From positions 354 to 64,353 of the forward strand of contig JAQTPI010000001.1 of the NCBI GenBank assembly GCA_028748975.1: DNA of 64,000 nt. The letters run 5' to 3'. Shown piece by piece: positions 1-64,000 of this stretch. Positions within the stretch are counted from its first letter, which is position 1; each line of letters opens with the position of its first letter. The stretch is from Patescibacteria group bacterium (lineage in GTDB: Bacteria; Patescibacteriota; Patescibacteriia; UBA2196). A model generated the notes under the pieces. It did no database searches, was not told the origin of the DNA, and saw only the letters and a list, made by a program, of their open reading frames with translations. The translations under genes were made by a program, and so were the position numbers.

Positions 1-2
1 GA

Positions 3-419
3 CAAAGAACCCAAATGACGCAGGCAGGGCGCAGCGGCAAACAAAATATCGCCGAGGGTTATTTGGAAAAAAGTTTGAAAATGTATATCAAATTGGCCGG
101 TGTCAGCCGCGGTTCCTTTGGCGAACTTTTAGAAGATTATGAGGATATCGCGCGCCAGAAAAAGATTCCTGTTTGGGAGAAAAACGACCAGCGCGTCGGA
201 GCGATCCGAGATATCAGGGTCGGTGAAGGGGTAAAAGTCCCCGATCTCCCCGATAACCCCGAAGAAGCCGTAAACCTTCTTATTACGCTTTTGCACCAAG
301 AAAATTTCTTGCTTGACCGCCAAATTTCCGCTTTGGAGAAAAAATTTATTGCCGAAGGCGGCTATTCGGAGAAGCTTTATCAAGACAGATTACAACAAAG
401 AAATCTTAATAAAAAATAA
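3..419 (+). CDS. hypothetical protein, 5'-partial at window edge; possible four-helix-bundle (23S rRNA IVS-type) protein
   Basis: The ORF stays open to the window start. It contains an 'NIAEGY...GS.GEL' motif reminiscent of the four-helix-bundle family. The C-terminal half is not diagnostic. Confidence 0.3.
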   Translation, partial: QRTQMTQAGRSGKQNIAEGYLEKSLKMYIKLAGVSRGSFGELLEDYEDIARQKKIPVWEKNDQRVGAIRDIRVGEGVKVPDLPDNPEEAVNLLITLLHQENFLLDRQISALEKKFIAEGGYSEKLYQDRLQQRNLNKK

Positions 420-429
420 ATATATTTAT

Positions 430-1857
430 ATGCAAAGAACTATTTCAATCGAAACACCTAAAAAGATTAATGAAAGCGTCCGCCTCTGCGGCTGGGTTAA
501 TAATCGCAGAAATATGGGCAAAATCACCTTTTTGGATTTGCGCGACCGCTCCGGAATTGTGCAGGTTGTTTGCGTGCCGGCCGAACTGGACGACGTCAGT
601 AATGAAATCTTAAAAGAAATTCGCCCGGAATTTGTTTTGGAAATTGAGGGCCTGGTGCAGGCGCGCGGCGAAAAATCCGTCAATAAAAATTTGGCCACCG
701 GCACTGTGGAAATTTTAGCAAAAAATATAAAAATACTTTCCACCGCAGAAACTCCGCCTTTTGAAATTAATAACGAGGATCTTAAGGCCAACGAAGAATT
801 GCGCCTGAAATATCGCTATCTTGATTTGCGCCACGAACGGATGAAAAACAACATCATCGTGCGCTCCAAAATGATGCAATTTGTGCGCAATTTTTTACAT
901 GGCAAAGATTTTGTGGAAATTCACACGCCGATTCTTTCCAAGTCCACGCCCGAAGGCGCGCGCGACTATTTGGTGCCTTCTCGAAAATATCCGGGCAAGT
1001 TTTTCGCTCTGCCCCAGGCCCCGCAGCAATACAAACAGCTTTTGATGGTTTCCGGCCTGGAAAAGTATTTCCAAATCGCGCCTTGTTTTCGCGATGAAGA
1101 CGCCCGCGCCGACCGCAGCCCCGGCGAATTTTATCAAATTGACATGGAAATGAGTTTTGTGAAACAAGAAGATATTTTAAATTTGGTGGAGAGTATGTTT
1201 ACCAAAATGATCAAAGAATTGTGGCCGGAAAAAAAGATGACTTTTGCCAAATGGCCCAGATTAGACTGGCAAGAGGTGATGGACAAATACAAAACCGACA
1301 AGCCCGATTTGCGCCAAGATAAAAACGACCCCAACGAATTGGCTTTTGCTTTTATTGTGGATTTTCCTCTGTTTTCCAAACAAGCAAAAGATAAAAATAG
1401 CGAAGAACATTTTCATGGCAGTTCGGGTGCTTGGGCTCCTTCCCACAATATGTTTACTCGCCCCAAAGACGAGGATTTGGCGCTTTTGGAAACCGACCCT
1501 GGTAAGGTAAAATCTTACCAGCACGATTTGGTTTTAAACGGCATTGAAGTTGGCGGCGGGGCACTCAGAATTTATGACGCCAAAATTCAGGAAAAGATTT
1601 TTGATTTGATTGGTTTTACCAAAAAAGACAAGGAAATGTTTGCGCATCTGCTTAAGGCTTTTTCTTTTGGCGTGCCGCCGCATGGTGGCATGGCGCCTGG
1701 TTTTGACAGGTTGCTCGCGATTTTACAAAAAGAAGAAAGCATTCGCGAAGTCATTGCTTTCCCGCTTCTGGCCGACGCCCACGACCCATTGATGGACGCG
1801 CCAAGCGAGGTGAGTGATGATCAACTAAAAGAACTGCATTTAAAAATTACCAAATAA
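430..1857 (+). CDS. aspS: aspartyl-tRNA synthetase (bacterial type)
   Basis: N-terminal OB-fold anticodon-binding domain followed by a class II core with the 'FRDEDARADRSPGEFYQIDMEMSF' motif 2 and 'GGGALRIYD...GMAPGFDRL' motif 3. Start chosen at the ATG at 430 (MQRTISIE), not the upstream ORF-track start. Confidence 0.9.
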   Translation: MQRTISIETPKKINESVRLCGWVNNRRNMGKITFLDLRDRSGIVQVVCVPAELDDVSNEILKEIRPEFVLEIEGLVQARGEKSVNKNLATGTVEILAKNIKILSTAETPPFEINNEDLKANEELRLKYRYLDLRHERMKNNIIVRSKMMQFVRNFLHGKDFVEIHTPILSKSTPEGARDYLVPSRKYPGKFFALPQAPQQYKQLLMVSGLEKYFQIAPCFRDEDARADRSPGEFYQIDMEMSFVKQEDILNLVESMFTKMIKELWPEKKMTFAKWPRLDWQEVMDKYKTDKPDLRQDKNDPNELAFAFIVDFPLFSKQAKDKNSEEHFHGSSGAWAPSHNMFTRPKDEDLALLETDPGKVKSYQHDLVLNGIEVGGGALRIYDAKIQEKIFDLIGFTKKDKEMFAHLLKAFSFGVPPHGGMAPGFDRLLAILQKEESIREVIAFPLLADAHDPLMDAPSEVSDDQLKELHLKITK

Positions 1858-1861
1858 AAAT

Positions 1862-2248
1862 ATGATTTTAGAAAAAAAACACCAATCACCACAAGAAAAA
1901 AGTTCTTCCGCCGCCGAGATTGAATTTCGTGCTAAAAAAAATTTGGAAACGCGCGAAGATAGGCAACAAGAAGCGGAAAAATTTATCGCCTCGCTTTCCC
2001 AGAAGCCAAAATTTTGGAAACTGACTGGCAGTTCCGCTGACGGGAGTTTTAAACTCGACAGCGACGTCGATGTCACCGCTCTTTATGAAAAAGACGCCGA
2101 TATTCCCATGGCTGAAATTCTGGCGCGCCGGGATCCGGACAATGATTTGGTTGATGGCTTTATTGATTTTCATTATTTTGCCGAAGACTGGGCCGTCTAC
2201 CAGCAAAAACCAGAATTACTGGAAGTGTTGAAGAAATCGTTACTCTAA
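1862..2248 (+). CDS. minimal nucleotidyltransferase (Pol-beta superfamily) domain protein
   Basis: 'GSSADGSFKLDSDVDV' matches the GS...DxD nucleotidyltransferase signature. The start is immediately after the aspS stop. Confidence 0.5.
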   Translation: MILEKKHQSPQEKSSSAAEIEFRAKKNLETREDRQQEAEKFIASLSQKPKFWKLTGSSADGSFKLDSDVDVTALYEKDADIPMAEILARRDPDNDLVDGFIDFHYFAEDWAVYQQKPELLEVLKKSLL

Positions 2249-2263
2249 AAAATTAAAACAGTT

Positions 2264-5179
2264 ATGTTTGAAAGAAAAATTTATTTCACCGGTATTCTTT
2301 TACTGACCGCGGTTTTTGTCGGCCAGTTTTTTTGCCACCCTGTTTTGGCCGCGCCGGCCTACAACCAGACCACCGGCGTCTACACTGATGATTTTGCCGA
2401 CAACACCGGCTTCACCACTCGAAGTTATGTCAATGTCAACGCCGGCAAACTCCAGTTGACTCATGACGATGACCAAACCGCTTTTACCGCGCCATATAAG
2501 ACTTCTGGTTACGCTTACAGCGCAAAAATTATCCCCACCAGCGTGGCCGAATGGGGAACCTTAAGTTTTGACGCGGTCATCCCCGAGGGCACAACTTTAA
2601 AAGTCCAAGTTTATGATTATTATGATGCCGATTATAACGCGCCCTATAGCGACATCTATTTGACGGGCAACAGTACCGGCTTTTCCACTTCTCCCATTGA
2701 TATCAGTGGCCTGCCAATTTATAGCAGTACCTTAACCGCTCGGGACAAAATAACTAGAATCAATATTAAAGTCACCATGACTACCACCAATACAGATACT
2801 CCGACTTTGGATAATCTGCAGCTTACTTGGACTACTTCGCAGGGCGACCTGACTGCCCAGCCGCTTTACAATTCACCTTGGCCGACAGAACTGCTGAATA
2901 ATCAGGGAACTCTTCGCTCGGCTTATGCCAACAGCAGCGTTTACCCGGCTTTTAAGTGGGCCAGGGATAAGAAAACCACCAATAATTCTCTTTATACCAA
3001 TTTAATTTATGATGGTAAAATTTATTATTCAGATTATTATGAAGATCCGTATCTATATGCCATTAATCGCGACACTGGCGTAGCGCTTTGGCAGAAACAA
3101 TATTTTCCTTTTGGCCACCCGTCCGTCAGTCAAAACGGCACTTTCTATGAGTGGGACATTTCCAACGATACTTTTATCGCCGTTGATTTGGCTGATGGTT
3201 CAGTCAAATGGACTTACGCGTCTTTGGCTGGTCATGGCAATGCCTACACTACCATCGGCGATGATGGTATGATCTATTTTATCACCGCGCCTTCCTCCAA
3301 TGCTAATTTTACGGTTTATGCCATGAATCCCGACGGTTCGGTTGAATGGACAAAAAATCTCGACCCCACCATCTATGATGATTTGATTGGTCGAATAATG
3401 ATCGGTCCCGATGATAATTTATATCTTGCGACCCCATCATCTAATGATTCAACAAATAAATACACCGGTCTTGGTCGACTCTATTCCCTCAGTCCCACCG
3501 ACGGCGCGGTTAATTGGTCTTATGAGGTGGGTGATGTTGGCGGCGAGGCCACCGCGATTGATGACGACGGTGTGATTTATGTTGGCATTGAAGACGTCAC
3601 TTCTTCTGGCCAGGCCAAAAAAATATATGCCTTCAATTCCGACGGCAGTGTCAAGTGGTCTCGAAATCATTTAAGTAGCAATGATATTGGCTATTACAAA
3701 TTTGCCCTCCGCAGTGATAATGTTTTGGTGGCGCACCGTTACAACGCCAGCTACGCTTCTTATTATCTTGATGGTTTTGATACGGCCGACGGCGACCTCT
3801 TATGGTCAATCCCGTCCAGTTATTACGGGAAAGAGTTTTTTTTAGATAAAAACAATGGTTTGTTTGAGGACTACAGCGACGACGCCGGCGTCGTCAGCGA
3901 AAAATATTATGACGCTGACAGAAATCTAAAATGGAAAATTTATTATAATTATTCCGTTGCCGACGGCACCAATAGCCAATATTATTATTTCGGTTTTTAT
4001 CGCGGGCCCATCATGGATGAGCGCGGCTGGCTTTACGGTGGTTTTAGCCGGTTTTATTATGATGCCAGCCGGACGGAAATCGTTGCCAATGAATTTCTCC
4101 AATATTTTGCCTTGGCCCCCTGGACCCTGACTAATTCCTCCAGTATCTCCGGTATTAAACTTGAGGGTGACACTTTGAATTTTTCCGCGACCACAAGCAT
4201 GCTTGAAACTAATCCGCTTTTTGGTGGCACCAATCAGGTCCAGGTGGTTCTTGACAATGGCGATAAGGTGCCCCTAAGCTACAGCTCCACCGCTGCCAAT
4301 GGCGACACAGTCTGGACAGGTTCTTATACTTTCCCTAAAAGCGGTCTTGGCTGTGGCACCCACTCCTACACCGTGGAAGCCAGCCAGACGTATCTTCAAA
4401 CCGATATCACCACGCATTTTGCTTCCGCTCCCACCAATTCCAATAACACCGGCATCACCGCTTCTGGAACTTTTACTTCCATTGGCTGTGGCGGTGGTTT
4501 TGAGCCCGAAGCCTATAATCCGCCCACCCCGCCCACTGGCGCTGGCTTTCAGGTCATTATTAACAATAATGATAAAACAACCAATGACAGAGAAGTTACC
4601 CTTAATTTAATTGGTGGTCCTGATACCGCCAAAATTTCTTTGTCTAATACTCTGGATTTTAAAAACGCGATTCAAGAAAATTATCAAGCTACAAAACAAT
4701 GGGATCTCTGTTCCAGTTCTGGCAATATTATCAAAAACACCTTCTGTCCTGCCGGAGAAAAAATAGTCTATGCCAAGTTCTTCACCAAGTACGGCGTGGC
4801 TACGAGCGCGGTCTTTGACGCCATCAGCTATCAGCCGATAAACACCCCAAGTGCGGCCCGCCCGCTTAACATCGGAAAAATATTAGGTGTCAATAATTCC
4901 AACACTTTTCTAAAAGACCTCAAACTCGGCCAAACCAATTTTGATGTCAAAAGATTGCAAATTTTTCTAAATTCCGATCCTGACACTCAAATTGCCAGAT
5001 CCGGTCCTGGTTCTCCCGGCCAGGAAACTTTCTTTTTTGGCTCTCTCACCAAACTTTCCGTGATTAAATTTCAAGAGAAATATGCCGAAGATATTTTAGT
5101 TCCTCTGGGTTTAAAGCAAGGCACTGGTTTTGTCAGTAAAAACACCAGACTGAAGATAAATGAGTTAATGGGGAAGTAA
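2264..5179 (+). CDS. large secreted PQQ-like beta-propeller repeat protein with C-terminal peptidoglycan-binding-like domain
   Basis: N-terminal signal peptide (MFERKIYFTGILLLTAVFVGQFFCHPVLAAP). Repeated 'DGSVKWT/DGSVEWT/DGAVNWS/DGDLLWS' blades typical of PQQ/BamB-like propellers. C-terminal 'VKRLQIFLN...FGSLTKLSVIKFQEKY' resembles a PG_binding_1 domain. Confidence 0.6.
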   Translation: MFERKIYFTGILLLTAVFVGQFFCHPVLAAPAYNQTTGVYTDDFADNTGFTTRSYVNVNAGKLQLTHDDDQTAFTAPYKTSGYAYSAKIIPTSVAEWGTLSFDAVIPEGTTLKVQVYDYYDADYNAPYSDIYLTGNSTGFSTSPIDISGLPIYSSTLTARDKITRINIKVTMTTTNTDTPTLDNLQLTWTTSQGDLTAQPLYNSPWPTELLNNQGTLRSAYANSSVYPAFKWARDKKTTNNSLYTNLIYDGKIYYSDYYEDPYLYAINRDTGVALWQKQYFPFGHPSVSQNGTFYEWDISNDTFIAVDLADGSVKWTYASLAGHGNAYTTIGDDGMIYFITAPSSNANFTVYAMNPDGSVEWTKNLDPTIYDDLIGRIMIGPDDNLYLATPSSNDSTNKYTGLGRLYSLSPTDGAVNWSYEVGDVGGEATAIDDDGVIYVGIEDVTSSGQAKKIYAFNSDGSVKWSRNHLSSNDIGYYKFALRSDNVLVAHRYNASYASYYLDGFDTADGDLLWSIPSSYYGKEFFLDKNNGLFEDYSDDAGVVSEKYYDADRNLKWKIYYNYSVADGTNSQYYYFGFYRGPIMDERGWLYGGFSRFYYDASRTEIVANEFLQYFALAPWTLTNSSSISGIKLEGDTLNFSATTSMLETNPLFGGTNQVQVVLDNGDKVPLSYSSTAANGDTVWTGSYTFPKSGLGCGTHSYTVEASQTYLQTDITTHFASAPTNSNNTGITASGTFTSIGCGGGFEPEAYNPPTPPTGAGFQVIINNNDKTTNDREVTLNLIGGPDTAKISLSNTLDFKNAIQENYQATKQWDLCSSSGNIIKNTFCPAGEKIVYAKFFTKYGVATSAVFDAISYQPINTPSAARPLNIGKILGVNNSNTFLKDLKLGQTNFDVKRLQIFLNSDPDTQIARSGPGSPGQETFFFGSLTKLSVIKFQEKYAEDILVPLGLKQGTGFVSKNTRLKINELMGK

Positions 5180-5284
5180 ACTAAGTTTTTTTTATCATAT
5201 AAAAATATGATATAATATCTTTGTCAATAACTAATTTTACCCACCTGTGGATAAGTCTATTGGTGTTGGTAAAAAACATAATCT

Positions 5285-6703
5285 ATGAGAAACCTCCCCG
5301 CTAAAATTTTTAAGAATACTTTTACAGTTGCTTTAACCGTGATTGTTTCTTCGTTCCTTGTTGTTGGCGTGGTTGCGGCCTCAACCACCATCAGCACCAA
5401 CATTGTCACTGATGGCACCATTACAGCTGCTACTAAAATTGGCGCGGCTACCACTACCCCTTTTTATCCTTTGGATGTGAATGGCGATATTCATCAAATT
5501 GGCACGGCTAAGTTCTACCAGAACTATCTGCCCGTGTTTGTGGCTTCTTCCACCATTAAATCTGTTTCCGTCGGTACCGAGGCGGGGAAGGTTTTGGATA
5601 ATAATGGAATAGAAAATGTTTTTGTCGGCTATCAAGCCGGTTTAATCGCCACTTCCTCTGTTGAAAATACCGTCATTGGCACCCAAGCCATGGGCAATGC
5701 CTGGGGCGGTATTAAGGGTGCTCTTGGTTTTAATGTCGCTGTTGGTTATCAGGCGCTCTATTCCGATACCGTCGGTTATAATAATATCGCCGTTGGCTAT
5801 CAAGCCCTTTACGATAACACCGAAGGCGCTGATAATGTGGCTGTTGGTACTTGGTCCTTAGCCAATAATACAACCGGTAATTTTAATACGGCCATGGGGC
5901 GTGACAGTTTATATGTGAATACAACTGGCAGAGAAAATGTGGCTTTTGGCATGCAGACTTTAAACGCTAATACCATTGGTAACTATAATACTGCCATAGG
6001 AAAAGATACCCTAAGCGGCAGTGTCAATGGAAGCAACAATTCTGCCCTTGGTTTCCAGGCGCTTAATTGGATGACGGAGGGATCTTGGAACACGGCACTT
6101 GGTTCTTATGCTTTAGGGCAAACCTATACTAAATCTTTTGCCAACACCGCTGTTGGTTTTGAAGCTGGTCTGACCAATGGCAATAGTCCCTATTATTCCA
6201 ATGCCTCGAGTACCTGGATTGGTTACCAGGCTGGTAAAAATATTCGCACCGGCTCAAGCAACATTGCTCTTGGTTATAAAGCCGCTGAAGCTTTAACCAC
6301 CGGTTCTAATAACATCGTGATTGGTTATGACGTTGACGCCCGCGCCGTGGATGCCAGTAACACTTTAAATATTGGCAATATTTTATTTGGTGATAATTTA
6401 GTTGGCACTGACACCACCATTCGTGGCCGCATCGGCATTGCCACTTCCACTCCCTGGCGGACCAACTTAATGGATTATGGTTTTGTGGTGGCCACCTCCA
6501 CCTTGATTGATGCCAACGCTACCACCACCGGTAACTTTATTATTGGTGATGGTAACACCACCCCAACTTCCACTTTGGAAATTGGCGGTGGCACTGTGGC
6601 CGGCTGTCTAAAAATCAGAGATGCCAACGCCGACGCCTGGACCTATTGCTATACTGATGATGGTAATTTAAGATGCACCACCGAAGATGTTTGCAACAAA
6701 TAA
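5285..6703 (+). CDS. secreted repeat protein with tail-fibre-like 'NxAxG(x)QAL' beta-helical repeats and Cys-rich C-terminus
   Basis: N-terminal TM/signal segment. More than 15 tandem ~15-aa repeats ('NIAVGYQALYDNTEGADNVAVGTWSLANNTTGNFNTAMG...'). C-terminus 'CLKIRDANADAWTYCYTDDGNLRCTTEDVCNK'. Confidence 0.55.
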   Translation: MRNLPAKIFKNTFTVALTVIVSSFLVVGVVAASTTISTNIVTDGTITAATKIGAATTTPFYPLDVNGDIHQIGTAKFYQNYLPVFVASSTIKSVSVGTEAGKVLDNNGIENVFVGYQAGLIATSSVENTVIGTQAMGNAWGGIKGALGFNVAVGYQALYSDTVGYNNIAVGYQALYDNTEGADNVAVGTWSLANNTTGNFNTAMGRDSLYVNTTGRENVAFGMQTLNANTIGNYNTAIGKDTLSGSVNGSNNSALGFQALNWMTEGSWNTALGSYALGQTYTKSFANTAVGFEAGLTNGNSPYYSNASSTWIGYQAGKNIRTGSSNIALGYKAAEALTTGSNNIVIGYDVDARAVDASNTLNIGNILFGDNLVGTDTTIRGRIGIATSTPWRTNLMDYGFVVATSTLIDANATTTGNFIIGDGNTTPTSTLEIGGGTVAGCLKIRDANADAWTYCYTDDGNLRCTTEDVCNK

Positions 6704-6714
6704 TCTTTGAGTAA

Positions 6715-6752
6715 AAAAAGACAGCGTCCAAGCGGGCGCTGTTTTTGTTTGA
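6715..6752. terminator. bidirectional rho-independent terminator
   Basis: Hairpin 'acagcgtccaagcgggcgctgt' is flanked by an A-run upstream and a T-run downstream. It lies between convergent genes 5285..6703 (+) and 6769..6975 (-). Confidence 0.6.
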
Positions 6753-6768
6753 GATTGAGTTGATATTA

Positions 6769-6975
6769 TCACAATCGTTTTTTAAGAGGTTCGGTGTATA
6801 AACTCCCGCAGGTAGGGCAATAATGTAAATTATCCAATGTCGTAAGGGGTGTTTTTGAATGTTCTTCTTGTAAATCTACACAATCTCCACCCACCGGCAC
6901 ATCAAATACCGTTTTGCATATTTGACATCGCCACGACTCCATCCTTGGCATAATACCGCGTTTTTCTAAGGGCAT
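6769..6975 (-). CDS. small zinc-ribbon protein
   Basis: Contains 'CQIC ... CPTC' (CxxC...CxxC) in 68 aa. Confidence 0.45.
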   Translation of the reverse strand: MPLEKRGIMPRMESWRCQICKTVFDVPVGGDCVDLQEEHSKTPLTTLDNLHYCPTCGSLYTEPLKKRL

Positions 6976-7006
6976 TTTTTTCTCCTTGTTTTTTTATTTG
7001 TAGTTC

Positions 7007-7160
7007 AGGAATCGTCGGGAAGTGATGGTTCATCTTCCACTGTCATTAACGGCCTGACGTCGGCGCTCCCACAGTAAGAACAGTTTACTACTCCAGTTAC
7101 GCCCGTGTTGACCGAAAAAGATTTTTTACAAGTATTGCAAACATGGGTATTCTTTGTCAT
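7007..7160 (-). CDS. small zinc-ribbon protein (50 aa, below the ORF-track cutoff)
   Basis: My translation of the minus strand gives MTKNTHVCNTCKKSFSVNTGVTGVVNCSYCGSADVRPLMTVEDEPSLPDDS. A strong RBS (the reverse complement of 'ccccttcctcc') lies immediately 5'. It sits in tandem with the 6769..6975 zinc ribbon. Confidence 0.45.
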
Positions 7161-7225
7161 TGGTTCCATATCCCCTTCCTCCTTGTTCTGTTTTTTGACT
7201 TGTTTTTGGGTTGACTAATGTGCTA

Positions 7226-7236
7226 TAATTTAAGTG
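7226..7236 (+). promoter_or_regulatory. putative extended -10 promoter (tgcTATAAT)
   Basis: 'TGcTATAAT' lies about 95 bp upstream of the 7333 start. Confidence 0.3.
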
Positions 7237-7332
7237 TAAATCATCGCCTATGCGGCTGTCAAATAAAGACGGTTAACAAAAAACCACCAGGCAAATAATT
7301 AGTTATTTTAAAAATTAAAAATAATCCAAGCG

Positions 7333-7776
7333 ATGATCCCCAACCTTTTTAAAAAAGAACCCATCCCGAAAAAAATTCCTCTAGAAATGCAGAAAGTGGT
7401 GAAAAAATTAAAAAAATGTAAAAGCAAAGAAGAATGTCTGAAGCTGGCTTACGGGGTGATGACAAAAAGATATCGCGGGTATAGGTTTACCACTTATTTG
7501 CGTTTGGGTGAAATTTTTGAGAATGATGTCAATAAGTTGTGGGCCAGGCGCGGTTTTTTGCACTGTAATTTAATGAATTTTCTGTTGCGAGTTTTATTAG
7601 TTAAAAGTGGCTGGTTTAAAGAAAAAGATATAGAACAAAATCATTGCTTGGTCTGGTATATTTCCCTGCATCAGTATTTGCGGGTGGCTGTGGGCGGCGG
7701 AAAGAAAATAAATGTGGATTTGTGGAACGCCTCTTATGGCAAAAAATTCGGGCAGTATGCCCACGGGTTTAGTTAA
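7333..7776 (+). CDS. transglutaminase-like (papain-fold) domain protein
   Basis: Ordered Cys/His/Asp core: 'GFLHCNLMNFLLRVLL', then 'NHCLVWYISLH', then 'INVDLWN'. Confidence 0.45.
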   Translation: MIPNLFKKEPIPKKIPLEMQKVVKKLKKCKSKEECLKLAYGVMTKRYRGYRFTTYLRLGEIFENDVNKLWARRGFLHCNLMNFLLRVLLVKSGWFKEKDIEQNHCLVWYISLHQYLRVAVGGGKKINVDLWNASYGKKFGQYAHGFS

Positions 7777-7783
7777 AAAATGT

Positions 7784-8107
7784 ATGCGCTTGTCAAACCT
7801 CCAAAAATTTATTCTGTTAGAATGCCTAAACTCAAAAACAGGCAAAATTTTGCGTGGAAAATTAAATAAGTTTTATGAGAAAATTGAAAAGAAACCTAAA
7901 ATTGAAATGATGACGAAAATTATCACGCAAAGTATGGAGCGCCTAATTGAAAAAGAACTGCTCGTCGGTTTTGGCGAGCGCACTTCGCATAAATGGTTCA
8001 TTAAAGAAATAAAAATTACGCCGTTTGGCAGAAGAGTAACCAAGAAATTGTTGGGAGAGCAGATGTCTTTGCCGTTTAGTAAAAGCATTAAAGCATTAAA
8101 GCATTAA
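7784..8107 (+). CDS. hypothetical protein (possible winged-helix fold)
   Basis: In-frame ATG (MRLSNLQKFILLECLNSKTGKIL...) lies just after the upstream stop. The 3' end is a 'gcattaaagcattaaagcattaaagcatta' tandem repeat. Confidence 0.35.
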   Translation: MRLSNLQKFILLECLNSKTGKILRGKLNKFYEKIEKKPKIEMMTKIITQSMERLIEKELLVGFGERTSHKWFIKEIKITPFGRRVTKKLLGEQMSLPFSKSIKALKH

Positions 8108-8175
8108 AGCATTATTTACCTGCCTGCCGGCAAGGCAGGAAAATTACAAAATTAAAAATTAAAAATTGTAAATAT

Positions 8176-8691
8176 ATGAACAAAAAACTACAAAAATTAT
8201 TAGATGAAAGCAAAAAGAAATACGAAATAATAAATCATCGCACCACTTTTACCGCTTATGATGTCGCGGCCACCCTGCATTTGAAATTAAGCCAAATTGC
8301 CAAAAGTTTACTCGTCAAAACCAATAAACCCCTGGTTCACGGCGCCAAGCCCTATGCTTTGGTTGTTGTGCCGGCTGACAAAAATGTGGATTTGAAAAAG
8401 CTGGCCAAAATCATGAGTACCAAAGATATCCGTGTGGCCAAAGTGGAAATTCCGAAAGAGGGGATTATGAAATCACAATTTAAGGTTAAGCCCGGCAGCA
8501 TGGCCGCCTTTGGCTCTCTTTATAAATTACCTGTTTTTGTGGATAAAGCCGTCAAAGGCCAAATGATTTTCGCCGCCGGCAGTTTTGAAGAAAGCATCAA
8601 AATTAAAGCCGAAGATTTCGTCAAAATTGAAAACGCCCAGACCGGCAGTTTTTCCGTGGCTAAAAAAGCAAATAAAAAGAAAAAGAAATAA
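8176..8691 (+). CDS. YbaK/ProX-type aminoacyl-tRNA deacylase domain protein
   Basis: 'IAKSLLVKT...YALVVVPADKNVDLKKLAKIM' and 'GSMAAFG' match the YbaK/EbsC family pattern. Confidence 0.6.
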   Translation: MNKKLQKLLDESKKKYEIINHRTTFTAYDVAATLHLKLSQIAKSLLVKTNKPLVHGAKPYALVVVPADKNVDLKKLAKIMSTKDIRVAKVEIPKEGIMKSQFKVKPGSMAAFGSLYKLPVFVDKAVKGQMIFAAGSFEESIKIKAEDFVKIENAQTGSFSVAKKANKKKKK

Positions 8692-8704
8692 TTTATAAAA
8701 GGGG

Positions 8705-8788
8705 TGTCATCCTGACGACTCGCCGACAAGGCGAGGAGGAAGGATCTCGTACGAGATTCCTCGTCGCCCCGCTCCTCGGAATGACATT
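8705..8788. repeat. intergenic palindromic repeat module ('gtcatcctga...ggaatgaca')
   Basis: Stem-loops 'cgccgacaaggcgaggagg' and 'ggatctcgtacgagattcc'. The terminal 'ggaATGACA' provides the scpA start codon. Confidence 0.7.
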
Positions 8789-9488
8789 TGTTTCAAAAAT
8801 AAACAAGTTTGAAGGTCCGCTTGATCTTCTCTTGCAACTCATTGAAGCCGCTGACTTGGATATTACTGAGGTCTCGATCGCCGATGTGGCCGAACAATTC
8901 ATGGCCTACCTCGCGGCGGTGGAAGAAAAAAATCCGGAAGAACTGGCGGATTTTTTAGTTGTGGCCACAAAACTGCTTTTGATAAAATCGCGCGTGCTTT
9001 TACCAAACGTCGTTTTGGATGAAGAGGGTGAGGGCGATGATTTGGCGCGCCAGCTCAAGATGTATAAAGAATATCTGGACGCCTCCAAAAAAATTGAACA
9101 GATTCTTTTGGACAAAAATATTCTTTTTGCCCGCGAAAAAATTCCGCTGGATATTGAAGCTGTTTTCAATCCGCCCAAAAATATGACCGCCGAAAAACTA
9201 AAAACGCTTTTGATTGGCCTCATCGCCGGCATGGAACCGTTCATTCGCTTGCCGCAAAAATCTTTGGAGCGCGCCGTGTCCATCAAAGAAAAAATCGAAC
9301 AAATCAGAAATAAAATTTTAAACAAAATTAATACCAGTTTTCGCGAACTCGTTGGCGATTCCAAAAACCGCACCGATTTAATCGTCACCTTTTTGGGTCT
9401 TCTGGAATTGGTCAAACAGCGGACAATCGTGGTCAAGCAAGATAAGATGTTTGATGATATTTCCGTATCGCGACTCAACACAGATTAA
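8781..9488 (+). CDS. scpA: segregation and condensation protein A
   Basis: N-terminal 'FEGPLDLLLQLIEAADLDITEVSIADVAEQFMAYL' is the ScpA signature. Confidence 0.8.
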   Translation: MTFVSKINKFEGPLDLLLQLIEAADLDITEVSIADVAEQFMAYLAAVEEKNPEELADFLVVATKLLLIKSRVLLPNVVLDEEGEGDDLARQLKMYKEYLDASKKIEQILLDKNILFAREKIPLDIEAVFNPPKNMTAEKLKTLLIGLIAGMEPFIRLPQKSLERAVSIKEKIEQIRNKILNKINTSFRELVGDSKNRTDLIVTFLGLLELVKQRTIVVKQDKMFDDISVSRLNTD

Positions 9489-9567
9489 TTTTTTGTCATT
9501 CCGGCCCCCGAGCCGGAATCCAGAAAAAATGTTCCTGGATCCCGGGTCACGGCCCGGGATGACATAA
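9489..9567. repeat. intergenic palindromic repeat modules ('tgtcattccggcccccgagccggaatc' plus 'ggatcccgggtcacggcccgggatgaca')
   Basis: Two hairpin modules. The same modules recur at 27125, 11700, 32890, 45400 and 52795. Confidence 0.7.
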
Positions 9568-9583
9568 TTACTACAAAAAATTT

Positions 9584-10168
9584 ATGAAACTAAAAACACT
9601 TGTTGAATCTTTGCTTTTTATCTCTAATAAACCCATGACGCCAAAGAAGTTGGGAGAACTTTGTGATTGTGGTAAAACTGAAGTAGAGACGGTTTTGGAG
9701 GTGATAAAAAATCAATATAACAAGGAAACACCAGAAAGCGGTGTAAAATTTGTAGAGCATAATGGCACGGTTCAATTAGTTACCGCGGCGGAGTCATCTG
9801 CCGTGGTGGAAAAATTCCTCAAAGAAGAACTCACCGGTGAAATGACCCGGCCGCAGCTGGAAGCCCTAACTATTATTGCTTACCGCGGGCCCATCACCAA
9901 AATGGAATTGGAGCAAATCAGAGGCGTCAATTGTTCTCTAATCTTGCGCAATTTAATGATCCGCGGACTGGTGGAAAGCCAGTTGGACAAAAAAATCGGC
10001 GCGCCGCTTTTTCAAGTCACCACTGATTTTGTGCGCTTTCTCGGCCTGACCAGTATCAAAGATCTGCCCGATTATGAAAAGCTTTCCAATAGCGAAGTAA
10101 TCCAAAGCATTCTGGAGCGCAACATGACTGCCATGGAGCCGCTTGACAAAGAAAATAAAATAGAATAA
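9584..10168 (+). CDS. scpB: segregation and condensation protein B
   Basis: 'LESLLFIS..P..L' N-terminus followed by tandem winged-helix repeats, with 'RGPITKMELEQIRGVN'. Confidence 0.75.
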   Translation: MKLKTLVESLLFISNKPMTPKKLGELCDCGKTEVETVLEVIKNQYNKETPESGVKFVEHNGTVQLVTAAESSAVVEKFLKEELTGEMTRPQLEALTIIAYRGPITKMELEQIRGVNCSLILRNLMIRGLVESQLDKKIGAPLFQVTTDFVRFLGLTSIKDLPDYEKLSNSEVIQSILERNMTAMEPLDKENKIE

Positions 10169-10201
10169 GATAGGTTTATAGAACAATTCACAATCAAATA
10201 A

Positions 10202-10432
10202 ATGGAGGCCCAAGTGATAAAAATTAAATCCTGGATGCCAGACACGGTTTATTGGCTCGGTATTCTTTTAATGATTTTGACGGTCGTTCTTTTACCCGCT
10301 GTTGAAGTCAAATTTTTCATAGCGTTTGCCTTCGCTCTTATTGGCACTTTGGCCAGTAAATCGTTGGAAGGAAATTTAAAAGAACAAAAAAACAAGGAGG
10401 CGCACGATGTCAGCCAGCCTGACCATCATTGA
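10202..10432 (+). CDS. small membrane protein, hypothetical
   Basis: One TM segment. An RBS 'ggagg' precedes an alternative GTG at 10214. Confidence 0.4.
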   Translation: MEAQVIKIKSWMPDTVYWLGILLMILTVVLLPAVEVKFFIAFAFALIGTLASKSLEGNLKEQKNKEAHDVSQPDHH

Positions 10433-10664
10433 AGTAAAATTATCTTCCGACCCGATTAATGAAAACGAAGATAAAATATTTATTAAAAATGATGACTTTA
10501 TTGAAAAAATATTTTCAGCCAACAAAGATGGTCTCGGGGTCTCTGGCGTTATTTTTTGGAAAGTGGAACCAGAGAAGAATGTGACAATTTTAGTTCCTTA
10601 TGATGATAAGTTTAAGCAGATGTTTCGTCATCCAACCATTAAGATAATTCTGGAAAAACCCTGA
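10407..10664 (+). CDS. hypothetical small protein (paralogue of 10962..11291)
   Basis: RBS 'aaggagg'. 'MSASLTIIEV...VIFWKVEPEKNVTILVPYDDKF' is similar to 'MSATRVVIEG...IVFWKTIETHNGVVHFIACDSNF' in the 10962 ORF. Confidence 0.5.
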   Translation: MSASLTIIEVKLSSDPINENEDKIFIKNDDFIEKIFSANKDGLGVSGVIFWKVEPEKNVTILVPYDDKFKQMFRHPTIKIILEKP

Positions 10665-10689
10665 ATCAAATCAAAAAAGGAAATTAAAC

Positions 10690-10938
10690 ATGGCGACAGA
10701 AATAGTGAAAATAGGTCAAGCCAGAGTTAATGAACTGGTGGCCGAAGTTCTCCAAAAGATTATCAAGAAAGGATTTTGGACAAAAGAAGAATATCGGCAT
10801 TGTTTGGAAGATAAAGATGCGCGATTCTTGGGTTTATTAGATATGATATCGCTTGATCTTCCTTCTTCTTATGTTGGTGTTATCAATGCTTCGGATGAAG
10901 AAATATCAGAAGCCATCAGAGCTTTTTGCGCCAAATAG
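10690..10938 (+). CDS. hypothetical small protein
   Basis: RBS 'aaagga' 6 nt upstream of the ATG. Confidence 0.45.
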   Translation: MATEIVKIGQARVNELVAEVLQKIIKKGFWTKEEYRHCLEDKDARFLGLLDMISLDLPSSYVGVINASDEEISEAIRAFCAK

Positions 10939-10961
10939 AGCGAAAATAAAAAGGAGGAAAA

Positions 10962-11291
10962 ATGTCAGCCACGCGGGTCGTCATTGAAGGTAGAATAGAA
11001 TCTGAAATAGTGGACGAATTAGAAAAAAAAGAAAATTTTTTTGATAGTAGAATAATCGATGCAATGTTTCCGTTTATCAAAAAAATGTTCCCCATTACTA
11101 AGGAGGAAGCAGAGAAGATCCTTCCTCAAATTGTTTTCTGGAAAACAATAGAAACACATAATGGTGTAGTACACTTTATCGCTTGTGACAGCAATTTTGA
11201 TCAACTACCAATTCTTCCGCCCATAAGGGTGTTTGTGGCAGAGTCGGAACTTATTAAGTTAGAAAAAGCAATTAAAGGGGGTCGGACATGA
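10962..11291 (+). CDS. hypothetical small protein (paralogue of 10407..10664)
   Basis: RBS 'aaaggagga'. Confidence 0.5.
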   Translation: MSATRVVIEGRIESEIVDELEKKENFFDSRIIDAMFPFIKKMFPITKEEAEKILPQIVFWKTIETHNGVVHFIACDSNFDQLPILPPIRVFVAESELIKLEKAIKGGRT

Positions 11292-11536
11292 CGATTAGAT
11301 ATCTTTTTAAAAAGATTATATTCGAAATAAATATCTCTTGTTATTACAGAAATAAAAACAAGTGGCTGGAACAGGGGAAAGAAGGGCAATTTGTGGCCAT
11401 CAAGGGCGGCCGGCGCCGTGGTTTTTTTGCCACCGCGGAAGAAGCGCATGAAAAAAATAAACCGCCATTTTTTTGCAAACAAATATTAAGACGAGAACCG
11501 GTGTATCACATTCGGAGTCCGCGATTAGCAAGATAA
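11288..11536 (+). CDS. hypothetical small basic protein
   Basis: RBS 'aaggggg'. Overlaps the upstream stop by 4 nt. Followed by a terminator. Confidence 0.45.
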   Translation: MTIRYLFKKIIFEINISCYYRNKNKWLEQGKEGQFVAIKGGRRRGFFATAEEAHEKNKPPFFCKQILRREPVYHIRSPRLAR

Positions 11537-11564
11537 AATTATAAAAATAAAACAAATCCGACCC

Positions 11565-11600
11565 TTTCTTTTGAAAGGGTCTTTTTTCTTGCCAAAATCA
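11565..11600 (+). terminator. rho-independent terminator
   Basis: 'gaccctttcttttgaaagggtc' hairpin followed by 'ttttttctt'. Confidence 0.7.
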
Positions 11601-11629
11601 CTGGGATTTAGTAGAATAAAAGTAATCAA

Positions 11630-11800
11630 AGAGTGTCATCCTGATCCGCCAGCTGGCGGAGAAGGATCTCGTCGTTTGTCATCCCGTGCCGAGACACGGG
11701 ATCCAGAAAACAAATACATGGATTCCGGGTCAAGCCCGGAATGATAAGCGGCTACGAGATTCCTCGTCCCGAGTGCTCGGGACTCGGAATGACAAACATT
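11630..11800. repeat. cluster of four palindromic repeat modules upstream of ileS
   Basis: 'gtcatcctgatccgccagctggcggagaaggatctcg', 'gtcatcccgtgccgagacacgggatc', 'ggattccgggtcaagcccggaatga' and 'cgtcccgagtgctcgggactcggaatgaca'. Confidence 0.75.
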
Positions 11801-11805
11801 TCTGT

Positions 11806-14742
11806 ATGTTTAATTTACCCACTAAAGAACAGGAAATTCTCAAGCTCTGGCAAGAGAATAATATTTTTGAAAAATCCCTGGCTAAAGACGCACCCAAGGG
11901 CGATTTTGTTTTTTATGACGGTCCGCCGTTTGCCACCGGCACCCCGCACTATGGTCACATCGTCGCCAGTTTAATGAAAGACATTGTGCCAAGATATTGG
12001 ACCATGAAGGGCTTTCGCGTGGAGCGCCGCTGGGGTTGGGATTGCCACGGTTTGCCGATTGAAAATATTGTGGAGGAAGAAATGGGCATCAAAAGCAAAA
12101 AAGATATTGAAAAAATTGGTATTGAAAAATTTAATGAAGCTTGCCACTCCAAAGTTTTAATGTACGCCGAAGAATGGCGTAAAGTTGTGGCCAGAATGGG
12201 CCGCTGGGTTGACATGGACAACGATTATAAAACCATGGATAAAGATTATATGGAATCGATTTGGTGGGTTTTTAAGGAGCTTTGGAATAAAGATTTAATC
12301 TACGAGGGCTACAAATCCATGCACATTTGCCCGCGCTGTGAAACCACTCTTTCACAGTCAGAGGTGGCCGAAGGTTATCGCGACACCAAAGACATTTCTG
12401 TCACTGTAAAATTTGAACTGGTTGATGAACCGGGAACTTTTGTTTTGGCCTGGACCACCACGCCGTGGACTTTAATGGGCAACGTGGCACTCGCGGTTGG
12501 TAAGGATGTTGAGTATTTTAGATTTAAAGGAAAAAATAAAAAAACAGGCGAAGAAATTATTTATATAGTTGCTAAAGATTTAGCCGCAAAAATTTTTGAT
12601 GTTAAAGACGGAAGAATTGCAAATAGATTTATTTATGATGATTTTGAATTTGAATGGAATGGCGCCTACTCGGGAAACACTTTAGCTCATAAATTTAAGA
12701 AGTACAAACCACTTTTTGATTATTATCAAGATAAAAATTTAGAAAACAAAGAAAATCTTTATACCATTCAAACGGCTGATTTTGTGACGACCGAGGATGG
12801 CACCGGCGTAGTGCATATTGCTCCGGCTTTTGGCGAAGACGATCTAAATTTGGGCCGTGCGAAAAAATTGCCGTTTATTCAGCACGTTGGCATGGATGGA
12901 AGGATTAAAGATGAAGTCAAAGATTTTGCCGGCTTGGAAGTCAAACCCAAGGACGACCCGACTGCCACCGACAAAAAAATTATAGAATTTTTGCAAAAGA
13001 AAAATTTGGTTTTTGCCACGGAAGAATACACCCACAGTTATCCGTTTTGTTGGCGCTGTGACAGTCCGCTTTTAAATTACGCCACCAGTTCGCTTTTTGT
13101 CAAAGTGGAAGAAATAAAGAAGCAGGCGCTAAAAACAGCTGAAAGAATAAATTGGGTGCCGGCGCACCTGAAAGAGGGTCGTTTTGGACAATGGCTGGAA
13201 GGCGCCAGAGATTGGTCAATTTCTCGTCAGAGATTTTGGGGTTCGGTCGTTCCGCTTTGGGTTTGCGATAAGTGCGGCGAGAAAAAAGTAATGGGTGGTG
13301 TGGAAGAACTGGAAAAAATAAGTGGCAAAAAAGTTGAAGATTTACACAAACATTATATTGATAAAATTACTTTCAAGTGTGAAAAGCATGACGGCATAAT
13401 GAAAAGAGTTCCCGATGTTTTAGATTGCTGGTTTGAATCCGGCTCCATGCCCTATGCCCAGATGCATTATCCTTTCGAAAATAAGGAAAAATTTGAAGCC
13501 AATTTTCCGGCGGAATTTATTGCCGAAGGCGTGGACCAGACTCGCGCCTGGTTCTATTATATGCATATTTTGGCCAATGGCTTGAAAAAAACCAATGCTT
13601 TCAAAAATGTCATTGCCAACGGTATTGTTTTGGCCGAAGATGGCAAAAAGATGTCCAAGAAATTGCGCAATTACCCCGACCCGATGGATTTAATGGAAAA
13701 ATCCGGTGCTGACACTATGCGTTATTATCTCTGCGCTTCGCAGGTGATGAAGGCCGACAATCTTTGTTTTTCCGAAAAAGACATGAAAGAGCAAACTCGA
13801 TTTTTCAACACGCTTTTTAATGTTTTGTCTTTTTATCAAATGTATGAAAATCAGTTTTCCGGAACAGAACTTTTTCAAGCCGACGCCAAACCGAAAAACA
13901 TTTTGGATAAATGGATTTTGGCGCGCCTTCACGAAACAATAAAAAAGATGACAGAAAAATTGGATGCTTATGACTTGCATGCTGTGCGCGAACTCCCGCT
14001 TTTTATTGACGAACTTTCCACCTGGTATGTCCGCCGATCGCGCGACCGGTTTAAGGGGGATGATGAAAAAGATAAAAACCAGGCCATTTTCACCCTGGGC
14101 AAGGTTTTGTTTGAATTATCAAAATTACTGGCTCCTTTCACTCCTTTTACTGCCGAGCATCTCTATCAAGAACTTGGTAAAAATTGTGGCAGTTTGAAAG
14201 AGTCGGTGCATTTGGAGGATTGGACTGAATATAATAAAAAACTAATTGACCAAAAAGTTTTGGACTACATGAGTGTCACGCACCAAGTGGTGGAGTTGGG
14301 TTTGGCCAAACGCGCGGAAGTTGGGATAAAAGTGAGACAGCCGTTACAAAAATTAACAATTAACAATCAACAATTAACAATAGAATATACAGATTTAATA
14401 AAAGACGAATTGAATGTCAAAGGGGTTGTTTGTGAAAAGGGAAGTGGGGAACTTGCCGTGGAATTAGATACCGAACTCACTGACGAACTTAAAGAAGAGG
14501 GAATTTTACGTGAATTGACCCGCACCATTAATGGCTTAAGAAAAGATGCCAAATTAACCATTGACGATTTTATTAAATTGGAATACAATACTACTGATGA
14601 ACAAATCAGCCGGGTTTTTGAAAAATACAGTGACGATCTCAAAAAATCAATTTTAGCCAAAGAAATCTCCAAAATAGAGGAGGATTTGGAGAAAGTAAAA
14701 ATCAATGAAGCTGAAATTGGTCTGAAAATCACTAAAATTTAA
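11806..14742 (+). CDS. ileS: isoleucyl-tRNA synthetase
   Basis: HIGH motif 'PHYGHIV' and 'KMSKKLRN'. The canonical start MFNLPTKEQEILKLW lies downstream of the repeat cluster. The ORF-track extension through the repeats is rejected. Confidence 0.9.
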   Translation: MFNLPTKEQEILKLWQENNIFEKSLAKDAPKGDFVFYDGPPFATGTPHYGHIVASLMKDIVPRYWTMKGFRVERRWGWDCHGLPIENIVEEEMGIKSKKDIEKIGIEKFNEACHSKVLMYAEEWRKVVARMGRWVDMDNDYKTMDKDYMESIWWVFKELWNKDLIYEGYKSMHICPRCETTLSQSEVAEGYRDTKDISVTVKFELVDEPGTFVLAWTTTPWTLMGNVALAVGKDVEYFRFKGKNKKTGEEIIYIVAKDLAAKIFDVKDGRIANRFIYDDFEFEWNGAYSGNTLAHKFKKYKPLFDYYQDKNLENKENLYTIQTADFVTTEDGTGVVHIAPAFGEDDLNLGRAKKLPFIQHVGMDGRIKDEVKDFAGLEVKPKDDPTATDKKIIEFLQKKNLVFATEEYTHSYPFCWRCDSPLLNYATSSLFVKVEEIKKQALKTAERINWVPAHLKEGRFGQWLEGARDWSISRQRFWGSVVPLWVCDKCGEKKVMGGVEELEKISGKKVEDLHKHYIDKITFKCEKHDGIMKRVPDVLDCWFESGSMPYAQMHYPFENKEKFEANFPAEFIAEGVDQTRAWFYYMHILANGLKKTNAFKNVIANGIVLAEDGKKMSKKLRNYPDPMDLMEKSGADTMRYYLCASQVMKADNLCFSEKDMKEQTRFFNTLFNVLSFYQMYENQFSGTELFQADAKPKNILDKWILARLHETIKKMTEKLDAYDLHAVRELPLFIDELSTWYVRRSRDRFKGDDEKDKNQAIFTLGKVLFELSKLLAPFTPFTAEHLYQELGKNCGSLKESVHLEDWTEYNKKLIDQKVLDYMSVTHQVVELGLAKRAEVGIKVRQPLQKLTINNQQLTIEYTDLIKDELNVKGVVCEKGSGELAVELDTELTDELKEEGILRELTRTINGLRKDAKLTIDDFIKLEYNTTDEQISRVFEKYSDDLKKSILAKEISKIEEDLEKVKINEAEIGLKITKI
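14351..14383 (+). repeat. in-frame 'aattaacaat' tandem repeat inside ileS (encodes INNQQLTI)
   Basis: 'attaacaattaacaatcaacaattaacaat'. The same nucleotide repeat is inserted in-frame in tatD (28703), the helicase (38088) and pheS (41467). Confidence 0.7.
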
Positions 14743-14763
14743 CAAGTCAAACGAGGAGGAAAA

Positions 14764-15342
14764 ATGAACGTGGAAGCTGGAAAGAAGAAAAAAATCTTTT
14801 TGATTTGTCCGGTGCGCGAGGTTACCGATACGGAAAAAGAAGCCATTGCGCAATATGTTGCCGCTTTGAAAAAAGACGGTCACTCGGTTTATTGGCCGCT
14901 GACCGATACCAATCAAGATGACTCCGTCGGCCTGCGTATTTGCCAGGATAATCGTGCCGCCATCATCGCCGCTGACGAAATTCATATTTGGTGGAATGGC
15001 AAATCTCAAGGATCTATTTTTGATTTTGGCATGGCCTTTGGTTTAAATAAAAAAATAGTTCTTGTTAATTATGATGAAGTTCCAGCCACTCCGTATAAAA
15101 GTTTCAATAATGTCTTAAGAGAAATTGGTACCACCAAAGAAACTTTAACGCCCTTAGAAAAATTTAAGCTGGCGGCATTGTCGACCGAGGAAGTTACGGA
15201 CGATCAAGTTGAAGGGCTTTTTTTGGAATTTGAAGCTGGCTCCGAAGAAGAGTTATTGGAAGTAATCGAAATCGTGGAAATATATCGGCCAGTGCTTTGG
15301 CAAAAACTACAAAAAGAACATCGTGAGAGAATGGGTAAGTAA
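14764..15342 (+). CDS. nucleoside 2-deoxyribosyltransferase-like protein
   Basis: 'IFLICPVR...EIHIWWNGKSQGSIFDFGMAF' resembles the nucleoside deoxyribosyltransferase fold. RBS 'aggagga'. Confidence 0.45.
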   Translation: MNVEAGKKKKIFLICPVREVTDTEKEAIAQYVAALKKDGHSVYWPLTDTNQDDSVGLRICQDNRAAIIAADEIHIWWNGKSQGSIFDFGMAFGLNKKIVLVNYDEVPATPYKSFNNVLREIGTTKETLTPLEKFKLAALSTEEVTDDQVEGLFLEFEAGSEEELLEVIEIVEIYRPVLWQKLQKEHRERMGK

Positions 15343-15365
15343 TCATCCCATCTTTTTATCGGTAA

Positions 15366-15400
15366 CCCGCCTTCAATCATCGGCGGGTTTTTTCTTTTTT
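15366..15400 (+). terminator. rho-independent terminator
   Basis: 'cccgccttcaatcatcggcggg' hairpin followed by 'ttttttctttttt'. Confidence 0.7.
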
Positions 15401-15456
15401 GTTTTTGGTGATAAGATTATTTTGTCGTTCCAACTTTCCAATAAACGTGCCGTTAT

Positions 15457-15571
15457 CCCCTCCTTTCGAAGGAGGGGTCGGCCGATACCAATCGGCCGGG
15501 GGTGGTTGTGGTGTTTTTACAACCCCTCCGGTCCCGAGGACTCGGGACCACCTCCCCTTCGAAAGGGGAGG
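15457..15571. mobile_element. ~115-bp MITE-like element with terminal inverted repeats 'cccctcctttcgaaggagggg'/'cctccccttcgaaaggggagg'
   Basis: A second copy at 52433..52548 has the same ends and a related core. In both copies the 3' terminal repeat 'ggggagg' serves as the SD for the next gene (recO, secE). Confidence 0.6.
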
Positions 15572-15579
15572 ATAAAAAT

Positions 15580-16236
15580 ATGTATTTCTCATTAAATTCC
15601 ATCATTCTCTCCCGCACCGCTTTCCGTGAAGATGATCTCCTGGTAAAAATCTATTCCCAAGAGCGCGGCAAGCTGACGCTCGTGGCGCGGGGCGCGAAAA
15701 AAATAAAAAGCAAATTGGCCGGACATCTGGAACCAATTTCTTTGTCATTTCTGGAAAGCGCGCGCGGAAAAAGTTTGGACCAGCTCATCGGCGCGCAAAT
15801 CATCAAAAGCTATGCCGGTATAAAAAACGATATTTTAAAAACCGCTTACGCCAATTATTTTTTGGAGCTTTTGGATGAACTCACTTTTGAAAACCACGCC
15901 GACCGCCGCGTTTTTGAATTAACCAGAAAATACCTTGACTTCCTAGATACCGCAGTCTACAATGATTTAGTCATCGGCAGAATTACGGCTGTTTTCAAAT
16001 TACTCTCATTTCTGGGTTTTAACCCGGCCCACAAAGCCGAACTTGGCTTTAAAAATGAAATAAATTATGTTGTCAGTAAGGGCCTAAGCGAAATCAAAAG
16101 AAATATAAAAATAATTTCAGTTCTTTCAAAATTAGATAAAATTCTCAAAGCCGAACTGGAGGAACACCTGCGCCAAAACCTAAAATCAGAGGAGTTTTTG
16201 AAAAATATTACTAATACAGGGGTGAAAGATGGATAA
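15580..16236 (+). CDS. recO: DNA repair protein RecO
   Basis: 'MYFSLNSIILSRTAFREDDLLVKIYSQERGKLTLVARGAKK' is the RecO N-terminal OB-fold signature. Confidence 0.7.
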   Translation: MYFSLNSIILSRTAFREDDLLVKIYSQERGKLTLVARGAKKIKSKLAGHLEPISLSFLESARGKSLDQLIGAQIIKSYAGIKNDILKTAYANYFLELLDELTFENHADRRVFELTRKYLDFLDTAVYNDLVIGRITAVFKLLSFLGFNPAHKAELGFKNEINYVVSKGLSEIKRNIKIISVLSKLDKILKAELEEHLRQNLKSEEFLKNITNTGVKDG

Positions 16237-16351
16237 AATATTTTTACTGCACCATTTAAAAACTTGCGGGCAACGTCTAAAACCCTAGTCCCGCCGGCTA
16301 ACACCAGCCACGGGATTTTTTATTTTTTTCTATAAAATCTATAAAACACAT

Positions 16352-16387
16352 TCTGTAAATACCTCACGATCGTGAGGTATTTACAGA
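16352..16387. promoter_or_regulatory. 36-bp perfect palindrome centred on CGATCG
   Basis: 'tctgtaaatacctcacgaTCGtgaggtatttacaga'. Related CGATCG-centred palindromes occur at 39589 and 63457. Confidence 0.5.
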
Positions 16388-16555
16388 AATTACCAAGTGT
16401 CAATAAACTTGATTTTTAAGAGAAAAACAGCTAAGATAAAAATACTACGAATTATGAATTTTTTACAAATAGACAGATGTACAAATCGGACGGATTTGAA
16501 TTATTTGTATATTTGTACTTGATTTGTAATTCGTATTAAATTCAGTATTAAATTT

Positions 16556-17788
16556 ATGTTTGAGATACTCCACCAATCCAAAAAATCTTCCGCTCGGCGC
16601 GGAATTTTAAAAACCGCGCACGGCGCAATCCCGACGCCATTTTTTTTGCCCATTGCCACCAAGGGCTCGGTCAAAGCCCTTGCTTCTTCTGATCTAAAAA
16701 ATTTGGGCGCCGAAATTATTCTTTCCAACACTTATCACTTATATCTTCAGCCAGGGCTAAAAGTTCTAAAAAAATTTGGCGGTTTGCACAAGTTTATGAA
16801 CTGGCAGGGGCCAATTCTAACCGATTCCGGTGGCTATCAGGTGTTTTCTCTTGGCGCTGGCAAAAGAGAAAAGAAAGACGTCAGTTTTGTAAAAATTATC
16901 AAAGATGGTGTCAAATTCAAATCATTTCTTGACGGCAGTGAACATTTTTTTACACCCGAGAGTGTCCAAGAAATTCAAGACATAATCGGTGCCGATATTA
17001 AAATGGTTTTGGACGTTTGTTCTCCGCACCCTTGTTCTAAAAAGCAAGCGGCCAAAGATCTAGAATTAACCCACGAATGGGCCAAGCGGGCGCTGGAGTA
17101 CCAAAGAGATAAGAGATATGAGATAAGAGATAAGAATAACAAAAATCGATCCGCCAAATTGGCGGGCGAAATTCAAAATTCCCTTTTGTTTGGCATTGTC
17201 CAGGGTTCAACCTATAAAGATCTGCGCCTCAAGTCCGCCAAGTTTTTGAGCAAATTAAATTTCGATGGTCTAGCCATCGGCGGTTTGGCCGTGGGCGAAG
17301 AAAACAAAAAAATGTATGAAGTTTTAAAATATACCGTGCCCGAATTGCCAAAAAATAAACCGCGCTATTTAATGGGCGTGGGCAAACCGGAAAATATAAT
17401 TGAGGCAGTCAAACAGGGGATTGATATGTTTGATTGCGTTATCCCGACGCGCGAAGCGCGCCACGGCCGGCTCTATTTGTGGTGCCATCCTGAGCGAAGC
17501 CCGCTTCGGTCGCGAAGCGAGGCGAGCGAAGGACCTCATAGAAACATTACTAAGAAAAACTTCTATAAAATTATCAATATTAATAATGCCAAATTCAAAA
17601 ACAATACCAAGCCAATTGATAAAAATTGCTCTTGCGAATTCTGCCAAAACTACAGCGCCGGCTATTTACAGCATCTTTTTAAAGCTGGTGAGCCTTTGGC
17701 CTTGCGTTTGGCCACTTTGCATAATTTAAAATTCTTCCTTGACCTATTTTTTCAAATACGTTACGATATAAAAAAGGGCACTTTGTAA
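16556..17788 (+). CDS. tgt: queuine tRNA-ribosyltransferase
   Basis: 'LTDSGGYQVFSL' and the zinc site 'CSCEFCQNYSAGYLQHL'. Carries two in-frame repeat insertions (17103-17140 and 17483-17536). Confidence 0.85.
   Translation: MFEILHQSKKSSARRGILKTAHGAIPTPFFLPIATKGSVKALASSDLKNLGAEIILSNTYHLYLQPGLKVLKKFGGLHKFMNWQGPILTDSGGYQVFSLGAGKREKKDVSFVKIIKDGVKFKSFLDGSEHFFTPESVQEIQDIIGADIKMVLDVCSPHPCSKKQAAKDLELTHEWAKRALEYQRDKRYEIRDKNNKNRSAKLAGEIQNSLLFGIVQGSTYKDLRLKSAKFLSKLNFDGLAIGGLAVGEENKKMYEVLKYTVPELPKNKPRYLMGVGKPENIIEAVKQGIDMFDCVIPTREARHGRLYLWCHPERSPLRSRSEASEGPHRNITKKNFYKIININNAKFKNNTKPIDKNCSCEFCQNYSAGYLQHLFKAGEPLALRLATLHNLKFFLDLFFQIRYDIKKGTL
17483..17536 (+). repeat. palindromic repeat module inserted in-frame in tgt
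   Basis: 'catcctgagcgaagcccgcttcggtcgcgaagcgaggcgagcgaagg' encodes 'HPERSPLRSRSEASEGP'. It belongs to the same family as the intergenic 'gtcattccgagcgaagc...' modules. Confidence 0.65.
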
Positions 17789-17816
17789 ATTAGGAACCAA
17801 AAAGGAGGAACCAAGC

Positions 17817-18332
17817 ATGTCTCAGGCAACCTGGGATGATTATTTCATTATGCTGGCATTTGCGGTCGCTTCTAAATCAAAAGATACCAGCACAAAAGTG
17901 GGTGTGGTAATTGTCGGCCCCAATCATGGCATGCGCTCAACTGGTTATAATGATTTTCCAAGAAGAGTCAAAGATGATATTCCTGAGCGCCGCGTGCGTC
18001 CGGAAAAGTATCTTTGGACTGAACACACTGAACGTAATGCAATTTACAACGCGGCTAATGCTGGAATTGCCATCAATGGTTGCACCATGTATATTAATTG
18101 GGAACCATATCCTTGTCCTGATTGTGCCAGAGCCGTCATCCAGGCTGGTATTATAGAAGTGGTTGGTCCCGACAGGCCGTTCGTTAGCGTCGCTTCTGCC
18201 AACCGACAAAACTGGGAAGAGGGTTTCAAAAGAACCAAAGAAATGTTTGCTGAAGCTGGCATTGTTTCTCGTATCGTTCCCTTTACTCAAGACCGGATTT
18301 TATTTATGAACCATTTTAGCCCGTCATCATGA
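17817..18332 (+). CDS. dCMP deaminase (ComEB-type)
   Basis: 'HTERNAI' and 'PCPDCARAV' zinc-binding motifs. RBS 'aaaggagga'. Confidence 0.8.
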   Translation: MSQATWDDYFIMLAFAVASKSKDTSTKVGVVIVGPNHGMRSTGYNDFPRRVKDDIPERRVRPEKYLWTEHTERNAIYNAANAGIAINGCTMYINWEPYPCPDCARAVIQAGIIEVVGPDRPFVSVASANRQNWEEGFKRTKEMFAEAGIVSRIVPFTQDRILFMNHFSPSS

Positions 18333-18374
18333 TGGGCTTTTTTATTTGACTCTGAAAAATGATATAATTAAACT

Positions 18375-19523
18375 ATGTTAATCTTCTGTTCGCACTGCCA
18401 AGGACAAAATGATTCCTGCCCGGTTTGCGGTGGCCGTCGTGTCGCCCTGGTTTCTTTTGGCCGGGCGGTTTTTTGGCGCCGAAATTTATCTTTGTCAGCC
18501 ATCCGCGCAAGAATTTTTTGGCGGCTGGCACGGCAAATCATGGAAGGCCTGCTTTTGGTCTATTTAATTTCAGCCATCACTATAATTTTTTATCTGCTTC
18601 TTTTTTCTCAAAACATTGATCATCGTCTTCTGGCGCGTCTGGGTTTCACCGCCTTGATAATAATTTTATATTTTTTCTATGGCGTTAATCGTCAGCGTTT
18701 GAGTCAAGAAAAAACAGCGCCATCTTTTCTGCCAACCGCGCTCTGGCCAGCGGAAGAAAATGAAATTTGGCAAAAATATTCGCGTTTTGAAAAAGTTAAT
18801 TGCGCCCCCGCTTTTGCTTCCACCGCCCTGATTTTAATTGACCAGGCCGCCGGTTTGGCGCGAGCCAGAAAACAAACCTTCGGCCCTGCCCATCTTTTTT
18901 ATCTGCTTATTTTCAAAACTGAAATTAAATATTATCTGGCTCGTTTTGAAATTGATTTAATGGTTTTGCAAAAACGCCTTAAAAAAGGCTTAGCATTAAT
19001 ACCAGTTGGTTCGGGTCTAGCCAAGGAAATGCTGGAAATATTTTTATTGGCTTATCGCGGGGCAATTGAAAGCGGTCGGAGGGTAGTCGGTCTTGATGAA
19101 ATTTTTCTTTCTTTTTTCACGCATAAAAATTTGGCCGGGAATATTTTAAGAGATTTGGGTCTGACGGAAGTTGATGGGCGTAATTTAATTTTTTGGTCAG
19201 AGGCGCAAAAAGAAGCGGCCCTAACTTCCAGAAAAACAGCACCAAAAACGAACGTCCCAGTCGCGCCCCAAGCGGATTTGAATGAAATTTTTAAGAAAAT
19301 CGCGGTCCAAACGCCTTTTTGGGAACGCCGAGAGCGGATACATTTTTCTTACCGTGCGCTTTTGGCGGCGGCCAAAATTCACCAGAATCTGTTTTCAGGA
19401 GAGACGACTTTGGATAAAATTTTTGCCGTCCTGAATTCCGCGGCGCAGCGCGTCCGGCACGAGCGCGGAGCGGGTGCGCTGGTGATGGCAGAGGATGTAA
19501 AAGGAATAAGTATTAAGGAATAG
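18375..19523 (+). CDS. membrane protein with N-terminal zinc ribbon, hypothetical
   Basis: N-terminal 'CSHCQGQNDSCPVCGG' followed by TM helices. An extended -10 'TGaTATAAT' lies about 15 bp upstream. Confidence 0.5.
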   Translation: MLIFCSHCQGQNDSCPVCGGRRVALVSFGRAVFWRRNLSLSAIRARIFWRLARQIMEGLLLVYLISAITIIFYLLLFSQNIDHRLLARLGFTALIIILYFFYGVNRQRLSQEKTAPSFLPTALWPAEENEIWQKYSRFEKVNCAPAFASTALILIDQAAGLARARKQTFGPAHLFYLLIFKTEIKYYLARFEIDLMVLQKRLKKGLALIPVGSGLAKEMLEIFLLAYRGAIESGRRVVGLDEIFLSFFTHKNLAGNILRDLGLTEVDGRNLIFWSEAQKEAALTSRKTAPKTNVPVAPQADLNEIFKKIAVQTPFWERRERIHFSYRALLAAAKIHQNLFSGETTLDKIFAVLNSAAQRVRHERGAGALVMAEDVKGISIKE

Positions 19524-19570
19524 GGAAGTAAGTAATAAAAGCAATGGAGTAATAAAAGTAATAAAAAATT

Positions 19571-19607
19571 AGAGGCCGGGCCGACGTCTGTCGGCCCGGC
19601 CTTCTCT
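19571..19607 (+). terminator. GC-rich perfect hairpin terminator
   Basis: 'agaggccgggccgacgtctgtcggcccggcctct'. Confidence 0.6.
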
Positions 19608-19612
19608 ATATT

Positions 19613-19643
19613 TGCCAAGAAATCGTCTTTATTCTATAATTAA
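19613..19643 (+). promoter_or_regulatory. sigma70-like promoter (TTGCCA-17-TATAAT) for glyRS
   Basis: 'TTGCCAagaaatcgtctttattcTATAAT'. Followed by a ~105-nt leader rich in 'tacgaat'/'attcgta' inverted repeats. Confidence 0.55.
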
Positions 19644-19748
19644 GTATATGAATTTTCTACGAATGTACGAATAAAACGAATATACGAATAGCTTCATTTT
19701 TATAGATTCGTACATTCGTAAAATTCGTAAATTTGTAGCTTTCAAACT

Positions 19749-21137
19749 ATGAAAAAAAAGACAGAACAACTAAATGACAAAATGGACAAGTTGATATCTT
19801 TAGCCAAGCGCCGCGGGTTCATTTTTCAGTCCTCGGAAATTTATGGCGGTTTTGGCGCCTATGATTACGGCCCCTTGGGCGTGGAGCTAAAAAATAACAT
19901 TAAAAAAGCTTGGTGGAAGCTGTTTGTCACCGACCGCTCCGATATGTTTGGCTTGGATGCTTCCATCTTGATGAATCCTAAGGTTTGGGAAGCTTCGGGC
20001 CATCTTAAAAATTTTTCCGACCCACTCGTGGATTGCAAGAAATGCCGCAAGCGTTTTCGCGCCGACCATCTTTTAGAATTGAATTCAGCCGAACCCAAAC
20101 ATGAAAAAGAAAAAATCAGCGAGCTGCCCCAAACTTGTCCTGAATGCGGCGGAGAATTGACCGCGGCGCGCAATTTCAATTTGATGCTGAAAACCTTCAT
20201 CGGTCCGGTGGAAGATGAGGGCGCGGTTTGTTATCTTCGCCCGGAAACAGCCGGTGGAATTTTTACCAATTTTAAAAATGTTTTAAATTCCATGCGCGCG
20301 CGCGTGCCTTTTGGCATCGGCCAAATTGGCAAAGCTTTTCGCAATGAAATCACCACGGAAAACTGGATCTATCGCACTCGCGAATTTGAACAGATGGAAA
20401 TTGAATATTTCATCAATTCCAAGGACTGGAAAAAGAAATTTGAAGAATGGCTGGAACTCATGAAAAAGTGGTGCGAATTTTTGGGCATCAAAAAAGAAAA
20501 TTTGGTTTTGCACGAAATTGAAGACAAAGACCGCGCTTTCTACTCCAAGCGCACAGTTGATTTTGAATATAAATATCCTTTCGGCACCAAAGAACTTTAC
20601 GGTTTGGCCTATCGCACTGATTATGATTTAAGCCAGCACCAGAAATTTTCCGGCGAGGATTTAAATTACACCGACCCGGTGACTGGCGAAAAATTTTTAC
20701 CGCATGTGATTGAGCCTTCGCTTGGTGTTGACCGCACAATTTTGCCGGTTTTACTTGAGGCTTACAGCGAAGTGGAAGCGCGCAGTGGCGAAGATGATGC
20801 CAAACACGAAAAGGAAGTGGTTTTGAAACTGCCCTATGAACTCGCGCCGATTAAAGTTGCCATTTTGCCTTTGTCTAAAAAAGAACCGCTCGGGGAAATC
20901 GCGCATAAAATTGAAATGGATTTAAGAAGAAATTTGGTGGTGCAATACGACGAAACTGGCTCCATTGGCAAACGCTATCGCCGCCAAGACGAAATCGGCA
21001 CGCCCTTTTGCGTGACCGTGGATTTTGACAGTGTGGCAGATAAAAAAGTGACCGTCAGAGATAGAGATAGTATGAGTCAAGATAGGATTTTAATTAGTGA
21101 ATTGAGAAACTACTTAAATAATAAATTAATACGCTGA
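19749..21137 (+). CDS. glyQS: glycyl-tRNA synthetase (alpha2 dimeric type)
   Basis: 'RRGFIFQSSEIYGGFGAYDYGPLG', 'VWEASGHLKNFSDPLVDCKKC' and 'YLRPETAGGIF'. Confidence 0.85.
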   Translation: MKKKTEQLNDKMDKLISLAKRRGFIFQSSEIYGGFGAYDYGPLGVELKNNIKKAWWKLFVTDRSDMFGLDASILMNPKVWEASGHLKNFSDPLVDCKKCRKRFRADHLLELNSAEPKHEKEKISELPQTCPECGGELTAARNFNLMLKTFIGPVEDEGAVCYLRPETAGGIFTNFKNVLNSMRARVPFGIGQIGKAFRNEITTENWIYRTREFEQMEIEYFINSKDWKKKFEEWLELMKKWCEFLGIKKENLVLHEIEDKDRAFYSKRTVDFEYKYPFGTKELYGLAYRTDYDLSQHQKFSGEDLNYTDPVTGEKFLPHVIEPSLGVDRTILPVLLEAYSEVEARSGEDDAKHEKEVVLKLPYELAPIKVAILPLSKKEPLGEIAHKIEMDLRRNLVVQYDETGSIGKRYRRQDEIGTPFCVTVDFDSVADKKVTVRDRDSMSQDRILISELRNYLNNKLIR

Positions 21138-21146
21138 TTTACGCAG

Positions 21147-21590
21147 ATGAGAACACAGATCAACGCAGATTTGAAAAATTCTAATTTTCTTCATGGGGAT
21201 TTGACTTTTGTGATTCGCGGAGTTTTTTATGAGATTCGCAATCAATATGGGCCGGGTCAAAAAGAATCGGTTTATGAAAATTTAGTTTACGAATATTTAA
21301 AAGAAAAAGGTTACGTGGTGGAGAAACAACCGACCATTAATATATATTCTGCTAAAACAAATAACAAAGTTGGGGTTTATAGACCAGATCTTTTAGTAGA
21401 AAATAAAATAATCATTGAAATCAAATCTGCCAGGATTACCACGATTCAAGATGAAAAACAATTATATTTTTATTTACGCAACAGCCAATATGAACTAGGT
21501 CTATTAGTAAATTTTTCCACGCCACATTTTTTTATTAAAAGAATAATTTACTCAAATAGCAAAAAATTATTCCTAAAAAAATCAGTGTAA
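21147..21590 (+). CDS. GxxExxY family protein (PD-(D/E)xK fold)
   Basis: 'GQKESVYENLVYEYLKEKGY...YRPDLLVENKIIIEIKS...GLLVNF'. The start and stop codons are embedded in inverted repeats at 21141-21173 and 21589-21611. Confidence 0.7.
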   Translation: MRTQINADLKNSNFLHGDLTFVIRGVFYEIRNQYGPGQKESVYENLVYEYLKEKGYVVEKQPTINIYSAKTNNKVGVYRPDLLVENKIIIEIKSARITTIQDEKQLYFYLRNSQYELGLLVNFSTPHFFIKRIIYSNSKKLFLKKSV

Positions 21591-21646
21591 ATCTGCGTTC
21601 GCATCTGTGTTTATCGGCGTGATTATTATTTATCTGAGAATAAGTT

Positions 21647-22915
21647 ATGTATAAGAAGTATAAACTCTCAAACGGTACACGTGTAATCTTAGCGCCGCAG
21701 AAAAATACCAAGGCCGCCACGGTTTTGGTTTTGTATGGCGTGGGCTCGCGCTATGAAAAAGAAAGCGAAGCCGGCATCTCCCATTTTTTGGAACACGTGG
21801 TTTTTAAGGGCACAACCAAGCGGCCGAATACCCTGGAAATTTCTAGGGAATTAGATGCAATTGGTGCTAAATATAATGCTTTTACCGGTAAAGACCACAC
21901 CGGTTATTATGTCAAAGCCAATGCCGAGCATCTGGGTTTGGCTGTGGAAATTTTATCCGACATGCTTTTTAACTCCAAATTTGAGAGTCAGGAAATTAAA
22001 CGCGAAAAAGGCACAATTATTGAAGAAATAAATATGTTTGAAGATAACCCAAGTTTTGGTGTTAATCTTTTGCTTGATAATATAGTTTTTAAAAATAATT
22101 CTTTATCTCGTGATGAAGGTGGCACTAAAAAAACCGTGTCTGCCGTGACGCGCGCCAAAATCATAAATTATAGAAACACGCACTATCGGCCGGAGAATTG
22201 TGCCATCGTCATTGCCGGAAATGTTGACAATCAAAAAGCCAGAAGAATAATAGAAAAATATTTTGGCGGCGAAGCAAAAAAGAAAAAGAAACCGGATTTT
22301 GAAAAATTTAAAGAATTCCAAAAAGCACCGCAGATTAAATTGAAATACAAAAAAACCGAGCAAGTGCATCTAGTGTTTGGTTTCACTGGTCCCAAAGCGA
22401 CTGATAAAGATTTTATGGCGACGCAGATTCTTTCCGTAATTCTTGGCGGCTCCATGAGTTCGCGCCTGTTCATTAATATTCGCGAACGCTATGGCCTTTG
22501 TTATTATATTCGTTCTTCTTTTGACAGTTACCATGATGTCGGACTTTTTTCCATTACAGCGGGGTTGGATAAAAAAAGAATTTTTTTAGCCATTAATCTA
22601 ATTTTGAAAGAATTAAGAAAAATTAAACAAAAGGGAATTACCAAAGAAGAATTGAAAAAGGCGCAAGAATTTTTGAAAGGCCACATTATTTTGGAAATGG
22701 AAGATTCGGCCGCAGTGGCCGAATGGTTCGGCCGGCAGGAAATTTTGGTGCGCCAGACCAAAACACCGGAGCAAAAAATCGCGGAAGTTATGAAAGTGAC
22801 CAAAAATAAAGTAGACGCGATTGCCAGAAAAATTTTTCAGACCGAAAAACTGAATTTAGCTTTGATCGGCCCATACCGAGATGATAAAAAATTTAAAAAA
22901 TTATTAAAAATATAA
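21647..22915 (+). CDS. M16 family zinc peptidase (insulinase-like)
   Basis: 'HFLEHVVFKGT' is the inverted zinc-binding motif HxxEH. Confidence 0.7.
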   Translation: MYKKYKLSNGTRVILAPQKNTKAATVLVLYGVGSRYEKESEAGISHFLEHVVFKGTTKRPNTLEISRELDAIGAKYNAFTGKDHTGYYVKANAEHLGLAVEILSDMLFNSKFESQEIKREKGTIIEEINMFEDNPSFGVNLLLDNIVFKNNSLSRDEGGTKKTVSAVTRAKIINYRNTHYRPENCAIVIAGNVDNQKARRIIEKYFGGEAKKKKKPDFEKFKEFQKAPQIKLKYKKTEQVHLVFGFTGPKATDKDFMATQILSVILGGSMSSRLFINIRERYGLCYYIRSSFDSYHDVGLFSITAGLDKKRIFLAINLILKELRKIKQKGITKEELKKAQEFLKGHIILEMEDSAAVAEWFGRQEILVRQTKTPEQKIAEVMKVTKNKVDAIARKIFQTEKLNLALIGPYRDDKKFKKLLKI

Positions 22916-22928
22916 TTTAATAAATAAT

Positions 22929-23104
22929 TTCCAATAACCAAGAAACAATTTCCAAATAAGTTCCAAATACCAAATTCCAAATAATCATATTTTGAATTTT
23001 GGTTATTGAAATTTGTGGTTGTCCTTAGGACAACCATCCCGCAATTCTGCGGGATGCCAGCGAAGCTGGCATTTATTTGGAAATTGGAACTTGTATCTTG
23101 GAAC
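22929..23104. mobile_element. ~176-bp MITE-like element, copy 1 of 3
   Basis: Near-identical to 39031..39205 and 53443..53618. Three hairpins: 'ggttgtccttaggacaacc', 'cccgcaattctgcggg' and 'gccagcgaagctggc'. Ends 'gttccaaata...' and '...tatcttggaac' are inverted. Begins 14 bp after the M16 peptidase stop. Confidence 0.65.
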
Positions 23105-23116
23105 TTAAAAAATTTT

Positions 23117-24154
23117 ATGCCCATGCCTAAAACTTCTCACAATTTATCCTACACTTCCATCCTGCGCGTGGTCGTGGTCGCCCTCGCGCTTGGCTTCCTC
23201 TACATCGTGCGCGATGTCATCGGTTTGGTTTTTGTCTCCGTCATTTTGGCCGCCGCTTTTGACCCTTTTATTGATTTTTTTGAAAATCGAAAAATTCCGC
23301 GTGCCGTTTCCATTTTGGTCATCTATCTCATCCTCTTGGCTGTCATCAGTCTGGTTGTTGTTCTTTTAATTCCTCCGATTTCCGAGCAGGTGGGGCAATT
23401 GGCGCGCAATTTACCAGATTATTATGAACGGGTGGCCTTGGATTTAAACAGTTTACGTGACGGACAACAAAGTGTGGCCCCCACTTTGCCCCAGGCCCTT
23501 TCTGGTTTAAGCAATAATTTGGCCAAAACTACCAGTAGTGTTTTTTCCACTTTAACTGGAATTTTTGGTGGCCTGGTTTCTTTTGTTTCCGTGCTGGTCA
23601 TGACTTTCTATCTGGCCGTGCAGAAAAATGGTCTTAAATTTTTTATCAGATTTCTGACGCCCGCTGAACACCATGGTTATGTTTTGGGTCTGGCCGACCG
23701 GGTGCAAAATAAAATCGGCACCTGGTTGAGGGGACAAATGATTTTGTGTTTGGTAGTAGGCCTCGCTGTTTACGTTGGCTTGACCCTTCTTGGTGTTAAA
23801 TATGCCCTGCTGCTTGGCGTCATCGCCGGCATTACGGAAATAATTCCTTATGTCGGTCCTTTCATTGGCGCCATTCCCGGCGTCTTCATCGCTTTTTCTG
23901 ATTCTTTGCCCAAAGTCATCATGGTGGCCGCGATGTATTTTTTGGTTCAACAATTGGAAAATTACATTTTGGTGCCAAAAGTAATGCAGCGCACCACCGG
24001 CCTAAACGCCGTGGTGGTCATGGCCGCCATTTTAATTGGCGGCAAATTGGGCGGCATTGTCGGCGCGCTTTTAGCCGTGCCCGTGGTTTCCATGCTAGAA
24101 GTGTTTTTGTTGGAAAGATTCCCATATATGAGGCAGGTGGAGGAGAAATCCTAA
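23117..24154 (+). CDS. AI-2E family transporter (PerM/UPF0118)
   Basis: Multi-TM protein with 'TEIIPYVGPFIGAIPGVFIAF'. Start at MPMPKTS, downstream of the MITE copy. Confidence 0.7.
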   Translation: MPMPKTSHNLSYTSILRVVVVALALGFLYIVRDVIGLVFVSVILAAAFDPFIDFFENRKIPRAVSILVIYLILLAVISLVVVLLIPPISEQVGQLARNLPDYYERVALDLNSLRDGQQSVAPTLPQALSGLSNNLAKTTSSVFSTLTGIFGGLVSFVSVLVMTFYLAVQKNGLKFFIRFLTPAEHHGYVLGLADRVQNKIGTWLRGQMILCLVVGLAVYVGLTLLGVKYALLLGVIAGITEIIPYVGPFIGAIPGVFIAFSDSLPKVIMVAAMYFLVQQLENYILVPKVMQRTTGLNAVVVMAAILIGGKLGGIVGALLAVPVVSMLEVFLLERFPYMRQVEEKS

Positions 24155-24266
24155 AAGGGGAAGTCGTTATACGGCGTCGCCGCTCGTATCGTGATAAGTT
24201 TTACGTTTAACGACCGTTCAACAACAAACGATTGCCGAAACGGGCTGCGATGCCGTTAAACGATTA

Positions 24267-25064
24267 ATGAATTATTTTATGTTGTATATAGTGGCGACTC
24301 CCATCGGCAATTTGGAAGATATCACCTTGCGCGCCTTGCGCATTCTGAAAGAAGTGGATTATATTTTATGTGAAGATACGCGGGTGACGGCGCGACTTTT
24401 GGCGCATTATAAAATTTACCCTGTCAAATCCACCACGGGTGGTTCGCCAGAGGCGAAATTTGACAGGGTAAAAGGGAAAAAACTAATTGCTTATCATCAG
24501 CATACCGACGAAAGAAAAATAAAAGAAATCGTGAAATTGGTGGAAAATAATAATGTGGCGCTGGTAACCGATGCTGGCACGCCGGGGATTTCCGATCCGG
24601 GGAATAGATTAATTAATGAACTTCTAACCCCCTTTAGGGGAGGTGGAAACGAAACCTCGGCTAAAGCCGGTAGGAATTTTCGAATAGAACCAATACCGGG
24701 CGCGTGCGCTTTAGTAACGGCTTTATCCATAAGCGGTCTGCCCACTGATAAATTTATTTTCAAAGGTTTCGTGCCACATAAAAAGGGGAGAGAAACTTTT
24801 TTGAAAGAAGTAATCGCCAGCGCTGAAACTGTGGTCTATTATGATTCGCCCTATAGAATAATAAAAAATTTGGAAAAAATTCGCGATTTATTAGCTGGCA
24901 TTCGCGACGGATTTGCGAAACCAAAGCATTTTATTGTCTGCCGCGAACTGACCAAAAAATTTGAAACCATCTACCGCGGTTCTGCCGAGGAAATTTTGGC
25001 AGAAATAAAAAAGGAGTTCCATGAGGGAACTCCGAAGGGTGAATTTGTGGTGGTGGCTGGATAA
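24267..25064 (+). CDS. rsmI: 16S rRNA (cytidine1402-2'-O)-methyltransferase
   Basis: 'LYIVATPIGNLEDITLRALRILKEVDYILCEDTR'. An in-frame repeat insertion around 24640 ('ccccctttaggggagg') encodes 'TPFRGGG'. Confidence 0.8.
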   Translation: MNYFMLYIVATPIGNLEDITLRALRILKEVDYILCEDTRVTARLLAHYKIYPVKSTTGGSPEAKFDRVKGKKLIAYHQHTDERKIKEIVKLVENNNVALVTDAGTPGISDPGNRLINELLTPFRGGGNETSAKAGRNFRIEPIPGACALVTALSISGLPTDKFIFKGFVPHKKGRETFLKEVIASAETVVYYDSPYRIIKNLEKIRDLLAGIRDGFAKPKHFIVCRELTKKFETIYRGSAEEILAEIKKEFHEGTPKGEFVVVAG

Positions 25065-25076
25065 ACTAAGTGTTTT

Positions 25077-25313
25077 TTAATCCGGCATTTTCCCCAAATT
25101 TTTTGTTACCCAATGATCACCGTAAATGTAATTTAATTTTTCTTTATTCCAAATCCATATTTTCCAAATCAATAATTTAAAAGCCACTTTTCTATCTTCC
25201 TCAAATTCAAATAATTTATTAGAAGATTTTCTTATTTCATTATATAACCATTTACTTCTAATAAATATTAAAATACTAAGAATTAATGCAATAATTATTA
25301 ACGTGGTAGGCAT
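25077..25313 (-). CDS. small membrane protein, hypothetical
   Basis: N-terminal TM helix. Trp-rich. Confidence 0.4.
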   Translation of the reverse strand: MPTTLIIIALILSILIFIRSKWLYNEIRKSSNKLFEFEEDRKVAFKLLIWKIWIWNKEKLNYIYGDHWVTKNLGKMPD

Positions 25314-25331
25314 TTTTCCTCCTTTTAATTT

Positions 25332-25604
25332 TTATTCCCCAAAATCTTTCCCGTCTTCTGCTAGCACATTACCAACACTTTTTTCAACAGCCGGTTTTCC
25401 CGGCGGAAAATGTTTATCCAGTAGCGCCAATGATTTTTGCAGTTCTTTCATGATTTTATTTATTTCTTCTCTTACTTCTGCTACTGTGCCATCTCCATCG
25501 TCTTGTTTTAAAATTTGCAAGAAAATATTCAAAGCAATAATCAGATCGGTTTTGATTTCTTGAAGCCGGGTGCCGATATTTTCACCAGTCAGCTTAGCCG
25601 CCAT
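25332..25604 (-). CDS. hypothetical protein
   Basis: RBS 'aaggagg' (reverse complement of 25607-25613). Confidence 0.5.
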   Translation of the reverse strand: MAAKLTGENIGTRLQEIKTDLIIALNIFLQILKQDDGDGTVAEVREEINKIMKELQKSLALLDKHFPPGKPAVEKSVGNVLAEDGKDFGE

Positions 25605-25682
25605 AGGTCCTCCTTGTTTGGATTGTGAATGTGAGACAGGCTTGATTTTTACCTTATTTCATCTTAGTAAATTTATAGAAAT

Positions 25683-27122
25683 ATGTCAAAGAAATTCTAC
25701 ATTACCACCCCGATTTATTACGTGAATGACAAGCCGCACATCGGCCACGCCTACACTACGATTGTGGCGGATGTTTTGGCGCGCTGGCACCGCCAGAATA
25801 AGGGTGATGTGTTTTTTTTAACCGGCACGGATGAGCATGGCACGAAAGTGGCTGAATCAGCCGCGGCTGTCGGCAAAACCCCGCAGGAATTTTGCGATGA
25901 AATTTCCGCTCTGTTTGAGGCGAAATGGAAAAACTTAAATATCAGCAACGATGATTTCATTCGCACCACTTCCGCCCGGCATAAAAAAAGAGTTATAGAA
26001 ATTTTTAATTTATTGAAAGACGCGAAGACGCCACAAGGCAGGGAAGTAATTTATCAGGGTGAATATAAAGGGCTTTATTGCACCGGCTGCGAAAAATTTT
26101 TAACCGAAAAAGAATTGGTGGACGGCAAATGTCCTGACCATAAAACCGCGCCGGCAGAATTAAAAGAAAAAAATTATTTTTTTCGTTTGTCCGATTACAA
26201 AGATATTTTGCGTAAAAAAATTGAAAAAGATGAAATAAATATTTTTCCTGTTAAACGTAAAAATGAGGCGCTCGCCATGCTGGAATTTATTGATGATTTT
26301 TCCGTCTCTCGCGAAACCGTAAAATGGGGAATTGATTTGCCTTTTGATAAATCGCAGAAAATTTATGTCTGGGTTGATGCACTTTCAAATTATTTGACCG
26401 CCCTGGGCTATCCCGATGACAAGAATTATAAAAAATGGTGGCCGGCCGATGTCCAATTGATGGCGCAGGATATTTTGAAATTTCACACGCTTTATTGGCC
26501 GGCAATTCTAATGGCGCTCGGTTTGTCTTTGCCAAAAAATATTTGCATTCATGGTTTCTTCACGATTAATGGCGAGAAGATGAGCAAGTCTTTGGGCAAC
26601 GCCATTGATCCCGATGAATTGGTGGAAAAATATGGGGTGGATGCCACGCGGTATTTGCTTTTATCGCAATTTGCTTTTGGCGAAGAAGCCGATGTCCAAG
26701 TGGCGCGGTTTCCGGAAAAATTTAATTCCAATTTGGCCAATGGCCTCGGCAATTTGGTGGCGCGAGTTTCCAATCTATTGGAAAAGAATAAGATACCCAC
26801 CGATTTACGTCATGATTATAATCATGACAGGAAACTGACAAAAGAATTTGAAGAAAAAATGGAAAATTATAAATTCAACGAAGCTCTGGAGGTTTTGTGG
26901 AAAAGACTGCGCGCCTGCGATGAAATTTTAACCAAAACCGAACCCTGGAAAATGAAAAACAAAGAAGAAATTAAAAAAGTTTTGGAGCCGGTGGCGCAGG
27001 ACATTTTAAGCGTGGCCGAACTCCTGCAGCCCTTTATGCCCGCCACTTCTGAAAAAATCGTGGCACAATTTGGCGCGAAACAAATTAAAAAAGGCGAGAC
27101 ATTATTTCCAAGAATAAGTTAA
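25683..27122 (+). CDS. metG: methionyl-tRNA synthetase (short form)
   Basis: 'PIYYVNDKPHIGHAYTT' (HIGH motif), zinc knuckle 'CTGCEKF...CPDH', and 'KMSKSLGN'. Confidence 0.9.
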   Translation: MSKKFYITTPIYYVNDKPHIGHAYTTIVADVLARWHRQNKGDVFFLTGTDEHGTKVAESAAAVGKTPQEFCDEISALFEAKWKNLNISNDDFIRTTSARHKKRVIEIFNLLKDAKTPQGREVIYQGEYKGLYCTGCEKFLTEKELVDGKCPDHKTAPAELKEKNYFFRLSDYKDILRKKIEKDEINIFPVKRKNEALAMLEFIDDFSVSRETVKWGIDLPFDKSQKIYVWVDALSNYLTALGYPDDKNYKKWWPADVQLMAQDILKFHTLYWPAILMALGLSLPKNICIHGFFTINGEKMSKSLGNAIDPDELVEKYGVDATRYLLLSQFAFGEEADVQVARFPEKFNSNLANGLGNLVARVSNLLEKNKIPTDLRHDYNHDRKLTKEFEEKMENYKFNEALEVLWKRLRACDEILTKTEPWKMKNKEEIKKVLEPVAQDILSVAELLQPFMPATSEKIVAQFGAKQIKKGETLFPRIS

Positions 27123-27209
27123 GTGTTTTGTCATTCCGGCCCCCGAGCCGGAATCTAGGAAATAAAAAAAGACCCAAACTCGTGTTGATGAGTCGGGCCC
27201 CCGCGAAGA

Positions 27210-27533
27210 TTACTTCATTTGATCGGCCGGAATAAATCCGTCGGGTAGCAACGGCATTTTTATACAACCGACGCTAACTTTTCTGATTTTCAATGCTTGG
27301 ATTATTCTATCTATTTGTTCCAGACCTTTGGTTGAACAAATGATAAGGTAGGGCATTCGTCTATTTTTTCCATCGCACGACCTAACATCGGAATAACGGA
27401 GACGTGATGTAATAACAATGTCGTTATCATAAGAACCGGCCATAAACTTAACAAAAATTACTGCGTCATCTATTTTCTTCTTCATTTTTTTGGCCTCGTG
27501 ACGATTAAAGCCAATCATCATAATATTCAGCAT
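27210..27533 (-). CDS. hypothetical protein
   Basis: Start MLNIMMIGF with RBS 'aagggggt'. The longer ORF-track start is less likely. Confidence 0.4.
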   Translation of the reverse strand: MLNIMMIGFNRHEAKKMKKKIDDAVIFVKFMAGSYDNDIVITSRLRYSDVRSCDGKNRRMPYLIICSTKGLEQIDRIIQALKIRKVSVGCIKMPLLPDGFIPADQMK

Positions 27534-27697
27534 TTTAGTACCCCCTTTCTTGTTTTTTGAATTTGATTGTATTTTCATTTTAGCATGTCTAATTTTTTGT
27601 GTCAAGCTCAAGATTAAAATATTAAAATATTTAAAATTTACGAGATCCCTCGGCTTGGCCGATTGCTATCGGCCTCGCTCGGGATAAACTACAAAAT

Positions 27698-28231
27698 ATG
27701 TCTCTATCCATCCTGGACTTTGTCCTGCTCATCCTGCTCTTTGCCTTTGCCGGCGGAGGGTTTGCCATGGGCCTAATTAACGAGGTCGGAAATTTGGTCG
27801 GTACCGTTGTCGGTGCCGTGGCCGCCACCAATTTTTTTGAAAAATTAGCCAGCTGGGTTGGCACGCCGTTTAATCTCTCGGAAAATTTAGTAAAAATTCT
27901 TTGTTTCCTTTTAATTTTCATCGTAGCCAATCGCTTGGTCGTAGCCATTTTCAGTATTGCGAATAAAGTTTTCAATGCCTTGGCAATTATTCCGTTTCTC
28001 AAAACCATTAATCGCGTGGCCGGCGCGGTTTTGGGCGTGGTCACCGGCGGGCTGATTATCGGATTGTTCTTGGTTTTCATTGCCAAATTTCCTTTCGCCA
28101 CTTTCATTATGAAGCCGATGGAAAATTCCGAAGTCGCCCAGTTTTTGTTCAAGTACGGCAAAATTTTAATGCCGCTTCTGCCGGAATATTTCCGTAAAGC
28201 GACGGAAATGGTGAATATGTATAAGATATAA
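27698..28231 (+). CDS. cvpA: CvpA family membrane protein
   Basis: Four TM helices with the CvpA-like 'MSLSILDFVLLILLFAFAGGGFAMGL' N-terminus. Confidence 0.6.
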   Translation: MSLSILDFVLLILLFAFAGGGFAMGLINEVGNLVGTVVGAVAATNFFEKLASWVGTPFNLSENLVKILCFLLIFIVANRLVVAIFSIANKVFNALAIIPFLKTINRVAGAVLGVVTGGLIIGLFLVFIAKFPFATFIMKPMENSEVAQFLFKYGKILMPLLPEYFRKATEMVNMYKI

Positions 28232-28237
28232 AACACC

Positions 28238-28347
28238 TTACGTCATTCCGAGAGCCGATATTATCGGCTCGATGGAATCTTGGTCGCAAAGATCCCATCG
28301 CTCGCCTCGCTTCGCGGTCGAAGCGGGCTTCGCTCGGGATGACAAAT
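28238..28347. repeat. composite palindromic repeat ('cgtcattccgagagccgatattatcggctcgatggaatcttg...cgggatgaca')
   Basis: Nested hairpins. Related to 31981..32058. Confidence 0.7.
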
Positions 28348-28353
28348 TAATTT

Positions 28354-29238
28354 ATGCTTTTTGATTCGCATTGCCACCTCAATTTTTCCGTTTTTGCGGA
28401 AAATTATAGAGAAATAATCGCCGATTGCTTAAAAAAAGAAATCGGCGTTATTAATATCGGTTCGCAATTTGACACCTCCAAGCGCGCGGCCGAAATCGCG
28501 GCGGAATTTCCTAATAAAGAAATTTATGCCAGTGTTGGACTTCATCCGATTCATATTTCTGGCACCGAAGTTGACGATGAAGAGATAAAATTTAAGGGTC
28601 GCGAAGAAAAATTTGATGAAGAAAAATATCAGGAGTTAATTGATAATTATAAAAATAAAATAATTGCGGTGGGAGAAATTGGTTTGGATTATTGGCATAT
28701 ACCAATTAACAATCAACAATTAACAGTTAACAAAAAAGAAAACTGGAAAGAAAAACAAAAAGAAAGTTTTATCGCGCAACTAAATTTTGCGGTGAAAAAT
28801 AACTTACCGGTAATTTTACACGCGCGGGGCAGTAAGGAGAATTCGAACGATGCTTATGAAGATATGTTAAAAATTATCCAATTACAAATTACTAATTACA
28901 AATTACGGATTACTGGCGTCCTTCATTGTTTCGGCTCCAGTCGTAAAATCGCCCAGCAGTTTTTAGACCTCGGCTTCTACCTTGGTTTCACCGGCATCAT
29001 TACTTTCAAAAACAAAAACGTGGAAGAATTAAAAGAGGTGGTAAAAATGGCGCCACTTGATAAAATTTTGGTGGAAACCGACGCGCCCTATCTTTCACCG
29101 GAGCCCTTTCGTGGCAAAAAAAATACGCCACAAAATGTTGAATTTGTGGCGCGCCAAGTGGCGGAGTTGAAAAATACGACTTTTGAAAAAGTGTGCGAAC
29201 AAACAACCAAGAACATTGAAAAGGTTTTCAGGATTTAG
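28354..29238 (+). CDS. tatD: TatD family metal-dependent DNase/hydrolase
   Basis: 'MLFDSHCHLNF' and 'GEIGLDY'. In-frame 'aattaacaat' repeat insertion at 28703-28733. Confidence 0.85.
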   Translation: MLFDSHCHLNFSVFAENYREIIADCLKKEIGVINIGSQFDTSKRAAEIAAEFPNKEIYASVGLHPIHISGTEVDDEEIKFKGREEKFDEEKYQELIDNYKNKIIAVGEIGLDYWHIPINNQQLTVNKKENWKEKQKESFIAQLNFAVKNNLPVILHARGSKENSNDAYEDMLKIIQLQITNYKLRITGVLHCFGSSRKIAQQFLDLGFYLGFTGIITFKNKNVEELKEVVKMAPLDKILVETDAPYLSPEPFRGKKNTPQNVEFVARQVAELKNTTFEKVCEQTTKNIEKVFRI

Positions 29239-29363
29239 GTTTGTGTTTTTTGCGTAAGACATTTTCCAGCCAACGTAGATCATTGGAACTGAATCCTGCC
29301 ACTATGAAGTAAGTTATCACCATACAAACAGCGATGATACCGAGAACAATCCAAATATTCATT
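29228..29363 (-). CDS. small membrane protein (44 aa), hypothetical
   Basis: Strong RBS 'aagaggagg'. MNIWIVLGIIAVCMVITYFIVAGF... Overlaps the convergent tatD 3' end. Confidence 0.4.
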
Positions 29364-29557
29364 TATTTTCCTCCTCTTAAAATATTGTATGTTTTATCGT
29401 GTTATTTTTTGACAGAACAAAGCTTTGATCTTTTTCCGATTTTTATCAATCAAAAAAACTAAAAATCCCAGATAAAGTAATCCTTTGGGAGAAAGTACTA
29501 GTACAGAAACCGCCAATATAAAGATGATTAATTTGATTGCCATGGGCGCTTCTTTCT

Positions 29558-29782
29558 TCATCTTGGTGATCCTTTGGGGTTTGGTTCGGTTGTTAGCAAA
29601 TGATCACAACCACCCTTTCCTTTAATCAAAATACTTTTTCTTTTAGGTAAAAGCAGAAAAAGTTTGGAGTGTTTGTGGCCAAAAGATGTATTTCTGGCTC
29701 GACGTTTTTCTTCAATGGTATTTCTCACACATAATAGAAGAAAAGCAAGAAGCAGGCACAAAATAGCTGCTAACCATTCCAT
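29558..29782 (-). CDS. small membrane protein, hypothetical
   Basis: RBS 'aagggagga'. N-terminal TM helix. Confidence 0.45.
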   Translation of the reverse strand: MEWLAAILCLLLAFLLLCVRNTIEEKRRARNTSFGHKHSKLFLLLPKRKSILIKGKGGCDHLLTTEPNPKGSPR

Positions 29783-29862
29783 AAGTTCCTCCCTTTTTGT
29801 TGATTTTTAAATGAGTGATTTGTTAAACTAAGTTTAATACTTTAAGGTGCGCCAGTCAAATT

Positions 29863-30510
29863 ATGAGTTACCAATCCTGGCAAAGAATCAATTTAGAAAA
29901 CTTAGACGAAAAGGCGCTTGAAGAAAAATACGCCCAAGGTTTTGTTTTGACACGGATTTTTAAACAAATGGATCAGGTGCGCAGTTTGCGGGTAGTTTTG
30001 GAAAAATTCGTGCCCTCTTCGGAAAATAGGCGGATTTTAAGAAAAGGCGAGGAAATTGAAATGCGGGCGCTAAGTTTGCCAATGCCGATAGAAAATTATG
30101 ATTGGCGGATTCACGCCACTGGCGCGAAATTTTATAGTGAAAAATTCGGCCCTGGGACTTTCAGCGCCAATAAAATCAAGGAATTAATCACCAGCAATAA
30201 ATCAAATTTTAATTGCTTGTTAGTTTTTAGCGACAAAAAAACCAACCAAGATATCGGCTGGTCAATTTGTTTTTTAAGTAAAAATATCTTACACTACGCT
30301 TACCCCTTTTATAATTTGTCATATAATAATTTGGGAATTATCATGATGACCAAAACGATTGAATGGGCGAGTGGACAGGGAATTAATTTTTGCTATCTTG
30401 GTTCAATTTGGGATGAAAAGGCAAAATATAAATTGCAATTTTTTCCAGAAGAATTTTTTGACGGAAAAGAATGGCAAGGTGTAGATAAATTATTTTTTAA
30501 CCTGCCCTGA
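29863..30510 (+). CDS. hypothetical protein
   Basis: No family recognised with confidence. Confidence 0.4.
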   Translation: MSYQSWQRINLENLDEKALEEKYAQGFVLTRIFKQMDQVRSLRVVLEKFVPSSENRRILRKGEEIEMRALSLPMPIENYDWRIHATGAKFYSEKFGPGTFSANKIKELITSNKSNFNCLLVFSDKKTNQDIGWSICFLSKNILHYAYPFYNLSYNNLGIIMMTKTIEWASGQGINFCYLGSIWDEKAKYKLQFFPEEFFDGKEWQGVDKLFFNLP

Positions 30511-30640
30511 GGACTCCGACCTAATGTCGGAGGACGAAGGGCACCCTGCGAACTTGGGCAGATAGTATTTTGTAAATCTTATCTTTCTGCCACGGGATCC
30601 TTCGCCCTCGATTGCTATCGGGGCTCAGGATAGATCGTAG
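30505..30640. mobile_element. ~125-bp MITE-like element
   Basis: About 80% identical to the reverse complement of 33418..33545. Shared blocks include 'gacgaagggcaccctgcgaac' and 'tgccacgggatccttcg'. Confidence 0.55.
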
Positions 30641-30648
30641 TTTGTTTA

Positions 30649-30801
30649 CTTATCCGCCTCTACTTTTCTAACTTTAACTTCTTCGCCTTCCACGCCCTCC
30701 ACAGTTAAAGTCATTTGGCAGGCCGGGCATTCAATAAAAGAGCCGGCTTCAGCCGTTTCCACTTCCCAGACATTAGCGCATTCGGGGCAAGTTATTTTCA
30801 T
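30649..30801 (-). CDS. LysW-like zinc-ribbon protein (50 aa)
   Basis: MKITCPECANVWEVETAEAGSFIECPACQMTLTVEGVEGEEVKVRKVEADK. The CPEC-x16-CPAC architecture matches LysW/ArgW carriers, but the C-terminal EDWGE tail is missing. No strong SD. Confidence 0.35.
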
Positions 30802-31002
30802 ATTTTTTTCTTTCTTTGTTTATTCATCTAATAAAGAATAAACTTTAATTATAATAATTTTGTCATTCCGACCGGAGCGACCCCGAGTACTCGGGGGAGC
30901 GAAGTGGAGGAATCCCTTATACTTTCCATTCAAGAAAGTCGAAGGGATCCCTCGACAAGCTCGGGATGACACTGATAATATTGTAATATTTAATAAAGAC
31001 CA

Positions 31003-31977
31003 ATGTCAAATATTTTTTTATCAAAATTTTTGTCAGAGAAATACGGACGTAAAATTTTTATCTGTGACGAGACAAAAAATCCGACTGGTTCGCATAAGGA
31101 CCACTCTTTTGGCGTCTGGCTGGAAAAAATAAAGGAGGAGGGAAATATAAAAGACTCGGTAATTTCGTCTTCCGGCAATGCCGCGGCTTCGGCAGCATAT
31201 TTTGCGCGGCAATTTGGTTTGCTGCTGCATATTTTTGTTTCGGAAAAAATTAGTAAAGAAAAATTGGAGAAAATAAGATTTTTTGCGGATGGCGGCGTCG
31301 GAAATATCCTCCCCTTTCGAAGGGGAGGTCTCCGACAGCAGTCGGAGGGAGGGGTTGTAATTGGAAACAACAACCACCCCGGCTCTCCGCCAGCTGGCGG
31401 ATTCGCCACCCCTCCTTCGAAAGGAGGGGATAGTGACATTGAAATTAAATTAGTGGCGCGGCCAAAATTTGAAGCAGCCAAAGCAGTTAAAGAAAACGAT
31501 TGGTTATTATTGCGCTCGTCCATTAATGATGATGCGCTACTTGGATATGAGTTCTTGGCAAAAGAGCTGGATGTAATTAATCCTAAAACTATTTTTATTC
31601 CCAGTTCTTCTGGTACGCTGGCGGCGGGCTTAGCTAAATTTTTGAAATCAAAACCAGCTTTTCATTTGGTGCAAACGACAAAAGTTAATACTTTGGTTAA
31701 AAATTTTGATCAAGATTTTGTGCCGGAAGAAAAATCTTTGGCCGACGCGATTGTGGATTTAATCGGCCAGCGCCGGCCGCAAGCGGAAGAAATAATCACA
31801 AGTTCCGGTGGTTTTGGTTGGGTAATCAATAATAAAGAAATAGAATCCGCGCGAGCAGAACTAAAAGAAGCCGGGATTGAGTGTTCCTATACTTCGGCGC
31901 TGGGGCTGGCGGGAATGAAGAAAGCGGTGGAGAAAAATTTTGAAGTTAGAGAACCGATTGTTATAATTGTCACTTAG
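31003..31977 (+). CDS. PLP-dependent enzyme, tryptophan-synthase-beta-like fold (threonine synthase/cysteine synthase superfamily)
   Basis: 'DETKNPTGSHKD' is the PLP-lysine motif. Carries a ~125-nt in-frame repeat insertion at 31309-31435. Confidence 0.55.
   Translation: MSNIFLSKFLSEKYGRKIFICDETKNPTGSHKDHSFGVWLEKIKEEGNIKDSVISSSGNAAASAAYFARQFGLLLHIFVSEKISKEKLEKIRFFADGGVGNILPFRRGGLRQQSEGGVVIGNNNHPGSPPAGGFATPPSKGGDSDIEIKLVARPKFEAAKAVKENDWLLLRSSINDDALLGYEFLAKELDVINPKTIFIPSSSGTLAAGLAKFLKSKPAFHLVQTTKVNTLVKNFDQDFVPEEKSLADAIVDLIGQRRPQAEEIITSSGGFGWVINNKEIESARAELKEAGIECSYTSALGLAGMKKAVEKNFEVREPIVIIVT
31309..31435 (+). repeat. palindromic repeat modules inserted in-frame in the PLP-enzyme gene
   Basis: 'cccctttcgaaggggagg...ccgccagctggcgg...cccctccttcgaaaggagggg' encodes 'ILPFRRGGLRQQSEGG...PPAGGFATPPSKGGD'. 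Confidence 0.7.
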
Positions 31978-32059
31978 TAGCACGTCATTCCGAGCGAAGC
32001 GATGGAATCTTGCGACGAGATCCCATCGCCCCTTTGGGGCTCGGGATGACACTGTAATT

Positions 32060-33412
32060 ATGTCTAATATTCTTTTGCTTTCCACCGACCTGGAAAAATT
32101 CTCCTACCTTATGGAAAAAGGCGGTTTTGGTTTGACGACTTTTGCAGACCAAAAAGAAAAGGCAATACCGGAAAACTGGCCAGTGGATTTTGTGGAATAT
32201 AAAGGGAAAAATTCGACACTGGATATTTTGATGGATGAAAAAATAAAAGAAATAAAAGAAAAAACCGGCGCGCGTTTGGTTTATGTTTTTAAAAATAGTT
32301 TTTTAATAGAAAAAGAACTGGCAAAATTAGATTTTTCACCGCTTAATCCGCCAGCGGAATTAACAGAAAAAATTGAAGGCAAAATTAGTCAGGCTGATTT
32401 TTTTCCGGAAATAAAAGAATTTTTTCCGGAATTTATAATTGCCAAACCTGGCGAAAAAACTTGGGAAGAAATAAAAAAAGAATTAGGCGAAAATTTAATC
32501 GCGCAGTTCAACACCAGTCATTCTGGCGCGGGAACTTTTGAACTTTCGGAAAATTTGTGGCAAGAATGGCAAAAGAAATTTCCGCATCGGCCAATTCGTA
32601 TCAGTAAATTTATTGTCGGTGAAACTTTAACTTTAAATCTGGTAGTTTTGCCAACAGCTATAATTCTGGGCGTGCCAAGCAAGCAACTGACCGGCACGCC
32701 GGGTTTGACTGAACATAAATTCACCACCGTCGGCAATGCCTGGATTACTTTTGACGGAGAAACAAAAAATCAAATGGAAACAATTGCCAAGGGTGTCGGC
32801 GCAATTTTACAAAAGAATAATTTTTTTGGTCCGGCGGGTTTGGATTTGATAGTTGAAAAAATACCCAGCACCGATGTCATCCCCGCGCAGGCGGGGATCC
32901 AGAAAAACGGTTCCTGGATTCCGGGTCAAGCCCGGAATGACAGTAGTGGTGAGCGAAAAACTTATTTGATTGAAATTAACGCGCGCCAGCCGGCCTCTTT
33001 CAATTTGGAAAGTTGGCTCGCGAAATTGGCAAACAGAAAAGGGCTATTTGATTATTTGGTTGATTTTTGGCAGGGGAAAATTTTGCCAGCGGAAATGGAG
33101 CCACTCGCGATTTCGGGCGGACAGATTGTGGTGCGTGCCAAAAGCGACTGGTGTGGTATAATAAAATCGACCCCAAAAACAGGCGTTTATGGCCTGGATA
33201 ATGGCCAACTGGTGTTAGTGACCGAGAGGCTCTTTTTAGCCTCAAAAAACGAGTTTTTAGCCCATTTTTGCCCTATAGGACGGCAATGTTTGCCTGGAGG
33301 CGAGGTTTTTCGGGTGCAGACAGGGAAGAACTTTATTGATTCTAATGGTGGGCTAAGTGAAGAGATTTTGACGATAATTGAGAAATTGAAGAAGGAAATA
33401 ATTTTTTATTAA
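32060..33412 (+). CDS. ATP-grasp family ligase
   Basis: C-terminal 'GLDLIVEK...TYLIEINARQP' is the ATP-grasp E-x-N-x-R motif. Start MSNILLL after repeat 31981..32058. In-frame repeat insertion at 32881-32942. Confidence 0.5.
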   Translation: MSNILLLSTDLEKFSYLMEKGGFGLTTFADQKEKAIPENWPVDFVEYKGKNSTLDILMDEKIKEIKEKTGARLVYVFKNSFLIEKELAKLDFSPLNPPAELTEKIEGKISQADFFPEIKEFFPEFIIAKPGEKTWEEIKKELGENLIAQFNTSHSGAGTFELSENLWQEWQKKFPHRPIRISKFIVGETLTLNLVVLPTAIILGVPSKQLTGTPGLTEHKFTTVGNAWITFDGETKNQMETIAKGVGAILQKNNFFGPAGLDLIVEKIPSTDVIPAQAGIQKNGSWIPGQARNDSSGERKTYLIEINARQPASFNLESWLAKLANRKGLFDYLVDFWQGKILPAEMEPLAISGGQIVVRAKSDWCGIIKSTPKTGVYGLDNGQLVLVTERLFLASKNEFLAHFCPIGRQCLPGGEVFRVQTGKNFIDSNGGLSEEILTIIEKLKKEIIFY

Positions 33413-33417
33413 CTTGA

Positions 33418-33545
33418 TTGAAGTCTATCCTGAGGAGGTCCGACAGCAGTCGGACCGACGAAGGATCCCGTGGCAAGCGGGCAAATCTTGCAAAATAAGT
33501 CTGCCCATGTTCGCAGAGGGTCCTTCGTCGCGTGGCTCCTCAGGA
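33418..33545. mobile_element. ~125-bp MITE-like element (inverted relative to 30505..30640)
   Basis: Terminal inverted repeats 'tatcctgaggag'/'ctcctcaggaca'. Confidence 0.55.
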
Positions 33546-33559
33546 CAGGTTTAAAAAAT

Positions 33560-34597
33560 ATGTTGACTCAAATAATTATTTTAATAATCGTCATTGTCGG
33601 CTTCGCGCTGATGTATTTTTTGCTGTCTAAAAAAACCGGTGCGGACGCGGGGCAGGACGAAAAATTGAAAGAAGTGCGCGAGGAGATTGGAAAAATAAAA
33701 GATGAAATGAAAAATAGTTTGGAAAAGAACTTGGATTTTATTCAGAAACAATCATTTAATACTTCACGGATTGTGCAGGATGTCACGAGCAAACTGGAAA
33801 AATTGGAAGCGACCAATAAACAAGTGGTCAGTTTCACCGACCAATTGCAAAACCTGGAAAAAGTTTTGACCAATTCCAAAAATCGCGGCTCCTTGGGCGA
33901 AGCGAATTTGGAATTGATTTTAAGCAACATTTTGCCTCCACAGAATTATGAAATGCAATATCGCTTTAAAGACGGCGAAACCGTGGACGCGGTGATTAAA
34001 ATCAAAAACCACCTTTTGCCGGTGGACGCCAAGTTTTCTTTGGAAAATTATCGCCGGATCTTGGCGGAAACGGATTTGGGCAAAAAAGTGGAACTGGAAA
34101 AAATGTTTAAAAACGATTTGAAAAAAAGAATTGATGAGACCTCCAAATATATCCGGCCGAACGAAGACACCCTGGATTTTGCTTTCATGTTCATTCCGGC
34201 GGAAGGAATTTATTATGATTTGTTAATCAATGAAGTCGGCGCAGTCAAAGTGGACACCGGCGGACTGATTGATTACGCGTTTAAAGAAAAAAAAGTGATT
34301 ATTGTTTCGCCGACGACTTTCGCCGCCTATTTGCAAACGGTTTTGCAGGGTCTGCGCGCACTCCAAATCGAAGAGTCCGCGAAAGAAATTCGGAAGCGCG
34401 TGGAAGAACTCGGCCGGCACATGATTTCGGTTGATTCTTACATGCAAAAACTTGGGAATAATTTGGGCACGGTGGTGAATTCCTATAACGCGACATATAA
34501 AGAATTAGGTAAGGTGGATAAGGATGTAGTTAAGATTACGGAAGGAGAGCGGAAAATAGAGCCATTAACTTTAGAAAAACCACAAATAGAACAATAA
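33560..34597 (+). CDS. rmuC: DNA recombination protein RmuC
   Basis: N-terminal TM helix, coiled coil, 'NRGSLGEANLELILSNILPPQNYEMQYRF' and 'DAVIKIKNHLLPVDAKF'. Confidence 0.75.
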   Translation: MLTQIIILIIVIVGFALMYFLLSKKTGADAGQDEKLKEVREEIGKIKDEMKNSLEKNLDFIQKQSFNTSRIVQDVTSKLEKLEATNKQVVSFTDQLQNLEKVLTNSKNRGSLGEANLELILSNILPPQNYEMQYRFKDGETVDAVIKIKNHLLPVDAKFSLENYRRILAETDLGKKVELEKMFKNDLKKRIDETSKYIRPNEDTLDFAFMFIPAEGIYYDLLINEVGAVKVDTGGLIDYAFKEKKVIIVSPTTFAAYLQTVLQGLRALQIEESAKEIRKRVEELGRHMISVDSYMQKLGNNLGTVVNSYNATYKELGKVDKDVVKITEGERKIEPLTLEKPQIEQ

Positions 34598-34660
34598 AAA
34601 ATTTATCCGCCGGAGCGTTTAAAGGGCTGTTAGGGAGCGCAGGCGGAGAAATTTTAAGTT

Positions 34661-34744
34661 GATAAAGATGTGGTGAAAATTACGGAAGGTGAAAGAAAAA
34701 TAGAACCGCTGGTACTAGAAAAACCAGTAGTGGGGGAGGAATAA
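34661..34744 (+). pseudogene. duplicated remnant of the rmuC 3' end
   Basis: 'gataaagatgtggtgaaaattacggaaggtgaaagaaaaatagaaccg...' is about 80% identical to rmuC codons at 34517-34597 (DKDVVKITEGERKIEP). Confidence 0.6.
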
Positions 34745-34853
34745 AAGTATTAGAAATAATAAAAGTAAAAATAAAAAATCCCGCTTGGTCGAGCCTGGCG
34801 GAATTTTAAATCTGTAGATTTTTGGAAGTTCTTGGCAAAGTGGCCAAGGGTCA

Positions 34854-35153
34854 TTACTCACAACAGATAAAGTCAGAAGCATCCGGCATATCCTCAAATC
34901 GCGTTTCTCCTTTTTCTGTTTTTAAATAAAATTTTATTTTGCCACACGGCCACTTGACTATTCGCGATATGGTATAGGGTCCTTTACCGAGTGATTTCTT
35001 CAAAAAATCAATATGACGCTCGTGGGGGCTGGGGCGTATTTCTACCACATCTCCAATCTTTACCAATTTTTCTTCATCATTTTTGTCTCGTAGCCAAGTC
35101 ATGGCTAACCATAAAAGACCGTAAGTCTTTGTGACTAACGCAAGATCTTCCAT
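34854..35153 (-). CDS. hypothetical protein
   Basis: RBS 'aaaggagag'. The TTGACA-18-TAAGAT promoter at 35190-35235 reads on the minus strand. Confidence 0.45.
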   Translation of the reverse strand: MEDLALVTKTYGLLWLAMTWLRDKNDEEKLVKIGDVVEIRPSPHERHIDFLKKSLGKGPYTISRIVKWPCGKIKFYLKTEKGETRFEDMPDASDFICCE

Positions 35154-35189
35154 AGCACTCTCCTTTATTTGGTTTATGAAACTCACCGA

Positions 35190-35235
35190 TTTTCGATATT
35201 TTTATCTTAGCGCACCTTAATTTTTTTGTCAAGCG
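35190..35235 (-). promoter_or_regulatory. sigma70-like promoter (minus strand) 'gcTTGACAaaaaaatt...TAAGAT'
   Basis: The same 'gcttgacaaaaaaatt' -35 context recurs at 35577-35595 and, in variant form, at 49447-49465. Confidence 0.5.
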
Positions 35236-35289
35236 GAAATAAAAAATCCCGTTCTGGTATCGACCAGGCGGGATTTATTTTTGACACCT

Positions 35290-35523
35290 TTATTTTCTTG
35301 ATACGATGTGTCGGATGGTGGAAATCAGATAGAAAAGAGGCCAAAAAAGTAATATGCCAATTGCAGCAAAGATAAAGCCGAAAATGCCAGCGCCACCAAT
35401 TGCATCCAGCCAACGTGGATTTCCATAGTAATAACCAATTATAGCCCCGATGATCATTCCAATGATGGTGACCCAAAACAAAATATCACCTTCTTTTTCT
35501 ACTATCCTCCAACTGGGTTCCAT
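35290..35523 (-). CDS. small membrane protein, hypothetical
   Basis: RBS 'aaaggaga'. Two TM helices. Terminator-like hairpin just downstream on the minus strand (35245-35285). Confidence 0.5.
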   Translation of the reverse strand: MEPSWRIVEKEGDILFWVTIIGMIIGAIIGYYYGNPRWLDAIGGAGIFGFIFAAIGILLFWPLFYLISTIRHIVSRK

Positions 35524-35554
35524 TTTTTTCTCCTTTTTACTTGGTTTGTATTTT

Positions 35555-35595
35555 TATAGTTTTATTTTACTGCACTGAATTTTTTTGTCAAGCAA
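35555..35595 (-). promoter_or_regulatory. sigma70-like promoter (minus strand) TTGACA-17-TAAAAT
   Basis: Reverse complement reads 'cttgcTTGACAaaaaaattcagtgcagTAAAAT'. Confidence 0.5.
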
Positions 35596-35619
35596 GTATT
35601 CTTATGATAAAGTAGAGCT

Positions 35620-35697
35620 ATGGAAAAATCTCTTAATCCACAACAACTGGAAGCTGTGCGGCAGACCGAAGGACCGCTTTTAATTGTGGTCCCGTAA
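35620..35697 (+). pseudogene. duplicated remnant of the helicase 5' end
   Basis: 'MEKSLNPQQLEAVRQTEGPLLIVVP*' is a truncated copy of the true N-terminus MNEKLNPQQKIAVEQTEGPLLIVAG. It is terminated by the repeat module 'ggtcccgtaaaattcgcttcgctcatcacgggac'. Confidence 0.55.
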
Positions 35698-35732
35698 AAT
35701 TCGCTTCGCTCATCACGGGACGACTTAAATTT

Positions 35733-38700
35733 ATGAATGAAAAATTAAATCCTCAACAAAAAATAGCCGTAGAGCAGACGGAAGGCCCACTACTTATCGT
35801 CGCGGGCGCGGGGACCGGCAAAACCACGGTGATTACGGAAAAAATCGCCTATTTAATTATGGAAAAGAAAATCAAGGCCGACGAAGTTTTGGCCCTGACT
35901 TTCACGGACAAAGCCGCCGGAGAAATGGAAGAACGCGTGGACAAACTTCTGCCCTATGGCTATGTGGATTTGTGGGTGATGACTTTTCATTCTTTTTGCG
36001 AAAGAATTTTGCAAATCCACGGTCTGGACATCGGCCTCGCCAATGATTTCAAACTTTTGAACCAAACCGATCAGTGGCTTTTGGCCCGCGAAAATTTGGA
36101 CAAATTTAATTTGGATTATTATCGACCATTGGGCAACCCCACCAAATTCATTCACGCTTTGATCAAGCATTTTTCCCGCTGTAAAGATGAAGAAATTTGG
36201 CCGGGGGATTATTTGAAGTACGCGGAAAATTTGAAAATAAATTTGGATTCAATGGAGGCGAGCGGGGGAGTGGCATTAAAACATGAAAGCATTAAAACAT
36301 TAAAGCAAGACCCCCTCCCTCCGACTGCTGTCGTAGGACTCCCCCTTATCAAGGGGGAGAGCTTAAAAGCTCCCCTCCTTTATAAGCCTGCCTCGCCAAG
36401 TCAAGGCGGGGATGGGGTTGGGGGAGGTAATAAAGAAATAGATATTTCAGAAATTAGGCGCCTAGAAGAAGTGGCCAACGCCTACCACGTTTATCAAAAT
36501 TTACTGCTGGAATCCGGCAGTTTGGATTTCGGCGATCTAATAAATTATACTTTGAAACTTTTCCGCGAGCGGCCGAATATCTTGAAAAAATATCAGGAAC
36601 AATTCAAATATATTTTGGTGGATGAATTTCAGGACACCAATTTCGCGCAATATGAACTGGTAAAATTATTGTCGGCTGGGCACCAGAATTTGACCGTGGT
36701 CGGCGACGACGACCAGTCAATCTACAAATTCCGCGGCGCCAGCGTTTCCAACATTTTGCAGTTTAAGGAAGATTTTCCAGAGTCCAAAGAAATTTTTTTG
36801 AATCAAAATTATCGCTCCAGCCAGAATATTTTGGATCTGGCGTATAATTTTATTCAATTGAATAATCCGGAGAGGCTGGAGGTGAAACTAAGAAATCAGA
36901 AACTAGAAAACAGAAATCAGGAACTGACCAAAAAATTGATAGCGAATACGAATGAAATGGGGATTATTGAGCATCTACATTTTTCTTCCGAGACAGAGGA
37001 GGTAGCTGGCGTCATTAATAAAATTGTAGAATTATATAACACAGAAAGCCGAGGTAAAGAAAATACACAAGACCTGAAGGACGGAGATTCCCGATTTCCG
37101 ATTTCTGATTTCCGATTACCGTCGTCATGGAACGACTTTGCCATTTTAATCCGCGCCAATAATCAGGCGGAAGTTTTTATCAATGCCTTGCGCGGTGCCG
37201 GCATTCCCTATAATTTTGTGGCGTCAAAGGGCTTGTATTCCAAAGAAATAATTTTGGATATTTTTGCTTACTTGAAACTCTTGGACAATTATCATGAATC
37301 CTTGGCTTTGTGGCGCGTTTTAAACATGCCGATGGTCGGCATCAAAATTGAAGATTTGATGGAAATTACCAATTTTGCCAAACGCAAAGCAATTTCGCTT
37401 TTTGAAACCTGCGCGCAAATTAATTTATTCAATAATATACAGCCAGAAACCAAGCGCAAAGTGGAAAAAATTTTGAAATTAATTTCACTCCACACCAAAT
37501 TGGCCAAAGAAAAATCCATCAAAGCAGTCATTCTTAAATTTTTGGAAGATTTCAATTACAGCCAGTTTTTGCTGGCCAAAAACGATGAGTTGTCTTTTGC
37601 ATTTGTCAATCAGCTCATAAAAAAGATTGATGATTTCCAAAAGTCGTTTGCTGACAAGTCGCTGAAAAATTTCATGCGTTTGATTGAACTGGAAGTGGAA
37701 TCGGGCGAGGCCGGGAGCTTGAGCAAAGAATTGGAAGAAGGGCCGGAAGCGGTGAAAATTATGACCGTGCATTCGGCCAAGGGCTTGGAATTTAAATATG
37801 TTTTTATCGTCAATTTGGTGGATAAAAGATTTCCCTCTCTGGAGCGCTCCGAAACGATTGAAATTCCAGACGCCCTGGTCAAAGAAATTATTCCTTCCGG
37901 CGACATTCACCTGCAGGAAGAACGGCGCTTGTTTTATGTGGCCATGACGCGCGCCAAAACCGGCTTATTTTTCACTTCGGCGGAAAATTATGGCGGCGCG
38001 CGCAAGAAAAAATTGTCGCAGTTTTTGTATGAGACGGGTTTGTCATTAAAACATGAAAACATTAAAACATTAAAGCAAGAAGTAGATAATAAATTAACAA
38101 TTAACAACCAACAATTAGCAATAAACAAGGAACAAAAACCCTTATTACTTATTACTCATTACTCATTACCCGTTACTTTTTCCTTCTCCGCCCTTAAGGC
38201 CTATGAAACCTGTCCCTATCAATATCATCTGGGTTACGTTGTTAAAATCCCCACGCCCGGCCGCCCTAATTTCAGTTTTGGCAAAACCATGCACACCACT
38301 CTCCAAAGATTTTTTTCTTTGGCAAAAGAACGTGATAGTATAAAACAGAGTGATTTATTTGGTAAGCAGAAGTTAGAAGTCGGAAGTCGGGAGTTGGGAG
38401 TTAATTTGCCACCGCTAGAAGAATTATTAAAATTATATAAAGAATCTTGGATTGACGACTGGTATGATGATCAAAAACAAAAAGAAGAATATCGCGCGCG
38501 CGGCGAACAATCGCTTAAAAATTTATATGAACAATTAAAAGAAAATGGCGCGCCGCAAGTTTTCGCCTTGGAAAGAGATTTCAATTTAAAAATTGGCGGT
38601 TATACAATTAAAGGTAGAATTGATCGAGTTGATTTAATAAAAAGGCCAGATTCGCAAAATTCGCAGGAGATTAGCAATAATTCGCAAAACCAAACATCAC

Positions 38701-39023
38701 CGACGGTACGGGCGGTTGAGGTAATAGATTACAAAACAGGCACACCCAAGAGAGAGAAGTTTGTAGAAAAAGATCAGCTCTTAATTTACCAAATGGCGGG
38801 CGAAGAAGTTTTTGGCTGGCCGGTGGAAAAATTAACTTTTTATTATCTTGACAACAATTCCGCGGTTTCTTTTTTAGGTACCGCGGAAGACAAAGAAGAA
38901 CAAAAGGGAGAAATTTTGGAAACAATTGAAAAAATTAATAGTGGTGATTTTTCTGCCACGCCCAATCAATTCAAATGTAAATATTGCGACTTCGTGAGCA
39001 TTTGTAAATTTAGAGAAATATAA
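35733..39023 (+). CDS. UvrD/PcrA-type ATP-dependent DNA helicase fused to a C-terminal PD-(D/E)xK (Cas4/AddB-like) nuclease with Fe-S Cys cluster
   Basis: Walker A 'AGAGTGKT', 'YILVDEFQDTN', 'VGDDDQSIYKFRGA', and C-terminal 'CPYQYHLGY...FKCKYCDFVSICKF'. At least six in-frame repeat insertions (e.g. 36273-36432 and 38042-38130). Confidence 0.8.
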   Translation: MNEKLNPQQKIAVEQTEGPLLIVAGAGTGKTTVITEKIAYLIMEKKIKADEVLALTFTDKAAGEMEERVDKLLPYGYVDLWVMTFHSFCERILQIHGLDIGLANDFKLLNQTDQWLLARENLDKFNLDYYRPLGNPTKFIHALIKHFSRCKDEEIWPGDYLKYAENLKINLDSMEASGGVALKHESIKTLKQDPLPPTAVVGLPLIKGESLKAPLLYKPASPSQGGDGVGGGNKEIDISEIRRLEEVANAYHVYQNLLLESGSLDFGDLINYTLKLFRERPNILKKYQEQFKYILVDEFQDTNFAQYELVKLLSAGHQNLTVVGDDDQSIYKFRGASVSNILQFKEDFPESKEIFLNQNYRSSQNILDLAYNFIQLNNPERLEVKLRNQKLENRNQELTKKLIANTNEMGIIEHLHFSSETEEVAGVINKIVELYNTESRGKENTQDLKDGDSRFPISDFRLPSSWNDFAILIRANNQAEVFINALRGAGIPYNFVASKGLYSKEIILDIFAYLKLLDNYHESLALWRVLNMPMVGIKIEDLMEITNFAKRKAISLFETCAQINLFNNIQPETKRKVEKILKLISLHTKLAKEKSIKAVILKFLEDFNYSQFLLAKNDELSFAFVNQLIKKIDDFQKSFADKSLKNFMRLIELEVESGEAGSLSKELEEGPEAVKIMTVHSAKGLEFKYVFIVNLVDKRFPSLERSETIEIPDALVKEIIPSGDIHLQEERRLFYVAMTRAKTGLFFTSAENYGGARKKKLSQFLYETGLSLKHENIKTLKQEVDNKLTINNQQLAINKEQKPLLLITHYSLPVTFSFSALKAYETCPYQYHLGYVVKIPTPGRPNFSFGKTMHTTLQRFFSLAKERDSIKQSDLFGKQKLEVGSRELGVNLPPLEELLKLYKESWIDDWYDDQKQKEEYRARGEQSLKNLYEQLKENGAPQVFALERDFNLKIGGYTIKGRIDRVDLIKRPDSQNSQEISNNSQNQTSPTVRAVEVIDYKTGTPKREKFVEKDQLLIYQMAGEEVFGWPVEKLTFYYLDNNSAVSFLGTAEDKEEQKGEILETIEKINSGDFSATPNQFKCKYCDFVSICKFREI
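36273..36432 (+). repeat. ~160-nt composite repeat inserted in-frame in the helicase gene
   Basis: 'cattaaaacatgaaagcattaaaacattaaagcaag' plus 'ccccctccctccgactgctgtcg...cccccttatcaagggggag...cccctcctttataagcctgcctcgccaagtcaaggcggg'. Confidence 0.7.
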
Positions 39024-39030
39024 CAAAAGC

Positions 39031-39205
39031 TCCAATAACCAAGAAACAATTTCCAAATAAGTTCCAAATACCAAATTCCAAAAAATTATATTTTGAATTT
39101 TGGTTATTGAAATTTGTGGTTGTCCTTAGGACAACCATCCCGCAATTCTGCGGGATGCCAGCGAAGCTGGCATTTATTTGGAAATTGGAACTTGTATCTT
39201 GGAAA
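39031..39205. mobile_element. ~176-bp MITE-like element, copy 2 of 3
   Basis: Starts 8 bp after the helicase stop. The ORF-track 'MKFVVVLRTTIPQFCGMPAKLAFIWKLEL' N-terminus lies inside it and is rejected. Confidence 0.65.
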
Positions 39206-39214
39206 TTTATTTTT

Positions 39215-39511
39215 ATGTCATTCAGTGCAATTTCCTCCATCCTCAACAACACCGTGAAACAGCAAAAGGGTCTCTCTGCCCAAGTGACCGCTGCTTTGGC
39301 CTGCGAGGAATTTGATAAAATCGTGCGCCAGAAGTGGGGAGAAAAGGGCGCCAATAAAGTCAAAGCCCTGTATTTGAAAGATGGGGTTTTAACCATCGCT
39401 TCGCTTTCCTCGGTCATGGCGCAGGAAATAAAATTGAATGAAAGAGAAATTTTAGCGGAACTAAAAACAAAATTTGGCGGAGCAGTGGAGAGGATAAGGT
39501 ACGTGATCTAG
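39215..39511 (+). CDS. DUF721-like protein
   Basis: 'KALYLKDGVLTIASLSSVMAQEIKLNEREILAELKTKFGGAVERIRY' fits the DUF721 C-terminal pattern. Confidence 0.45.
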   Translation: MSFSAISSILNNTVKQQKGLSAQVTAALACEEFDKIVRQKWGEKGANKVKALYLKDGVLTIASLSSVMAQEIKLNEREILAELKTKFGGAVERIRYVI

Positions 39512-39588
39512 GTTTATAATGGGGTGTCATCCTGACCCCGCAAATGCGGGGGAAGGATCTCGTGGAGATATAAAAACATAAAAATATT

Positions 39589-39628
39589 TTGTTCAACGTA
39601 TACGACGATCGTCGTATTTATTGAACAA
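39589..39628. promoter_or_regulatory. 40-bp near-perfect palindrome centred on CGATCG
   Basis: 'ttgttcaacgtatacgacgaTCgtcgtatttattgaacaa'. A perfect copy is at 63457..63496. Confidence 0.5.
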
Positions 39629-39725
39629 ATAAAATTATAGTTTTTGGATTTTTGAAGAATAAAAAATCCCCGACGGAAGTGTCCGCTGGGGATTTTTGTT
39701 TTTTTCAACAATTAAATTGAAAAAC

Positions 39726-40145
39726 TTATCTTATTAGGCAGCGTTTTTTCAGGCCGTCAACATAGGCCTTGGCCAGTGTTGGATTGGTCATTTCGCTCAA
39801 AAGCTTTTCAAAAAATTTTATTTTTGGTTCCGGTTCGGTTTCGATAATCCTTAATAATCCTTGTGCTATAGTTTTGCAAGATTCCGTTAATGGGATACTG
39901 TCAGTCGCCACGTGTATTATGTTGCCCGTTTTTTTCTCCGCACCCAAAAAGACAAAATGAGGTGCCACCAAGTCATAGTTTTTTTTAACAAAAACAACCA
40001 TAGAATCTTCTTCCGCCGGATTGAGAGCCAATAGACTACCGTTAAATTCAAACGTTATAGCTGTGTCTTTGGGTTGGTTTTGCGGGTAAGAATGGGGGAC
40101 CAGCAAGGTAAAAATCACACCAATCAGACAAAACACACGCTTCAT
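39726..40145 (-). CDS. secreted hypothetical protein
   Basis: RBS 'aggagg'. Signal peptide MKRVFCLIGVIFTLLVPHSYP. Confidence 0.5.
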   Translation of the reverse strand: MKRVFCLIGVIFTLLVPHSYPQNQPKDTAITFEFNGSLLALNPAEEDSMVVFVKKNYDLVAPHFVFLGAEKKTGNIIHVATDSIPLTESCKTIAQGLLRIIETEPEPKIKFFEKLLSEMTNPTLAKAYVDGLKKRCLIR

Positions 40146-40236
40146 TTTTTTGCCTCCTACTTTAAGTTGTAAATCGGGATTGAAAAAACACTAAAATTGT
40201 GTCCTTTTACATCTTACACTATCTTTTGGTTTGTGT

Positions 40237-40277
40237 CAAATCTTAATTTGCGGCCTTTGGCTGGAATTGCTATAATT
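40237..40277 (+). promoter_or_regulatory. sigma70-like promoter TTGCGG-17-TATAAT
   Basis: 'TTGCGGcctttggctggaattgcTATAAT'. Confidence 0.45.
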
Positions 40278-40281
40278 AAAG

Positions 40282-40686
40282 GTGGAAAAAGCTATATTTA
40301 TGACCCTTGGCAAATACCTGTTTTTAATGACCATTGCCACCGTTCTTTGCTTGGGGGCGCTTGCCCTTGTGGTGTTTTTTGTTGACCCGGAAACCTCCGG
40401 CACTCTCGGCGTTTTCATTTTTTTTGCCGCCGCCTTTTTTGCCGCCGCCGGCCTGGCTTCCCTTATCGGATTTTTTCTGCGCTATTTTTTTCAAAAGCAC
40501 GAATTTGCTTTTATTCAGGTCAAAGATTCTTTTCGCCAGGCGCTTTGGCTGGCCATTCTGATTGTGGTGGCCCTTTTTCTTTCCAGCCAGGGGCTGGCGC
40601 GCTGGTGGAACCTTCTGATTTTGGTTTTGATTTTGGCGGCGCTGGAAATGTTTTGGGTGTCCATGAATAAAAATAATAATAATTAA
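40282..40686 (+). CDS. membrane protein, hypothetical
   Basis: Three or four TM helices. GTG start at 40282, or ATG at 40300. Confidence 0.5.
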   Translation: MEKAIFMTLGKYLFLMTIATVLCLGALALVVFFVDPETSGTLGVFIFFAAAFFAAAGLASLIGFFLRYFFQKHEFAFIQVKDSFRQALWLAILIVVALFLSSQGLARWWNLLILVLILAALEMFWVSMNKNNNN

Positions 40687-40695
40687 AATAATTTT

Positions 40696-41055
40696 ATGAA
40701 AACAACAATAGAATTAAAATCAATGGAAAAAGAATTCATGCCGCTGGAAATAAAGATTCAAAAAGTTGATGATAGTGTTTGTATTTTTTTTGATTCGCTA
40801 GAAGACGAATTAGCCCAGGCCTATAACACGGCAATAGAAAAAGTGCTGGAAAAAAAATTGAGCGGACAAAGCCCTCTGATTACCGTGGAACACGACAATA
40901 ATCTGGGTGCTAATAAATACGGCCGGCATGCTTGGAGAATAAACGGTTTGGATGTTGGAATTTTATTGCAGGACAAAAATCTTTTGAAAAACATAAAAGA
41001 AACAGCGGCGAAAGAATACGCGGGGAATAAAATATTCTTACAGACTGCCGCGTAG
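40696..41055 (+). CDS. hypothetical protein
   Basis: Immediately downstream of the membrane protein. No family recognised. Confidence 0.4.
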   Translation: MKTTIELKSMEKEFMPLEIKIQKVDDSVCIFFDSLEDELAQAYNTAIEKVLEKKLSGQSPLITVEHDNNLGANKYGRHAWRINGLDVGILLQDKNLLKNIKETAAKEYAGNKIFLQTAA

Positions 41056-41200
41056 TTTCCGCGCCTACCTGCCTCGCCGGCCCGCTTCGACGCGAGGCGA
41101 GTAGGCGGGTCGGCGAAACAAACAACCACCCCCAGCCGATTACTATCGGCTGACCCCTCCTTCGAAAGGAGGGGATAGCGACGCAGTGTCCCCCTTGTTA
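41056..41200. repeat. cluster of palindromic repeat modules
   Basis: 'gcctcgccggcccgcttcgacgcgaggcgagtaggcgggtcggcg', 'cagccgattactatcggctg' and 'cccctccttcgaaaggagggg'. Followed by 'ttactttattactttgttattttattac'. Confidence 0.7.
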
Positions 41201-41231
41201 CTTTATTACTTTGTTATTTTATTACTAACCT

Positions 41232-42296
41232 ATGCAAAAAAAACTTGACCAACTCAAAGGCGAATTTTTGGAAAAGTTGAATTTAACTAAAACCGAAAGA
41301 GATTTGGAAAAAATCTATATGGACTATTTTGGCCGCAAAGGAAAATTGACGGAAGTTTTTAAGGATGTTAAAAATGTGGCCGTGGAAGAAAAGCCAATTA
41401 TCGGGAAAATTATTAATGATATCAAAATTGAAGCAGAGAAAGTTTATAGTGAAATGAAAGAGACACTAACTAACAATAAACAACAAACAATAAACAATAA
41501 ACAACTTTTTGATCCAACGGTGCCGGGAACACTGCGTGAAGTTGGTTCTTTGCATCCGACCACGATTATTAAAAATGAATTGAATGACGCGTTTCGCCAG
41601 ATGGGTTTTGAAATTTATGATCCGGCAGAAGAAATTACGAGTGAGGGTTATGCTTTTGACAGCATGAATTTTCCACCTGACCATCCGGCGCGCGAATCAA
41701 TGGATACGTTTTGGATAAAACAACAAACAACAAACAACAAACAACAAACAACCAACGGATTTGAGAGATTATGCTTAAGACCACACTTAACGGGAGCAAG
41801 CGTGCGTTTTATGCAAACGCACCAGCCGCCGTTTCGGTTTGTTTATCCGGGCCGGGTTTTCCGAAGTGAAGCCACGGACGCCGGACATGAAGCGACTTTT
41901 TATCAATATGAAGCTTTAATTGTGGATGATAAAATCTCTTTTTCCGCCGGAAAAATTTTAGTCAAAGCGATTTTGGAGAGGGTTTTTGGTAAGGAAATTA
42001 AAATCCGCATGCGCGCGGGATTTTTTCCTTTTGTGGAACCGGGTTTTGAAATTGATATGGAATGCCAGGTTTGTGGAGGGAAAGGATGCTCGGTTTGCAA
42101 ACACAAGGGCTGGGTGGAAATTATGCCGGGCGGCGCACCGCATCCGAATGTTTTGAAAGCGGGAGGATTAGATCCGAAAAAATGGCAGGGGTTTTATATC
42201 AATGTCGGTTTGGACCGACTCGCGATGATGAAATTTGGCATTGACGACATTCGTCTGATGCATTCCGGCGATTTGAGATTTTTGAAACAGTTTTAA
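41232..42296 (+). CDS. pheS: phenylalanyl-tRNA synthetase alpha subunit
   Basis: 'FPPDHPARESMDTFWI' and 'GWVEIMPGG'. Two in-frame A/C-rich repeat insertions (41467-41506 and 41718-41757). Confidence 0.9.
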   Translation: MQKKLDQLKGEFLEKLNLTKTERDLEKIYMDYFGRKGKLTEVFKDVKNVAVEEKPIIGKIINDIKIEAEKVYSEMKETLTNNKQQTINNKQLFDPTVPGTLREVGSLHPTTIIKNELNDAFRQMGFEIYDPAEEITSEGYAFDSMNFPPDHPARESMDTFWIKQQTTNNKQQTTNGFERLCLRPHLTGASVRFMQTHQPPFRFVYPGRVFRSEATDAGHEATFYQYEALIVDDKISFSAGKILVKAILERVFGKEIKIRMRAGFFPFVEPGFEIDMECQVCGGKGCSVCKHKGWVEIMPGGAPHPNVLKAGGLDPKKWQGFYINVGLDRLAMMKFGIDDIRLMHSGDLRFLKQF

Positions 42297-42299
42297 AAT

Positions 42300-42824
42300 A
42301 TGGAAAATAAAGTTAACAATTTTGCCTACATTGACGGCGCGAATTTGCACAAGGGTGTTAAAGAGCTCGGTTGGAGTTTGGATTACCGCCGTTTTCGGAT
42401 TTGGCTTAAAGAAAAATATCAAATTGAAAGGGCGTACATTTTTATCGGTTTGATTCCGAGCAATAAAAATTTATACACTTTTTTGCAGGAAGCCGGTTTT
42501 ACTTTAATTTTTAAAGAAACAAGCTATGATGGTATAGGAAAAGTAAAAGGAAATTGCGACGCTGATTTGGTTTTGAAAGCAGTCGTGGATTATTATGAAA
42601 AGCAATTTAACAAAGCAGTGATTGTCGCGAGCGACGGCGATTATGCCGGACTGGTGAATTTTTTCAAAGAGAAAGGCGTTTTAATCTCGCTTATTTCTCC
42701 CAGCGATAAATGCTCTTTTTTAATAAGAAAGCTTAATATTTCTTTGCTTTATTTAAGCACGCAATTTAACAAATTAAGATATATCATAAATAAAAAAGCC
42801 CCCGATGGAGACGAAACTCCATAA
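42300..42824 (+). CDS. NYN-domain (LabA-like, PIN-fold) protein
   Basis: 'AYIDGANLHKG', 'RAYIFIG', 'GNCDADLVL' and 'IVASDGDYAGLV'. Confidence 0.65.
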   Translation: MENKVNNFAYIDGANLHKGVKELGWSLDYRRFRIWLKEKYQIERAYIFIGLIPSNKNLYTFLQEAGFTLIFKETSYDGIGKVKGNCDADLVLKAVVDYYEKQFNKAVIVASDGDYAGLVNFFKEKGVLISLISPSDKCSFLIRKLNISLLYLSTQFNKLRYIINKKAPDGDETP

Positions 42825-43011
42825 GGGTCTTTTTCATGGTGATCAACTCTATTGTAGCATAGTCCATAAAATCTTGTCAAATTGAGTTATCCACATGCCC
42901 GTTTGTCATTCCGACCGGCCTCTATGGCCGTTAGGAGTGGAGGAATCCCTTCGCGGAAAAAAATTAAAAAATAATTTGTCATTCCCGCGCAGGCGTGAAT
43001 CAAGAAAAATT

Positions 43012-43266
43012 ATGAGGAAAATTATTACGCCAATATTTTTGATCCTTTTGATTTTTACTTTGACCAGCTGTTCAAGTAATGTTTTTAACAAACTTTTCAG
43101 CTCCGAGCCAAAAGATCTTAAAACATGCGAAGAGATTAATAATTCTAAACAAAGAGATAATTGTTATAGTCAAGTCGCCAGTCAATTAAAAGACCGTTCT
43201 ATTTGTAAAAAAATTAAAGATGACCACATTAAAACCGTTTGTTTTGAAAATTTTAATTTATTCTAA
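43012..43266 (+). CDS. small lipoprotein, hypothetical
   Basis: Signal peptide plus lipobox 'FTLTSC'. Cys-rich. Confidence 0.5.
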   Translation: MRKIITPIFLILLIFTLTSCSSNVFNKLFSSEPKDLKTCEEINNSKQRDNCYSQVASQLKDRSICKKIKDDHIKTVCFENFNLF

Positions 43267-43277
43267 TCTTAAAATTT

Positions 43278-44126
43278 ATGGCCAACCAAGCAATCTTGCC
43301 AAATCAACAGTCGCAAATTCAAAAACCAAAAAAGAGACATGGTAAGGGGTTTATCATTACTTTTGTTTTGCTAGTAGTATTAGTATCGGGTTGGGCTGGA
43401 TTAACAAAGGCCGGATATATTCCTAATTATTTTGGTATTGATTTACTATGTTCAAAAAAAGATAATCCATATAATATTCCAAATGATACTCCAACGCCAA
43501 ACGAAGATTGTAAAAAGTGTATAGATGCCGACGGCAACTTTAATGAAAAAACATGTCCGTCATTTTGTATACTTGATTACAAACCAGTTATTTATCTTTA
43601 CCCACCCCAAAAACAACAGGTTAATGTAAAAATCAATTATGCTGGTAATTTTGTCGTTACTTATCCGGAATATAATAATGGCTGGAATGTTACAGCCTAT
43701 CCCGATGGGAAAATTATAAGTTTAGCTGATAATAAGGAATATAGTTATCTTTTTTGGGAAGGTAATCCTAATAATGTGAATTATGATTTATCTTCTGGTT
43801 TTGTTGTGGAGGGAAAAAATACAATTGATTTTTTACAAGCCAAACTTAAAGATTTGGGACTTACAGCAAAAGAATACAATGAATTTATTGTTTATTGGTA
43901 TCCGCAAATGATGAATAATAAATATAATTTGATTCATTTTGCCACCAAAGAAGAATATAATGATCGAGCGATTTTAAATATCACACCGAAACCCGATTCC
44001 ATGCTCAGGGTGTTTATGGTCTTTAAAAAATTGGATGAAAAAATTGAAACTAATCCGCAAGAAATCATGTCTTTTGAAAGAAAGGGATTTACGGTGGTGG
44101 AGTGGGGTGGAACAGAAATTAAATAA
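43278..44126 (+). CDS. membrane-anchored hypothetical protein
   Basis: N-terminal TM helix. No family recognised. Confidence 0.45.
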   Translation: MANQAILPNQQSQIQKPKKRHGKGFIITFVLLVVLVSGWAGLTKAGYIPNYFGIDLLCSKKDNPYNIPNDTPTPNEDCKKCIDADGNFNEKTCPSFCILDYKPVIYLYPPQKQQVNVKINYAGNFVVTYPEYNNGWNVTAYPDGKIISLADNKEYSYLFWEGNPNNVNYDLSSGFVVEGKNTIDFLQAKLKDLGLTAKEYNEFIVYWYPQMMNNKYNLIHFATKEEYNDRAILNITPKPDSMLRVFMVFKKLDEKIETNPQEIMSFERKGFTVVEWGGTEIK

Positions 44127-44139
44127 ATTAAAAATTAAA

Positions 44140-44235
44140 TTTCTGGATTCCCGCTTTCGTGGGAATGACACGACTATCGACGACCTCGCCCCGACCCTCT
44201 CCTTGTAAAGGAGAGGGGGACGAACCTTTTCCCTT
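44140..44235. repeat. repeat modules including 'gacgacctcgccccgaccctctccttgtaaaggagagggggacga'
   Basis: The same module is at 49465-49525. Both are followed by 'ttattac' tandem repeats preceding a start codon. Confidence 0.7.
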
Positions 44236-44279
44236 ATTACTTTATTGCTTTATTACTCTATTACTTTATTACCGAGCTT

Positions 44280-45353
44280 ATGTCCATCGCAAAAATTTTC
44301 ATTCTAACATTTCTCGCCTTTGTGGGCGCGTTTTGGTGGGCGCCGATTTTGGCGCGGAAACTAACGAAGTGGCAGTTGTGGAAAGAACCGCGCAAATACA
44401 CTTCCGACGGACATTTGATTGTCACTTTGAAACAAATTGAAAAAGACCACATCGTCAAAACTCCGCGCGGCGGAGGACTGATTATCTGGGTGACCATCGC
44501 GGTTTTGGCGCTGGTAATCTTTTTAATTAATAAAATTTTTAATGGCGCTTTGGACAGTTTAAGCTTTCTGTCCCGCAACGAAACCTGGCTGCCGATTTTT
44601 ACTTTGGTCGTGGCCGGCTTAATCGGTTTAATTGATGACATTTTAACAGCCAAAGGCACAGGCAAATATTTTGCCGGCGGCATGGGCCTGACGCGCCGGA
44701 TTATCATTGTGGCGGGCATCGCTCTCGTCGGCGCGCTCTGGTTCCATTTCAAACTTGGCTGGGACACAATTCATGTGCCGTTTTTTGGCGATTTCTATAT
44801 TAATGGTTTTTACATTCCTCTTTTCATCATTTCCATGGTCGCGGTTTTTTCTTCCGGCGTGATTGACGGCATTGACGGGCTTTCGGGCGGAGTTTTCGCG
44901 GCGCTTTTCATGACTTTTGGCGTGATTGCTTTCATGCGCGGACAAGTTAATTTAGCTGCTTTTTGCGCCATGGTAGCCGGGACTTTGGCCGTGTTTCTGT
45001 GGTTCAACGCTCCGCCGGCCAGATTCTATGTCGGGGAAACAGGCATCATCGCTTTGACCACGACTTTGACCGTGATTGCTTTTTTAACCAACACCGTTTT
45101 GCTTTTGCCCTTGGCCGGAATTGTGCTCGTGGCCACGACTGGTTCGGATATTATTCAATTACTTTATCGCCAGCATGGAATTAAAAAGGGCTGGTCGCTT
45201 GAAAAAAGAAAATTTTTCAAAGCCGCACCCCTGCATCATCATTTTCAACTGAAAGGCATGAAAAGCGAAACGGTGGTGATGCGCTATTGGATTGTCACCG
45301 GCATTGCCTGCATCGCCTCGCTGATGATTTATTTGTTGGATAAAGGACTATAA
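44280..45353 (+). CDS. mraY: phospho-N-acetylmuramoyl-pentapeptide transferase
   Basis: 'GLIDDIL', 'VIDGIDGLSGG' and the MraY-specific 'PLHHHFQLKG'. Confidence 0.65.
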   Translation: MSIAKIFILTFLAFVGAFWWAPILARKLTKWQLWKEPRKYTSDGHLIVTLKQIEKDHIVKTPRGGGLIIWVTIAVLALVIFLINKIFNGALDSLSFLSRNETWLPIFTLVVAGLIGLIDDILTAKGTGKYFAGGMGLTRRIIIVAGIALVGALWFHFKLGWDTIHVPFFGDFYINGFYIPLFIISMVAVFSSGVIDGIDGLSGGVFAALFMTFGVIAFMRGQVNLAAFCAMVAGTLAVFLWFNAPPARFYVGETGIIALTTTLTVIAFLTNTVLLLPLAGIVLVATTGSDIIQLLYRQHGIKKGWSLEKRKFFKAAPLHHHFQLKGMKSETVVMRYWIVTGIACIASLMIYLLDKGL

Positions 45354-45477
45354 TTCACGAATGCCTCGCGAATGCTCTCACTAATTTTCACAAATAAACT
45401 AACCTGTCATCCCGGGCTTGACCCGGGATCCAGAAAACAACTCCTAGATTCCGGCTCACGGGCCGGAATGACACAAA

Positions 45478-46302
45478 ATGAATATAATAAAAAAAATAAA
45501 ATACTTCGGCGGGAGCATCTATCGCGGACTGATTGGCATCTGGCAAAATGCTTTTGACAAAGCGCCGGAAATTAAGACGACGGTGGAGTGGTTTGTTTTG
45601 GGCAACTCGCGCGAAGGACGAAACATCCGTTGTTACAAAATTGGCACTGGCCCGAAAAAAATTCTTTTTGTCGCCGGCATCCATGGCAATGAAGTGGGTA
45701 CTATAAAATTAGCGCATAATCTAATAAATTGGTTATATAATCATCAAGAAAAATTTTTCAATCTTTCAATTTATATTATTTCTTGCTTAAATCCCGATGG
45801 CTTTGAAATTGCCAAGCAATTTCCCGACTATTTCAGGCGCGGACGCTTTGGCCGCTTTAATCTCAATAATGTGGATTTGGACCGCAATTTTCCTTCTAAA
45901 AATTGGCAGCCGCAATCAATTTGGCCGCGCGGCCGCGACTATGGCGACGAAGCCATCGAAGTTCTTTGCGGCGACTCGCCAGGTTCCGAGCCGGAAGTTC
46001 AAGGATTTGTTTCTTTTGCCGGCATTGAAAGAATTAAAAATATTATTTCTTTTCACAACATGGCGGGCGATGTGATCATTAATTTGGAAAATCCGATAGC
46101 GGTGAAATGGGCAAATATTTATAACAAAAAAGCAAAATTCCGCATCGTCAAGAGCCCGAGGCTGTCCGGCAACATGTCGGAGTGGTGTTTGGAAAATAAT
46201 ATCAATTACATGACCGTGGAAGGAACCACGCGGTGGGGAAGCGACTGGCGAAAGCAGAGGGTGGCGATTCAGGAAGTATTAAATAATTTACAAAATAGTT
46301 AA
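45478..46302 (+). CDS. M14 family zinc carboxypeptidase (MpaA/gamma-D-Glu-DAP peptidase-like)
   Basis: 'GIHGNEVGT' is the HxxE zinc motif, in an M14-like context. Confidence 0.55.
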   Translation: MNIIKKIKYFGGSIYRGLIGIWQNAFDKAPEIKTTVEWFVLGNSREGRNIRCYKIGTGPKKILFVAGIHGNEVGTIKLAHNLINWLYNHQEKFFNLSIYIISCLNPDGFEIAKQFPDYFRRGRFGRFNLNNVDLDRNFPSKNWQPQSIWPRGRDYGDEAIEVLCGDSPGSEPEVQGFVSFAGIERIKNIISFHNMAGDVIINLENPIAVKWANIYNKKAKFRIVKSPRLSGNMSEWCLENNINYMTVEGTTRWGSDWRKQRVAIQEVLNNLQNS

Positions 46303-46309
46303 AATAACA

Positions 46310-46420
46310 AAAAGTGTCATTCTGAACGAAAGCCGATAGTAATCGGCTGAAGTGAAGAATCCCTTAAACAAACAATGACGAAGGGATCCTTCGCTAACGC
46401 TCAGGATGACAGTCACTCAA
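46310..46420. repeat. palindromic repeat modules upstream of pheT
   Basis: 'gtcattctgaacgaaagccgatagtaatcggctgaagtgaagaatccc...gaagggatccttcgctaacgctcaggatgaca'. Confidence 0.7.
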
Positions 46421-46422
46421 AT

Positions 46423-49065
46423 ATGCTACTCTCACTAAACTGGCTAAAAACCTACGTCGATTTACCAAAAAACCTGACTGCCAAAAAACTGGCGGCGGAC
46501 TTGACCATGACCACTTGCGAAGTGGAACGGGTGGAAAATCTGGCGGAAAAGTTTGACAACATGGTTGTTGGTAAAATTATTTCTATAAAAAATCATCCTA
46601 ATGCTGATAAACTTAAAATTGTCATGACGGATATAGGCAATCAGAAATTAGAAATCAGAAATCAGGGGCAAAAAAATATTGTTCAAATTGTCTGCGGGGG
46701 AACGAATCTACGCGAAAATATGCTCGTGGCGGTGGCCCTGCCCGGCGCCAAAGTGCGCTGGCATGGCGAGGGCGAGTCGGTGGTTATGGAAAAGGCAAAA
46801 ATCCGGGGCGAAGAATCTTTTGGCATGATTTGCGCCAGTAGCGAAATCGGTCTTGCTGATGTGTTTCCGGCTGAAAGCGATCGAGAAATTATTGATTTAA
46901 GCGGAATTAAGAAAATAAAAGCCGGACAAAACCTGGCCGAGGCTTTGGGCATGGACGATATGATTATTGAAATTGAAAATAAGACAATTACTAACAGACC
47001 TGACTTATGGAATCATCTTGGAATAGCGAGGGAGTTATCAGTCATATATAATACAAGTTTGAAGGCTAAAAATTTCCAATTTCCAATTTCCAATTTCCAA
47101 AAAAATTTCAAATCTAAAATTTCAAATTCCAAACTTGACATTCAAATCGATGATAAACAAGCTTGTTCCAGATATATTGGTTGTTTAGTAAAAAATGTTA
47201 AAGTCGCGGCGTCGCCGGAATGGCTGCAAAAAAGTTTGGCGAGCGTGGGCATTCGGCCGATTAACAACATTGTGGACATCACTAATTATGTCATGCTGGA
47301 CGTCGGACAGCCGATGCATGCTTTTGATAAAGCAAAGCTTTATCAAAAGCAATTTCCAATTTCCAAGATACAATTTCCAAACGATAAAAATATAAATATC
47401 ATTGTAAGAAAAGCCAAAAATGGTGAAAAAATAAAATCACTGGACGGAATAGAAAGAAAACTTGATGATTCAATGTTGATTATTGCGGACGCTAAAAAAC
47501 CAATCGCCATTGCCGGAATTATGGGCGGGGAGGAATCGGGCATTGATGAAAAAACAAATGAAATTATTTTTGAGGCGGCGAATTTCAACGCCATGTCAAT
47601 TCGGAAAACTTCGCAAAAATTGGGTTTGCGTTCCGAATCTTCCAATCGGTTTGAAAAAAATCTGGATCCGAATTTTGCCGAGCTGGCCATGGCGCGCGCG
47701 CTAAAATTAGTCAAAGAACTTTGTCCCGAAGCGGAAATTGTTGCTTACCAAGATGAAAATTTGGTGAAGGAGAAAAAAATAGTGATAAAAGTAGATCATA
47801 GTTTCCTTGAGAAAAAGATCGGGCAGACGCTTGATATGAAGGATATAGTAAAAAAACTAGAGAGCCTTGGTTTTAAGGTTGATACTAAAAAAGATAAAAA
47901 AGAAATAACGAAATATCGCGCCTCGTCCCGCAATTCTGCGGGACTCGGCGCTGGAAATAACGATATAATTTATCAAATTGAAGTTCCGAGCTGGCGGGCG
48001 ACTGGGGACATTTTCATTCCTGAGGATATAGTAGAAGAAGTAGCGCGGGTGATTGGTTATGACAATTTGGCAGAGCACAAAATTCTGGTGGAATTGGCAA
48101 AACCCAAAATTCAAATGGAGCAAATTTTGGAGAACAGAACCAAGAAATTTTTGGCTTTGGCCGGCGGTTTTAGCGAGGTTTTTAACTATCCTTGGGCCAA
48201 AGAAATTACCTTGAAAATACTTGGAAAAAATGATAAAATTATAAGTGTGGCAAACCCCCAAAGCGACGATAATTCGGCCCTGCAAAATAGCCTAATTCCA
48301 AACTTGCTTAAAAACACCGAAGACAATCTGCGCTATTTTGATGAGTTTAAAATTTTTGAATTGGCGCGGGTGTATCTGCCGGAATTTAATAAGATTGATA
48401 GTAAATTTCAAGACAAACTTCCCAATCAGCCAAAAATGTTGGCCGGTGTTGTGGTGACGCAAAAAGACAAAAACGCATTTTTGGAGCTAAAGGGAGTATT
48501 AGAAGGACTATTTAAGAAACTAGAAACTAGGAATTGGAAACTCGTCATCCCGAGCGAGCGGAGCGAAGCGATGGGATCTTTTTCATATTTAGATAAAGAA
48601 AAACTTTTGTCTATTGAAATCGACGGGAAAGAAATTGGTTTTATTGGTGAGTTGAAAGAAAATATTTATCGTCAGTTTGGTTTCAAAAACAGAAAAGTGG
48701 CGTTGTTTGAAATTAATTTTGATAAGTTGGTTTTGGCAGAGCAAAAAACGGAAGGTGTAAAATACGCGCCCTTGCCGCAGTTTCCATCAATAATTCGTGA
48801 TTTGGCGTTTGAATTGGATTGGAAAGTCAGGTGGTCTGAGATAGTCGAAGGGATTCTTCGCTTCGCTCAGAATGACAAACTCATTAAAAATGTGGAATTT
48901 CTTTCTGAGTTTGGACTGGGCGACAGAAAATCAGTGGCTTTCAGAATTGTCTATCAAGCCGACCGGACGCTTAAAGAGGAAGAGGTGGAAGTGGTGGAAA
49001 AGAAAATTGTGGAAATAATAAGTAAAAAATTTAACGCGCGGCTTCGCGCGGCGCTGGGGAAATAA
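46423..49065 (+). CDS. pheT: phenylalanyl-tRNA synthetase beta subunit
   Basis: Canonical start MLLSLNWLKTYVD, tRNA-binding and B3/B4 regions, C-terminal FDX-like domain. Several in-frame repeat insertions (46635-46665, 47071-47135, 47340-47395, 47925-47944, 48540-48585, 48845-48880). Confidence 0.9.
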   Translation: MLLSLNWLKTYVDLPKNLTAKKLAADLTMTTCEVERVENLAEKFDNMVVGKIISIKNHPNADKLKIVMTDIGNQKLEIRNQGQKNIVQIVCGGTNLRENMLVAVALPGAKVRWHGEGESVVMEKAKIRGEESFGMICASSEIGLADVFPAESDREIIDLSGIKKIKAGQNLAEALGMDDMIIEIENKTITNRPDLWNHLGIARELSVIYNTSLKAKNFQFPISNFQKNFKSKISNSKLDIQIDDKQACSRYIGCLVKNVKVAASPEWLQKSLASVGIRPINNIVDITNYVMLDVGQPMHAFDKAKLYQKQFPISKIQFPNDKNINIIVRKAKNGEKIKSLDGIERKLDDSMLIIADAKKPIAIAGIMGGEESGIDEKTNEIIFEAANFNAMSIRKTSQKLGLRSESSNRFEKNLDPNFAELAMARALKLVKELCPEAEIVAYQDENLVKEKKIVIKVDHSFLEKKIGQTLDMKDIVKKLESLGFKVDTKKDKKEITKYRASSRNSAGLGAGNNDIIYQIEVPSWRATGDIFIPEDIVEEVARVIGYDNLAEHKILVELAKPKIQMEQILENRTKKFLALAGGFSEVFNYPWAKEITLKILGKNDKIISVANPQSDDNSALQNSLIPNLLKNTEDNLRYFDEFKIFELARVYLPEFNKIDSKFQDKLPNQPKMLAGVVVTQKDKNAFLELKGVLEGLFKKLETRNWKLVIPSERSEAMGSFSYLDKEKLLSIEIDGKEIGFIGELKENIYRQFGFKNRKVALFEINFDKLVLAEQKTEGVKYAPLPQFPSIIRDLAFELDWKVRWSEIVEGILRFAQNDKLIKNVEFLSEFGLGDRKSVAFRIVYQADRTLKEEEVEVVEKKIVEIISKKFNARLRAALGK
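47071..47135 (+). repeat. 'caatttccaa' tandem repeat inserted in-frame in pheT
   Basis: 'aatttccaatttccaatttccaatttccaaaaaaatttcaaatctaaaatttcaaattccaaac' encodes 'NFQFPISNFQKNFKSKISNSK'. It resembles the arms of the 176-bp MITE. Confidence 0.7.
47925..47944 (+). repeat. MITE hairpin 'gtcccgcaattctgcgggac' inside pheT (in-frame, 'SRNSAGL')
   Basis: Identical core to the 'cccgcaattctgcggg' hairpin of the three MITE copies and of 56958. Confidence 0.7.
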
Positions 49066-49092
49066 AAAAATCCCGCACGGGCGGGATTATGA
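49066..49092. terminator. bidirectional terminator hairpin
   Basis: 'aaaaaaatcccgcacgggcgggatt' between convergent pheT and 49109..49354 (-). Confidence 0.6.
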
Positions 49093-49108
49093 GAAGTAAA
49101 TAAGCATT

Positions 49109-49354
49109 TTAATATTGTTTGTTGTTGGCTTCAAATTCTTTTTTTGAGATTTTTTTATAAAATAATATCACGACCCTTGTCTCCCTTTTATACCTCTTTT
49201 TAGATGATTTTTCTATCTCTTTTTCTGATGAGTGTCTCAAAAAAATTCCACCTTTTTGAGAAAAATATCCATTACCGAAACCAATTGGTTGATTAAGAGC
49301 GTCTCTGTAAGCATGTGACACAAACCAGTAGGTTAACTTTTTTGGTTTTCTCAT
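49109..49354 (-). CDS. hypothetical basic protein
   Basis: RBS 'agggaggaaag'. Promoter TTGACA-17-TAGAAT (minus strand) at 49420-49465. Confidence 0.45.
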   Translation of the reverse strand: MRKPKKLTYWFVSHAYRDALNQPIGFGNGYFSQKGGIFLRHSSEKEIEKSSKKRYKRETRVVILFYKKISKKEFEANNKQY

Positions 49355-49505
49355 ACTTTCCTCCCTATTTTGATTGTTTTAGCTCAATTGAGCTGGTTTT
49401 AGCAGAGACGTGGCTCTGCCGTGAATTACTAATTCAATTCTATCGTACCTAAAATTTTATGTCAAGCGACGGCTGGACGACCTCACCCCGACCCTCTCCT
49501 TGTAA

Positions 49506-51737
<2,232 letters not shown>

Positions 51738-51741
51738 TTTT

Positions 51742-51884
51742 ACCTCCCCCAACCCCCTCCTTATAAAGGAGGGGAGCTCCTGGCATCTCCCCCTTGATAA
51801 GGGGGAGCGCGAGGGAGTCAGTTAGCTGATATATTAATTTGTCATTCCCGCGATCCGCCAGCTGGCGGAGGGAATTCAGAAAAT
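51742..51884. repeat. cluster of palindromic repeat modules
   Basis: 'cccctccttataaaggagggg', 'ctcccccttgataagggggag' and 'gtcattcccgcgatccgccagctggcggagggaat'. Confidence 0.7.
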
Positions 51885-52307
51885 ATGGTAAAATCCAAGG
51901 AAACAATTAATTGTCAAGAAAATAGATTATCAGAAGCAGAGTGGAAGCTTATTACAAAAACAGCAGCGGAATTTTTGCAGGCCGATATGAAAGGATTGGT
52001 CGACTGGTATACTAGTCTATTAACAGAAGATGGTAAAAAATTTGTTGCCGAAGAATTAAAATTAGAAGACGGAGAAATAATGGTTCCTTTTGTTGTTTAT
52101 CTTTACCAGAAACCCAAAGAAGAGAGAAAAAAAATAATTACCGCAATAAATCATCTGCCAGAATTTTTTGGTCTGCCAGGAATCGGCGGTCACCATAAAG
52201 TAGGAACCTTTATTGATCATCTTGATAAAAAAATAATAGTAAAAAGAATTAACAAGAGGAATGACTATTTTATAGGGAAACCACTTGAGCCTTTAATAGA
52301 AGAATGA
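51885..52307 (+). CDS. hypothetical protein
   Basis: No family recognised. Confidence 0.4.
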   Translation: MVKSKETINCQENRLSEAEWKLITKTAAEFLQADMKGLVDWYTSLLTEDGKKFVAEELKLEDGEIMVPFVVYLYQKPKEERKKIITAINHLPEFFGLPGIGGHHKVGTFIDHLDKKIIVKRINKRNDYFIGKPLEPLIEE

Positions 52308-52432
52308 CGAAGAAATAGTTAAACCTGTTTTATCCCTATTTGACAACCCAAACATGCCTGTGCTATCATTACAGCATAAGGCCTCCAGGGCCTTTTAAAA
52401 TCGATAAAAAATAGCTTTAAAAGCGGAATTTA

Positions 52433-52548
52433 TCCCCTCCTTTCGAAGGAGGGGTGCCGAGTGAAACGAGGCGGGGTGGTTGTAACTTCAACCACAACCC
52501 CTCTGGGTTTCGCTTCGCTCAACCCACCTCCCCTTCGAAAGGGGAGGA
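52433..52548. mobile_element. ~115-bp MITE-like element, second copy of the 15457..15571 family
   Basis: Terminal repeats 'cccctcctttcgaaggagggg'/'cctccccttcgaaaggggagg'. The 3' end supplies the secE SD. Confidence 0.6.
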
Positions 52549-52559
52549 TAACAAAACAT

Positions 52560-52742
52560 ATGCCCAACAAATTAATAACTTACATCAAAGATTCCAAAAC
52601 CGAACTTAAGAAAGTTGTTTGGCCGACCAAAAAAATGGTCACCAACCACACGCTTTTGGTCATTGGTTTTGTGCTGGCCATGGCCGTCTTTTTAGGCGCG
52701 GTGGATTTTGGATTGAATAAATTGATTTCAAGTATCATTTAA
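52560..52742 (+). CDS. secE: preprotein translocase subunit SecE
   Basis: 60 aa with 'KDSKTELKKVVWPTKKMVTNHTLLVIGFVLAMAVFLGAVDF'. Lies upstream of nusG. Confidence 0.7.
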   Translation: MPNKLITYIKDSKTELKKVVWPTKKMVTNHTLLVIGFVLAMAVFLGAVDFGLNKLISSII

Positions 52743-52886
52743 ACAAATAGACACAGATATTAGACAGATAGATACAAATACACAGATTCCTGTATTCCAG
52801 GTCAAGCCCGGAAAGACAAGGAGAATAAACCCGTGTATCTGTGAAAATCTGTAGTCAAACTGTGAAAATCTGTTTTTAATATAACT

Positions 52887-53432
52887 ATGCCACGACAAAC
52901 CCTAAATCAAGGCAAACGCTGGTACGCCATTCACACCTATTCCGGCTACGAAGACAGCGTGGTCCACAACCTCAAACAAAGAATCGAGTCCTTGGACATG
53001 CAGGACAGAATTTTTAATGTCTTGGCGCCCAAAGAAAAAAAGATTAAAATTAAAAACGGCAAGCGCTCGGTCGTGGAAGAAAAAATTTATCCCGGTTATG
53101 TTTTGGTGGAAATGGAAGTGACCGACGCCTCTTGGTATGTCGTGCGCAATACGCCGAATGTCACCGGTTTCATCGGCGCCGGCACCACGCCCTCGCCTTT
53201 AAGTGAAAAAGAAATTGAAGAAATGCAGAAACGCATGGGCATTGAAGAGCCGAAATATAAAATTGATATTTCCATCAATATGCCGGTCAGAGTGGTGGAC
53301 GGGCCCTTCAAAGAAATGGAAGGCAAAGTGGCGGAAATTGATGAAGCGCGCGGCCGCGTCAAAGTTCTTGTTTCCATGTTCGGCCGCGAAACTCCGGTGG
53401 ATTTGGACTTTTTGCAAATTAAGAAAATATAA
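52887..53432 (+). CDS. nusG: transcription termination/antitermination factor NusG
   Basis: NGN domain 'RWYAIHTYSGYEDSV' and KOW 'VRVVDGPFKEMEGKVAEID'. Confidence 0.9.
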   Translation: MPRQTLNQGKRWYAIHTYSGYEDSVVHNLKQRIESLDMQDRIFNVLAPKEKKIKIKNGKRSVVEEKIYPGYVLVEMEVTDASWYVVRNTPNVTGFIGAGTTPSPLSEKEIEEMQKRMGIEEPKYKIDISINMPVRVVDGPFKEMEGKVAEIDEARGRVKVLVSMFGRETPVDLDFLQIKKI

Positions 53433-53442
53433 CAGTAATAAT

Positions 53443-53618
53443 TTCCAATAACCAAGAAACAATTTCCAAATAAGTTCCAAATACCAAATTCCAAATAATC
53501 ATATTTTGAATTTTGGTTATTGAAATTTGTGGTTGTCCTTAGGACAACCATCCCGCAATTCTGCGGGATGCCAGCGAAGCTGGCATTTATTTGGAAATTG
53601 GAACTTGTATCTTGGAAC
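53443..53618. mobile_element. ~176-bp MITE-like element, copy 3 of 3
   Basis: Starts 10 bp after the nusG stop. Nearly identical to copies 1 and 2. Confidence 0.65.
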
Positions 53619-53700
53619 TTAAAAGATAAAGAATAAGAAATAAACGCGATTAACTTTGTCTTGCTTCTGGATAAAATTAATCTCCAATAAAGATGATTAT

Positions 53701-54123
53701 ATGGCTAAAGAAATTAAAACAATATTAAAATTACAAATTAAAGGCGGAGCCGCCAATCCGGCGCCGCCGGTTGGTCCGGCTTTGGGCCAGCATGGCTTGA
53801 ACATCCAGGATTTTTGCAGTAAGTTTAATGCCGCCACTAAAGACAAAGCTGGCCAGGTCATTCCGGCCGAAATCACGGTTTTTACCGACCGCACTTTTAC
53901 TTTTAAACTGAAAACTCCGCCCGCGGCCGAACTTTTGAAAAAAGCCGCCAAAATTGAAAAAGGTTCAGGCAAGCCGAATTCGGAAAAAGTCGGCACGGTA
54001 ACCAAAGCCCAAATTAAAGAAATCGCCGAAATTAAAATGCCGGATTTGAATGCTCACGATGTAGCGGCGGCGATGAAAATTATTGAGGGAACAGCCAGAC
54101 AGATGGGAATAACTGTAGAGTAA
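53701..54123 (+). CDS. rplK: 50S ribosomal protein L11
   Basis: '[39 protein letters not shown]'. Confidence 0.95.
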
Positions 54124-54265
54124 TTTTCAATTTTATAATTTTTAATTTTTAATAAGTTGGCGCTTCGCGCCAATTATGTGGGAGATTTACTAGTCCTAAA
54201 TCGTTTGCACCACTAAATCTGCGATTATTAGCATTATTCGCCAACATTCGCACGATTAGCATCGT

Positions 54266-54943
54266 ATGAAAAAACCAATCAAGAAAAAGAAAAAAGTTTA
54301 TCCTCAAATCGAAAAGGGTAAAACCTATTCAATTGAAGAAGCAATTAAGTTAGTCAAAGAAACTACCAAGGCCAAGTTTGACGAATCTTTGGAAATTCAT
54401 GTGCATCTCGGAGTTGATACTTCCAAAGGCGAACAGCAAGTGCGCTCCACTGTGGTTCTGCCAGCTGGTTCCGGTAAGACCAAAAAAATCGTGGTCTTTA
54501 CGGAAAATGAAAAAGAAGCCTTGGAAGCCGGCGCGGACATTGCCGGCGGCAAAGAATTAATCAATAAAATTAAAACTTCTGGCGTGATTGATTTTGAAGT
54601 GGCGGTGGCCACTCCTTCCATGATGAAAGAATTGGCCGGCGTGGCGAAAATTTTAGGTCCCAAAGGCCTCATGCCCAGCCCCAAAAACGAGACCGTGACC
54701 ACTAACATCAAAAAGGCCGTGAGCGAGCTCAAAGGCGGCAAAGTGGCCTTTAAAAGCGATGATACGGGCAACATTCACCAGCTCATTGGCAAGGTCTCCT
54801 GGGACGCCTCTAAACTGAAATCCAACGTGGAAGCGTTTATGGAAGCCGTGCGTAAAGCCAAACCAGCGAGCGCCAAAGGCGACTATATTAAAAAAGTGGT
54901 GATTTGTTCCACGATGGGACCGGGAGTGAGAATCGCAATATAA
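54266..54943 (+). CDS. rplA: 50S ribosomal protein L1
   Basis: 'FDESLEIHVHLGVD' and 'VRSTVVLP.GSGK'. A 'ttggcgcttcgcgccaa' hairpin lies in the rplK-rplA spacer. Confidence 0.9.
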   Translation: MKKPIKKKKKVYPQIEKGKTYSIEEAIKLVKETTKAKFDESLEIHVHLGVDTSKGEQQVRSTVVLPAGSGKTKKIVVFTENEKEALEAGADIAGGKELINKIKTSGVIDFEVAVATPSMMKELAGVAKILGPKGLMPSPKNETVTTNIKKAVSELKGGKVAFKSDDTGNIHQLIGKVSWDASKLKSNVEAFMEAVRKAKPASAKGDYIKKVVICSTMGPGVRIAI

Positions 54944-55046
54944 AAAATTAAAAATAAAATATAAAAAACAGATTCGACACTATGTCGGACCTGTTTTTGT
55001 TTTGACAAATAAAAAAGCCCTAATATATAGGGCTGGGTAGAAGCGT

Positions 55047-55370
55047 TTAGTTGGCGACTTCTTTTATTGAAAGATGGTGGTAAATCGGTTCAGCAAAATG
55101 CGTAAAAAAGAAAATCGCGATCAATATCCACCTAATGAAGTATGGAACAATGTGATTATTAAGTCCAAAGATGTGAAAGGCATAACCGATCAATAAAAAT
55201 ATGATTCCATTTCCAAGATGTAACCAATAAAAAAGTTTTCTGTTTTTCATATGAGCGGGAATGGACCAATCTTCAAAATAAGTTTTCAAGCCAGTCAGTC
55301 TGCAGAGAGAACCAATAAAAGTTATCAAACTTACTAATACTGCGATCGCACAAAGCCAATCAAGAAACAT
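55047..55370 (-). CDS. membrane protein, hypothetical
   Basis: RBS 'aaggagggttt'. Three TM helices. Confidence 0.5.
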   Translation of the reverse strand: MFLDWLCAIAVLVSLITFIGSLCRLTGLKTYFEDWSIPAHMKNRKLFYWLHLGNGIIFLLIGYAFHIFGLNNHIVPYFIRWILIAIFFFTHFAEPIYHHLSIKEVAN

Positions 55371-55520
55371 AAACCCTCCTTTTTTGTTAAATTTTCCAAA
55401 GAGATTTTGTTTGAAATAAGCCCAAATGGCCTATCCCAGTTTTCAAGAGGTATTATAGCAAATCCAAAAATTTTTGTCAAACCTAAATTGGTAAATGCTG
55501 TTTTGTGGTATAATTACTTT

Positions 55521-56918
55521 ATGAAATGTATAATTATTCCCCTTTTCTTGCTTTCCTTGTTTTTTCCTTTTTCCCCCGTCTCCGCGGCGGAGAATTTTAA
55601 TGTCTTGAAATTATATAATGCCGAGACGCTGGAATTTAAAAAAGAAATTCCATTAATGGAAAATATAGTTGGCTGGAATTTGAGCGCGGTGGATTTGGGT
55701 GGCGATGGCACCAGTGAAATTGTTTTTGGCGCGCCAGCTGGCGGGGAACCGAAGGTAAAAATTTTGCGCGCTGACGGCTCCAAAGTAAATGAGTTTTTGG
55801 CGTATGATAAAAATTTTAAAGGCGGTGTTTCCGTGGCTGGTTGTGATTTGGACGGCGATAAAAAAGGCGAGATTGTCACTGGCGCGGAATCCCTCGGCGG
55901 GCCACATATTAGAATTTTTGATGGTTTTGGAAAAGTAAAAATGATTGGAGGTTTTTTTGCGGCGGATAAGAAAGTCGTAGCTGGTGTGACAGTTGGTTGC
56001 GCGGATACTAATGGCGATGCAAAGGATGAAATAGTAGCACTGATTGGCGCGGTTTATCAGAAAAAAGTTTTAAAGATTTTTGATAGAGAAGGGAAGACGC
56101 TTGCGGAAACAAAAACAGATTTGGTCGGCCGTGGCGTGAAAATTTCCCGTGTGGACTTGGGCAATGACAAAGTGGAAGAAATTTTAATTTCCGGCGGATA
56201 TTTGGACGGGCCGAAAATTAAAATTTATCGCGGTGATTTAAGTTTGGTGAATGAATTTTGGTCATTTGATAAAAATCTTAAAGATGGAGTGGCGGCAGTC
56301 GGCGCGGATCTTAATAACGACGGCAAAGGAGAAATTGTAGCTTTGGCCGGGGTCTTGATGAATCCGCGCGTGAAGATTTTGGACGGTTTTGGCAACGAGA
56401 AAAATTCTTTCTTGCCCTGGGGTGAAATTTTTTTGGGCGGTTTAAACGGCTTAGTCGCTGATTTTGACGGCGACACCAAAAAAGAAATTATGGTAATGGC
56501 CAGGCGAGTTCCAACCGGCCGGACTGATTGGGAAAAATATATTGAAATTAATGTCACCACGCAAAGATTCAAATATTTTGAAAAAGGGATAATGCTTGGC
56601 GATTTTCTGACTTCCACTGGCAAACCCTCCACGCCCACGCGCCTCGGCGAATTTACTGCTTTTTCCAAATATATTATCGCTTATGGTGGTGCTGATGGAC
56701 AAAAATGGGGCATGCCATATTTTATTGGCTTTTATACTTCCGGTGGCTTGGTTAATGGCATCCACGAATTGCCGTTTTTGGACGGAGTGCGTGAAGGCAT
56801 TTGGGATTTGGGCCACGCTGTTTCGCATGGTTGCGTCCGCTTGGCCATGGACGGTACAGCCAAAGAGGTTTATGATTGGGTGGAGATTAATAAGACGAAG
56901 GTGTGGGTGCATAAATAA
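55521..56918 (+). CDS. secreted FG-GAP/VCBS-like repeat protein with C-terminal L,D-transpeptidase (YkuD) catalytic domain
   Basis: Signal peptide. Repeated 'DLGGDGTSEIV', 'DLDGDKKGEIV', 'DTNGDAKDEIV', 'DLNNDGKGEIV' and 'DFDGDTKKEIM'. C-terminal 'HAVSHGCVRL' is the LDT active-site motif. Confidence 0.6.
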   Translation: MKCIIIPLFLLSLFFPFSPVSAAENFNVLKLYNAETLEFKKEIPLMENIVGWNLSAVDLGGDGTSEIVFGAPAGGEPKVKILRADGSKVNEFLAYDKNFKGGVSVAGCDLDGDKKGEIVTGAESLGGPHIRIFDGFGKVKMIGGFFAADKKVVAGVTVGCADTNGDAKDEIVALIGAVYQKKVLKIFDREGKTLAETKTDLVGRGVKISRVDLGNDKVEEILISGGYLDGPKIKIYRGDLSLVNEFWSFDKNLKDGVAAVGADLNNDGKGEIVALAGVLMNPRVKILDGFGNEKNSFLPWGEIFLGGLNGLVADFDGDTKKEIMVMARRVPTGRTDWEKYIEINVTTQRFKYFEKGIMLGDFLTSTGKPSTPTRLGEFTAFSKYIIAYGGADGQKWGMPYFIGFYTSGGLVNGIHELPFLDGVREGIWDLGHAVSHGCVRLAMDGTAKEVYDWVEINKTKVWVHK

Positions 56919-56943
56919 AATATCAAAAATCAAATATCAAAAA

Positions 56944-57120
56944 TGCCAGCTCCGCTGGCATCCCGCAATTCTGCGGGATGGTTGCCCCAGGGCAATCAAA
57001 ATTTTGGTGTGCCGCTGTTGCGGCACGTAATGATAATAAACCCCTCCCAAACCCTCCCCTTAGTAAGGGGAGGAGCTTATGACGAGCTCCCCTCCTTTAT
57101 AAGGAGGGGGTTGGGGGAGG
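56944..57120. repeat. repeat cluster including MITE hairpins 'gccagctccgctggc' and 'cccgcaattctgcggg' plus 'cccctccccttagtaaggggaggag'/'cccctcctttataaggaggggg' modules
   Basis: Partial, rearranged relative of the 176-bp MITE. Confidence 0.65.
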
Positions 57121-57186
57121 TAATTAATTTGCGTAAGTTTATATTTCGGGAGTATAATTGTTTTAAGAAAACTAATCCAAAAACAT

Positions 57187-58275
57187 ATGGAAAACCAAAC
57201 TTCCTATGTACGTCCCAGTTGGGATGAATATTTTCTGCAGATGCTGCCGGTGGTGGCCAGCCGGGCTACCTGCGACCGTGGCCGCAGTGGTTGTGTGATT
57301 GTGCGTGAAAAACGCATCATTTGCACCGGCTATGTGGGCGCGCCGCCGGGCCAGGCGCATTGTGATGAAGCCGGGCATTTAATATGGAAAACCATTGATG
57401 AGAATGGCGTGGAAACGGAACATTGCGTGCGTACAATTCACGCCGAGGCCAACGCCATCTATCAGGCGGCGCGTTTTGGACTGCCTCTTAAAGACGCCAC
57501 ACTTTATTGCCACATGGAACCCTGCTATAACTGCGCCATGGCTATTATTTCAGCCGGCATCAAACGTGTGGTTTGCGATAAACGTTATCATAAAGCCGAA
57601 CGCACCAGAAAATATTTCAACGATGCGGGGATTGAATTAGTTGTTTTACACAATGAAATAGAGGATTATGGTCAGAAGCCATCCAATAATTCCCAATTAA
57701 AGACGGTTTTTTTAGTTGGAATGTGTGGCGCTGGCAAAAGCGAAATAGCCGATTTTTTTATCAAGCATGGTTATGGTTATTTTCGTTTTGGTCAGATTAC
57801 TTTAGACGAAGTAAAAAGGCGTGGTTTGGAGCCGAACGAAGCAAATGAAAAACCAATTAGAGAGGGTTTTAGAAAAAAGTATGGCATGGCCGCTTTTGCT
57901 ATTTTGAATATGCCCAGAATTGATCAATTTTTAAATGAAGGAAAAAATGTCTTGGGTGATGGACTTTACAGCTGGTCAGAATATAAAGTTTTAAAAGAAA
58001 AATATGGCGACCAAATGATTGTCATCGCGGTTTACGCGGCGCCGAAAACTCGCTATGAACGCTTGGTTAATCGAGCGGAAAAATATAAAGACGATCCGAA
58101 TTTGAAATACCGTTCCTTTTCTTCCGCCGAAGCCAAAGCGCGCGATTACGCCGAACTGGAAAACATCGAAAAAGGCGGTCCGATTGCCATGGCGGATTAT
58201 ACCATTGTTAATGATGGGGACATGGAAAATTTGAAAAAGCAGATTGAGGAAGTTTGGGAGAAAATAAACCAGTAA
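57187..58275 (+). CDS. dCMP/cytidine deaminase domain fused to a P-loop nucleotide kinase domain
   Basis: N-terminal half has 'HAEANAI' and 'PCYNCAMAI'. C-terminal half has Walker A 'GMCGAGKS' and a small kinase-like fold. Confidence 0.6.
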   Translation: MENQTSYVRPSWDEYFLQMLPVVASRATCDRGRSGCVIVREKRIICTGYVGAPPGQAHCDEAGHLIWKTIDENGVETEHCVRTIHAEANAIYQAARFGLPLKDATLYCHMEPCYNCAMAIISAGIKRVVCDKRYHKAERTRKYFNDAGIELVVLHNEIEDYGQKPSNNSQLKTVFLVGMCGAGKSEIADFFIKHGYGYFRFGQITLDEVKRRGLEPNEANEKPIREGFRKKYGMAAFAILNMPRIDQFLNEGKNVLGDGLYSWSEYKVLKEKYGDQMIVIAVYAAPKTRYERLVNRAEKYKDDPNLKYRSFSSAEAKARDYAELENIEKGGPIAMADYTIVNDGDMENLKKQIEEVWEKINQ

Positions 58276-58650
58276 AATAATATGTCATTCCCGCGCAGGC
58301 CTGCCCGACTGAATGACTTCAGTCGTTCGGGCGGGCGGGAATCTTGAAAATAAAAAAGACACGCATCGCATTCGTTATTGTGAACGGGCCAATAAAGTGA
58401 ATGTAACGCGCGTCCGACCGCTTATTTATTAGTCGCAGCGGGTTTGATGTTGATTGGCGACAGCATTTTTTTACGAGCGCTATCCTCGAAGGGTTGTTTT
58501 CTTTGACTTTCCCTCAAAGTCGCGTGGCGCAGAAACCGGATTATGCCCGTCCATAACTTATCCAGTGTTATCAGTTTATATTGTTTCCAAAAAATATGCA
58601 AATTAAAATCAAAAAACTAATAAATAAAAAATAAACAATCAGGAGGAATT

Positions 58651-59229
58651 ATGAAAAATCAAGGCAAATTAATTGCCATTGCCGGGTGCATGTTTTCGGG
58701 TAAAAATCGGTTGGCTCACAACCTAGTTCAAAATTTTAAAGAACAAGGCTTAACCAGTTGTTTTTTTAAAGCTTCTTGTGATCAGCGCGGCGGCAAAAAT
58801 ATTATCATTCGTGGCTTAGGTCAGGTTTCCGCCACCATCATTGATGATCGTAACCCCGAGCAGATTTTGTCTCATGCCCAAAATGAAGTAATAGTGATTG
58901 ATGAGGGCCAGTTTTTTAATCAGAAAATTATCGGGGTTTTGGAAGAATTAAGAAAAAGAGGGAAAATTGTCGTTGTGATTGGCTTGGATACGAATTTTAA
59001 GGGCGAGCCCTTTCATCCGATGCCGGAAATCATCGCCATTGCCGACGAAAGATTTTTTCCTCAAATGGCTCGGTGCGCGGTCTGTGGCCAGGTCGCCTCG
59101 CGCACCCAAAAACTTAATCTCGACGGCACGCCCGCCGGCCACAATTCCCCCCTGATTGATTCTGGCGGCGAACACTCTGGCGACCGTTATGAACCGCGCT
59201 GCCGCAGCTGTTATCAACCACCCCAATGA
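58651..59229 (+). CDS. tdk: thymidine kinase
   Basis: 'GCMFSGKN', 'VIVIDEGQFF' and zinc ribbon 'CAVCGQVASRTQK'. RBS 'aggagga'. Confidence 0.85.
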   Translation: MKNQGKLIAIAGCMFSGKNRLAHNLVQNFKEQGLTSCFFKASCDQRGGKNIIIRGLGQVSATIIDDRNPEQILSHAQNEVIVIDEGQFFNQKIIGVLEELRKRGKIVVVIGLDTNFKGEPFHPMPEIIAIADERFFPQMARCAVCGQVASRTQKLNLDGTPAGHNSPLIDSGGEHSGDRYEPRCRSCYQPPQ

Positions 59230-59344
59230 GCAAAATAAAGGATGGATCACATTCCATCCTTTTTAATTTGACCGCCATTTTTTATTTTGTTAAGATATGG
59301 TGGACAACTGAACGTTTACAACTAAAACCAAACAGGAGGAAGGC

Positions 59345-60016
59345 ATGGAAAGAGGTATTTTTGTCGCGTTTGAGGGCATTGATTTGTGTGGCAAAAGCAC
59401 GCAAAAAAAAATGTTGGCCGAGAGATTAAGAAAGACCGATTGTTTCGTCCATGAAACTCGAGAACCAGGTAGTCCCCTGATCGAATTAACTATAAAAATA
59501 AGGCAGCTGATTAAAGAATATAACATGGATTCCCGATGTGAACTGGCGCTTTTTTTTGCCGATCGCGCGCAACACACCCAGTTGGTTATGGAATTATTGC
59601 GACGAACGGGAACCATCACTTTAACTGACCGGCAATGGGCTTCATCAGTGGCGTATCAAATTTTTGGTCGCGGGCTTTTTGGGGAAGAAAGGACGTTGGA
59701 AGAAAGGCTTGCTGACTTTTTTGTCTTTAATGATTTCTTTTCTCATGGGATTTATCCCCACCTCAATATTTTAATTGACGTGCCGGTGGAAGTGGCTCAG
59801 GCGCGTGTCCGTGACCCCAAAGCTAGAACTCGATTTGATAATGAACAGATCAATTTTCATCAGCGAGTTAGAAATGGTTATTTACAACTCGCTCAAAAAA
59901 GCACGAAGGGCGATTGGCTGGTTTTTGACGGCACCAAAAAAGCGGAAAAATTACACGAAGACGTTTATCAAAAATTCGTGGAATGGTTGAAAAACAAAAA
60001 AGAAGAAAAGGAGTAG
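59345..60016 (+). CDS. tmk: thymidylate kinase
   Basis: 'FVAFEGIDLCGKSTQ' P-loop and a 'DRQWASSVAYQ' lid region. Confidence 0.85.
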   Translation: MERGIFVAFEGIDLCGKSTQKKMLAERLRKTDCFVHETREPGSPLIELTIKIRQLIKEYNMDSRCELALFFADRAQHTQLVMELLRRTGTITLTDRQWASSVAYQIFGRGLFGEERTLEERLADFFVFNDFFSHGIYPHLNILIDVPVEVAQARVRDPKARTRFDNEQINFHQRVRNGYLQLAQKSTKGDWLVFDGTKKAEKLHEDVYQKFVEWLKNKKEEKE

Positions 60017-60019
60017 ATA

Positions 60020-61714
60020 ATGAAACAAGAATTACTTGCTTGTGGGCGGAGTTTTGTCCAAACGCCGCTGGAAATGGATTGGACCAGAAATGAAAAACTA
60101 GTTCTGGAGAGATTTTTTACCAATCTGACGGGAAGAATTTTTTGCATCTACAACGTTCTGCCGGCCAACATGATTGGCGTCCTTTTTGCCATGTATTCTC
60201 GCATGAAAAATTCACGCGGACTCCGCGGCACTTTTGTTGACAGTTTCCTACCGCAAGTTCTGGCGGCTTTTGTCCCTGAGTGTCAGGAAAGATTTGGCGG
60301 CAACGCAGTTATTTTTTTGAAGGAAAACAAGATAAAATCTCTGGATGACTTTATTGACTGTTCGAAAGAAACCAGGCAAGCCCTCGGAATTTTTCTATTA
60401 GGTATGAACACCAATCCGGATTATCTGGAAAAACTGTGCAACGCCGAAAAAATGAGGAAATTTTTATCAGACTGGCTGGACAAATGGGGTCACAACTCCA
60501 TTGGCCGTCCGGTCATGTTTTATATTTGCTGTGAGGAGATCTCCATCCGCGCGGCCAAATCACTTGAATGGTCGCGGCCCGGCTCCGGTTACATTGAATT
60601 GAGCACCAGATATGTCCGCATGTCAGATAAAGGCGTTTATCCCATTTGGAACGAACTCGGTCTTTTTGGCATCTCACCAAGCGATGTGCAAGCGGTAATT
60701 AATGAAAGTTTTCAAAAATATCAAGAATTGCAAGGAGAAAATTTTGATGGTCCGTTTCCAAATTTTTTAAGGGAGAAATACGCGGCATTAATGAATGAAG
60801 AGCAATTGAAGCAGGGAGTTATTGGCGAGTCGTGTGATGTTTTGGGAAACTTGCTTCCTACCGCCACTTTAACTTCAGTTGGCATTGGTGTTTCCGGCGA
60901 AGGCATACCGGACATGCTCCGGCATTTGCTTTTGGATAATTCGCCTGAAAATGAAGCCATTTCCGAATCAATCATTCAAGAATTGGGGAAAGTTGGTGGC
61001 GGGCAGTTTGTGCGCCATTTGGAAATTTCTGAATGGCAAAAAGCTGATTGGGGATATCTTGATAATGAACCAGTCACGCCAGTCATGTTTGCGCCAGATG
61101 AAGATTATGTAGAAAACTTGCTGTGGTATATTATGGGAAAGAAGATTTGTTTTTCTGACATTATTGTATGGCCGGAACGTATTTGGCACATGGAAAGTTT
61201 ACAACGAGGCTCACACGATAAGTTATTCGCCGATTTTGAAGCCGTGGCCGTGCACTTTGTGAACCAGATGACTTTCCGTGGTTGGCGCGATTTGCATCGC
61301 ATGAGTTTTTGCACGCATCACCGCGGATATTTAACGCCTGAAATCGGTTTTTACCGCTATGACAAACCACATCCGCAATTATTGTGTGACACTTTTAATA
61401 ACATTCATATCAAAAACAAATCAATTTATAAATTGATGAAATCAAAAGCCGTCCCCGACGAATTGATTGAATATCCGTTGGCATTGGGAAATTTGATTCA
61501 GTTCACGCTTTCGGCCAATCTTCGCGAGTGTGAGTTCATGAATTGGCAAAGAACCAAGCCCGACGTTAATCACGAGGTCAGGCGCGTATTTCTTTCTTTT
61601 GAACAGAGGTTGAGAGAAAAATATTGGTGGTGGAAAAAAATCTCGCGTGCCGACATGACACCCGGTTATGTCTTTGCTCGAGGAGGTAGTAACATTCCTT
61701 TGGGCAAAATATGA
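60020..61714 (+). CDS. large ThyX-like (flavin-dependent thymidylate synthase) tandem-domain protein, divergent
   Basis: 'RPGSGYIELSTRYV' and 'THHRGYLTPEIGFYRY' resemble the ThyX 'RHRxxSxxxxSxRY' motif in two halves. Sits in the tdk-tmk context. The assignment is an inference. Confidence 0.35.
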   Translation: MKQELLACGRSFVQTPLEMDWTRNEKLVLERFFTNLTGRIFCIYNVLPANMIGVLFAMYSRMKNSRGLRGTFVDSFLPQVLAAFVPECQERFGGNAVIFLKENKIKSLDDFIDCSKETRQALGIFLLGMNTNPDYLEKLCNAEKMRKFLSDWLDKWGHNSIGRPVMFYICCEEISIRAAKSLEWSRPGSGYIELSTRYVRMSDKGVYPIWNELGLFGISPSDVQAVINESFQKYQELQGENFDGPFPNFLREKYAALMNEEQLKQGVIGESCDVLGNLLPTATLTSVGIGVSGEGIPDMLRHLLLDNSPENEAISESIIQELGKVGGGQFVRHLEISEWQKADWGYLDNEPVTPVMFAPDEDYVENLLWYIMGKKICFSDIIVWPERIWHMESLQRGSHDKLFADFEAVAVHFVNQMTFRGWRDLHRMSFCTHHRGYLTPEIGFYRYDKPHPQLLCDTFNNIHIKNKSIYKLMKSKAVPDELIEYPLALGNLIQFTLSANLRECEFMNWQRTKPDVNHEVRRVFLSFEQRLREKYWWWKKISRADMTPGYVFARGGSNIPLGKI

Positions 61715-61859
61715 CAAGTTCAATCCCCGCGAACATTCAGTTCGCGGGCTTTTTTTTATTTTTTAGGCGTGATAAAATTAAAGTATAAATAATTGTCATT
61801 CCGACTGAAGCGAAGGGATCCTTCGACTTCGTCCTCGCTTCGCTCGGACTTCGCTCAGG

Positions 61860-63428
61860 ATGACACAAACCAAATACAAACCAACAATCGGTCTGGAAAT
61901 TCACGTGGAATTGAAGACCAAGACCAAAATGTTTTGCTCCTGCCTAAACGAAACCTGGAAAATCGGGCAGGAAGAATTACCACCCAACATTAATGTTTGT
62001 CCGGTGTGTTTGGCGCACCCGGGAACCTTGCCTGTGCCAAACATAGAAGCAATTAAAGCCGTAATCAAAGCCGGCCTGGCCCTGAATTGCCAAATCGCGG
62101 AAAAATCAAAATTTGACCGCAAACAATATTTTTACCCTGACTTGCCCAAAGGTTATCAAATTTCCCAATATGACCAGCCGCTTTGCGAGCATGGGTCAAT
62201 TGAAATTAATGGCAAAAAAATTGGCATCACTAGAATTCATTTGGAAGAAGACACTGGCAAGCTTTCACACGTGAGTGACGGCACCTTGGTTGATTTTAAT
62301 CGCGCCGGCGTGCCGCTCATGGAACTCGTAACTGAACCGGATATTGAAAGCGGGGCGGAAGCCAAAGAATTTTGTCAGGAAATTCAGGCAATTTTCAGAG
62401 AGTTAAAAATTTCCGACGCGGATATGGAAAAAGGGCAGATGCGTTGTGAAGTTAATATCTCAATAAGCGACAAGGGACAAGAGACAAGAGACAAGAAAAA
62501 ATTGGGGACAAAGGTAGAAATAAAGAATCTCAATTCGTTTAGAACAGTGGAAAGAGCAATTGATTACGAAATTAAGCGTCAGACGGAAATTTTGGAAGCT
62601 GGTGAAAAAGTAGTTCAGGAAACGCGCGGTTTTGATGATGTCAAACAAAATACTTTTTCCCAGCGAATTAAAGAAGGTGCGGCTGATTATCGTTATTTTC
62701 CAGAGCCGGACATTCCGCCGATGGTCTTCCAACCCCCTTTAGGGGAGGTCGCGGAAACCTTGCCTAAAGGCAGTAAGAATTTTTTTATTGACATCGAAAA
62801 AATCAAGCAGGAATTGCCCGAAATGCCGCAGGCCAAAAGAAAAAGATTTGCGGATGAATATGGTTTTGCTTTGGCTGATGCCAAAATTATCACCGCCACG
62901 CCGAAGCTGGCGGACTACGCGGAACAAGTGATTTCCGAATTGCGCCAGTGGCTTTTGGATTCCGGCCAGTTTGAAGGTACCGAGGAAGAAATTTGGGCCG
63001 CCAATCGCGACAGAGCGGTAAAATTAGTAGCGGGCTGGCTCATTAATAAACTCGGCGGACTTTTAAACGCGCGCAAATTAACTTTAGCCGATAACACGAT
63101 TACGGCGGAAAATTTTGCCGAATTTATTACCATGATTTTCACGCGCAAAGTTTCTTCCACCAATGCCAATAAACTTTTGGAAAGAATGTTGGAAACCGGT
63201 GGTGATCCAAGTAATATCTTGGAAGATGAAGATTTGGGTGGGGGAGAGGATTTGGATTTGAATAAATTGATTGAAGAAATTATCAACAAAAACCCCGAGA
63301 CCGTGGCCCAGTTTAAAGCCGGCAAAACCGCGCTCTTAAAATTTTTCCTCGGTCAAGCGATGAAAGAATCCAAGGGCAAAGCCGATCCCGTGGAAGCAGA
63401 AAACTTACTACTTCAAAAATTAAGTTAA
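61860..63428 (+). CDS. gatB: aspartyl/glutamyl-tRNA amidotransferase subunit B
   Basis: 'KPTIGLEIHVELKTKTKMFCSC' and 'YQISQYDQPLCEHG'. The start codon lies inside the repeat end 'ctcaggATGACA'. In-frame repeats at 62463-62500 and 62725-62745. Confidence 0.9.
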   Translation: MTQTKYKPTIGLEIHVELKTKTKMFCSCLNETWKIGQEELPPNINVCPVCLAHPGTLPVPNIEAIKAVIKAGLALNCQIAEKSKFDRKQYFYPDLPKGYQISQYDQPLCEHGSIEINGKKIGITRIHLEEDTGKLSHVSDGTLVDFNRAGVPLMELVTEPDIESGAEAKEFCQEIQAIFRELKISDADMEKGQMRCEVNISISDKGQETRDKKKLGTKVEIKNLNSFRTVERAIDYEIKRQTEILEAGEKVVQETRGFDDVKQNTFSQRIKEGAADYRYFPEPDIPPMVFQPPLGEVAETLPKGSKNFFIDIEKIKQELPEMPQAKRKRFADEYGFALADAKIITATPKLADYAEQVISELRQWLLDSGQFEGTEEEIWAANRDRAVKLVAGWLINKLGGLLNARKLTLADNTITAENFAEFITMIFTRKVSSTNANKLLERMLETGGDPSNILEDEDLGGGEDLDLNKLIEEIINKNPETVAQFKAGKTALLKFFLGQAMKESKGKADPVEAENLLLQKLS

Positions 63429-63456
63429 ATTTATTAAAATTAAATTATTATGTTTT

Positions 63457-63496
63457 TTGTTCAACAAATACGTCGATCGACGTATTTGTTGAACAA
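63457..63496. promoter_or_regulatory. 40-bp perfect palindrome centred on CGATCG
   Basis: 'ttgttcaacaaatacgtcgaTCgacgtatttgttgaacaa' lies 10 bp upstream of the 63506 start. Confidence 0.5.
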
Positions 63497-63505
63497 ATTA
63501 TTTTA

Positions 63506-64000
63506 TGAAAAAAATAAAAGAAAAGATAACGGATTTACTTTTAGAAATCATGTATGAATCAAGAAGGGCGCTTACCACCCATTCTTTAGTGGAGCAGGCA
63601 TATTTTGATTTGATTCAAGAAAATAAAATAAAAAATAAAGAATGGAAAGAAAAAGCAAAACAGAAAAGGGAAATTCAAAAAATGATTTATTATTTAAGAA
63701 AAGCAAGTTATATAAAATTTGAGAAAGATAATAAAATCAAACTTTCATCTAAAGGCACAATCAAAAATATTATTTTTAGATCAAGAAGAATAAAGGCCAG
63801 AAAACGAGCCAAACATTACTACGTGGTAATTTTTGACATACCCGAAAGTATGAGAAGAATCAGGGATCTCTTTAGAAAGGTTTTGTATAATTTTGGTTCC
63901 GATAAATTACAAAAGAGCGTCTTTATGGTGGAAAGCGAAGAAGGGCACCAAATGATAAAAGAGTTGATAAAAGAAAGTAAAATGTTTAAATATGTTAGAA
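63506..64000 (+). CDS. HTH plus Cas2/VapD-like fold protein (3'-partial at window edge)
   Basis: 'HYYVVIFDIPESMRRIRDLFRKVLYNFGSDKLQKSVFM' follows the Cas2-like beta-alpha-beta pattern (YDI...R.R...L...G.R.Q.SVF). It is preceded by an ~80-aa helical, possibly HTH-like, region. No stop before the window end. Confidence 0.4.

Follow-up and report, generated by a model that had tools for sequence, protein, structure and literature searches.

Palindromic REP-type repeats abut, and at scpA and gatB coincide with, gene starts in a Patescibacteria genome

Can mobile palindromic repeats create the sites at which genes begin to be translated? The question is raised by a stretch of 64,000 nucleotides from a Patescibacteria (CPR) MAG (hereafter the window), in which REP-type palindromic repeats saturate the short spaces between genes. 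There are 29 copies of the repeat end GRATGACA in the window, versus 3.21 ± 1.74 in shuffled sequences (0 of 100 shuffles reach 29). A preliminary description of this DNA proposed that the repeats had donated start codons and Shine-Dalgarno (SD) sequences to adjacent genes, that they had been exapted as translation-initiation regions, and that their hairpins could gate ribosome access. The proposal of donation and exaptation is partly supported: it holds physically, as two start codons lie in the terminal hexamer of a repeat and GGAGG motifs lie within repeats, and it is not supported in its evolutionary and functional sense.

The first family of repeats (family 1) is built of units with four unpaired nucleotides as a tag (TGTC or CGTC), a stem opening with A-T and T-A pairs, a short loop and a CCAG tail, and these are mostly arranged as inverted dimers with the tags facing outward. 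Ten canonical units combine the TGTC tag with a stem of 8 bp that starts AT, a loop of 4-6 nt and a CCAG/CTAG tail; a tag-blind hairpin search recovered TGTC on 14 of 16 hairpins and a CCAG/CTAG-type tail on 11 of them, and CGTC-tagged ends are present in the window too. Because the tag and the first two stem bases read (T/C)GTCAT, outward ends read ATGAC(A/G) on the other strand, so that an ATG is built into each end. By these sequence features family 1 fits the published superfamily of CGTC/TGTC-tagged REPs (PMC3733652), of which Rickettsia RPE-4/6 and Neisseria dRS3 are members.

Several family-1 dimers end a short distance before a start codon. A canonical TGTC dimer in the scpA-scpB spacer (9494-9564; fold -40.5 kcal/mol, z -5.6) is separated by 19 nt from the scpB ATG at 9584, and a nested pair (11634-11794), with the inner dimer (11677-11747) in the spacer of the outer one, stops 11 nt short of the ileS ATG at 11806. 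Dimers with a left CGTC tag end 9 nt before the tatD ATG at 28354 (28241-28344, right end TGTC-type; Pfam TatD_DNase) and 8 nt before the ATG at 32060 of an ATP-grasp gene (31983-32051). Others end 31 nt before the ATG at 31003 of a gene for a PLP-dependent enzyme (30861-30971), 4 nt before the ATG at 45478 of an M14 carboxypeptidase-like gene (45405-45473, canonical; fold -33.6 kcal/mol, z -5.6) and 11 nt before the pheT ATG (46315-46411), the true start of pheT being 46423 and not the ORF-list start at 46375. The earlier observation that module ends sit just 5' of tatD and pheT is borne out by these distances.

On the forward strand a single unit is found 6 nt past the stop codon at 27122 (27129-27158, canonical), and further single units are at 39525-39561, 42904-42951, 42977-43006, 44141-44170, 51840-51880 and 58283-58352. 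Repeats also lie within coding sequence: a single unit is translated in the 3' part of pheT (48841-48877, forward strand; …IVEGILRFAQNDK…), and a canonical dimer is translated in frame inside the ATP-grasp ORF (32875-32942; …DVIPAQAGIQKNGSWIPGQARND…), where the resulting segment of ~29 residues is found in the window only and is missing from eight homologues (alignment A2). Signs of mobility extend to relatives, with repeat-encoded insertions in the aligned proteins P0258 and P0260, and with a dimer that matches the scpA module at 83% identity located between secE and nusG in L124. Related genomes vary in the presence, type and position of repeats. Varying among relatives, nesting, and tolerated in frame within ORFs, the repeats behave as selfish or neutral DNA.

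At scpA, a family-1 dimer (8705-8786) running TGTCATCC...CTCGGAATGACA, with a TGTC tag, ATCCT/ATTCC stems and a CTCGTACGAG centre, ends in ATGACA, and this hexamer forms codons 1-2 of the gene (8781-9488, forward strand; 235 aa; Pfam SMC_ScpA). The start is that of the NCBI annotation (MDD5289576.1), and no ATG, GTG or TTG occurs between 8781 and the conserved FEGPLDLL motif nine codons downstream. In the repeat-free L005 the gene begins at the same codon position (ATGGCATTTGTT, with a 9-nt spacer and the hexamer ATGGCA), and in the repeat-free L008 the start position matches that of the window. L122 has a native start with its own ATGACA (ATGACATTT) 12 nt past a decayed repeat end, and L119 has a TAATG overlap at scpA and no repeat. 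The locus is rearranged in L120, where the left half of the module and the upstream gene have changed and only the right unit plus ATGACATTTGTT is left.

At gatB (61860-63428, forward strand; 522 aa, identical to the annotated MAG GatB P0001), a dimer (61794-61865) running TGTCATTCC...CTCAGGATGACA likewise contributes its last six nucleotides, ATGACA, as codons 1-2. Comparison of the N-termini of 120 homologues placed the conserved GatB IGLEIH motif from residue 10, a nine-residue N-terminal form that is common among homologues of about 70-80% identity, and no alternative gatB start was found. The module ATG is the only possible and the annotated start of both scpA and gatB, as first described. 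An intrinsic terminator (61726-61757 in a terminator scan) followed by a box, ...GGCGTGATAAAAT (extended -10-like, 61770-61778), lies upstream on the forward strand (61726-61778); the box is kept in L001, L003, L004, L129 and L130, and together these elements would place the module in a 5' UTR, if the box is indeed a promoter.

The relatives differ in what occupies this leader: repeats of at least three types are present in five of the six genomes compared (the window, L001, L003, L004 and L130), the exception being L129. In L129 gatB, without any repeat, the gene starts ATGACAGCAACCAAATACAAACCA, with ATGACA and an N-terminus as long as that of the window (ATGACACAAACCAAATACAAACCA). L063 and L077 also have ATGACA starts with no family-1 repeat end adjoining them, and in L001 ATGACACAAACC persists although the repeat before it is of another, GTAG type. 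L130 (GatB identity 79%) carries a homologous module and shares the use of its end as the start; this arrangement is old, and it has survived the rearrangement in L120. In L003 and L004, the closest gatB relatives, a separate ATG lies 3-4 nt past the module end. Sharing of the same start by repeat-free relatives, named beforehand as refuting the donation of start codons, was found at both genes (gatB in L129, scpA in L005 and L008).

Exact coincidence of a repeat end with a gene start is rare. With a looser pattern, two of 30 candidate ends in the window are gene starts, and none of 68 in ~1.27 Mb of relatives clearly is; one candidate, at L062 nusG, lies in frame and precedes the likely start by 8 codons. 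About nine repeat ends in the window are found no more than 40 nt from a start, and two exact coincidences among them compare with ~0.2 under a uniform-position null, by our estimate. The two coincidences have a non-random cause: targeting, collapse or selection.

The reading that we consider probable, from comparison of these sequences, is that selfish REPs crowd the spacers and have come to abut or merge with native Met-Thr starts, making no new initiation site. The native start of scpA and gatB would already have been ATG-ACA, or ATG-GCA in some relatives, and a repeat end now falls exactly on this hexamer. Either a unit inserted beside the start and two nearly identical hexamers then collapsed to a single one, or insertion favours ATGACA-like sequence; in both cases the genes would start where their ancestors did, with an N-terminus of unchanged length, and would gain no initiation site from the repeat. 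This order of events is polarised by parsimony over relatives of only 64-89% protein identity. In principle a repeat since lost could have left the ATGACA of L001 or L129 as its footprint, and, given the separate ATG of L003 and L004, the repeat ATG may have taken over initiation in the lineage of the window.

If the second route were taken alone, the TGTC/GACA tag, or the whole of ATGACA, would be a preferred REP target and repeats would home to native Met-Thr starts, the hexamer not being brought in, much as in the tetranucleotide targets of IS200/IS605-type single-strand transposition. Just two of the 54 genes in the window, scpA and gatB, start with ATGACA, and in these alone a repeat end falls exactly on the hexamer; the orthologous repeat-free sites read ATGACA (L129) or ATGGCA (L005), and repeats have entered the gatB leader more than once. 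For CGTC REPs no transposase is known (PMC3733652). We nonetheless regard targeting as unlikely: only two cases are seen, the tag of single units elsewhere stands beside unrelated flanks, indicating that it travels with the unit, an inverted dimer has two tags of which at most one could be a target, and the collapse of ATGACA-ATGRCA tandem hexamers fits the same data.

The SD motifs come from a second family (family 2), a 123-nt palindrome of five hairpins whose terminal hairpins are CCYCC/GGRGG by composition, so that any copy placed before a gene shows a GGAGG. One copy on the forward strand precedes recO (15453-15575; terminal hairpin CCTCCCC-TTCGAAA-GGGGAGG), leaving 8 nt between GGAGG and the ATG at 15580, and another precedes secE (52430-52551, forward strand), leaving 12 nt between GGAGG and the ATG at 52560; in both the inverted repeat reaches TTATCC...GGATAA. 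Of the 115-bp element reported here earlier (CCCCTCC...GGGGAGG), the first copy was placed exactly (15457-15571) and the second was off by one base, really spanning 52434-52547. Another family-2 element (31304-31437, reverse strand) lies inside the ORF of the PLP-dependent enzyme, where it is translated in frame (…PFRRGGLRQQSEGG…PPSKGGD…) and the Pfam PALP match is broken into two stretches. As claimed, the GGAGG of the element is the only SD-like motif before recO and secE.

This GGAGG derives from the element, since relatives lacking it also lack the motif: recO of L005 and L006 has neither, and among more distant relatives secE lacks the element in all and an SD in most. A strong SD-like motif precedes 13 of the 54 genes in the window (ten native, with spacings of 5-9; three repeat-derived, with spacings of 8, 12 and 13), and ~75% of genes have no SD. 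In L124-L128 the element occupies the same secE site with a spacing of 15 nt in L124, so the distance from GGAGG to ATG drifts from 8 (recO) to 12 (secE) and 15 nt. The motif is new at recO and secE and yet would be unnecessary, because these genes and most others here do without an SD; it is variably spaced, and predicted to be held in a very stable stem.

Predicted folds bear on whether these sequences could help initiation. The recO element folds at -83.2 kcal/mol (z -7.5) with GGAGG fully paired, and the secE element at -68.9 kcal/mol (z -7.1) with GGAGG paired; in the scpA module (-39.9 kcal/mol, z -2.9) the AUG is predicted to lie in the closing stem, and in the gatB module (-27.5 kcal/mol, z -3.1) the AUG is unpaired with a predicted probability of 0.02. 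The median energy needed to open positions -18 to +12 was 14.2 kcal/mol for 13 repeat-flanked starts versus 7.1 for the 41 others (Mann-Whitney p = 7e-4). Any effect on translation that we infer from these models is a mild hindrance through added structure, rather than the supply of ribosome-binding sites. The idea that hairpins gate ribosome access agrees with the opening energies as far as hindrance goes, and not to the point of a demonstrated regulatory device.

Had the repeats truly been exapted, the start codons and SD motifs that they gave would now be depended on and maintained by selection as initiation regions. Several observations are in keeping with this: the repeat ATG is the sole usable start of scpA and gatB, L120 retains the right unit and its ATG despite the changes around them, the window and L130 share their gatB arrangement, L003 and L004 indicate that start switching near a repeat has happened, the recO spacing is native-like, and L124-L128 keep the element at secE. 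We find exaptation quite unlikely, however, as repeat-free relatives share the start hexamer and the N-terminal length, L122 has its separate native ATGACA, only 2 of 98 surveyed candidate ends start a gene, in relatives recO and secE function with no SD before them, secE spacings are 12 and 15 nt, and both motif and AUG are predicted to be paired, with opening energies about twice the median. SD-less relatives, drifting spacing and a GGAGG locked in a stable fold likewise speak against the repeats as translation-initiation regions, and leave the claim of SD donation weak.

Highly improbable, finally, is that the transcribed hairpins are 5' or intercistronic RNA elements with the AUG overlap as part of the device, acting in RNase protection, in RNase III processing to a leaderless, AUG-first mRNA, or in a structure-dependent coupling of scpA translation to that of the ybaK-like gene before it. 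In favour of this, the modules occupy positions that are transcribed (spacers within operons, and leaders past a terminator and conserved -10-like box), fold more stably than shuffles by prediction, and belong to a class in which many are regarded as RNA elements (PMC3733652); the gatB gene of L129 looks leaderless, with its ATG 7 nt after the box; and relatives have a TAATG overlap of the ybaK-like gene with scpA, suggesting coupling, for which an RNA-unfolding model is reviewed in PMC12548453. Against it, no Rfam family matched, repeat type and position differ among close relatives with absence in some, which argues against a conserved function, and in the window the ybaK-like stop is followed after 13 nt by the hairpin base and after 89 nt by the scpA AUG, distances unfavourable for coupling.

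The merging of selfish REPs with native starts would therefore be ordinary selfish-repeat biology with a neat side effect, and not a new way of making gene starts.

In the window (41% G+C; nearly all genes on the + strand), two genes begin within the end of a palindromic repeat. The ORFs of scpA (8781..9488; ScpA by Pfam) and gatB (61860..63428) both start at the ATG of the right-hand hexamer of an intergenic module, located at 8705-8786 and 61794-61865 respectively and bounded in each case by TGTCAT...ATGACA; to this extent the overlap of repeat end and start codon reported in the preliminary description was confirmed. A different position for the true starts was rejected: for neither gene is there an alternative ATG, GTG or TTG between the module ATG and the conserved core, which is found nine codons after the start in both proteins (FEGPLDLL in ScpA, IGLEIH in GatB), and the NCBI annotation concurs. 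Using the chosen starts, GatB, ScpA, RecO, SecE, PheT, TatD and IleRS matched, over their full length and without a difference, NCBI-annotated proteins from a single 128,430-bp contig of a Patescibacteria (CPR) MAG, and the assigned scpA and gatB starts predict the N-terminal peptides (M)TFVSKINKFEGPLDLLLQLIEAADLDITEVSIADVAEQF... and (M)TQTKYKPTIGLEIHVELK. At other genes a module ends shortly before the start codon, with gaps of 4 nt (ORF 45478), 8 nt (ORF 32060), 9 nt (tatD), 11 nt (ileS and pheT), 19 nt (scpB) and 31 nt (ORF 31003).

Both modules contain dimers of a dispersed hairpin repeat, family 1, whose end sequence GRATGACA occurs 29 times on the two strands of the window compared with 3.2 ± 1.7 times in shuffled sequences. 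Ten units, of the type TGTC-ATTCCGGC-CCCCGA-GCCGGAAT-CCAG, consist of a TGTC tag, a perfect 8-bp stem beginning with AT (canonical stems include ATTCCGGC, ATCCCCGC and ATCCCGGG), a loop of 4-6 nt and a CCAG or CTAG tail. When hairpins were sought blind to the tag and ignoring their flanks, TGTC adjoined 14/16 and a tail was present at 11/16 (CCAG at 8/16, CTAG at 3/16); CGTC-tagged units lie at 28241 and 31983. The units are mostly arranged as inverted dimers with the tags outward, giving terminal inverted repeats of the form TGTCAT...ATGACA, and with a short, often self-complementary spacer. At least nine dimers are present in the window, there is a nested case at 11634-11794 (one dimer within the spacer of another), and copies at 32875 and 48841 are intragenic.

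This architecture matches that published for the CGTC REP superfamily. The survey by Di Nocera, De Gregorio & Rocco (2013, PMC3733652) describes an unpaired 4-nt CGTC tag with the variants TGTC and CCTC, a stem of 8-9 bp with A-T complementary at positions one and two, a loop of 4-5 nt and a short unpaired tail fitting CCA; the repeats form many dispersed copies, mostly inverted dimers between co-directional genes, some copies are intragenic, and Rickettsia RPE-4/RPE-6 and Neisseria dRS3 are placed in the superfamily. Family 1 shares with them the tag, the AT-first 8-bp stem, the CCA-type tail, the inverted dimers and the co-directional spacers, and likewise the ORF-internal copies and termini overlapping coding signals; differences are the loops (4-6 nt versus 4-5 nt) and the host phylum, Patescibacteria being unmentioned in the accessible text. 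Judged by tag, stem and loop, tail, and copy number and dimeric form, family 1 is a member of the CGTC/TGTC-tagged REP superfamily. The scpA and gatB modules retain the tag and AT start and depart from the published design, with 5-bp ATYCC-type stems (ATCCT/AGGAT, ATTCC/GGAAT) and long loops (12-34 nt) that are nested, partly self-pairing and GCGAAGC-rich; from these sequence features they are best classed as a variant subtype of family 1. Since the tag and the first two stem bases together give (T/C)GTCAT, the reverse complement of every end is ATGAC(A/G), and the ATG at repeat ends is a built-in by-product of the family-1 design. PMC3733652 also records that TAG stop codons of flanking ORFs often come from the ends of GTAG REPs; start-codon overlap is not described in it. 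Literature searches returned nothing specific on REP-type repeats in Patescibacteria/CPR.

The origin of the gatB start was assessed in related genomes (L-numbers) reached via homologue searches and two collection scans. Six genomes share a terminator and the box TTTTTTATTTTTTAGGCGTGATAAAAT upstream of gatB, followed by sequence that varies. In L129 (GatB 71% identical to that of the window), which is repeat-free, the box is followed after 7 nt by ATGACAGCAACCAAATACAAACCAACT, the same hexamer and the same length as the window start ATGACACAAACCAAATACAAACCAACA. L130 (79% identical) carries the window's module with its left tag decayed, the module ATG being the start. L003 (89%) has another TGTC dimer, then GAAT and its own ATG, out of frame with the module ATG, while L004 (80%) has half a module, TTC and an in-frame ATG. 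In L001 (86%) a different, REPIN-like inverted dimer of another REP superfamily, GTAGGGACAGGTCTGAACCTGTCC...GGACAGCTCGAGAGCTGTCCCTAC (GTAG...CTAC, 9945-10000), occupies the place of the window's TGTC dimer and is followed by AAAGTA and ATGACACAAACC. Most of 36 further gatB leaders are repeat-free, an ATGACA start recurs in L063 and L077, and a nine-residue GatB N-terminus (M-x-x-x-K/N-Y-x-P-T) is common in homologues of ~70-80% identity. The simplest reading of these leaders is that gatB natively starts with ATG-ACA and that REPs of several types have repeatedly landed in its leader.

Several other features of the gatB region were observed. The L129 start lies 7 nt after the conserved TGATAAAT box (1470-1510), so its mRNA may have no leader or hardly any; behind this box the window has a leader of ~80 nt that is almost wholly repeat. 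An ATGACA-17-AACAAT match inside gatB in a sigma-70 scan was taken as a consensus coincidence. In some relatives GatB is 640-680 aa long (proteins P0006, at L130 719-2749, P0014 and P0036) and contains a PD-(D/E)XK 'GxxExxY' domain (PF13366) between two GatB_N matches, which suggests that a nuclease gene was inserted into or fused with gatB. A free-standing PF13366 gene is present in the window at 21147-21590.

At scpA, the scan of GTDB representatives returned no genome closer than 68% ScpA identity. L005 (68% identical) is repeat-free, and a 9-nt spacer there precedes the start ATGGCATTTGTT (MAFVPKIGQFEGP), compared with ATGACATTTGTT (MTFVSKINKFEGP) in the window. In L008, where scpA begins in a TAATG overlap, the distance from the start to FEGP equals that in the window; in L119 (also a TAATG overlap) and L007 the start is one codon nearer. 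Among relatives with repeats, L122 and L123 (64%) have a dimer with a decayed right end, CAGGACGAC, and 12 nt further downstream a separate ATGACATTTATA, L006 has half a module 13 nt upstream of its own scpA ATG, and L120 (94%) keeps the right unit alone, fused to ATGACATTTGTT, downstream of a different gene. It was also considered whether the window spacer TAATTTATAAAAGGGG descends from an older TAATG start like that of L119; this idea was dropped, as L005 shares TAATTTAT and the window's start position. In these relatives, then, the position of the scpA start, and essentially its hexamer too, exist without the repeat. The preliminary description had proposed that the repeats donate start codons, and had named the same start in repeat-free relatives as the outcome that would speak against this; precisely that was found, for gatB in L129 and for scpA in L005 and L008, and donation was not borne out.

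A strict simple-hairpin filter for repeat ends lost the scpA and gatB modules on account of their nested loops, and it was replaced by a looser pattern. This gave 98 candidate repeat ends in the window and ~1.27 Mb of relatives, among which only the scpA and gatB ends start a gene; at nusG of L062 a candidate end shares the frame of the gene and precedes its likely start by eight codons. In the window, scpA and gatB are the sole ATGACA-initiated genes. The exact coincidence therefore looks as if a repeat end had either merged with a native hexamer nearly identical to it or been inserted there by targeting, and not like a new start. That TGTC/CGTC REPs actually home to native ATGACA (Met-Thr) starts, the tag-side hexamer being the insertion target and not something brought by the element, we consider improbable.

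A second claim concerned Shine-Dalgarno (SD) sequences at recO and secE, which are preceded by copies of a different repeat, family 2. The 115-nt element described previously is real and extends, with its outer TTAT/ATAA bases, over 15453-15575 (before recO) and 52430-52551 (before secE), placing a GGAGG upstream of recO (8 nt from the ATG) and of secE (12 nt from the ATG). It is a composite palindrome of five hairpins with terminal inverted repeats TTATCC...GGATAA and conserved outer and central arms, TATCCCCTCCTTTCGAAGGAGGGGT ... GGGGTGGTTG...CAACCCCTCC ... ACCTCCCCTTCGAAAGGGGAGGATA; its two inner hairpins differ wholly between the copies. Searching the whole window against Rfam at gathering thresholds gave no match to any of the repeats, which are thus not a curated RNA family. 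SD-like motifs were scored at -22..-4 of 54 window starts. Most leaders are A+T-rich and SD-less; a strong motif was found at 13/54 starts, 10 of them native with spacings of 5-9 nt and three repeat-borne (recO 8 nt, secE 12 nt, ORF 51885 13 nt). The recO spacing thus falls within the native range, and those of secE and of its counterpart in L124 (15 nt) fall outside it. The recO genes of L005 and L006 have neither the family-2 element nor an SD, and that of L007 has no SD and a family-1 unit in place of the element. By inspection of the secE leaders of 73 relatives, the region from a conserved 5' hairpin to the ATG looked short, A+T-rich and SD-less in most; before secE, the family-2 element is confined to the closest group, L124-L128, with 15 nt between GGAGG and ATG. 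The predicted structures have energies of -83.2 kcal/mol (recO) and -68.9 kcal/mol (secE), both with z about -7, and in them the GGAGG is fully paired with a CCTCC partner. The claim that the repeat supplies the SD of these genes therefore held only for origin: the GGAGG is element-derived, but these genes do not need it, the spacing varies (8, 12 or 15 nt) and lies beyond the native range at secE, and the paired motif is predicted to be inaccessible.

The secE leader has a further feature, a conserved small hairpin at 52379-52400 that recurs in L039-L118 and after which comes TTTTAAAA (window version AGGCCTCCAGGGCCTTTTAAAA). Many of the 73 relatives have it directly downstream of a promoter-like TTGACA/TATAAT pair, at 5-25 nt from secE. 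It has no Rfam match at gathering thresholds, and it resembles a stem-loop at the 5' end of the secE-nusG transcript or else a weak terminator/attenuator of that operon, and may be linked to NusG-dependent termination.

Structure predictions also bear on the effect of the repeats on translation. At scpA and gatB the AUG is predicted to be paired in the closing stem TGTCAT:ATGACA, with an unpaired probability of 0.02 for the gatB AUG. The predicted energy of opening the region -18..+12 has a median of 14.2 kcal/mol at the 13 repeat-flanked starts versus 7.1 at the other 41 (Mann-Whitney p = 7e-4), and is highest of all 54 at recO. Given leaders that are mostly unstructured and A/U-rich, these models make repeat structure at starts a cost and not an aid to ribosome binding. 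In relatives, scpA is coupled to an upstream ybaK-like gene via the TAATG overlap; in the window the ybaK-like stop lies 89 nt from the scpA AUG and 13 nt from the hairpin base, a geometry unfavourable for coupling by unfolding on the evidence reviewed in PMC12548453.

Comparison of loci indicates that the repeats are mobile. The secE-nusG spacer of L124 contains a dimer that matches the scpA module at 83% identity. The dimer at 32875-32942 encodes ~29 aa (…DVIPAQAGIQKNGSWIPGQARND…) of the window's ATP-grasp protein; eight homologues lack this segment, and in two of the eight other insertions encoded by repeats lie at another position. The PLP-enzyme ORF 31003 includes a translated family-2 copy, which splits its Pfam PALP match. 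No target-site duplication was seen by inspection of 5-nt flanks of the dimers and both family-2 copies, and no transposase, Y1 included, was detected among the 20 window ORFs, of about 55, scanned with Pfam. For CGTC REPs, PMC3733652 likewise knows of no dedicated transposase.

Further repeats were encountered in the window. A 191-nt element is present in three copies (22923-23113, 39024-39214 and 53437-53627), each beginning right after a stop codon (22915, 39023, 53432) and comprising an A/T-rich TTCCAA-type arm on each side of three adjacent central hairpins, TGGTTGTCCTTAGGACAACCA, TCCCGCAATTCTGCGGGA and TGCCAGCGAAGCTGGCA; the near-identity of the copies (94-99%) suggests recent spread. 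ARAGORN found no tRNA or tmRNA in the window and did not score these three-hairpin cores as tRNA-like. A 36-nt GACAAGA heptamer repeat (copies 92% identical) is translated within two different essential genes, at 62463-62498 in gatB (peptide ISISDKGQETRDKKK) and at 51369-51404 in ORF 49572..51737, which is gyrB by its match to L124, and A-rich short-period repeats (families D2, D3, D5 and D6) are found within pheT and further ORFs. It seems that this genome can accommodate different kinds of repeat insertions within coding sequence. Additional families of G+C-rich intergenic hairpins, with the sequences CCCTCTCCTTGTAAAGGAGAGGG (twice), CCCCTCCTTATAAAGGAGGGG and CCTCCCCTTAGTAAGGGGAGG, lie at 44195-44217, 49492-49514, 51750-51775 and 57053-57110; all have CCYCC/GGRGG arms, so SD-like motifs derived from hairpin arms are common here.

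Among other repeat systems, the Rickettsia palindromic elements (RPEs) of a small genome were reportedly found by Ogata and colleagues in 2000 to insert in frame into genes without destroying them. The window repeats share with them the palindromes, the small genome and in-frame coding insertions absent from homologues. The family-2 element (~123-134 nt) is in the size class of RPE-1, and family 1 shares the CGTC/TGTC-tagged design of RPE-4 and RPE-6 set out in PMC3733652, where RPE-1 is discussed as well. The host phylum differs. Mycobacterial MIRUs, which Supply and colleagues are said to have described in 1997, are direct, often tandem units with a small ORF coupled to the downstream gene by a 4-nt overlap. 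The modules, in contrast, are palindromic and not tandem, and the scpA module contains no start codon in the frame of scpA, whose ORF has its first start at 8781. According to PMC12548453, insertion of MIRUs at operon-internal start codons does little damage to the downstream gene, and the modules resemble them in their position at start codons within operons. The boxC end of pneumococcal BOX elements carries the start codon of a transcribed, SD-less hypothetical ORF (Croucher et al. 2011, PMC3049150). BOX is thus similar in being a small interspersed repeat whose end bears a start codon; its ORFs are hypothetical, whereas those in the window are conserved housekeeping genes with a start apparently older than the repeat. 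Neisseria Correia elements are another case of repeats that supply expression signals to genes beside them, a more general likeness. In REPIN-RAYT systems two inverted REP hairpins with a short spacer form one long hairpin (Bertels & Rainey 2011, PMC3116915). Family 1 has the same inverted-dimer architecture, many dispersed copies and singletons like decayed dimers, but its tag is TGTC/CGTC instead of GTAG, a GTAG...CTAC dimer being found in L001 only, and against the single-copy RAYT (a Y1 transposase) per genome there is none among the 20 ORFs scanned. Families 1 and 2 have the terminal inverted repeats of MITEs and lack a detectable target-site duplication. Family 1 differs from GTAG REPIN/RAYT systems in its tag, from classical MITEs in target-site duplication and from MIRUs in the internal ORF and tandem units. 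Repeats touching coding signals were already known; what is new here is the phylum in which they occur and that, at two housekeeping genes, they overlap the start codon.

In this clade, annotation is prone to error from N-terminal extensions encoded by repeats. A mechanical ORF list extends ileS (11686..), recO (15502..), pheT (46375..) and secE (52461..) upstream through repeats, yielding peptides like VPRHGIQKTNTWIPGQARNDK, and a 96-aa repeat-extended SecE call exists in a public collection (P0125). Caution is warranted for such extensions, for the spurious ORFs at these four positions and for hairpin-arm "SD" motifs. A separate length difference affects ileS: in L005, L006, L007 and L122 it is longer by ~540-600 nt, located around residue 505 (His_Phos_1 in L122, 1206 aa); the window IleRS (11806-14742, 978 aa) does not have it.

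Patescibacteria genomes are usually described as repeat-poor. Here, a known hairpin class, the CGTC/TGTC REPs, is abundant in such a genome and pressed against and into essential genes, adding a record of REP-type elements and RPE-like in-frame insertions in CPR bacteria. Donation, had it held, would have made mobile repeats suppliers of ready-made translation starts to streamlined genomes; what the evidence supports is more modest, a built-in terminal ATG that lets a repeat sit on a Met-Thr start codon without harm, and a small lead on target choice by REPs with no known transposase. Should homing to native ATGACA starts prove true, it would give a first mechanistic handle on the movement of this transposase-less superfamily, and CPR genes with short leaders or none, such as gatB in L129, would repeatedly become genes with a hairpin-locked AUG, whose translation would then depend on opening or processing of the hairpin.

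Follow-up and report, generated by a model that had tools for sequence, protein, structure and literature searches.

How do the same short repeats come to lie in frame inside unrelated, conserved genes of a Patescibacteria genome? The stretch of DNA analysed here (64 kb, hereafter the window) belongs to a Patescibacteria MAG whose closest named relatives are Ca. Kuenenbacteria. An earlier note on this DNA had read the repeats as in-frame insertions like the Rickettsia palindromic elements (RPEs), translated as surface loops of essential proteins. Positions below are those of the window; all arrays are on the plus strand, and the strand of other features is given where one was assigned.

Results

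Two classes of dispersed repeats

The first class comprises GC-rich hairpin modules, with a TGTC/CGTC-tagged REP as the main family. One form of this REP has an 8-bp AT-initiated stem, a 4–6-nt loop and a CCA tail and occurs mostly as tail-to-tail dimers; in the other, nested form, an outer stem of 5 bp encloses an inner hairpin that varies. Modules of this class make up the CCCCTCC-type hairpins as well as composites of about 130 nt and 191 nt. The second class consists of dispersed, non-palindromic arrays of heptanucleotides and, in a few cases, octanucleotides, of about 30–45 nt each. The window holds 68 GC-rich perfect hairpins (1–12 in Markov shuffles, about 7 expected), 30 tagged REP-type hairpins (0.46 expected) and nine strict period-7 arrays (0.05 expected); the same array scan found no strict array of period 6 or 9–12 in the window. 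In 80 pheT loci of other bacteria (1.34 Mb), the corresponding densities per 64 kb are 0.29 for arrays and 0.81 for tagged hairpins. (GAATTAC)n arrays occur in unrelated viral contigs of 30–70% GC as well, as would be expected of a general mutational bias toward heptamers.

Between genes, a MITE-like element of 191 nt, with arms of 41 nt built from heptamers and three hairpins in its centre, lies at 22923–23113 (DNA fold −47.9 kcal/mol, z = −9.4). Further copies lie at 39024–39214 (94% identical to the first) and 53437–53627 (99% identical), the last of which is not in the nusG–L11 spacer of the relatives L001 and L002. Intergenic copies of the composite of about 130 nt are found at 15451–15579 and 52428–52555, the latter orthologous to 15983–16105 of the relative L003. 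Intergenic tail-to-tail dimers of TGTC-tagged REPs lie at 9494–9564 and 45405–45473, and a dimer of nested CGTC/TGTC REPs at 28241–28344. A fourfold octamer array, AAAGCATT, at 8082–8114 lies between genes or, if a doubtful ORF is real, at the 3′ end of that ORF; an independent assembly matches the window perfectly (100%) over 1066–8111, and its contig stops within this array. Assembly artefact was ruled out, as independent assemblies give the same sequences.

The repeats are shared at the DNA level

In the REP stems, 87 of 88 positions are paired, with swaps TA/CG, GC/CG and CG/GC at positions 3, 6, 7 and 8; the hairpin is thus kept by compensatory change. Inside genes, REPs are read in three forward frames and one reverse frame. 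Because one module is read in different frames from gene to gene and identical modules lie between genes, these are DNA-level elements.

The arrays are likewise dispersed, and each repeat string quoted in the earlier note was located no more than a few bases from the place given there. AATTAAC-type arrays, with six matches at ≤3 mismatches in the window and none in 100 shuffles, lie in ileS (14351–14381), tatD (28703–28733) and a helicase gene (38092–38128), whereas the array in pheS that had been assigned the same repeat, INNQQLTI, has a related but different unit (82–88% identical). The other sharing described there was borne out: the fourfold GACAAGA arrays of gyrB and gatB are 92% identical over 36 nt with flanks; the AATCAGA/AGAAATC unit occurs in pheT at 46639 and in the helicase gene at 36891 (46639–46666 is 93% identical to the helicase array), and the AATTTCC/CAATTTC unit in pheT at 47071 and 47350; and the octamer CATTAAAA is present twice in the helicase gene (36274–36310 and 38044–38080, 91% over 45 nt), with the array at 8082–8114 related to it. 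Copies at different places carry the same imperfections and break off sharply, with identities of 91% over 45 nt, 94% over 33 nt and 92% over 36 nt. The three hairpin modules said to be both intergenic and in frame were so found in tgt, the PLP-enzyme, ATP-grasp and helicase genes, pheT and gyrB; the hairpin modules of rsmI and gatB are different ones.

Most in-frame segments are lineage-specific additions

About 29 in-frame repeat-derived segments, totalling about 1.4 kb, are distributed across 12 intact genes. As had been claimed, all host ORFs are open; they align with homologues, in part for the PLP-enzyme gene and over all or almost all of their length for tgt, tatD, pheS, gyrB, pheT and the helicase gene. 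In-frame modules at the 5′ ends of the ileS (GTG 11686), pheT (ATG 46375) and ATP-grasp (TTG 31967) ORFs were rejected as ORF-extension artefacts upstream of the real start codons. Alignment with orthologues or solved homologues shows that most of the segments are lineage-specific additions.

In tgt, an AAGAGAT array (17104–17139) accounts for about 11 residues that Z. mobilis TGT lacks, and the nested REP-type hairpin HPERSPLRSRSEASEG (17483–17532) is part of a 27-residue insert, which falls between residues 301 and 302, adjacent in the TGT structure 6ygl. This hairpin is 90% complementary to 28295–28344, the right unit of the intergenic nested dimer and its counterpart, and over 44 nt the tgt REP shows 93% identity to an intergenic copy. 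rsmI contains a 54-nt palindrome (24417–24470) with a 13-bp outer stem and two inner hairpins, corresponding to about 20 residues missing from E. coli RsmI (5hw4) and without a second copy in the window, and the two-hairpin module PFRGGGNETSAKAGRNF (24628–24680, plus strand; about 12 residues more than in 5hw4). The latter recurs in gatB as PPLGEVAETLPKGSKNF (62733–62790, plus strand), where it is read in a different frame, differs by a compensatory change in its second hairpin and adds 17 residues (14 + 3) relative to 3h0l; the gatB array of the GACAAGA family (62465–62496) adds five. In tatD, the AATTAAC-family array is an 11-residue insertion relative to 2gzx, and a second array (28867–28914), encoding LQITNYKLRIT, belongs to the NAATTAC family common to relatives' ileS arrays and the pheT array of L003. 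pheS carries an AACAAAC/AATAAAC array in its N-terminal coiled-coil region (41468–41505; no net gap relative to 4p71) and an AAACAAC array of 5.6 units (41718–41756) that forms a 14-residue (42 nt) insertion relative to P. aeruginosa PheS (4p71).

The PLP-enzyme gene harbours a complete composite element with several hairpins, about 135 nt long (31297–31440; 45 residues), which aligns end to end with both intergenic composites; it is missing in 11 of 12 homologues, and a 71%-identical homologue has different hairpins at that site. The ATP-grasp gene contains a tail-to-tail dimer of TGTC-tagged REPs, VIPAQAGIQKNGSWIPGQARND (32875–32942), with 26 nt identical to intergenic 11719–11744.

In five arrays a perfect unit would introduce a stop codon in frame, and all five depart from the unit exactly at that codon (in tgt by a single departure at 17104–17139, in tatD by a T>C change at 28703–28733), which argues that the arrays are translated. 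The repeats thus appear to be read as additional loop residues in intact host genes.

Orthologous loops hold different cassettes

Turnover was seen in pheT, which has five lineage-specific sites. The AATCAGA array (46639–46665; occupancy 0.03 among 115 homologues) has an empty counterpart in the relatives L003 and L004, and pLDDT dips at residues 71–90. The AATTTCC array (47071–47133), similar to the arms of the 191-nt element, is replaced in L004 by a GACAAGA array. At the CAATTTC array (47350–47380; 90% identical to the element arm at 22926–22956; pLDDT 49 at residues 311–320), L004 has AACAACA and L003 a GC hairpin. The hairpin GTCCCGCAattcTGCGGGAC (47925–47944), in a 22-residue insert and with a core found in four intergenic copies, corresponds to a GACAAGA array in L004 and an octamer array in L003. 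An AGAAACT array (48515–48542; a GA(A/G)TTAC array in L003) directly adjoins a CGTC-tagged REP encoding VIPSERSEAMG (48543–48577, plus strand), which is common to L160 and missing in L003 and L004. A TGTC-tagged REP in reverse orientation, encoding ILRFAQND (48853–48877, minus strand), has identical DNA in L003 and a variant in L160, is filled in several homologues and is absent in L004. One pheT insert of L004 is 91–95% identical to intergenic hairpins of the window, whereas the host genes are only 76–90% identical.

In gyrB, a perfect array of four GACAAGA units (51375–51402) corresponds to four ACGACNA units in L003. The CGTC-tagged nested REP beside it (51420–51463, plus strand; a 15-residue peptide), at the position of the 170-residue insert of E. 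coli GyrB, has identical outer arms in L003 and an inner hairpin swapped for a different perfect hairpin.

Three sites in the helicase gene have occupancy below 30%, and two further loops are variable. A mosaic of about 50 residues (36274–36428, plus strand), in which the octamer array is followed by several CCCCTCC-type hairpins, is common only to the nearest homologue (P0272), and its 29 residues at 36315–36401 have occupancy 0.11 among 39 homologues. Octamer, AATTAAC and ATTACTC arrays together form a block (38044–38177) in a loop that varies across all homologues. An AGAAATC array (36891–36920), a GATTTCC array (37086–37121) in a window-specific insert of 19–24 residues, and 9- and 20-nt repeats, ATTCGCAAA (38648–38689, plus strand), in another window-specific insert complete the set. 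AlphaFold pLDDT is below 50 at residues 178–232 (mosaic), 392–398 (AGAAATC array), 448–460 (GATTTCC array), 772–810 (block) and 973–990 (9- and 20-nt repeats), and the PheT model shows a pLDDT dip and coil at every insert. Inserts are therefore predicted to lie in low-confidence coil in both modelled proteins, and may be surface exposed. Of the claim that the repeats are translated surface loops, the in-frame reading and the coil stand, while translation and exposure are deduced from the logic of the sequence and from predicted structures.

The ileS array is resident

The case that the earlier note had placed first did not survive comparison. The AATTAAC array of 4.4 units in ileS, encoding KLTINNQQLTI, aligns without gaps to relatives' ELRITNYELR, and the site is period-7 DNA of fixed length, with a unit that differs by genome, in all five genomes read (the window, L087, L088, L169 and L170). 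Peptide and codon usage do not account for the whole period-7 signal, which exceeds that expectation in each genome (P = 0.0001–0.028). The ileS array is a resident one and no net insertion. Since at least this array is resident, slippage could have produced arrays and homogenised them where they stand, which counts against movement.

Discussion

We consider it probable that short, dispersed repeats of two classes, both of them elements at the DNA level, have spread across the genome of a single Patescibacteria lineage, its housekeeping genes included. The published CGTC REP superfamily contains Rickettsia RPE-4 and RPE-6, and its in-frame occurrence inside genes is already known. The tagged hairpins of the window satisfy the published definition and fit a known kind of element in a new host, and in this respect the RPE likeness drawn earlier holds; the heptamer and octamer arrays, not being palindromic, are a separate class unlike RPEs. 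Relative to Rickettsia palindromic elements, the Patescibacteria DNA, judged from a single 64-kb window and a handful of partial relatives, is denser in repeats and has two repeat classes.

The term insertion is too simple. At filled sites a few host codons are replaced, and orthologous loops hold an array, another array or a hairpin in different genomes. We infer movement from phylogenetic distribution only, because no transposase was found in the window, no target-site duplication was visible between filled and empty sites, and near-identical strains showed no presence/absence difference (L003 and L090, 99.98% identical, have identical arrays). Copying would be the work of a transposition system that acts in trans and recognises hairpins, or of ectopic gene conversion among the copies.

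Some sites, among them the ileS array, the ILRFAQND REP of pheT and the gyrB site, would then be old sites whose content has been overwritten or homogenised in a genome-specific manner, a process that would lead several loci of one genome to carry one unit, as is observed. Purifying selection would let through only frame-keeping, stop-free events in tolerant loops, a filter that would account for the reuse of the same few loops with different cassettes from genome to genome. Rather than adaptations, these elements are most probably selfish or near-neutral passengers of this Patescibacteria lineage.

Results

Repeat content and its excess over chance

The window has a G+C content of about 41% and carries nearly all of its genes on the plus strand. 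These include aspS, scpAB, ileS, recO, tgt, a glyS-like gene, rsmI, metG, tatD, rmuC, a gene for a UvrD/PcrA-like helicase, pheS, pheT, mraY, gyrB, secE-nusG-L11-L1, thyX and gatB. Judged by the PheT and helicase proteins, the closest named relatives belong to Candidatus Kuenenbacteria (48–61% identity). The window contains no tRNA and gave no match to any Rfam family, so that known RNA families and tRNA-linked elements were rejected as the identity of the repeats. A cyanobacterial source, first suggested by the heptamers, was likewise rejected, as gene content and the names of the matching sources point to Patescibacteria.

Every repeat string quoted in the earlier note was found at or beside the place assigned to it, and the repeats are far more numerous than expected. 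The window holds 68 GC-rich perfect hairpins (1–12 in Markov shuffles), 30 GTC-tagged hairpins (TGTC in 25, CGTC in four; 0.46 expected by chance), nine strict period-7 arrays (0.05 expected) and two period-8 arrays (0 expected), while arrays of period 6 or 9–12 numbered 0 (0–0.1 expected). TRF returned about 30 period-7 rows. About 29 repeat segments lie in 12 genes within the 64 kb. In 80 pheT loci of other bacteria (1.34 Mb), there were 0.29 arrays and 0.81 tagged hairpins per 64 kb; this control, used as background only, includes several other Patescibacteria, mostly distant loci among the matches listed. L003 and L004, loci of two close relatives, have repeat densities similar to that of the window. 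Taken together, these densities indicate that the phenomenon is clade-specific. The close relatives among the matches listed in genome and metagenome scans were L089 (the same as L005), L090 (an L003 strain) and L160.

Mis-assembly of a metagenome bin across repeats, or faulty ORF calling, could in principle produce such a picture, and some in-frame N-terminal modules (ileS, pheT and the ATP-grasp gene) are indeed ORF-extension artefacts; in addition, one independent contig ends within the array at 8082. However, positions 1066–8111 are identical in an independent assembly (a 7-kb Logan contig, found with the 971-aa product of the ORF at 2264–5179), and the independent assemblies L003/L090 and L004/L089 carry identical arrays and hairpins. 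This identity, arrays included, excludes mis-assembly, and we regard an artefactual origin as a whole as extremely improbable.

Insertion status in the host genes

The earlier note had taken the repeats to be in-frame insertions. Alignment to orthologues and solved homologues bears this out for most of them but not for ileS, where the window peptide KLTINNQQLTI aligns without gaps to ELRITNYELR, ELRVTGYELQ and RLTVNNLQLT of its relatives. In PheT, the occupancy of the window segments is at most 0.16 among 115 homologues, and empty sites are seen at the DNA level in L003 and L004. The mosaic at 36274–36428 in the helicase gene is common to the nearest homologue only, two further helicase inserts are window-specific, and 45 residues of the PLP enzyme are absent from 11 of 12 homologues. 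Compared with solved homologues, the additional residues number 11 and 27 in Tgt, about 20 and 12 in RsmI, 11 in TatD, 14 in PheS (42 nt, six heptamers) and 5 and 17 in GatB. The gyrB insert lies at the site of the 170-residue insertion of E. coli GyrB. At filled sites several host codons are replaced. In three ORFs (ileS, pheT and ATP-grasp), modules at the 5′ end precede the true start codon.

Several other features were noted in these genes. At residues 257–287 (50340–50432), GyrB is about 28 residues longer than its E. coli counterpart, and this further insert is charged, rich in Pro, Glu and Lys and not repeat-like; it is present in diverged form in L003 and may be a decayed older insertion. 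Hint and intein-splicing Pfam domains are present in some helicase orthologues of 1343–1421 aa (P0277, P0280, P0285, P0309 and P0388), indicating that inteins occupy the same gene in related lineages. bAvd is an accessory protein of diversity-generating retroelements; in L003, a gene with bAvd and 23S_rRNA_IVP Pfam domains (9611–9964) lies directly upstream of pheT, a position at which the window does not have it. Finally, the last 69 nt of rmuC (34514–34582) are repeated with 75% identity at 34658–34726, 144 nt downstream and past the stop codon, a remnant duplication of the 3′ end of the gene.

Reading frame and position in the host proteins

As the earlier note had claimed, all host ORFs are open, and homologues align on both sides of each insert compared, the comparison covering the inserts other than that of the ATP-grasp gene. 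None of the approximately 29 segments shifts the host frame or introduces a stop codon. One and the same module is read in two frames, as PFRGGG... in rsmI and as PPLGEV... in gatB, and the tagged hairpins (REPs) are read in four different frames, so that the repeats are DNA entities rather than protein motifs. In five arrays (AATTAAC three times, AAGAGAT and AGAAACT) a perfect repeat would place a stop codon in frame, and all five deviate from the unit exactly at that codon; in ileS, the stop-removing change is the sole deviation. Stops within repeat segments are thus selected against, and the sequences argue strongly that the segments are translated. A predicted host–insert junction peptide is LVIPSERSEAMGSFSYLDK.

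It might instead be supposed that the inserts are untranslated, being cut from the mRNA or skipped by the ribosome. The byp elements of yeast mitochondria cause translational bypass, and the rRNA genes of Patescibacteria are known for insertions that are removed. The GC-rich hairpins found here within coding sequence bear a superficial likeness to byp elements, but neither the open host frame of every segment nor the deviation of five out of five arrays at the would-be stop would be needed if the segments were skipped. Because the latter observation is a strong argument for translation and against bypass or excision, we consider this reading very improbable.

In the AlphaFold model of PheT (mean pLDDT 89), every insert lies within a dip in confidence and is modelled as coil (low-confidence residues 71–90, 211–240, 311–320, 491–510 and 711–720). 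In the helicase model (mean pLDDT 71), all five repeat-derived regions fall within segments below pLDDT 50 (residues 178–232, 392–398, 448–460, 772–810 and 973–990). The inserts of these two proteins thus sit in predicted low-confidence coil loops, and orthologue and PDB alignments, together with these models, place the in-frame insertions at positions that appear compatible with the fold.

Hairpin modules

Members of the largest hairpin family have an unpaired (T/C)GTC tag and, next to it, a stem opening with AT. Subfamily A1 has a perfect 8-bp stem, a loop of 4–6 nt and a CCA tail, and its usual form is a tail-to-tail dimer of about 70 nt. Dimers lie at 9494–9564, 11677–11746 and 45405–45473 and, in frame, at 32875–32942 in the ATP-grasp gene; in their paired units (9495/9539, 11678/11722, 45406/45448 and 32876/32918) the tags face outward and the tails face each other. 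In 11 parsed copies from the window and L003, 87 of 88 stem positions are paired, positions 1 and 2 are invariant (AT/TA), and positions 3, 6, 7 and 8 vary by fully compensatory swaps. The tail is CCA in seven of the nine parsed window copies and CTA in the other two. In subfamily A2 the outer stem has 5 bp (ATyCy/rGrAT), the internal loop is GA/GA and the tail is CTC, CCC or CTT, with a short loop in some copies and a variable inner hairpin rich in GC in others; copies are found in gyrB (51420–51463), pheT (48543–48577 and 48853–48877) and tgt (17483–17532), and many are intergenic. Altogether, 24 of the 30 tagged hairpins are intergenic; in-frame copies occur in the ATP-grasp gene, pheT (two) and gyrB, with a degenerate copy in tgt. 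Two thirds of all GC-rich hairpins fall within the 22% of the sequence that is non-coding.

Other hairpin modules are CCCCTCCTT-NNN-AAGGAGGGG and its variants, sGCCGAT-NNNN-ATCGGCs and CATCCCGCA-ATTC-TGCGGGATG. The modules join into larger palindromic composites. A composite of about 130 nt, palindromic overall, is present at 15451–15579 and 52428–52555, with a full-length copy in the PLP-enzyme gene (31297–31440). A MITE-like element of 191 nt is present in three copies (94–99% identical), in which 41-nt arms of heptamer-like units, 78% complementary to each other, flank three hairpins (DNA folding z = -9.4). No target-site duplication was visible at these three copies or in filled versus empty pheT sites. 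An apparent nested-insertion duplication (GAGCGA...GAGCGA) was rejected, since comparison with the basic unit at 31984 revealed that the inner hairpin just replaces or extends the loop.

The three 191-nt copies start 7–13 nt past the stop codons of unrelated genes (M16 peptidase, helicase and nusG; 22905–22935, 39010–39040 and 53422–53450), and these genes have the terminal octamer AAATATAA in common. In L001, a secE-nusG-L11 locus of a relative, nusG ends in AAAATTTAA with residues unchanged from those of the window. The common octamer may reflect a target preference or a reshaping of gene 3′ ends by the element. At 15551–15582 and 52527–52562, CCTCCCCTT-CGA-AAGGGGAGG hairpins pair a Shine–Dalgarno-like GGAGG with its complement and lie 8–12 nt before the start codons of recO and secE, for which they could serve as a source, or a sequesterer, of the ribosome-binding site. 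The apparent ATG start of scpA at 8781 is supplied by a reverse-complemented REP tag (ATGAC; region 8756–8785), and stop-free REPs before ileS (11686), the ATP-grasp gene (31967) and pheT (46375) give spurious N-terminal ORF extensions, with the peptides WIPGQARND, SFRAKRWNL and SFANAQDD.

Heptamer and octamer arrays

The second class consists of arrays of 27–48 nt in ileS, tgt, tatD (two), the helicase gene (five, plus two octamer arrays), pheS (two), pheT (four), gyrB and gatB. Neither the heptamer nor the octamer arrays have palindromic character. Only one of the nine strict arrays lies outside genes, giving a genic share near the coding fraction of about 78%. Arrays in different genes have internal imperfections and sharp ends in common: 36266–36310 and 38036–38080 in the helicase gene are 91% identical over 45 nt, the ileS and helicase arrays 94% over 33 nt, the gyrB and gatB arrays 92% over 36 nt with flanks included, and those at 46634 in pheT and 36889 in the helicase gene 88% over 33 nt. 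The pheT arrays at 47071 and 47350 are similar to the arms of the 191-nt element. Units are also common to several loci, AATTAAC to ileS, tatD and the helicase gene and GACAAGA to gyrB and gatB in the window, the latter occurring twice in the pheT gene of L004.

In L169, a locus of a relative, a perfect (TTACGAA)x4 array (5279–5306) lies directly 3′ of the ruvA stop codon. IMG/VR contigs of 55–58% GC (L189, L207 and L216) carry many (GAATTAC)n arrays, some as inverted pairs and some in frame in a 2865-aa ORF alongside CAGTAGT arrays, so the GAATTAC unit recurs far outside Patescibacteria. A phage vector was considered in view of (GAATTAC)3 and (GACAAGA)3 in IMG/VR contigs, but these are diverse in GC and uninformative on transfer.

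Turnover of cassettes at conserved sites

At the DNA level, the ileS site is a heptamer array in all five genomes read, each with its own unit: AATTAAC in the window, GAGTTAC in L087 (85% protein identity), TTAACNN in L088, AATTANG in L169 and GAATTAY in L170. Translating (GAATTAC)n gives exactly ELRITNYELR, the form that many relatives have. In each of the five genomes the period-7 signal exceeds the expectation from peptide and codon usage (P = 0.0001–0.028), and the length of the site is constant in 13 of 16 sequences. These results point to an in-frame array that is old and constant in length and in which the unit is exchanged as a whole. In L088, IleRS is called as two adjoining ORFs of 446 and 528 aa (109–3087), for which a gene split, a frameshift or a sequencing error could account.

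Other sites show the same exchange of content. The gyrB array is GACAAGA x4 in the window versus ACGACNA x4 in L003; in the adjoining REP the outer arms are identical in the two genomes and the inner hairpin is swapped for another perfect hairpin. In pheT, the loop at 47071 holds an AATTTCC array in the window, a GACAAGA array in L004 and no array in L003; that at 47350 holds a CAATTTC array, an AACAACA array and a GC hairpin, respectively; and that at 47925 holds a CCCGCAATTCTGCGGG hairpin, a GACAAGA array and an octamer array. The hairpin insert of L004 pheT matches intergenic hairpins of the window at 91–95% identity, whereas identity between the host genes is only 76–90%.

Origin in place, with no mobility, has to be weighed for these sites. 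Arrays would arise and be homogenized at permissive loops by replication slippage, in line with a general prokaryotic bias toward 7-nt units, and hairpins would arise by local inverted duplication, and the similarity of units across genes would reflect mutational and selective convergence instead of copying. For the arrays, slippage in place is plausible: the ileS site has a fixed length and different units in five genomes, (GAATTAC)n occurs in unrelated viral contigs, the T>C change that removes the stop in tatD lies in another unit than that of ileS and may be independent, and target duplications were not seen. Heptanucleotides are also reported to be the most frequent long simple repeats of prokaryotes, and slippage has been put forward as their cause (Mrazek 2007, cited in PMC4679880). 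However, the imperfections and sharp boundaries common to dispersed copies, together with the constant ileS length, are not explained by slippage in place, and ongoing slippage predicts changes in length at ileS and in copy number between independent assemblies, neither of which was observed. The hairpin modules, moreover, clearly form families, with identical members found between and within genes. Overall, we consider an origin in place rather unlikely.

Another reading is that the elements are retained for a function, as RNA or DNA structures (acting in mRNA stability, ribosome pausing, Shine–Dalgarno/anti-Shine–Dalgarno sequestration or protein binding) or as new surface loops for a symbiotic lifestyle. 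Compensatory changes preserve the hairpin potential even in coding DNA, at the expense of the peptide; the period-7 structure of ileS persists beyond protein constraint; two copies of the CCCCTCCTT...AAGGAGGGG hairpins, which pair a Shine–Dalgarno-like sequence with its complement, stand just before the starts at 15580 and 52560; and RNA-level roles of REPs have been proposed in the literature. Against this, the content of a site is swapped for unrelated cassettes in sister genomes, the inserts fall in predicted unstructured, low-confidence loops of unrelated enzymes, and no class of host gene is favoured. The intergenic modules near nusG (52500–53700) are, in addition, wholly different in the secE-nusG and nusG-L11 spacers of L001 and L002, even though the NusG protein is identical and the differences in coding DNA are mainly scattered and largely synonymous; these two loci cover secE-nusG-L11 only, a stretch free of insert-carrying genes. 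Retention for function therefore appears quite improbable.

Discussion

Our analysis confirmed the observation of the earlier note and supported its interpretation in part. The repeats are DNA-level families whose in-frame copies recur at a set of loops predicted as low-confidence coil.

The hairpin part represents a known kind of element in a new host, with a new variant. According to the paper that defines it, the CGTC-REP superfamily, which includes RPE-4 and RPE-6 of Rickettsia conorii and dRS3 of Neisseria, is characterized by an unpaired CGTC tag (TGTC or CCTC also being allowed), a stem of 8–9 bp whose first pairs are A-T and T-A, a loop of 4–5 nt and a tail that is mostly CCA; its members form mainly head-to-head dimers, tail-to-tail ones being rare, and are known in frame within genes, including those of tRNA synthetases and of repair and replication (Di Nocera, De Gregorio & Rocco 2013, PMC3733652). 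The paper reports them from five phyla, and its available portion does not mention Patescibacteria. As far as that description goes, the window elements agree in tag, AT-initiated 8-bp stem, short loop and CCA tail, in their frequent dimers and heterogeneous stems, in having no dedicated transposase nearby, and in lying for the most part between genes, with a smaller number in frame within known ones. They differ in that their dimers are tail-to-tail, an organizational rather than a defining trait, in loops of 4–6 nt, in the large nested A2 subfamily with its 5-bp outer stem and variable inner hairpin, in a much higher intragenic density and in the host phylum, which is new.

The likeness to Rickettsia palindromic elements drawn in the earlier note holds for in-frame insertion in conserved genes at fold-compatible positions and fails for the heptamer arrays, which are non-palindromic. 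The Rickettsia elements (RPE-1 and others) are said to lie in frame in conserved genes and to be open in most reading frames, and their presumed translation into surface segments would not impair the host protein. Unlike them, the window modules are shorter and combinatorial and coexist with the heptamer arrays, and their host is a free-standing or episymbiotic ultra-small bacterium, whereas Rickettsia is an intracellular alphaproteobacterium. The putative link between the two is drawn from the published assignment of RPE-4 and RPE-6 to CGTC families (PMC3733652).

More unusual are the in-frame heptamer arrays, whose sites are conserved and whose units are specific to each genome. Known heptanucleotide long simple repeats include the cyanobacterial STRR and the TAACTGA repeats of Beggiatoaceae, Cyanobacteria and Bacteroidetes, and they are mainly intergenic, often just upstream of start codons (PMC4679880). 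The window arrays resemble them in being tandem 7-nt units of 2–6 copies in many dispersed sets, with given units common to scattered lineages, and, like STRR, they comprise head-to-tail 7-nt units in at least three copies above expectation. They differ in that eight of nine strict arrays are in frame in housekeeping genes and in that at least one site has kept its length over deep divergence despite a change of unit. The copy-number instability typical of slippage was not seen, ileS showing no length variation in 13 of 16 sequences and the arrays being identical across independent assemblies.

The small dispersed repeats (SDR) of Nostoc punctiforme are reportedly embedded in heptamer arrays and in mini-transposons. 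The window elements are like SDR in their very small hairpins with compensatory changes, their tandem heptamers and their MITE-like composites, and are unlike them in sequence, in phylum and in the merely occasional association of hairpin and array (gyrB, pheT 48515/48543 and the 191-nt element). REP/REPIN elements are mobilized by RAYT tyrosine transposases (PMC3116915, PMC3733652). Short hairpins as inverted dimers, a high copy number and a presumed recognition of single-strand hairpins are common to both, but the tag is (T/C)GTC rather than GTAG and neither a RAYT nor an IS200/IS605 gene lies in the window. Small mobile sequences of the enterobacterial RU/ERIC type also occur intragenically (Delihas 2007, PMC2759123); these and the window elements are MITE-like intergenic repeats with open frames that at times extend or interrupt coding sequences, although RU/ERIC cases are rare and mostly at gene ends whereas the window has many internal insertions in core enzymes. 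Like a MITE, the 191-nt element has terminal inverted repeats. Although coverage was incomplete and the evidence of novelty is accordingly weak, the literature searched contained no paper linking REPs, MITEs or heptamer repeats with Patescibacteria.

How the repeats spread can be proposed in outline. Copies would be made by a trans-acting system or by ectopic conversion, selection would filter them to in-frame loop cassettes, and resident sites would be overwritten in a genome-specific manner. No transposase was found in the window in ORF lists and a Pfam scan of the ORFs of no known function, and Y1 transposase and RAYT were likewise absent from the scanned ORFs; nor was there any polymorphism between the near-identical pairs L003/L090 and L004/L089. 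Together with the lack of target duplications, this counts against a simple transposon model. It is conceivable, though we hold it doubtful, that a clade-wide copying or homogenizing system writes and keeps rewriting a pool of heptamer and hairpin cassettes at fixed permissive loops of essential genes; candidates would be a recombinase, a transposase specific for hairpins or arrays, or templated repair or reverse transcription. On this reading, sites stay conserved beyond 40% protein divergence, and their content is genome-specific and common to several loci. If such a system exists, it would represent a mobile-element lifestyle adapted to coding sequence.

The findings have consequences for the annotation of CPR proteins: segments such as ILRFAQDD, IPAQAGIQ, WIPGQARND and ELRITNYELR are repeat read-through and not motifs, start codons are mis-called within REPs, and structure prediction and phylogenetic markers are affected by the repeat segments. 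The in-frame arrays, with their fixed sites and genome-specific units, allow concerted evolution or ectopic conversion to be tested against protein-level constraint and bear on the old question of why 7-nt units dominate prokaryotic tandem repeats. Should the pattern extend to the whole genome, the core enzymes of a streamlined symbiont with about 1 Mb of DNA would contain hundreds of translated repeat segments. The lineage is a clear test case for the persistence of selfish DNA under genome reduction.

Follow-up and report, generated by a model that had tools for sequence, protein, structure and literature searches.

The REP/BIME sequences of E. coli and other proteobacteria are extragenic GC-rich hairpins, organized as mosaics, co-transcribed, and free of target-site duplications. 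GC-rich hairpin modules also spread through AT-rich spacers, and occasionally into genes in frame, as yeast mitochondrial GC clusters and as the double-hairpin elements of Allomyces mtDNA; no transposase is known for these modules. Prokaryotic MITEs (Correia/NEMIS, RUP, ERIC, Nezha) are smaller than 500 bp and AT-rich, carry terminal inverted repeats, occupy AT-rich intergenic sites, and are characterized by strongly folding transcripts, multiple near-identical copies, and presence/absence polymorphism (PMC10969869). The pneumococcal BOX element has a modular layout, boxA-boxB(n)-boxC, and forms a long stem on folding; SPRITE looks like a rho-independent terminator, and elements of both kinds occur in clusters and are inserted into one another (PMC10969869). 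As summarized in PMC10969869, citing Ogata 2000/2002, the RPE of Rickettsia are palindromic repeats of 100-150 bp, found between genes as well as in frame at tolerant surface loops. Palindromic repeats are further described from Volvox organelles (PMC2670323).

The element investigated here occurs in three full copies within 64 kb of an uncultured Patescibacteria metagenome-assembled genome, this whole stretch of DNA being referred to as the window. A first-pass annotation had reported three near-identical copies docked after the stop codons of the M16 peptidase, helicase, and nusG genes. All three were recovered at these positions, sharing a 174-nt unit (TCCAATAACC...CTTGGAA) in the same orientation relative to transcription:

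22930..23103, + strand: copy A, between the stop of the M16 peptidase gene (22915) and the start of the AI-2E transporter gene (23117)
39031..39204, + strand: copy B, between the helicase stop (39023) and the dciA start ATG (39215)
53444..53617, + strand: copy C, downstream of the nusG stop (53432) and followed by a promoter-like site (53650-53677) and rplK (53701)

Copies A and C are equal at 174 of 174 positions, and copy B matches both at 172 of 174, which corresponds to an overall divergence of 0-1.1%; the sequence divergence named in the first-pass annotation as speaking against mobility was thus not observed. The longest stretch common to A and C covers 191 nt (22923-23113 and 53437-53627) with a single mismatch. 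Between stop codon and shared unit, the gaps amount to 14 nt (A), 7 nt (B), and 11 nt (C). The architecture of the element is given below with the coordinates of copy A and, where stated, the equivalents in copies B and C:

22925..22965, + strand: left AT-rich arm of degenerate TTCCAAA heptamers, pairing with the right arm (copies B and C: 39027-39066 and 53439-53479, + strand)
22963..23008, + strand: inner AT-rich hairpin, CCAAATACCAAATTCCAAA ... TTTTGAATTTTGGTTATTG, with both copy-B-specific bases in its loop
23017..23072, + strand: GC-rich core of three abutting perfect hairpins, H1-H3 (copies B and C: 39118-39173 and 53531-53586, + strand)
23017-23035, + strand: H1, GGTTGTCC-TTA-GGACAACC
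23038-23053, + strand: H2, CCCGCA-ATTC-TGCGGG, or 23035-23056 as a 9-bp stem including CAT/ATG
23056-23070 (extended 23054-23072), + strand: H3, GCCAGC-GAA-GCTGGC
23067..23107, + strand: right AT-rich arm of TTTGGAA-type heptamers, inverted repeat of the left arm

The proposed inverted relation of the arms was substantiated over 41 nt with 78% complementarity, and the three consecutive hairpins are perfect in all copies, compared with 0.00-0.03 such matches in shuffled sequence. The GC content of the core is 58% vs 25% in the arms, and H3 is followed by AUUUAUUU. Folding, which the annotation had suggested as a check, revealed a strong structure with z-scores of about -9 to -10: as RNA, -73.2 kcal/mol for the + strand (z -9.7) and -77.0 for the - strand (z -10.1); as DNA, -45.3 (z -8.9). 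The core alone folds at -37.7 kcal/mol (z -6.7). For both strands, and for RNA and DNA alike, the fold consists of an AT-rich outer stem, the AT hairpin, and the three GC hairpins. The repeat is genuine: non-coding, structured, and present in multiple copies.

Pfam assigned the upstream genes to M16 peptidase, UvrD/PD-(D/E)XK helicase, and NusG, and the downstream genes to AI-2E transporter, DciA, and L11. The three upstream genes end alike:

22908..22915, 39016-39023, and 53425-53432, + strand: octamer AAATATAA, including the stop codon

This octamer terminates 3 of the 63 gene ends in the window, exactly the three upstream of the element (P = 2.5e-5 to 2.5e-4 for a pattern picked post hoc). 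TATAA-type ends are native in relatives, with the helicase gene of L012 ending in GTATAA and nusG of L015 in AAAATATAA. The octamer is native sequence outside the element and a likely target context. No target-site duplication of at least 3 nt is common to the three copies. Copies A and C are flanked on both sides by TA/TAA (TAA-TTTCCAAT...TTGGAACT-TAA) and copy B lacks these bases; since the flanks fall inside the stretch common to A and C, they do not represent independent evidence.

Orthologous junctions in relatives allowed the comparison with empty sites that had been proposed in the first-pass annotation. In L012-14 the helicase-dciA junction is empty and reads ...GAAGTATAA-TT-ATG, i.e., helicase stop, 2 nt, and dciA start. 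Compared with these relatives, the inserted block at site B comprises 189 nt (39024-39212) vs the 174-nt shared unit, so the ends are ragged, and outside this unit they are unconserved although the interior is 99-100% identical. At site B, the one site with a known empty state, no duplication is present. Comparison of the helicase C-terminus grouped the window with L012 as its sister and put L011 outside this pair, and the junction itself exists in four states: with the element, with GTCATYCC-type hairpins (L023), with AT arms and one hairpin (L011), and empty. Likewise, the nusG-rplK junction carries three different fillings in three relatives, including a hairpin-flanked GIY-YIG gene (L015). 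One sister strain encodes the same NusG protein from nusG DNA that is 93% identical, and of 182 third codon positions 36 are changed; its nusG-rplK spacer is completely different. A conserved 3' UTR was rejected, as the same junctions in close relatives are empty or hold unrelated hairpin mosaics. The best reading of these sequences is that of a young and lineage-restricted element with three recent copyings into gene junctions, in agreement with the recent mobility initially suggested.

Pieces of the element were found separately in a further spacer and in pheT:

56941..57005, - strand: arm-less, inverted, diverged three-hairpin core (66 nt, 82%) in the spacer between the L,D-transpeptidase and dCMP deaminase genes
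47926..47943, + strand: H2 alone in pheT, exact 18-mer, in frame
47067..47127, + strand: arm-like (AATTTCC)n stretch in pheT, 61 nt, 77% to the left arm (E 8e-10), in frame
47351..47381, + strand: second arm-like piece in pheT, 31 nt, 90% to element positions 8-38, in frame

The partial copy previously placed at 56944-57000 and described as rearranged is real and is rather an inverted one. Its stems are kept while all three loops are changed (TTA>TG, ATTC>GAAT, GAA>GGA), H1 shows one compensatory T:A>C:G change, and owing to one G.U pair it folds better as sense RNA (-34.8 vs -29.5 kcal/mol). The hairpin noticed earlier inside pheT proved to be an exact H2. It belongs to an insertion of 16-19 codons in the B5 domain, absent from relatives L015 and L016; an outer stem (CGCGCC/GGCGC) encloses this hairpin, and the direct repeat GAAATAACGA(A)ATAT lies on both sides of it. 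The longer arm-like stretch falls at a loop variable in all relatives. Directly before the second piece lies a perfect palindrome with a 15-bp stem (47319-47351), which consists of native codons and their reverse complement at the insertion edge. H2 and the arm pieces in pheT are lineage-specific insertions. In another metagenome (L007), the core is 97% identical and the arms about 70%, combined with a fourth hairpin and a different upstream gene; in L006, identical stems are combined with different loops. Taken together, the distribution of these pieces indicates that the element is modular, a composite of parts also moving singly. That the core is far better conserved across genomes than the arms could reflect function instead of fast arm turnover.

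In comparison with the described systems, the element shares with REP/BIME the combination of hairpins and short motifs in a mosaic, in either orientation and between co-directional operon genes, as well as stable RNA or DNA structures with conserved stems, variable loops, and no target-site duplication. Unlike REP/BIME, with which it has no sequence similarity, it lacks a GTAG-type 5' tetranucleotide, and no RAYT gene was seen in the window; in addition, its hairpins sit between long arms of AT-rich heptamers, the 174-nt composite is copied whole, and modules enter coding regions in frame. Being modular, hairpin-rich, and located at the 3' end of genes, it resembles BOX/SPRITE, but the sequence is unrelated, a clear U-tract is missing, the composition of AT heptamer arms and three GC hairpins is different, and the host belongs to another phylum. 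RPE are comparable as palindromic repeats in the small genome of a host-dependent bacterium, with modules both between genes and in housekeeping genes. However, an RPE inserts in its entirety and codes for a conserved peptide, whereas the full 174-nt element is seen only between genes and ORFs hold sub-modules of 18-61 nt. The organelle modules resemble the element in that short GC-rich hairpins populate a compact genome rich in AT, the target contexts are likewise AT-rich, and signatures of fold-back are present; the element differs in its bacterial genome, its unrelated sequence, and the packaging of hairpins between long inverted AT arms, a package that is copied whole.

The first-pass annotation had tentatively compared the element to MITEs. 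A classical MITE would be a deletion derivative of an IS, mobilized in trans by a DDE transposase binding terminal inverted repeats of the TTTCCAAT...ATTGGAAA type, and inserted at TA or TAA, which is frequent at stop codons, with duplication of these bases. Size, AT-richness, intergenic sites, folding, three dispersed near-identical copies, and variable presence/absence at orthologous sites are fitting, as are the terminal inverted repeats, 41 nt long and imperfect overall but with perfectly matching TCCAA/TTGGA tips; the flanks of A and C would suit an IS630- or IS5-like duplication, and homologous arms around a different internal cargo, as in L007, are typical of MITE families. Nevertheless, consistent duplications are missing even in very young copies: copy B is a clean 189-nt insertion with different terminal bases, and the TA/TAA of A and C belongs to their common sequence. 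The termini are imprecise despite the near-identical interior, no transposase or other mobility gene was found among the 63 ORFs of the window, nor any partner IS, and the core alone and H2 alone move without arms. Membership was consequently not established, and a MITE origin in the strict sense appears doubtful.

A functional intercistronic RNA module, i.e., a terminator/attenuator, 3' end stabilizer, or small RNA whose copies are retained for their usefulness, with near-identity maintained by selection or gene conversion, would account for the invariable location right after a stop codon in the orientation of the genes, for the very stable structure, for AUUUAUUU after H3, for core stems conserved across metagenomes with variable loops and one compensatory change, and for the sense-strand preference of the inverted core. 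At site C, between the nusG stop and the promoter-like rplK site, a terminator is indeed expected. Searches of the element, however, yielded no Rfam match even at E<=10, no tRNA match, no coding capacity, and no promoter or canonical terminator by the scan's criteria. Canonical hairpin-plus-T-run terminators are present elsewhere in the window (e.g., spacers 11537-11685 and 61715-61859), so the organism does use them, and an efficient terminator at site B would cut dciA off, a gene that in a relative is found 2 nt past the helicase gene. Both strands of the element fold equally well, close relatives do without it at the same junctions, and 100% identity of 25%-GC arms is inexplicable by selection. 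The terminator or small-RNA alternative of the first-pass annotation thus found no support, and a dedicated RNA module is quite unlikely; uniform orientation, AUUUAUUU after H3, and the G.U pair nonetheless make some RNA-level selection possible. That the assembler or MAG binning put one single repeat into three places might be suspected from the metagenomic source and from short-read contigs of the same strain that break inside the element. Such a break is, however, expected of a true multi-copy repeat, and L010, an independent assembly with an identical M16 gene (1269/1269 nt), reproduces the M16 stop junction and the first 30 nt of the element. With each copy located between different, intact, syntenic housekeeping genes on one contig, and copy B carrying private substitutions and private ends, an artefact is extremely improbable.

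We therefore favor, with fair though not high confidence, a young, lineage-restricted, non-autonomous mosaic palindromic repeat, i.e., a selfish DNA element of a Patescibacteria genome, of the same kind as BIME, NIME, MITE, and RPE. Its modules are the arms of degenerate TTCCAAA heptamers, the AT hairpin, and H1-H3, and at least three tight junctions of co-directional genes would have received a copy of the whole composite, after the stop codon in a TATAA context, with slightly ragged ends and no clear target-site duplication. Copying may rely on the fold-back structure of the DNA itself, through template switching or a strand transfer mediated by hairpins while the DNA is replicated or repaired. 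Signs of fold-back and slippage are the 15-bp palindrome of native codons, the direct repeats around H2 in pheT, the flipped H2 loop, and the heptamer arrays. Alternatively, an unseen hairpin-recognizing enzyme of the RAYT/IS200-IS605 type might act; a cut-and-paste DDE transposase would be a less likely agent. In a genome that is 86% coding, selection would presumably remove every insertion except those at gene junctions and those that keep the reading frame in a tolerant protein loop, and this would explain the docking after stop codons. The element is probably co-transcribed with its neighboring genes within polycistronic mRNA, where a structure of about -73 kcal/mol would serve at most to protect the 3' end or to attenuate in part, like REP/BIME, and would be neither an efficient terminator nor a gene.

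In total, 86 GC-rich perfect hairpins were counted in the window vs 7.6 in shuffles, 50 of the 86 being located in the 14% of the window that is non-coding. This pattern indicates that the element belongs to a genome-wide population of hairpins and 7-base repeats that fills most spacers and enters many housekeeping genes in frame. Other module pairs are shared between spacers and ORFs in either orientation with 90-100% identity, and further modules are present in the genes for helicase, tgt, gyrB, gatB, and IleRS.

The 174-nt unit TCCAATAACC...CTTGGAA was found in three dispersed copies in the 64 kb, 99-100% identical, at the places where the first-pass annotation had located them:

22930-23103: copy A, 174-nt unit, between the genes of an M16 peptidase and an AI-2E transporter (site A)
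39031-39204: copy B, 174-nt unit, between the genes of a UvrD/PD-(D/E)XK helicase and DciA (MDD5289609.1) (site B)
53444-53617: copy C, 174-nt unit, between nusG and rplK, encoding NusG and L11 (site C)

All flanking proteins were confirmed by Pfam. Copies A and C are identical at 174/174 nt and have a common stretch of 191 nt with 1 mismatch; copy B carries two differing bases, both within the loop of the inner AT hairpin. The element is non-coding and with its length of 174 nt (insert 189 nt) falls under the MITE size limit of 500 bp. Its arms, with a GC content of 25%, are 41-nt terminal inverted repeats (78% complementary, tips TCCAA/TTGGA) enclosing a core of 58% GC. The three consecutive hairpins described for this core, H1 (GGTTGTCC-TTA-GGACAACC), H2 (CCCGCA-ATTC-TGCGGG), and H3 (GCCAGC-GAA-GCTGGC), are indeed perfect and abutting, 15-22 nt each and joined by AT dinucleotides, with a chance expectation of 0.00-0.03 matches in shuffles. 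Folding yielded a strong structure, in which an AT-rich outer stem closes a four-way junction consisting of one AT hairpin and H1-H3 (RNA: -73.2 kcal/mol, z -9.7 on the + strand and -77.0 kcal/mol, z -10.1 on the - strand; DNA: -45.3, z -8.9). At sites A and B, the spacer is nearly all element, with 10-13 nt left between the element's end and the following ATG; a Shine-Dalgarno sequence is not discernible.

Comparison with contigs of related genomes supported a recent arrival of the element, in line with the recent mobility previously deduced from near-identity, the divergence between copies (0-1.1%) being far below the strain-level synonymous divergence and the element being absent or replaced in relatives. 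At the nusG-rplK junction, two contigs (L008, L009) encode a NusG protein identical to that of the window; at the DNA level their nusG shows 93% identity, differing at 36 of 182 third positions, and their spacer is wholly different, being made up of other GC hairpins. A syntenic but more distant contig, L015 (PheT 70%), represents a third filling of this junction, namely a free-standing gene for a 104-aa GIY-YIG nuclease (16950-17384, Pfam E 2.4e-9) with ATCCC...GGGAT nested hairpins on both sides, an arrangement by which small nuclease genes may be linked to hairpin modules. In the window, a small PD-(D/E)XK (PDDEXK_3) nuclease gene is located at 21147-21590, one gene upstream of copy A.

For the helicase-dciA junction, related genomes show four states, one of them this element. 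Three relatives (L012-L014, DciA 89%) read ...AGAGAAGTATAA-TT-ATG and represent the empty site (L012 2411-2412), and the window has 189 extra nt (39024-39212) at exactly this point, corresponding to a clean insertion without target-site duplication. The remaining two states are 196 nt of GTCATYCC-type nested hairpins in L023 (1443-1638), a member of the same 90% DciA cluster, and 162 nt of AATTTTC/GAAAATT arms, i.e., AT-heptamer arms, plus one different hairpin in L011 (87%; 1133-1294). The junction is a recurrent insertion hot spot. On the basis of the helicase C-terminus, the window and the empty L012 are sisters with L011 outside; consequently, the junction was either filled independently or filled and then precisely emptied. 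As relatives are empty or otherwise filled at both nusG-rplK and helicase-dciA, a conserved 3' UTR, which had been named as speaking against mobility of the element, can be discarded.

A target-site duplication, for which a search had been suggested in the first-pass annotation, is absent at site B; likewise, an exhaustive scan of boundary positions revealed no direct repeat of at least 3 nt flanking all three copies. The ends are considered ragged, as 7-11 nt to the left and 8 nt to the right of the 174-nt unit vary among the copies, with an interior of 99-100% identity. AAATATAA terminates each of the three upstream genes, and no others of the 63 gene ends in the window carry it (P 2.5e-5 for AAATATAA and 2.5e-4 for TATAA, for a pattern picked post hoc). 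An assignment of AAATATAA to the element itself was rejected, since (A/G)TATAA ends the same genes in relatives without the element (GTATAA in the helicase gene of L012, AAAATATAA in nusG of L015). Being native there, AAATATAA seems to be a context preferred for insertion and not element sequence.

Parts of the element also occur on their own. The partial copy reported near 57 kb is real, but it is an inverted core without arms (56941-57005) and adjoins other hairpin families. It has retained the stems but none of the three loops, that of H2 having turned into the exact reverse complement (ATTC to GAAT), and H1 shows one compensatory T:A to C:G change. The hairpin noticed inside pheT (product MDD5289619.1) was identified as H2, in frame at 47926-47943, enclosed by a further stem and with the direct repeat GAAATAACGA(A)ATAT on either side. 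The same gene contains, likewise in frame, two arm-like pieces (47067-47127 and 47351-47381). In the alignment with PheT of L016 (72%) and L015 (70%), H2 and both arm pieces represent lineage-specific insertions at variable loops; they are absent from these two relatives, whose PheT loops, at the same or other sites, hold other heptamer arrays, of GAGACAA or GTGTCAA, or hairpins of the CCCCTCTCC type. One lineage-specific pheT insertion opens with a perfect palindrome with a 15-bp stem (47319-47351), consisting of native codons (AFDKAKL) and their reverse complement, a fold-back/template-switch signature. Within protein-coding genes only such sub-modules, and no whole 174-nt element, were seen.

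A metagenome scan for the H1-H2-H3 junctions returned two loci; four distinct core sequences exist in all. In the first, L007, located after an unrelated gene, the core is 97% and the arms are about 70% identical, and a fourth hairpin is present; in the second, L006, the stems are the same and the loops different. The H2 22-mer CATCCCGCAATTCTGCGGGATG had five matches in the genome collection (Uhrbacteria, Bacteroidota, Roseibium), all of them isolated spacer hairpins with the rest of the element unmatched and at least one being terminator-like with flanking A and T runs. We rejected them as traces of a shared element: a lone hairpin in unrelated phyla is generic or convergent, so that H2 alone is uninformative. 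Viral contigs gave no match to the core, and five matches to an arm 20-mer were set aside as chance hits inside phage genes; BLAST against plasmids and phages retrieved no match. A TIGR-Tas array was dropped as well, the element not being a tandem spacer array.

The alternative of a terminator or small-RNA gene, left open in the first-pass annotation, found no support. Rfam 15 gave no match at gathering score in the whole window and only noise for the element alone (top match 18 bits vs. a threshold of 40, E 0.14), and a tRNA and tmRNA scan of the window was negative. The sole fully open frame through the element, on the - strand, had no homologue among 5.8 billion proteins. A consensus scan detected neither terminator nor promoter within any of the three copies. 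Unlike an intrinsic terminator or SPRITE-like sequence, the element has no GC hairpin directly before a U-tract, H3 being followed by the interrupted AUUUAUUU; clear hairpin-plus-T-run terminators are present elsewhere in the window. The right arm was rejected as promoter of the downstream gene, neither the scan nor inspection by eye having revealed an acceptable -35/-10 pair; at site C, rplK has a promoter-like site (53650-53677) past the element. In a relative, dciA starts 2 nt past the helicase stop, and dciA looks co-transcribed with the helicase gene. The element must thus be largely transparent to transcription, as an efficient terminator would cut off dciA at site B. It would probably be carried passively on polycistronic transcripts, where its influence would at most extend to 3' end protection or attenuation of expression, effects known from REP/BIME sequences.

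The element is the longest and youngest repeat of a large module population. The window contains 86 GC-rich perfect hairpins compared with 7.6 in shuffles, 50 of them in its non-coding 14%, and the excess is likewise about 10-fold in relatives. Recurrent families are GTCATYCC...GGRATGAC nested hairpins, CCCCTCCTT-N3-AAGGAGGGG hairpins, and arrays of AT-rich 7-8-mers (TTATTAC, AATTAAC, AGCATTAA, GAGACAA). Modules in spacers and ORFs form pairs of 90-100% identity in either orientation. The following modules are located in spacers, form young pairs, or lie in frame within genes:

41133-41231, 44179-44279, and 49476-49571: spacer family, CCC(C/T)TCCTT-N3-AAGGAG(A/G)GGG hairpin, then (TTATTAC)n
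51740-51779 and 57084-57123: young inverted pair, 40 nt, 100%
15451-15509 and 41122-41180: young inverted pair, 59 nt, 92%
14350-14382: in frame in the IleRS gene
17483-17532: in frame in tgt
28703-28735: in frame in the TatD gene
31304-31437: in frame in the PALP enzyme gene
32879-32943: in-frame module
36258-36430 and 38036-38137: in frame in the helicase gene
41467-41499 and 41717-41749: in frame in pheS
46648-46680 and ~48560-48600: in frame in pheT
51355-51460: in frame in gyrB
62463-62512: in frame in gatB

The (TTATTAC)n arrays reach right to the start codons of pheS, a glycosyltransferase gene, and gyrB, and the hairpin copies at 44179-44279 and 49476-49571 are 94% alike over 50 nt. 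The existence of other very young pairs shows that the 174-nt element is not the sole recently copied sequence. The in-frame modules sit in intact housekeeping genes and interrupt Pfam domains of the helicase, TGT, the PALP enzyme, TatD, IleRS, PheT, GyrB, and GatB, some of them being 88-91% identical to modules of spacers or other ORFs. Some in-frame insertions are old, since the one in gyrB, (GAGACAA)n plus a GTCATTCCGAG hairpin, is common to the window and L015. Housekeeping genes and small unknowns make up all 63 ORFs of the window; no transposase, RAYT, integrase, or reverse transcriptase is among them, and no PF01797-type match (Y1 transposase, RAYT) was obtained in the window.

The element is best read as a young, lineage-restricted, non-autonomous mosaic palindromic repeat. 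The whole unit would have been copied into AT-rich TATAA gene junctions without target-site duplication. As the copying route we infer hairpin-driven template switching or a hairpin-recognising enzyme in preference to a DDE transposase, given ragged ends without a duplication, a flipped loop and a fold-back palindrome, direct repeats bordering a hairpin, arrays of slipped heptamers, and modules that move singly and in both orientations. Survival of the element at junctions is attributed to the 86%-coding genome accepting insertions at junctions and tolerant loops alone.

A true MITE with a TA/TAA duplication is unlikely, even if it accounts for a short, non-coding sequence in dispersed near-identical copies. 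The element resembles MITEs in its inverted-repeat arms and its presence/absence polymorphism (PMC10969869), here seen at orthologous sites, and a reading as TAA|TTTCCAAT...TTGGAACT|TAA is open to copies A and C. However, copy B has neither flank, the TA/TAA flanks lie within the stretch common to A and C, and the target-site duplication that sets MITEs apart is lacking, though it would be expected in copies this young. Less probable again is a selected RNA module, for which Rfam match, promoter, and canonical terminator are all missing and which relatives do without at the same junctions. That the three copies reflect an assembly artefact can practically be dismissed: L010, assembled independently from short reads of this strain (M16 gene identical at 1269/1269 nt), confirms the stop-element junction at site A and breaks inside the element, as expected of a true repeat.

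Proceeding from the mosaic palindromic repeat, we tentatively consider it possible, with doubt prevailing, that the element is the youngest visible product of an undescribed Patescibacteria-wide process. This process would continually introduce short GC hairpins, along with AT-rich heptamer arrays, at gene junctions as well as, in frame, in the surface loops that essential proteins expose (PheRS, GyrB, GatB, TGT, IleRS, AddA-like helicase), via template switching driven by hairpins or via a hairpin-specific enzyme not yet recognised. Candidates for the latter are small GIY-YIG or PD-(D/E)XK nucleases with genes in the same spacers. If true, spacers and protein loops would be rendered hypervariable between near-identical strains, and bacteria would have a counterpart to the GC clusters of mitochondria and the RPEs of Rickettsia; confirmation of the process phylum-wide would raise the importance of the element. 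Of the evidence for such a process being at work today, the three-copy element is the clearest.

With respect to known systems, the element works like BIMEs/NIMEs as a mosaic of extragenic hairpins, its core hairpins being clustered and in both orientations as in the REP/BIME mosaics of GC-rich, imperfect extragenic palindromes of 20-40 nt. In contrast to REPs, its hairpins are devoid of a GTAG-like 5' tetranucleotide foot recognised by RAYT. In their in-frame insertions, the modules behave like Rickettsia RPEs and mitochondrial GC clusters. Patescibacteria (CPR) possess tiny, gene-dense genomes, for which reason few selfish repeats might be anticipated, and we found no report of MITE-, REP-, or RPE-like repeats in Patescibacteria in the searchable literature. 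The window is the opposite of a repeat-poor genome, with GC hairpins about 10 times above expectation, spacers rebuilt between strains with identical proteins, and essential enzymes tolerating the same modules in frame. As L010 shows, assemblies of these organisms from short reads are broken by such repeats, and spacer content could act as a fine-scale strain marker. This offers a testable case for the spread of structured selfish DNA and its effects on operon expression and protein loops in minimal genomes.

The longest 'spacers' additionally contain small zinc-ribbon-like ORFs (CxxC...CxxC) on the - strand at 6769-6975, 7005-7169, and 30646-30801, to which Pfam gave no assignment. Many starts are without Shine-Dalgarno sequence and show AAATTT/AAAACT before the ATG, directly after a hairpin module (e.g., 9584, 16556, 28354, 35733, 43278), and a strong AGGAGG precedes a minority of genes, several small ORFs among them.
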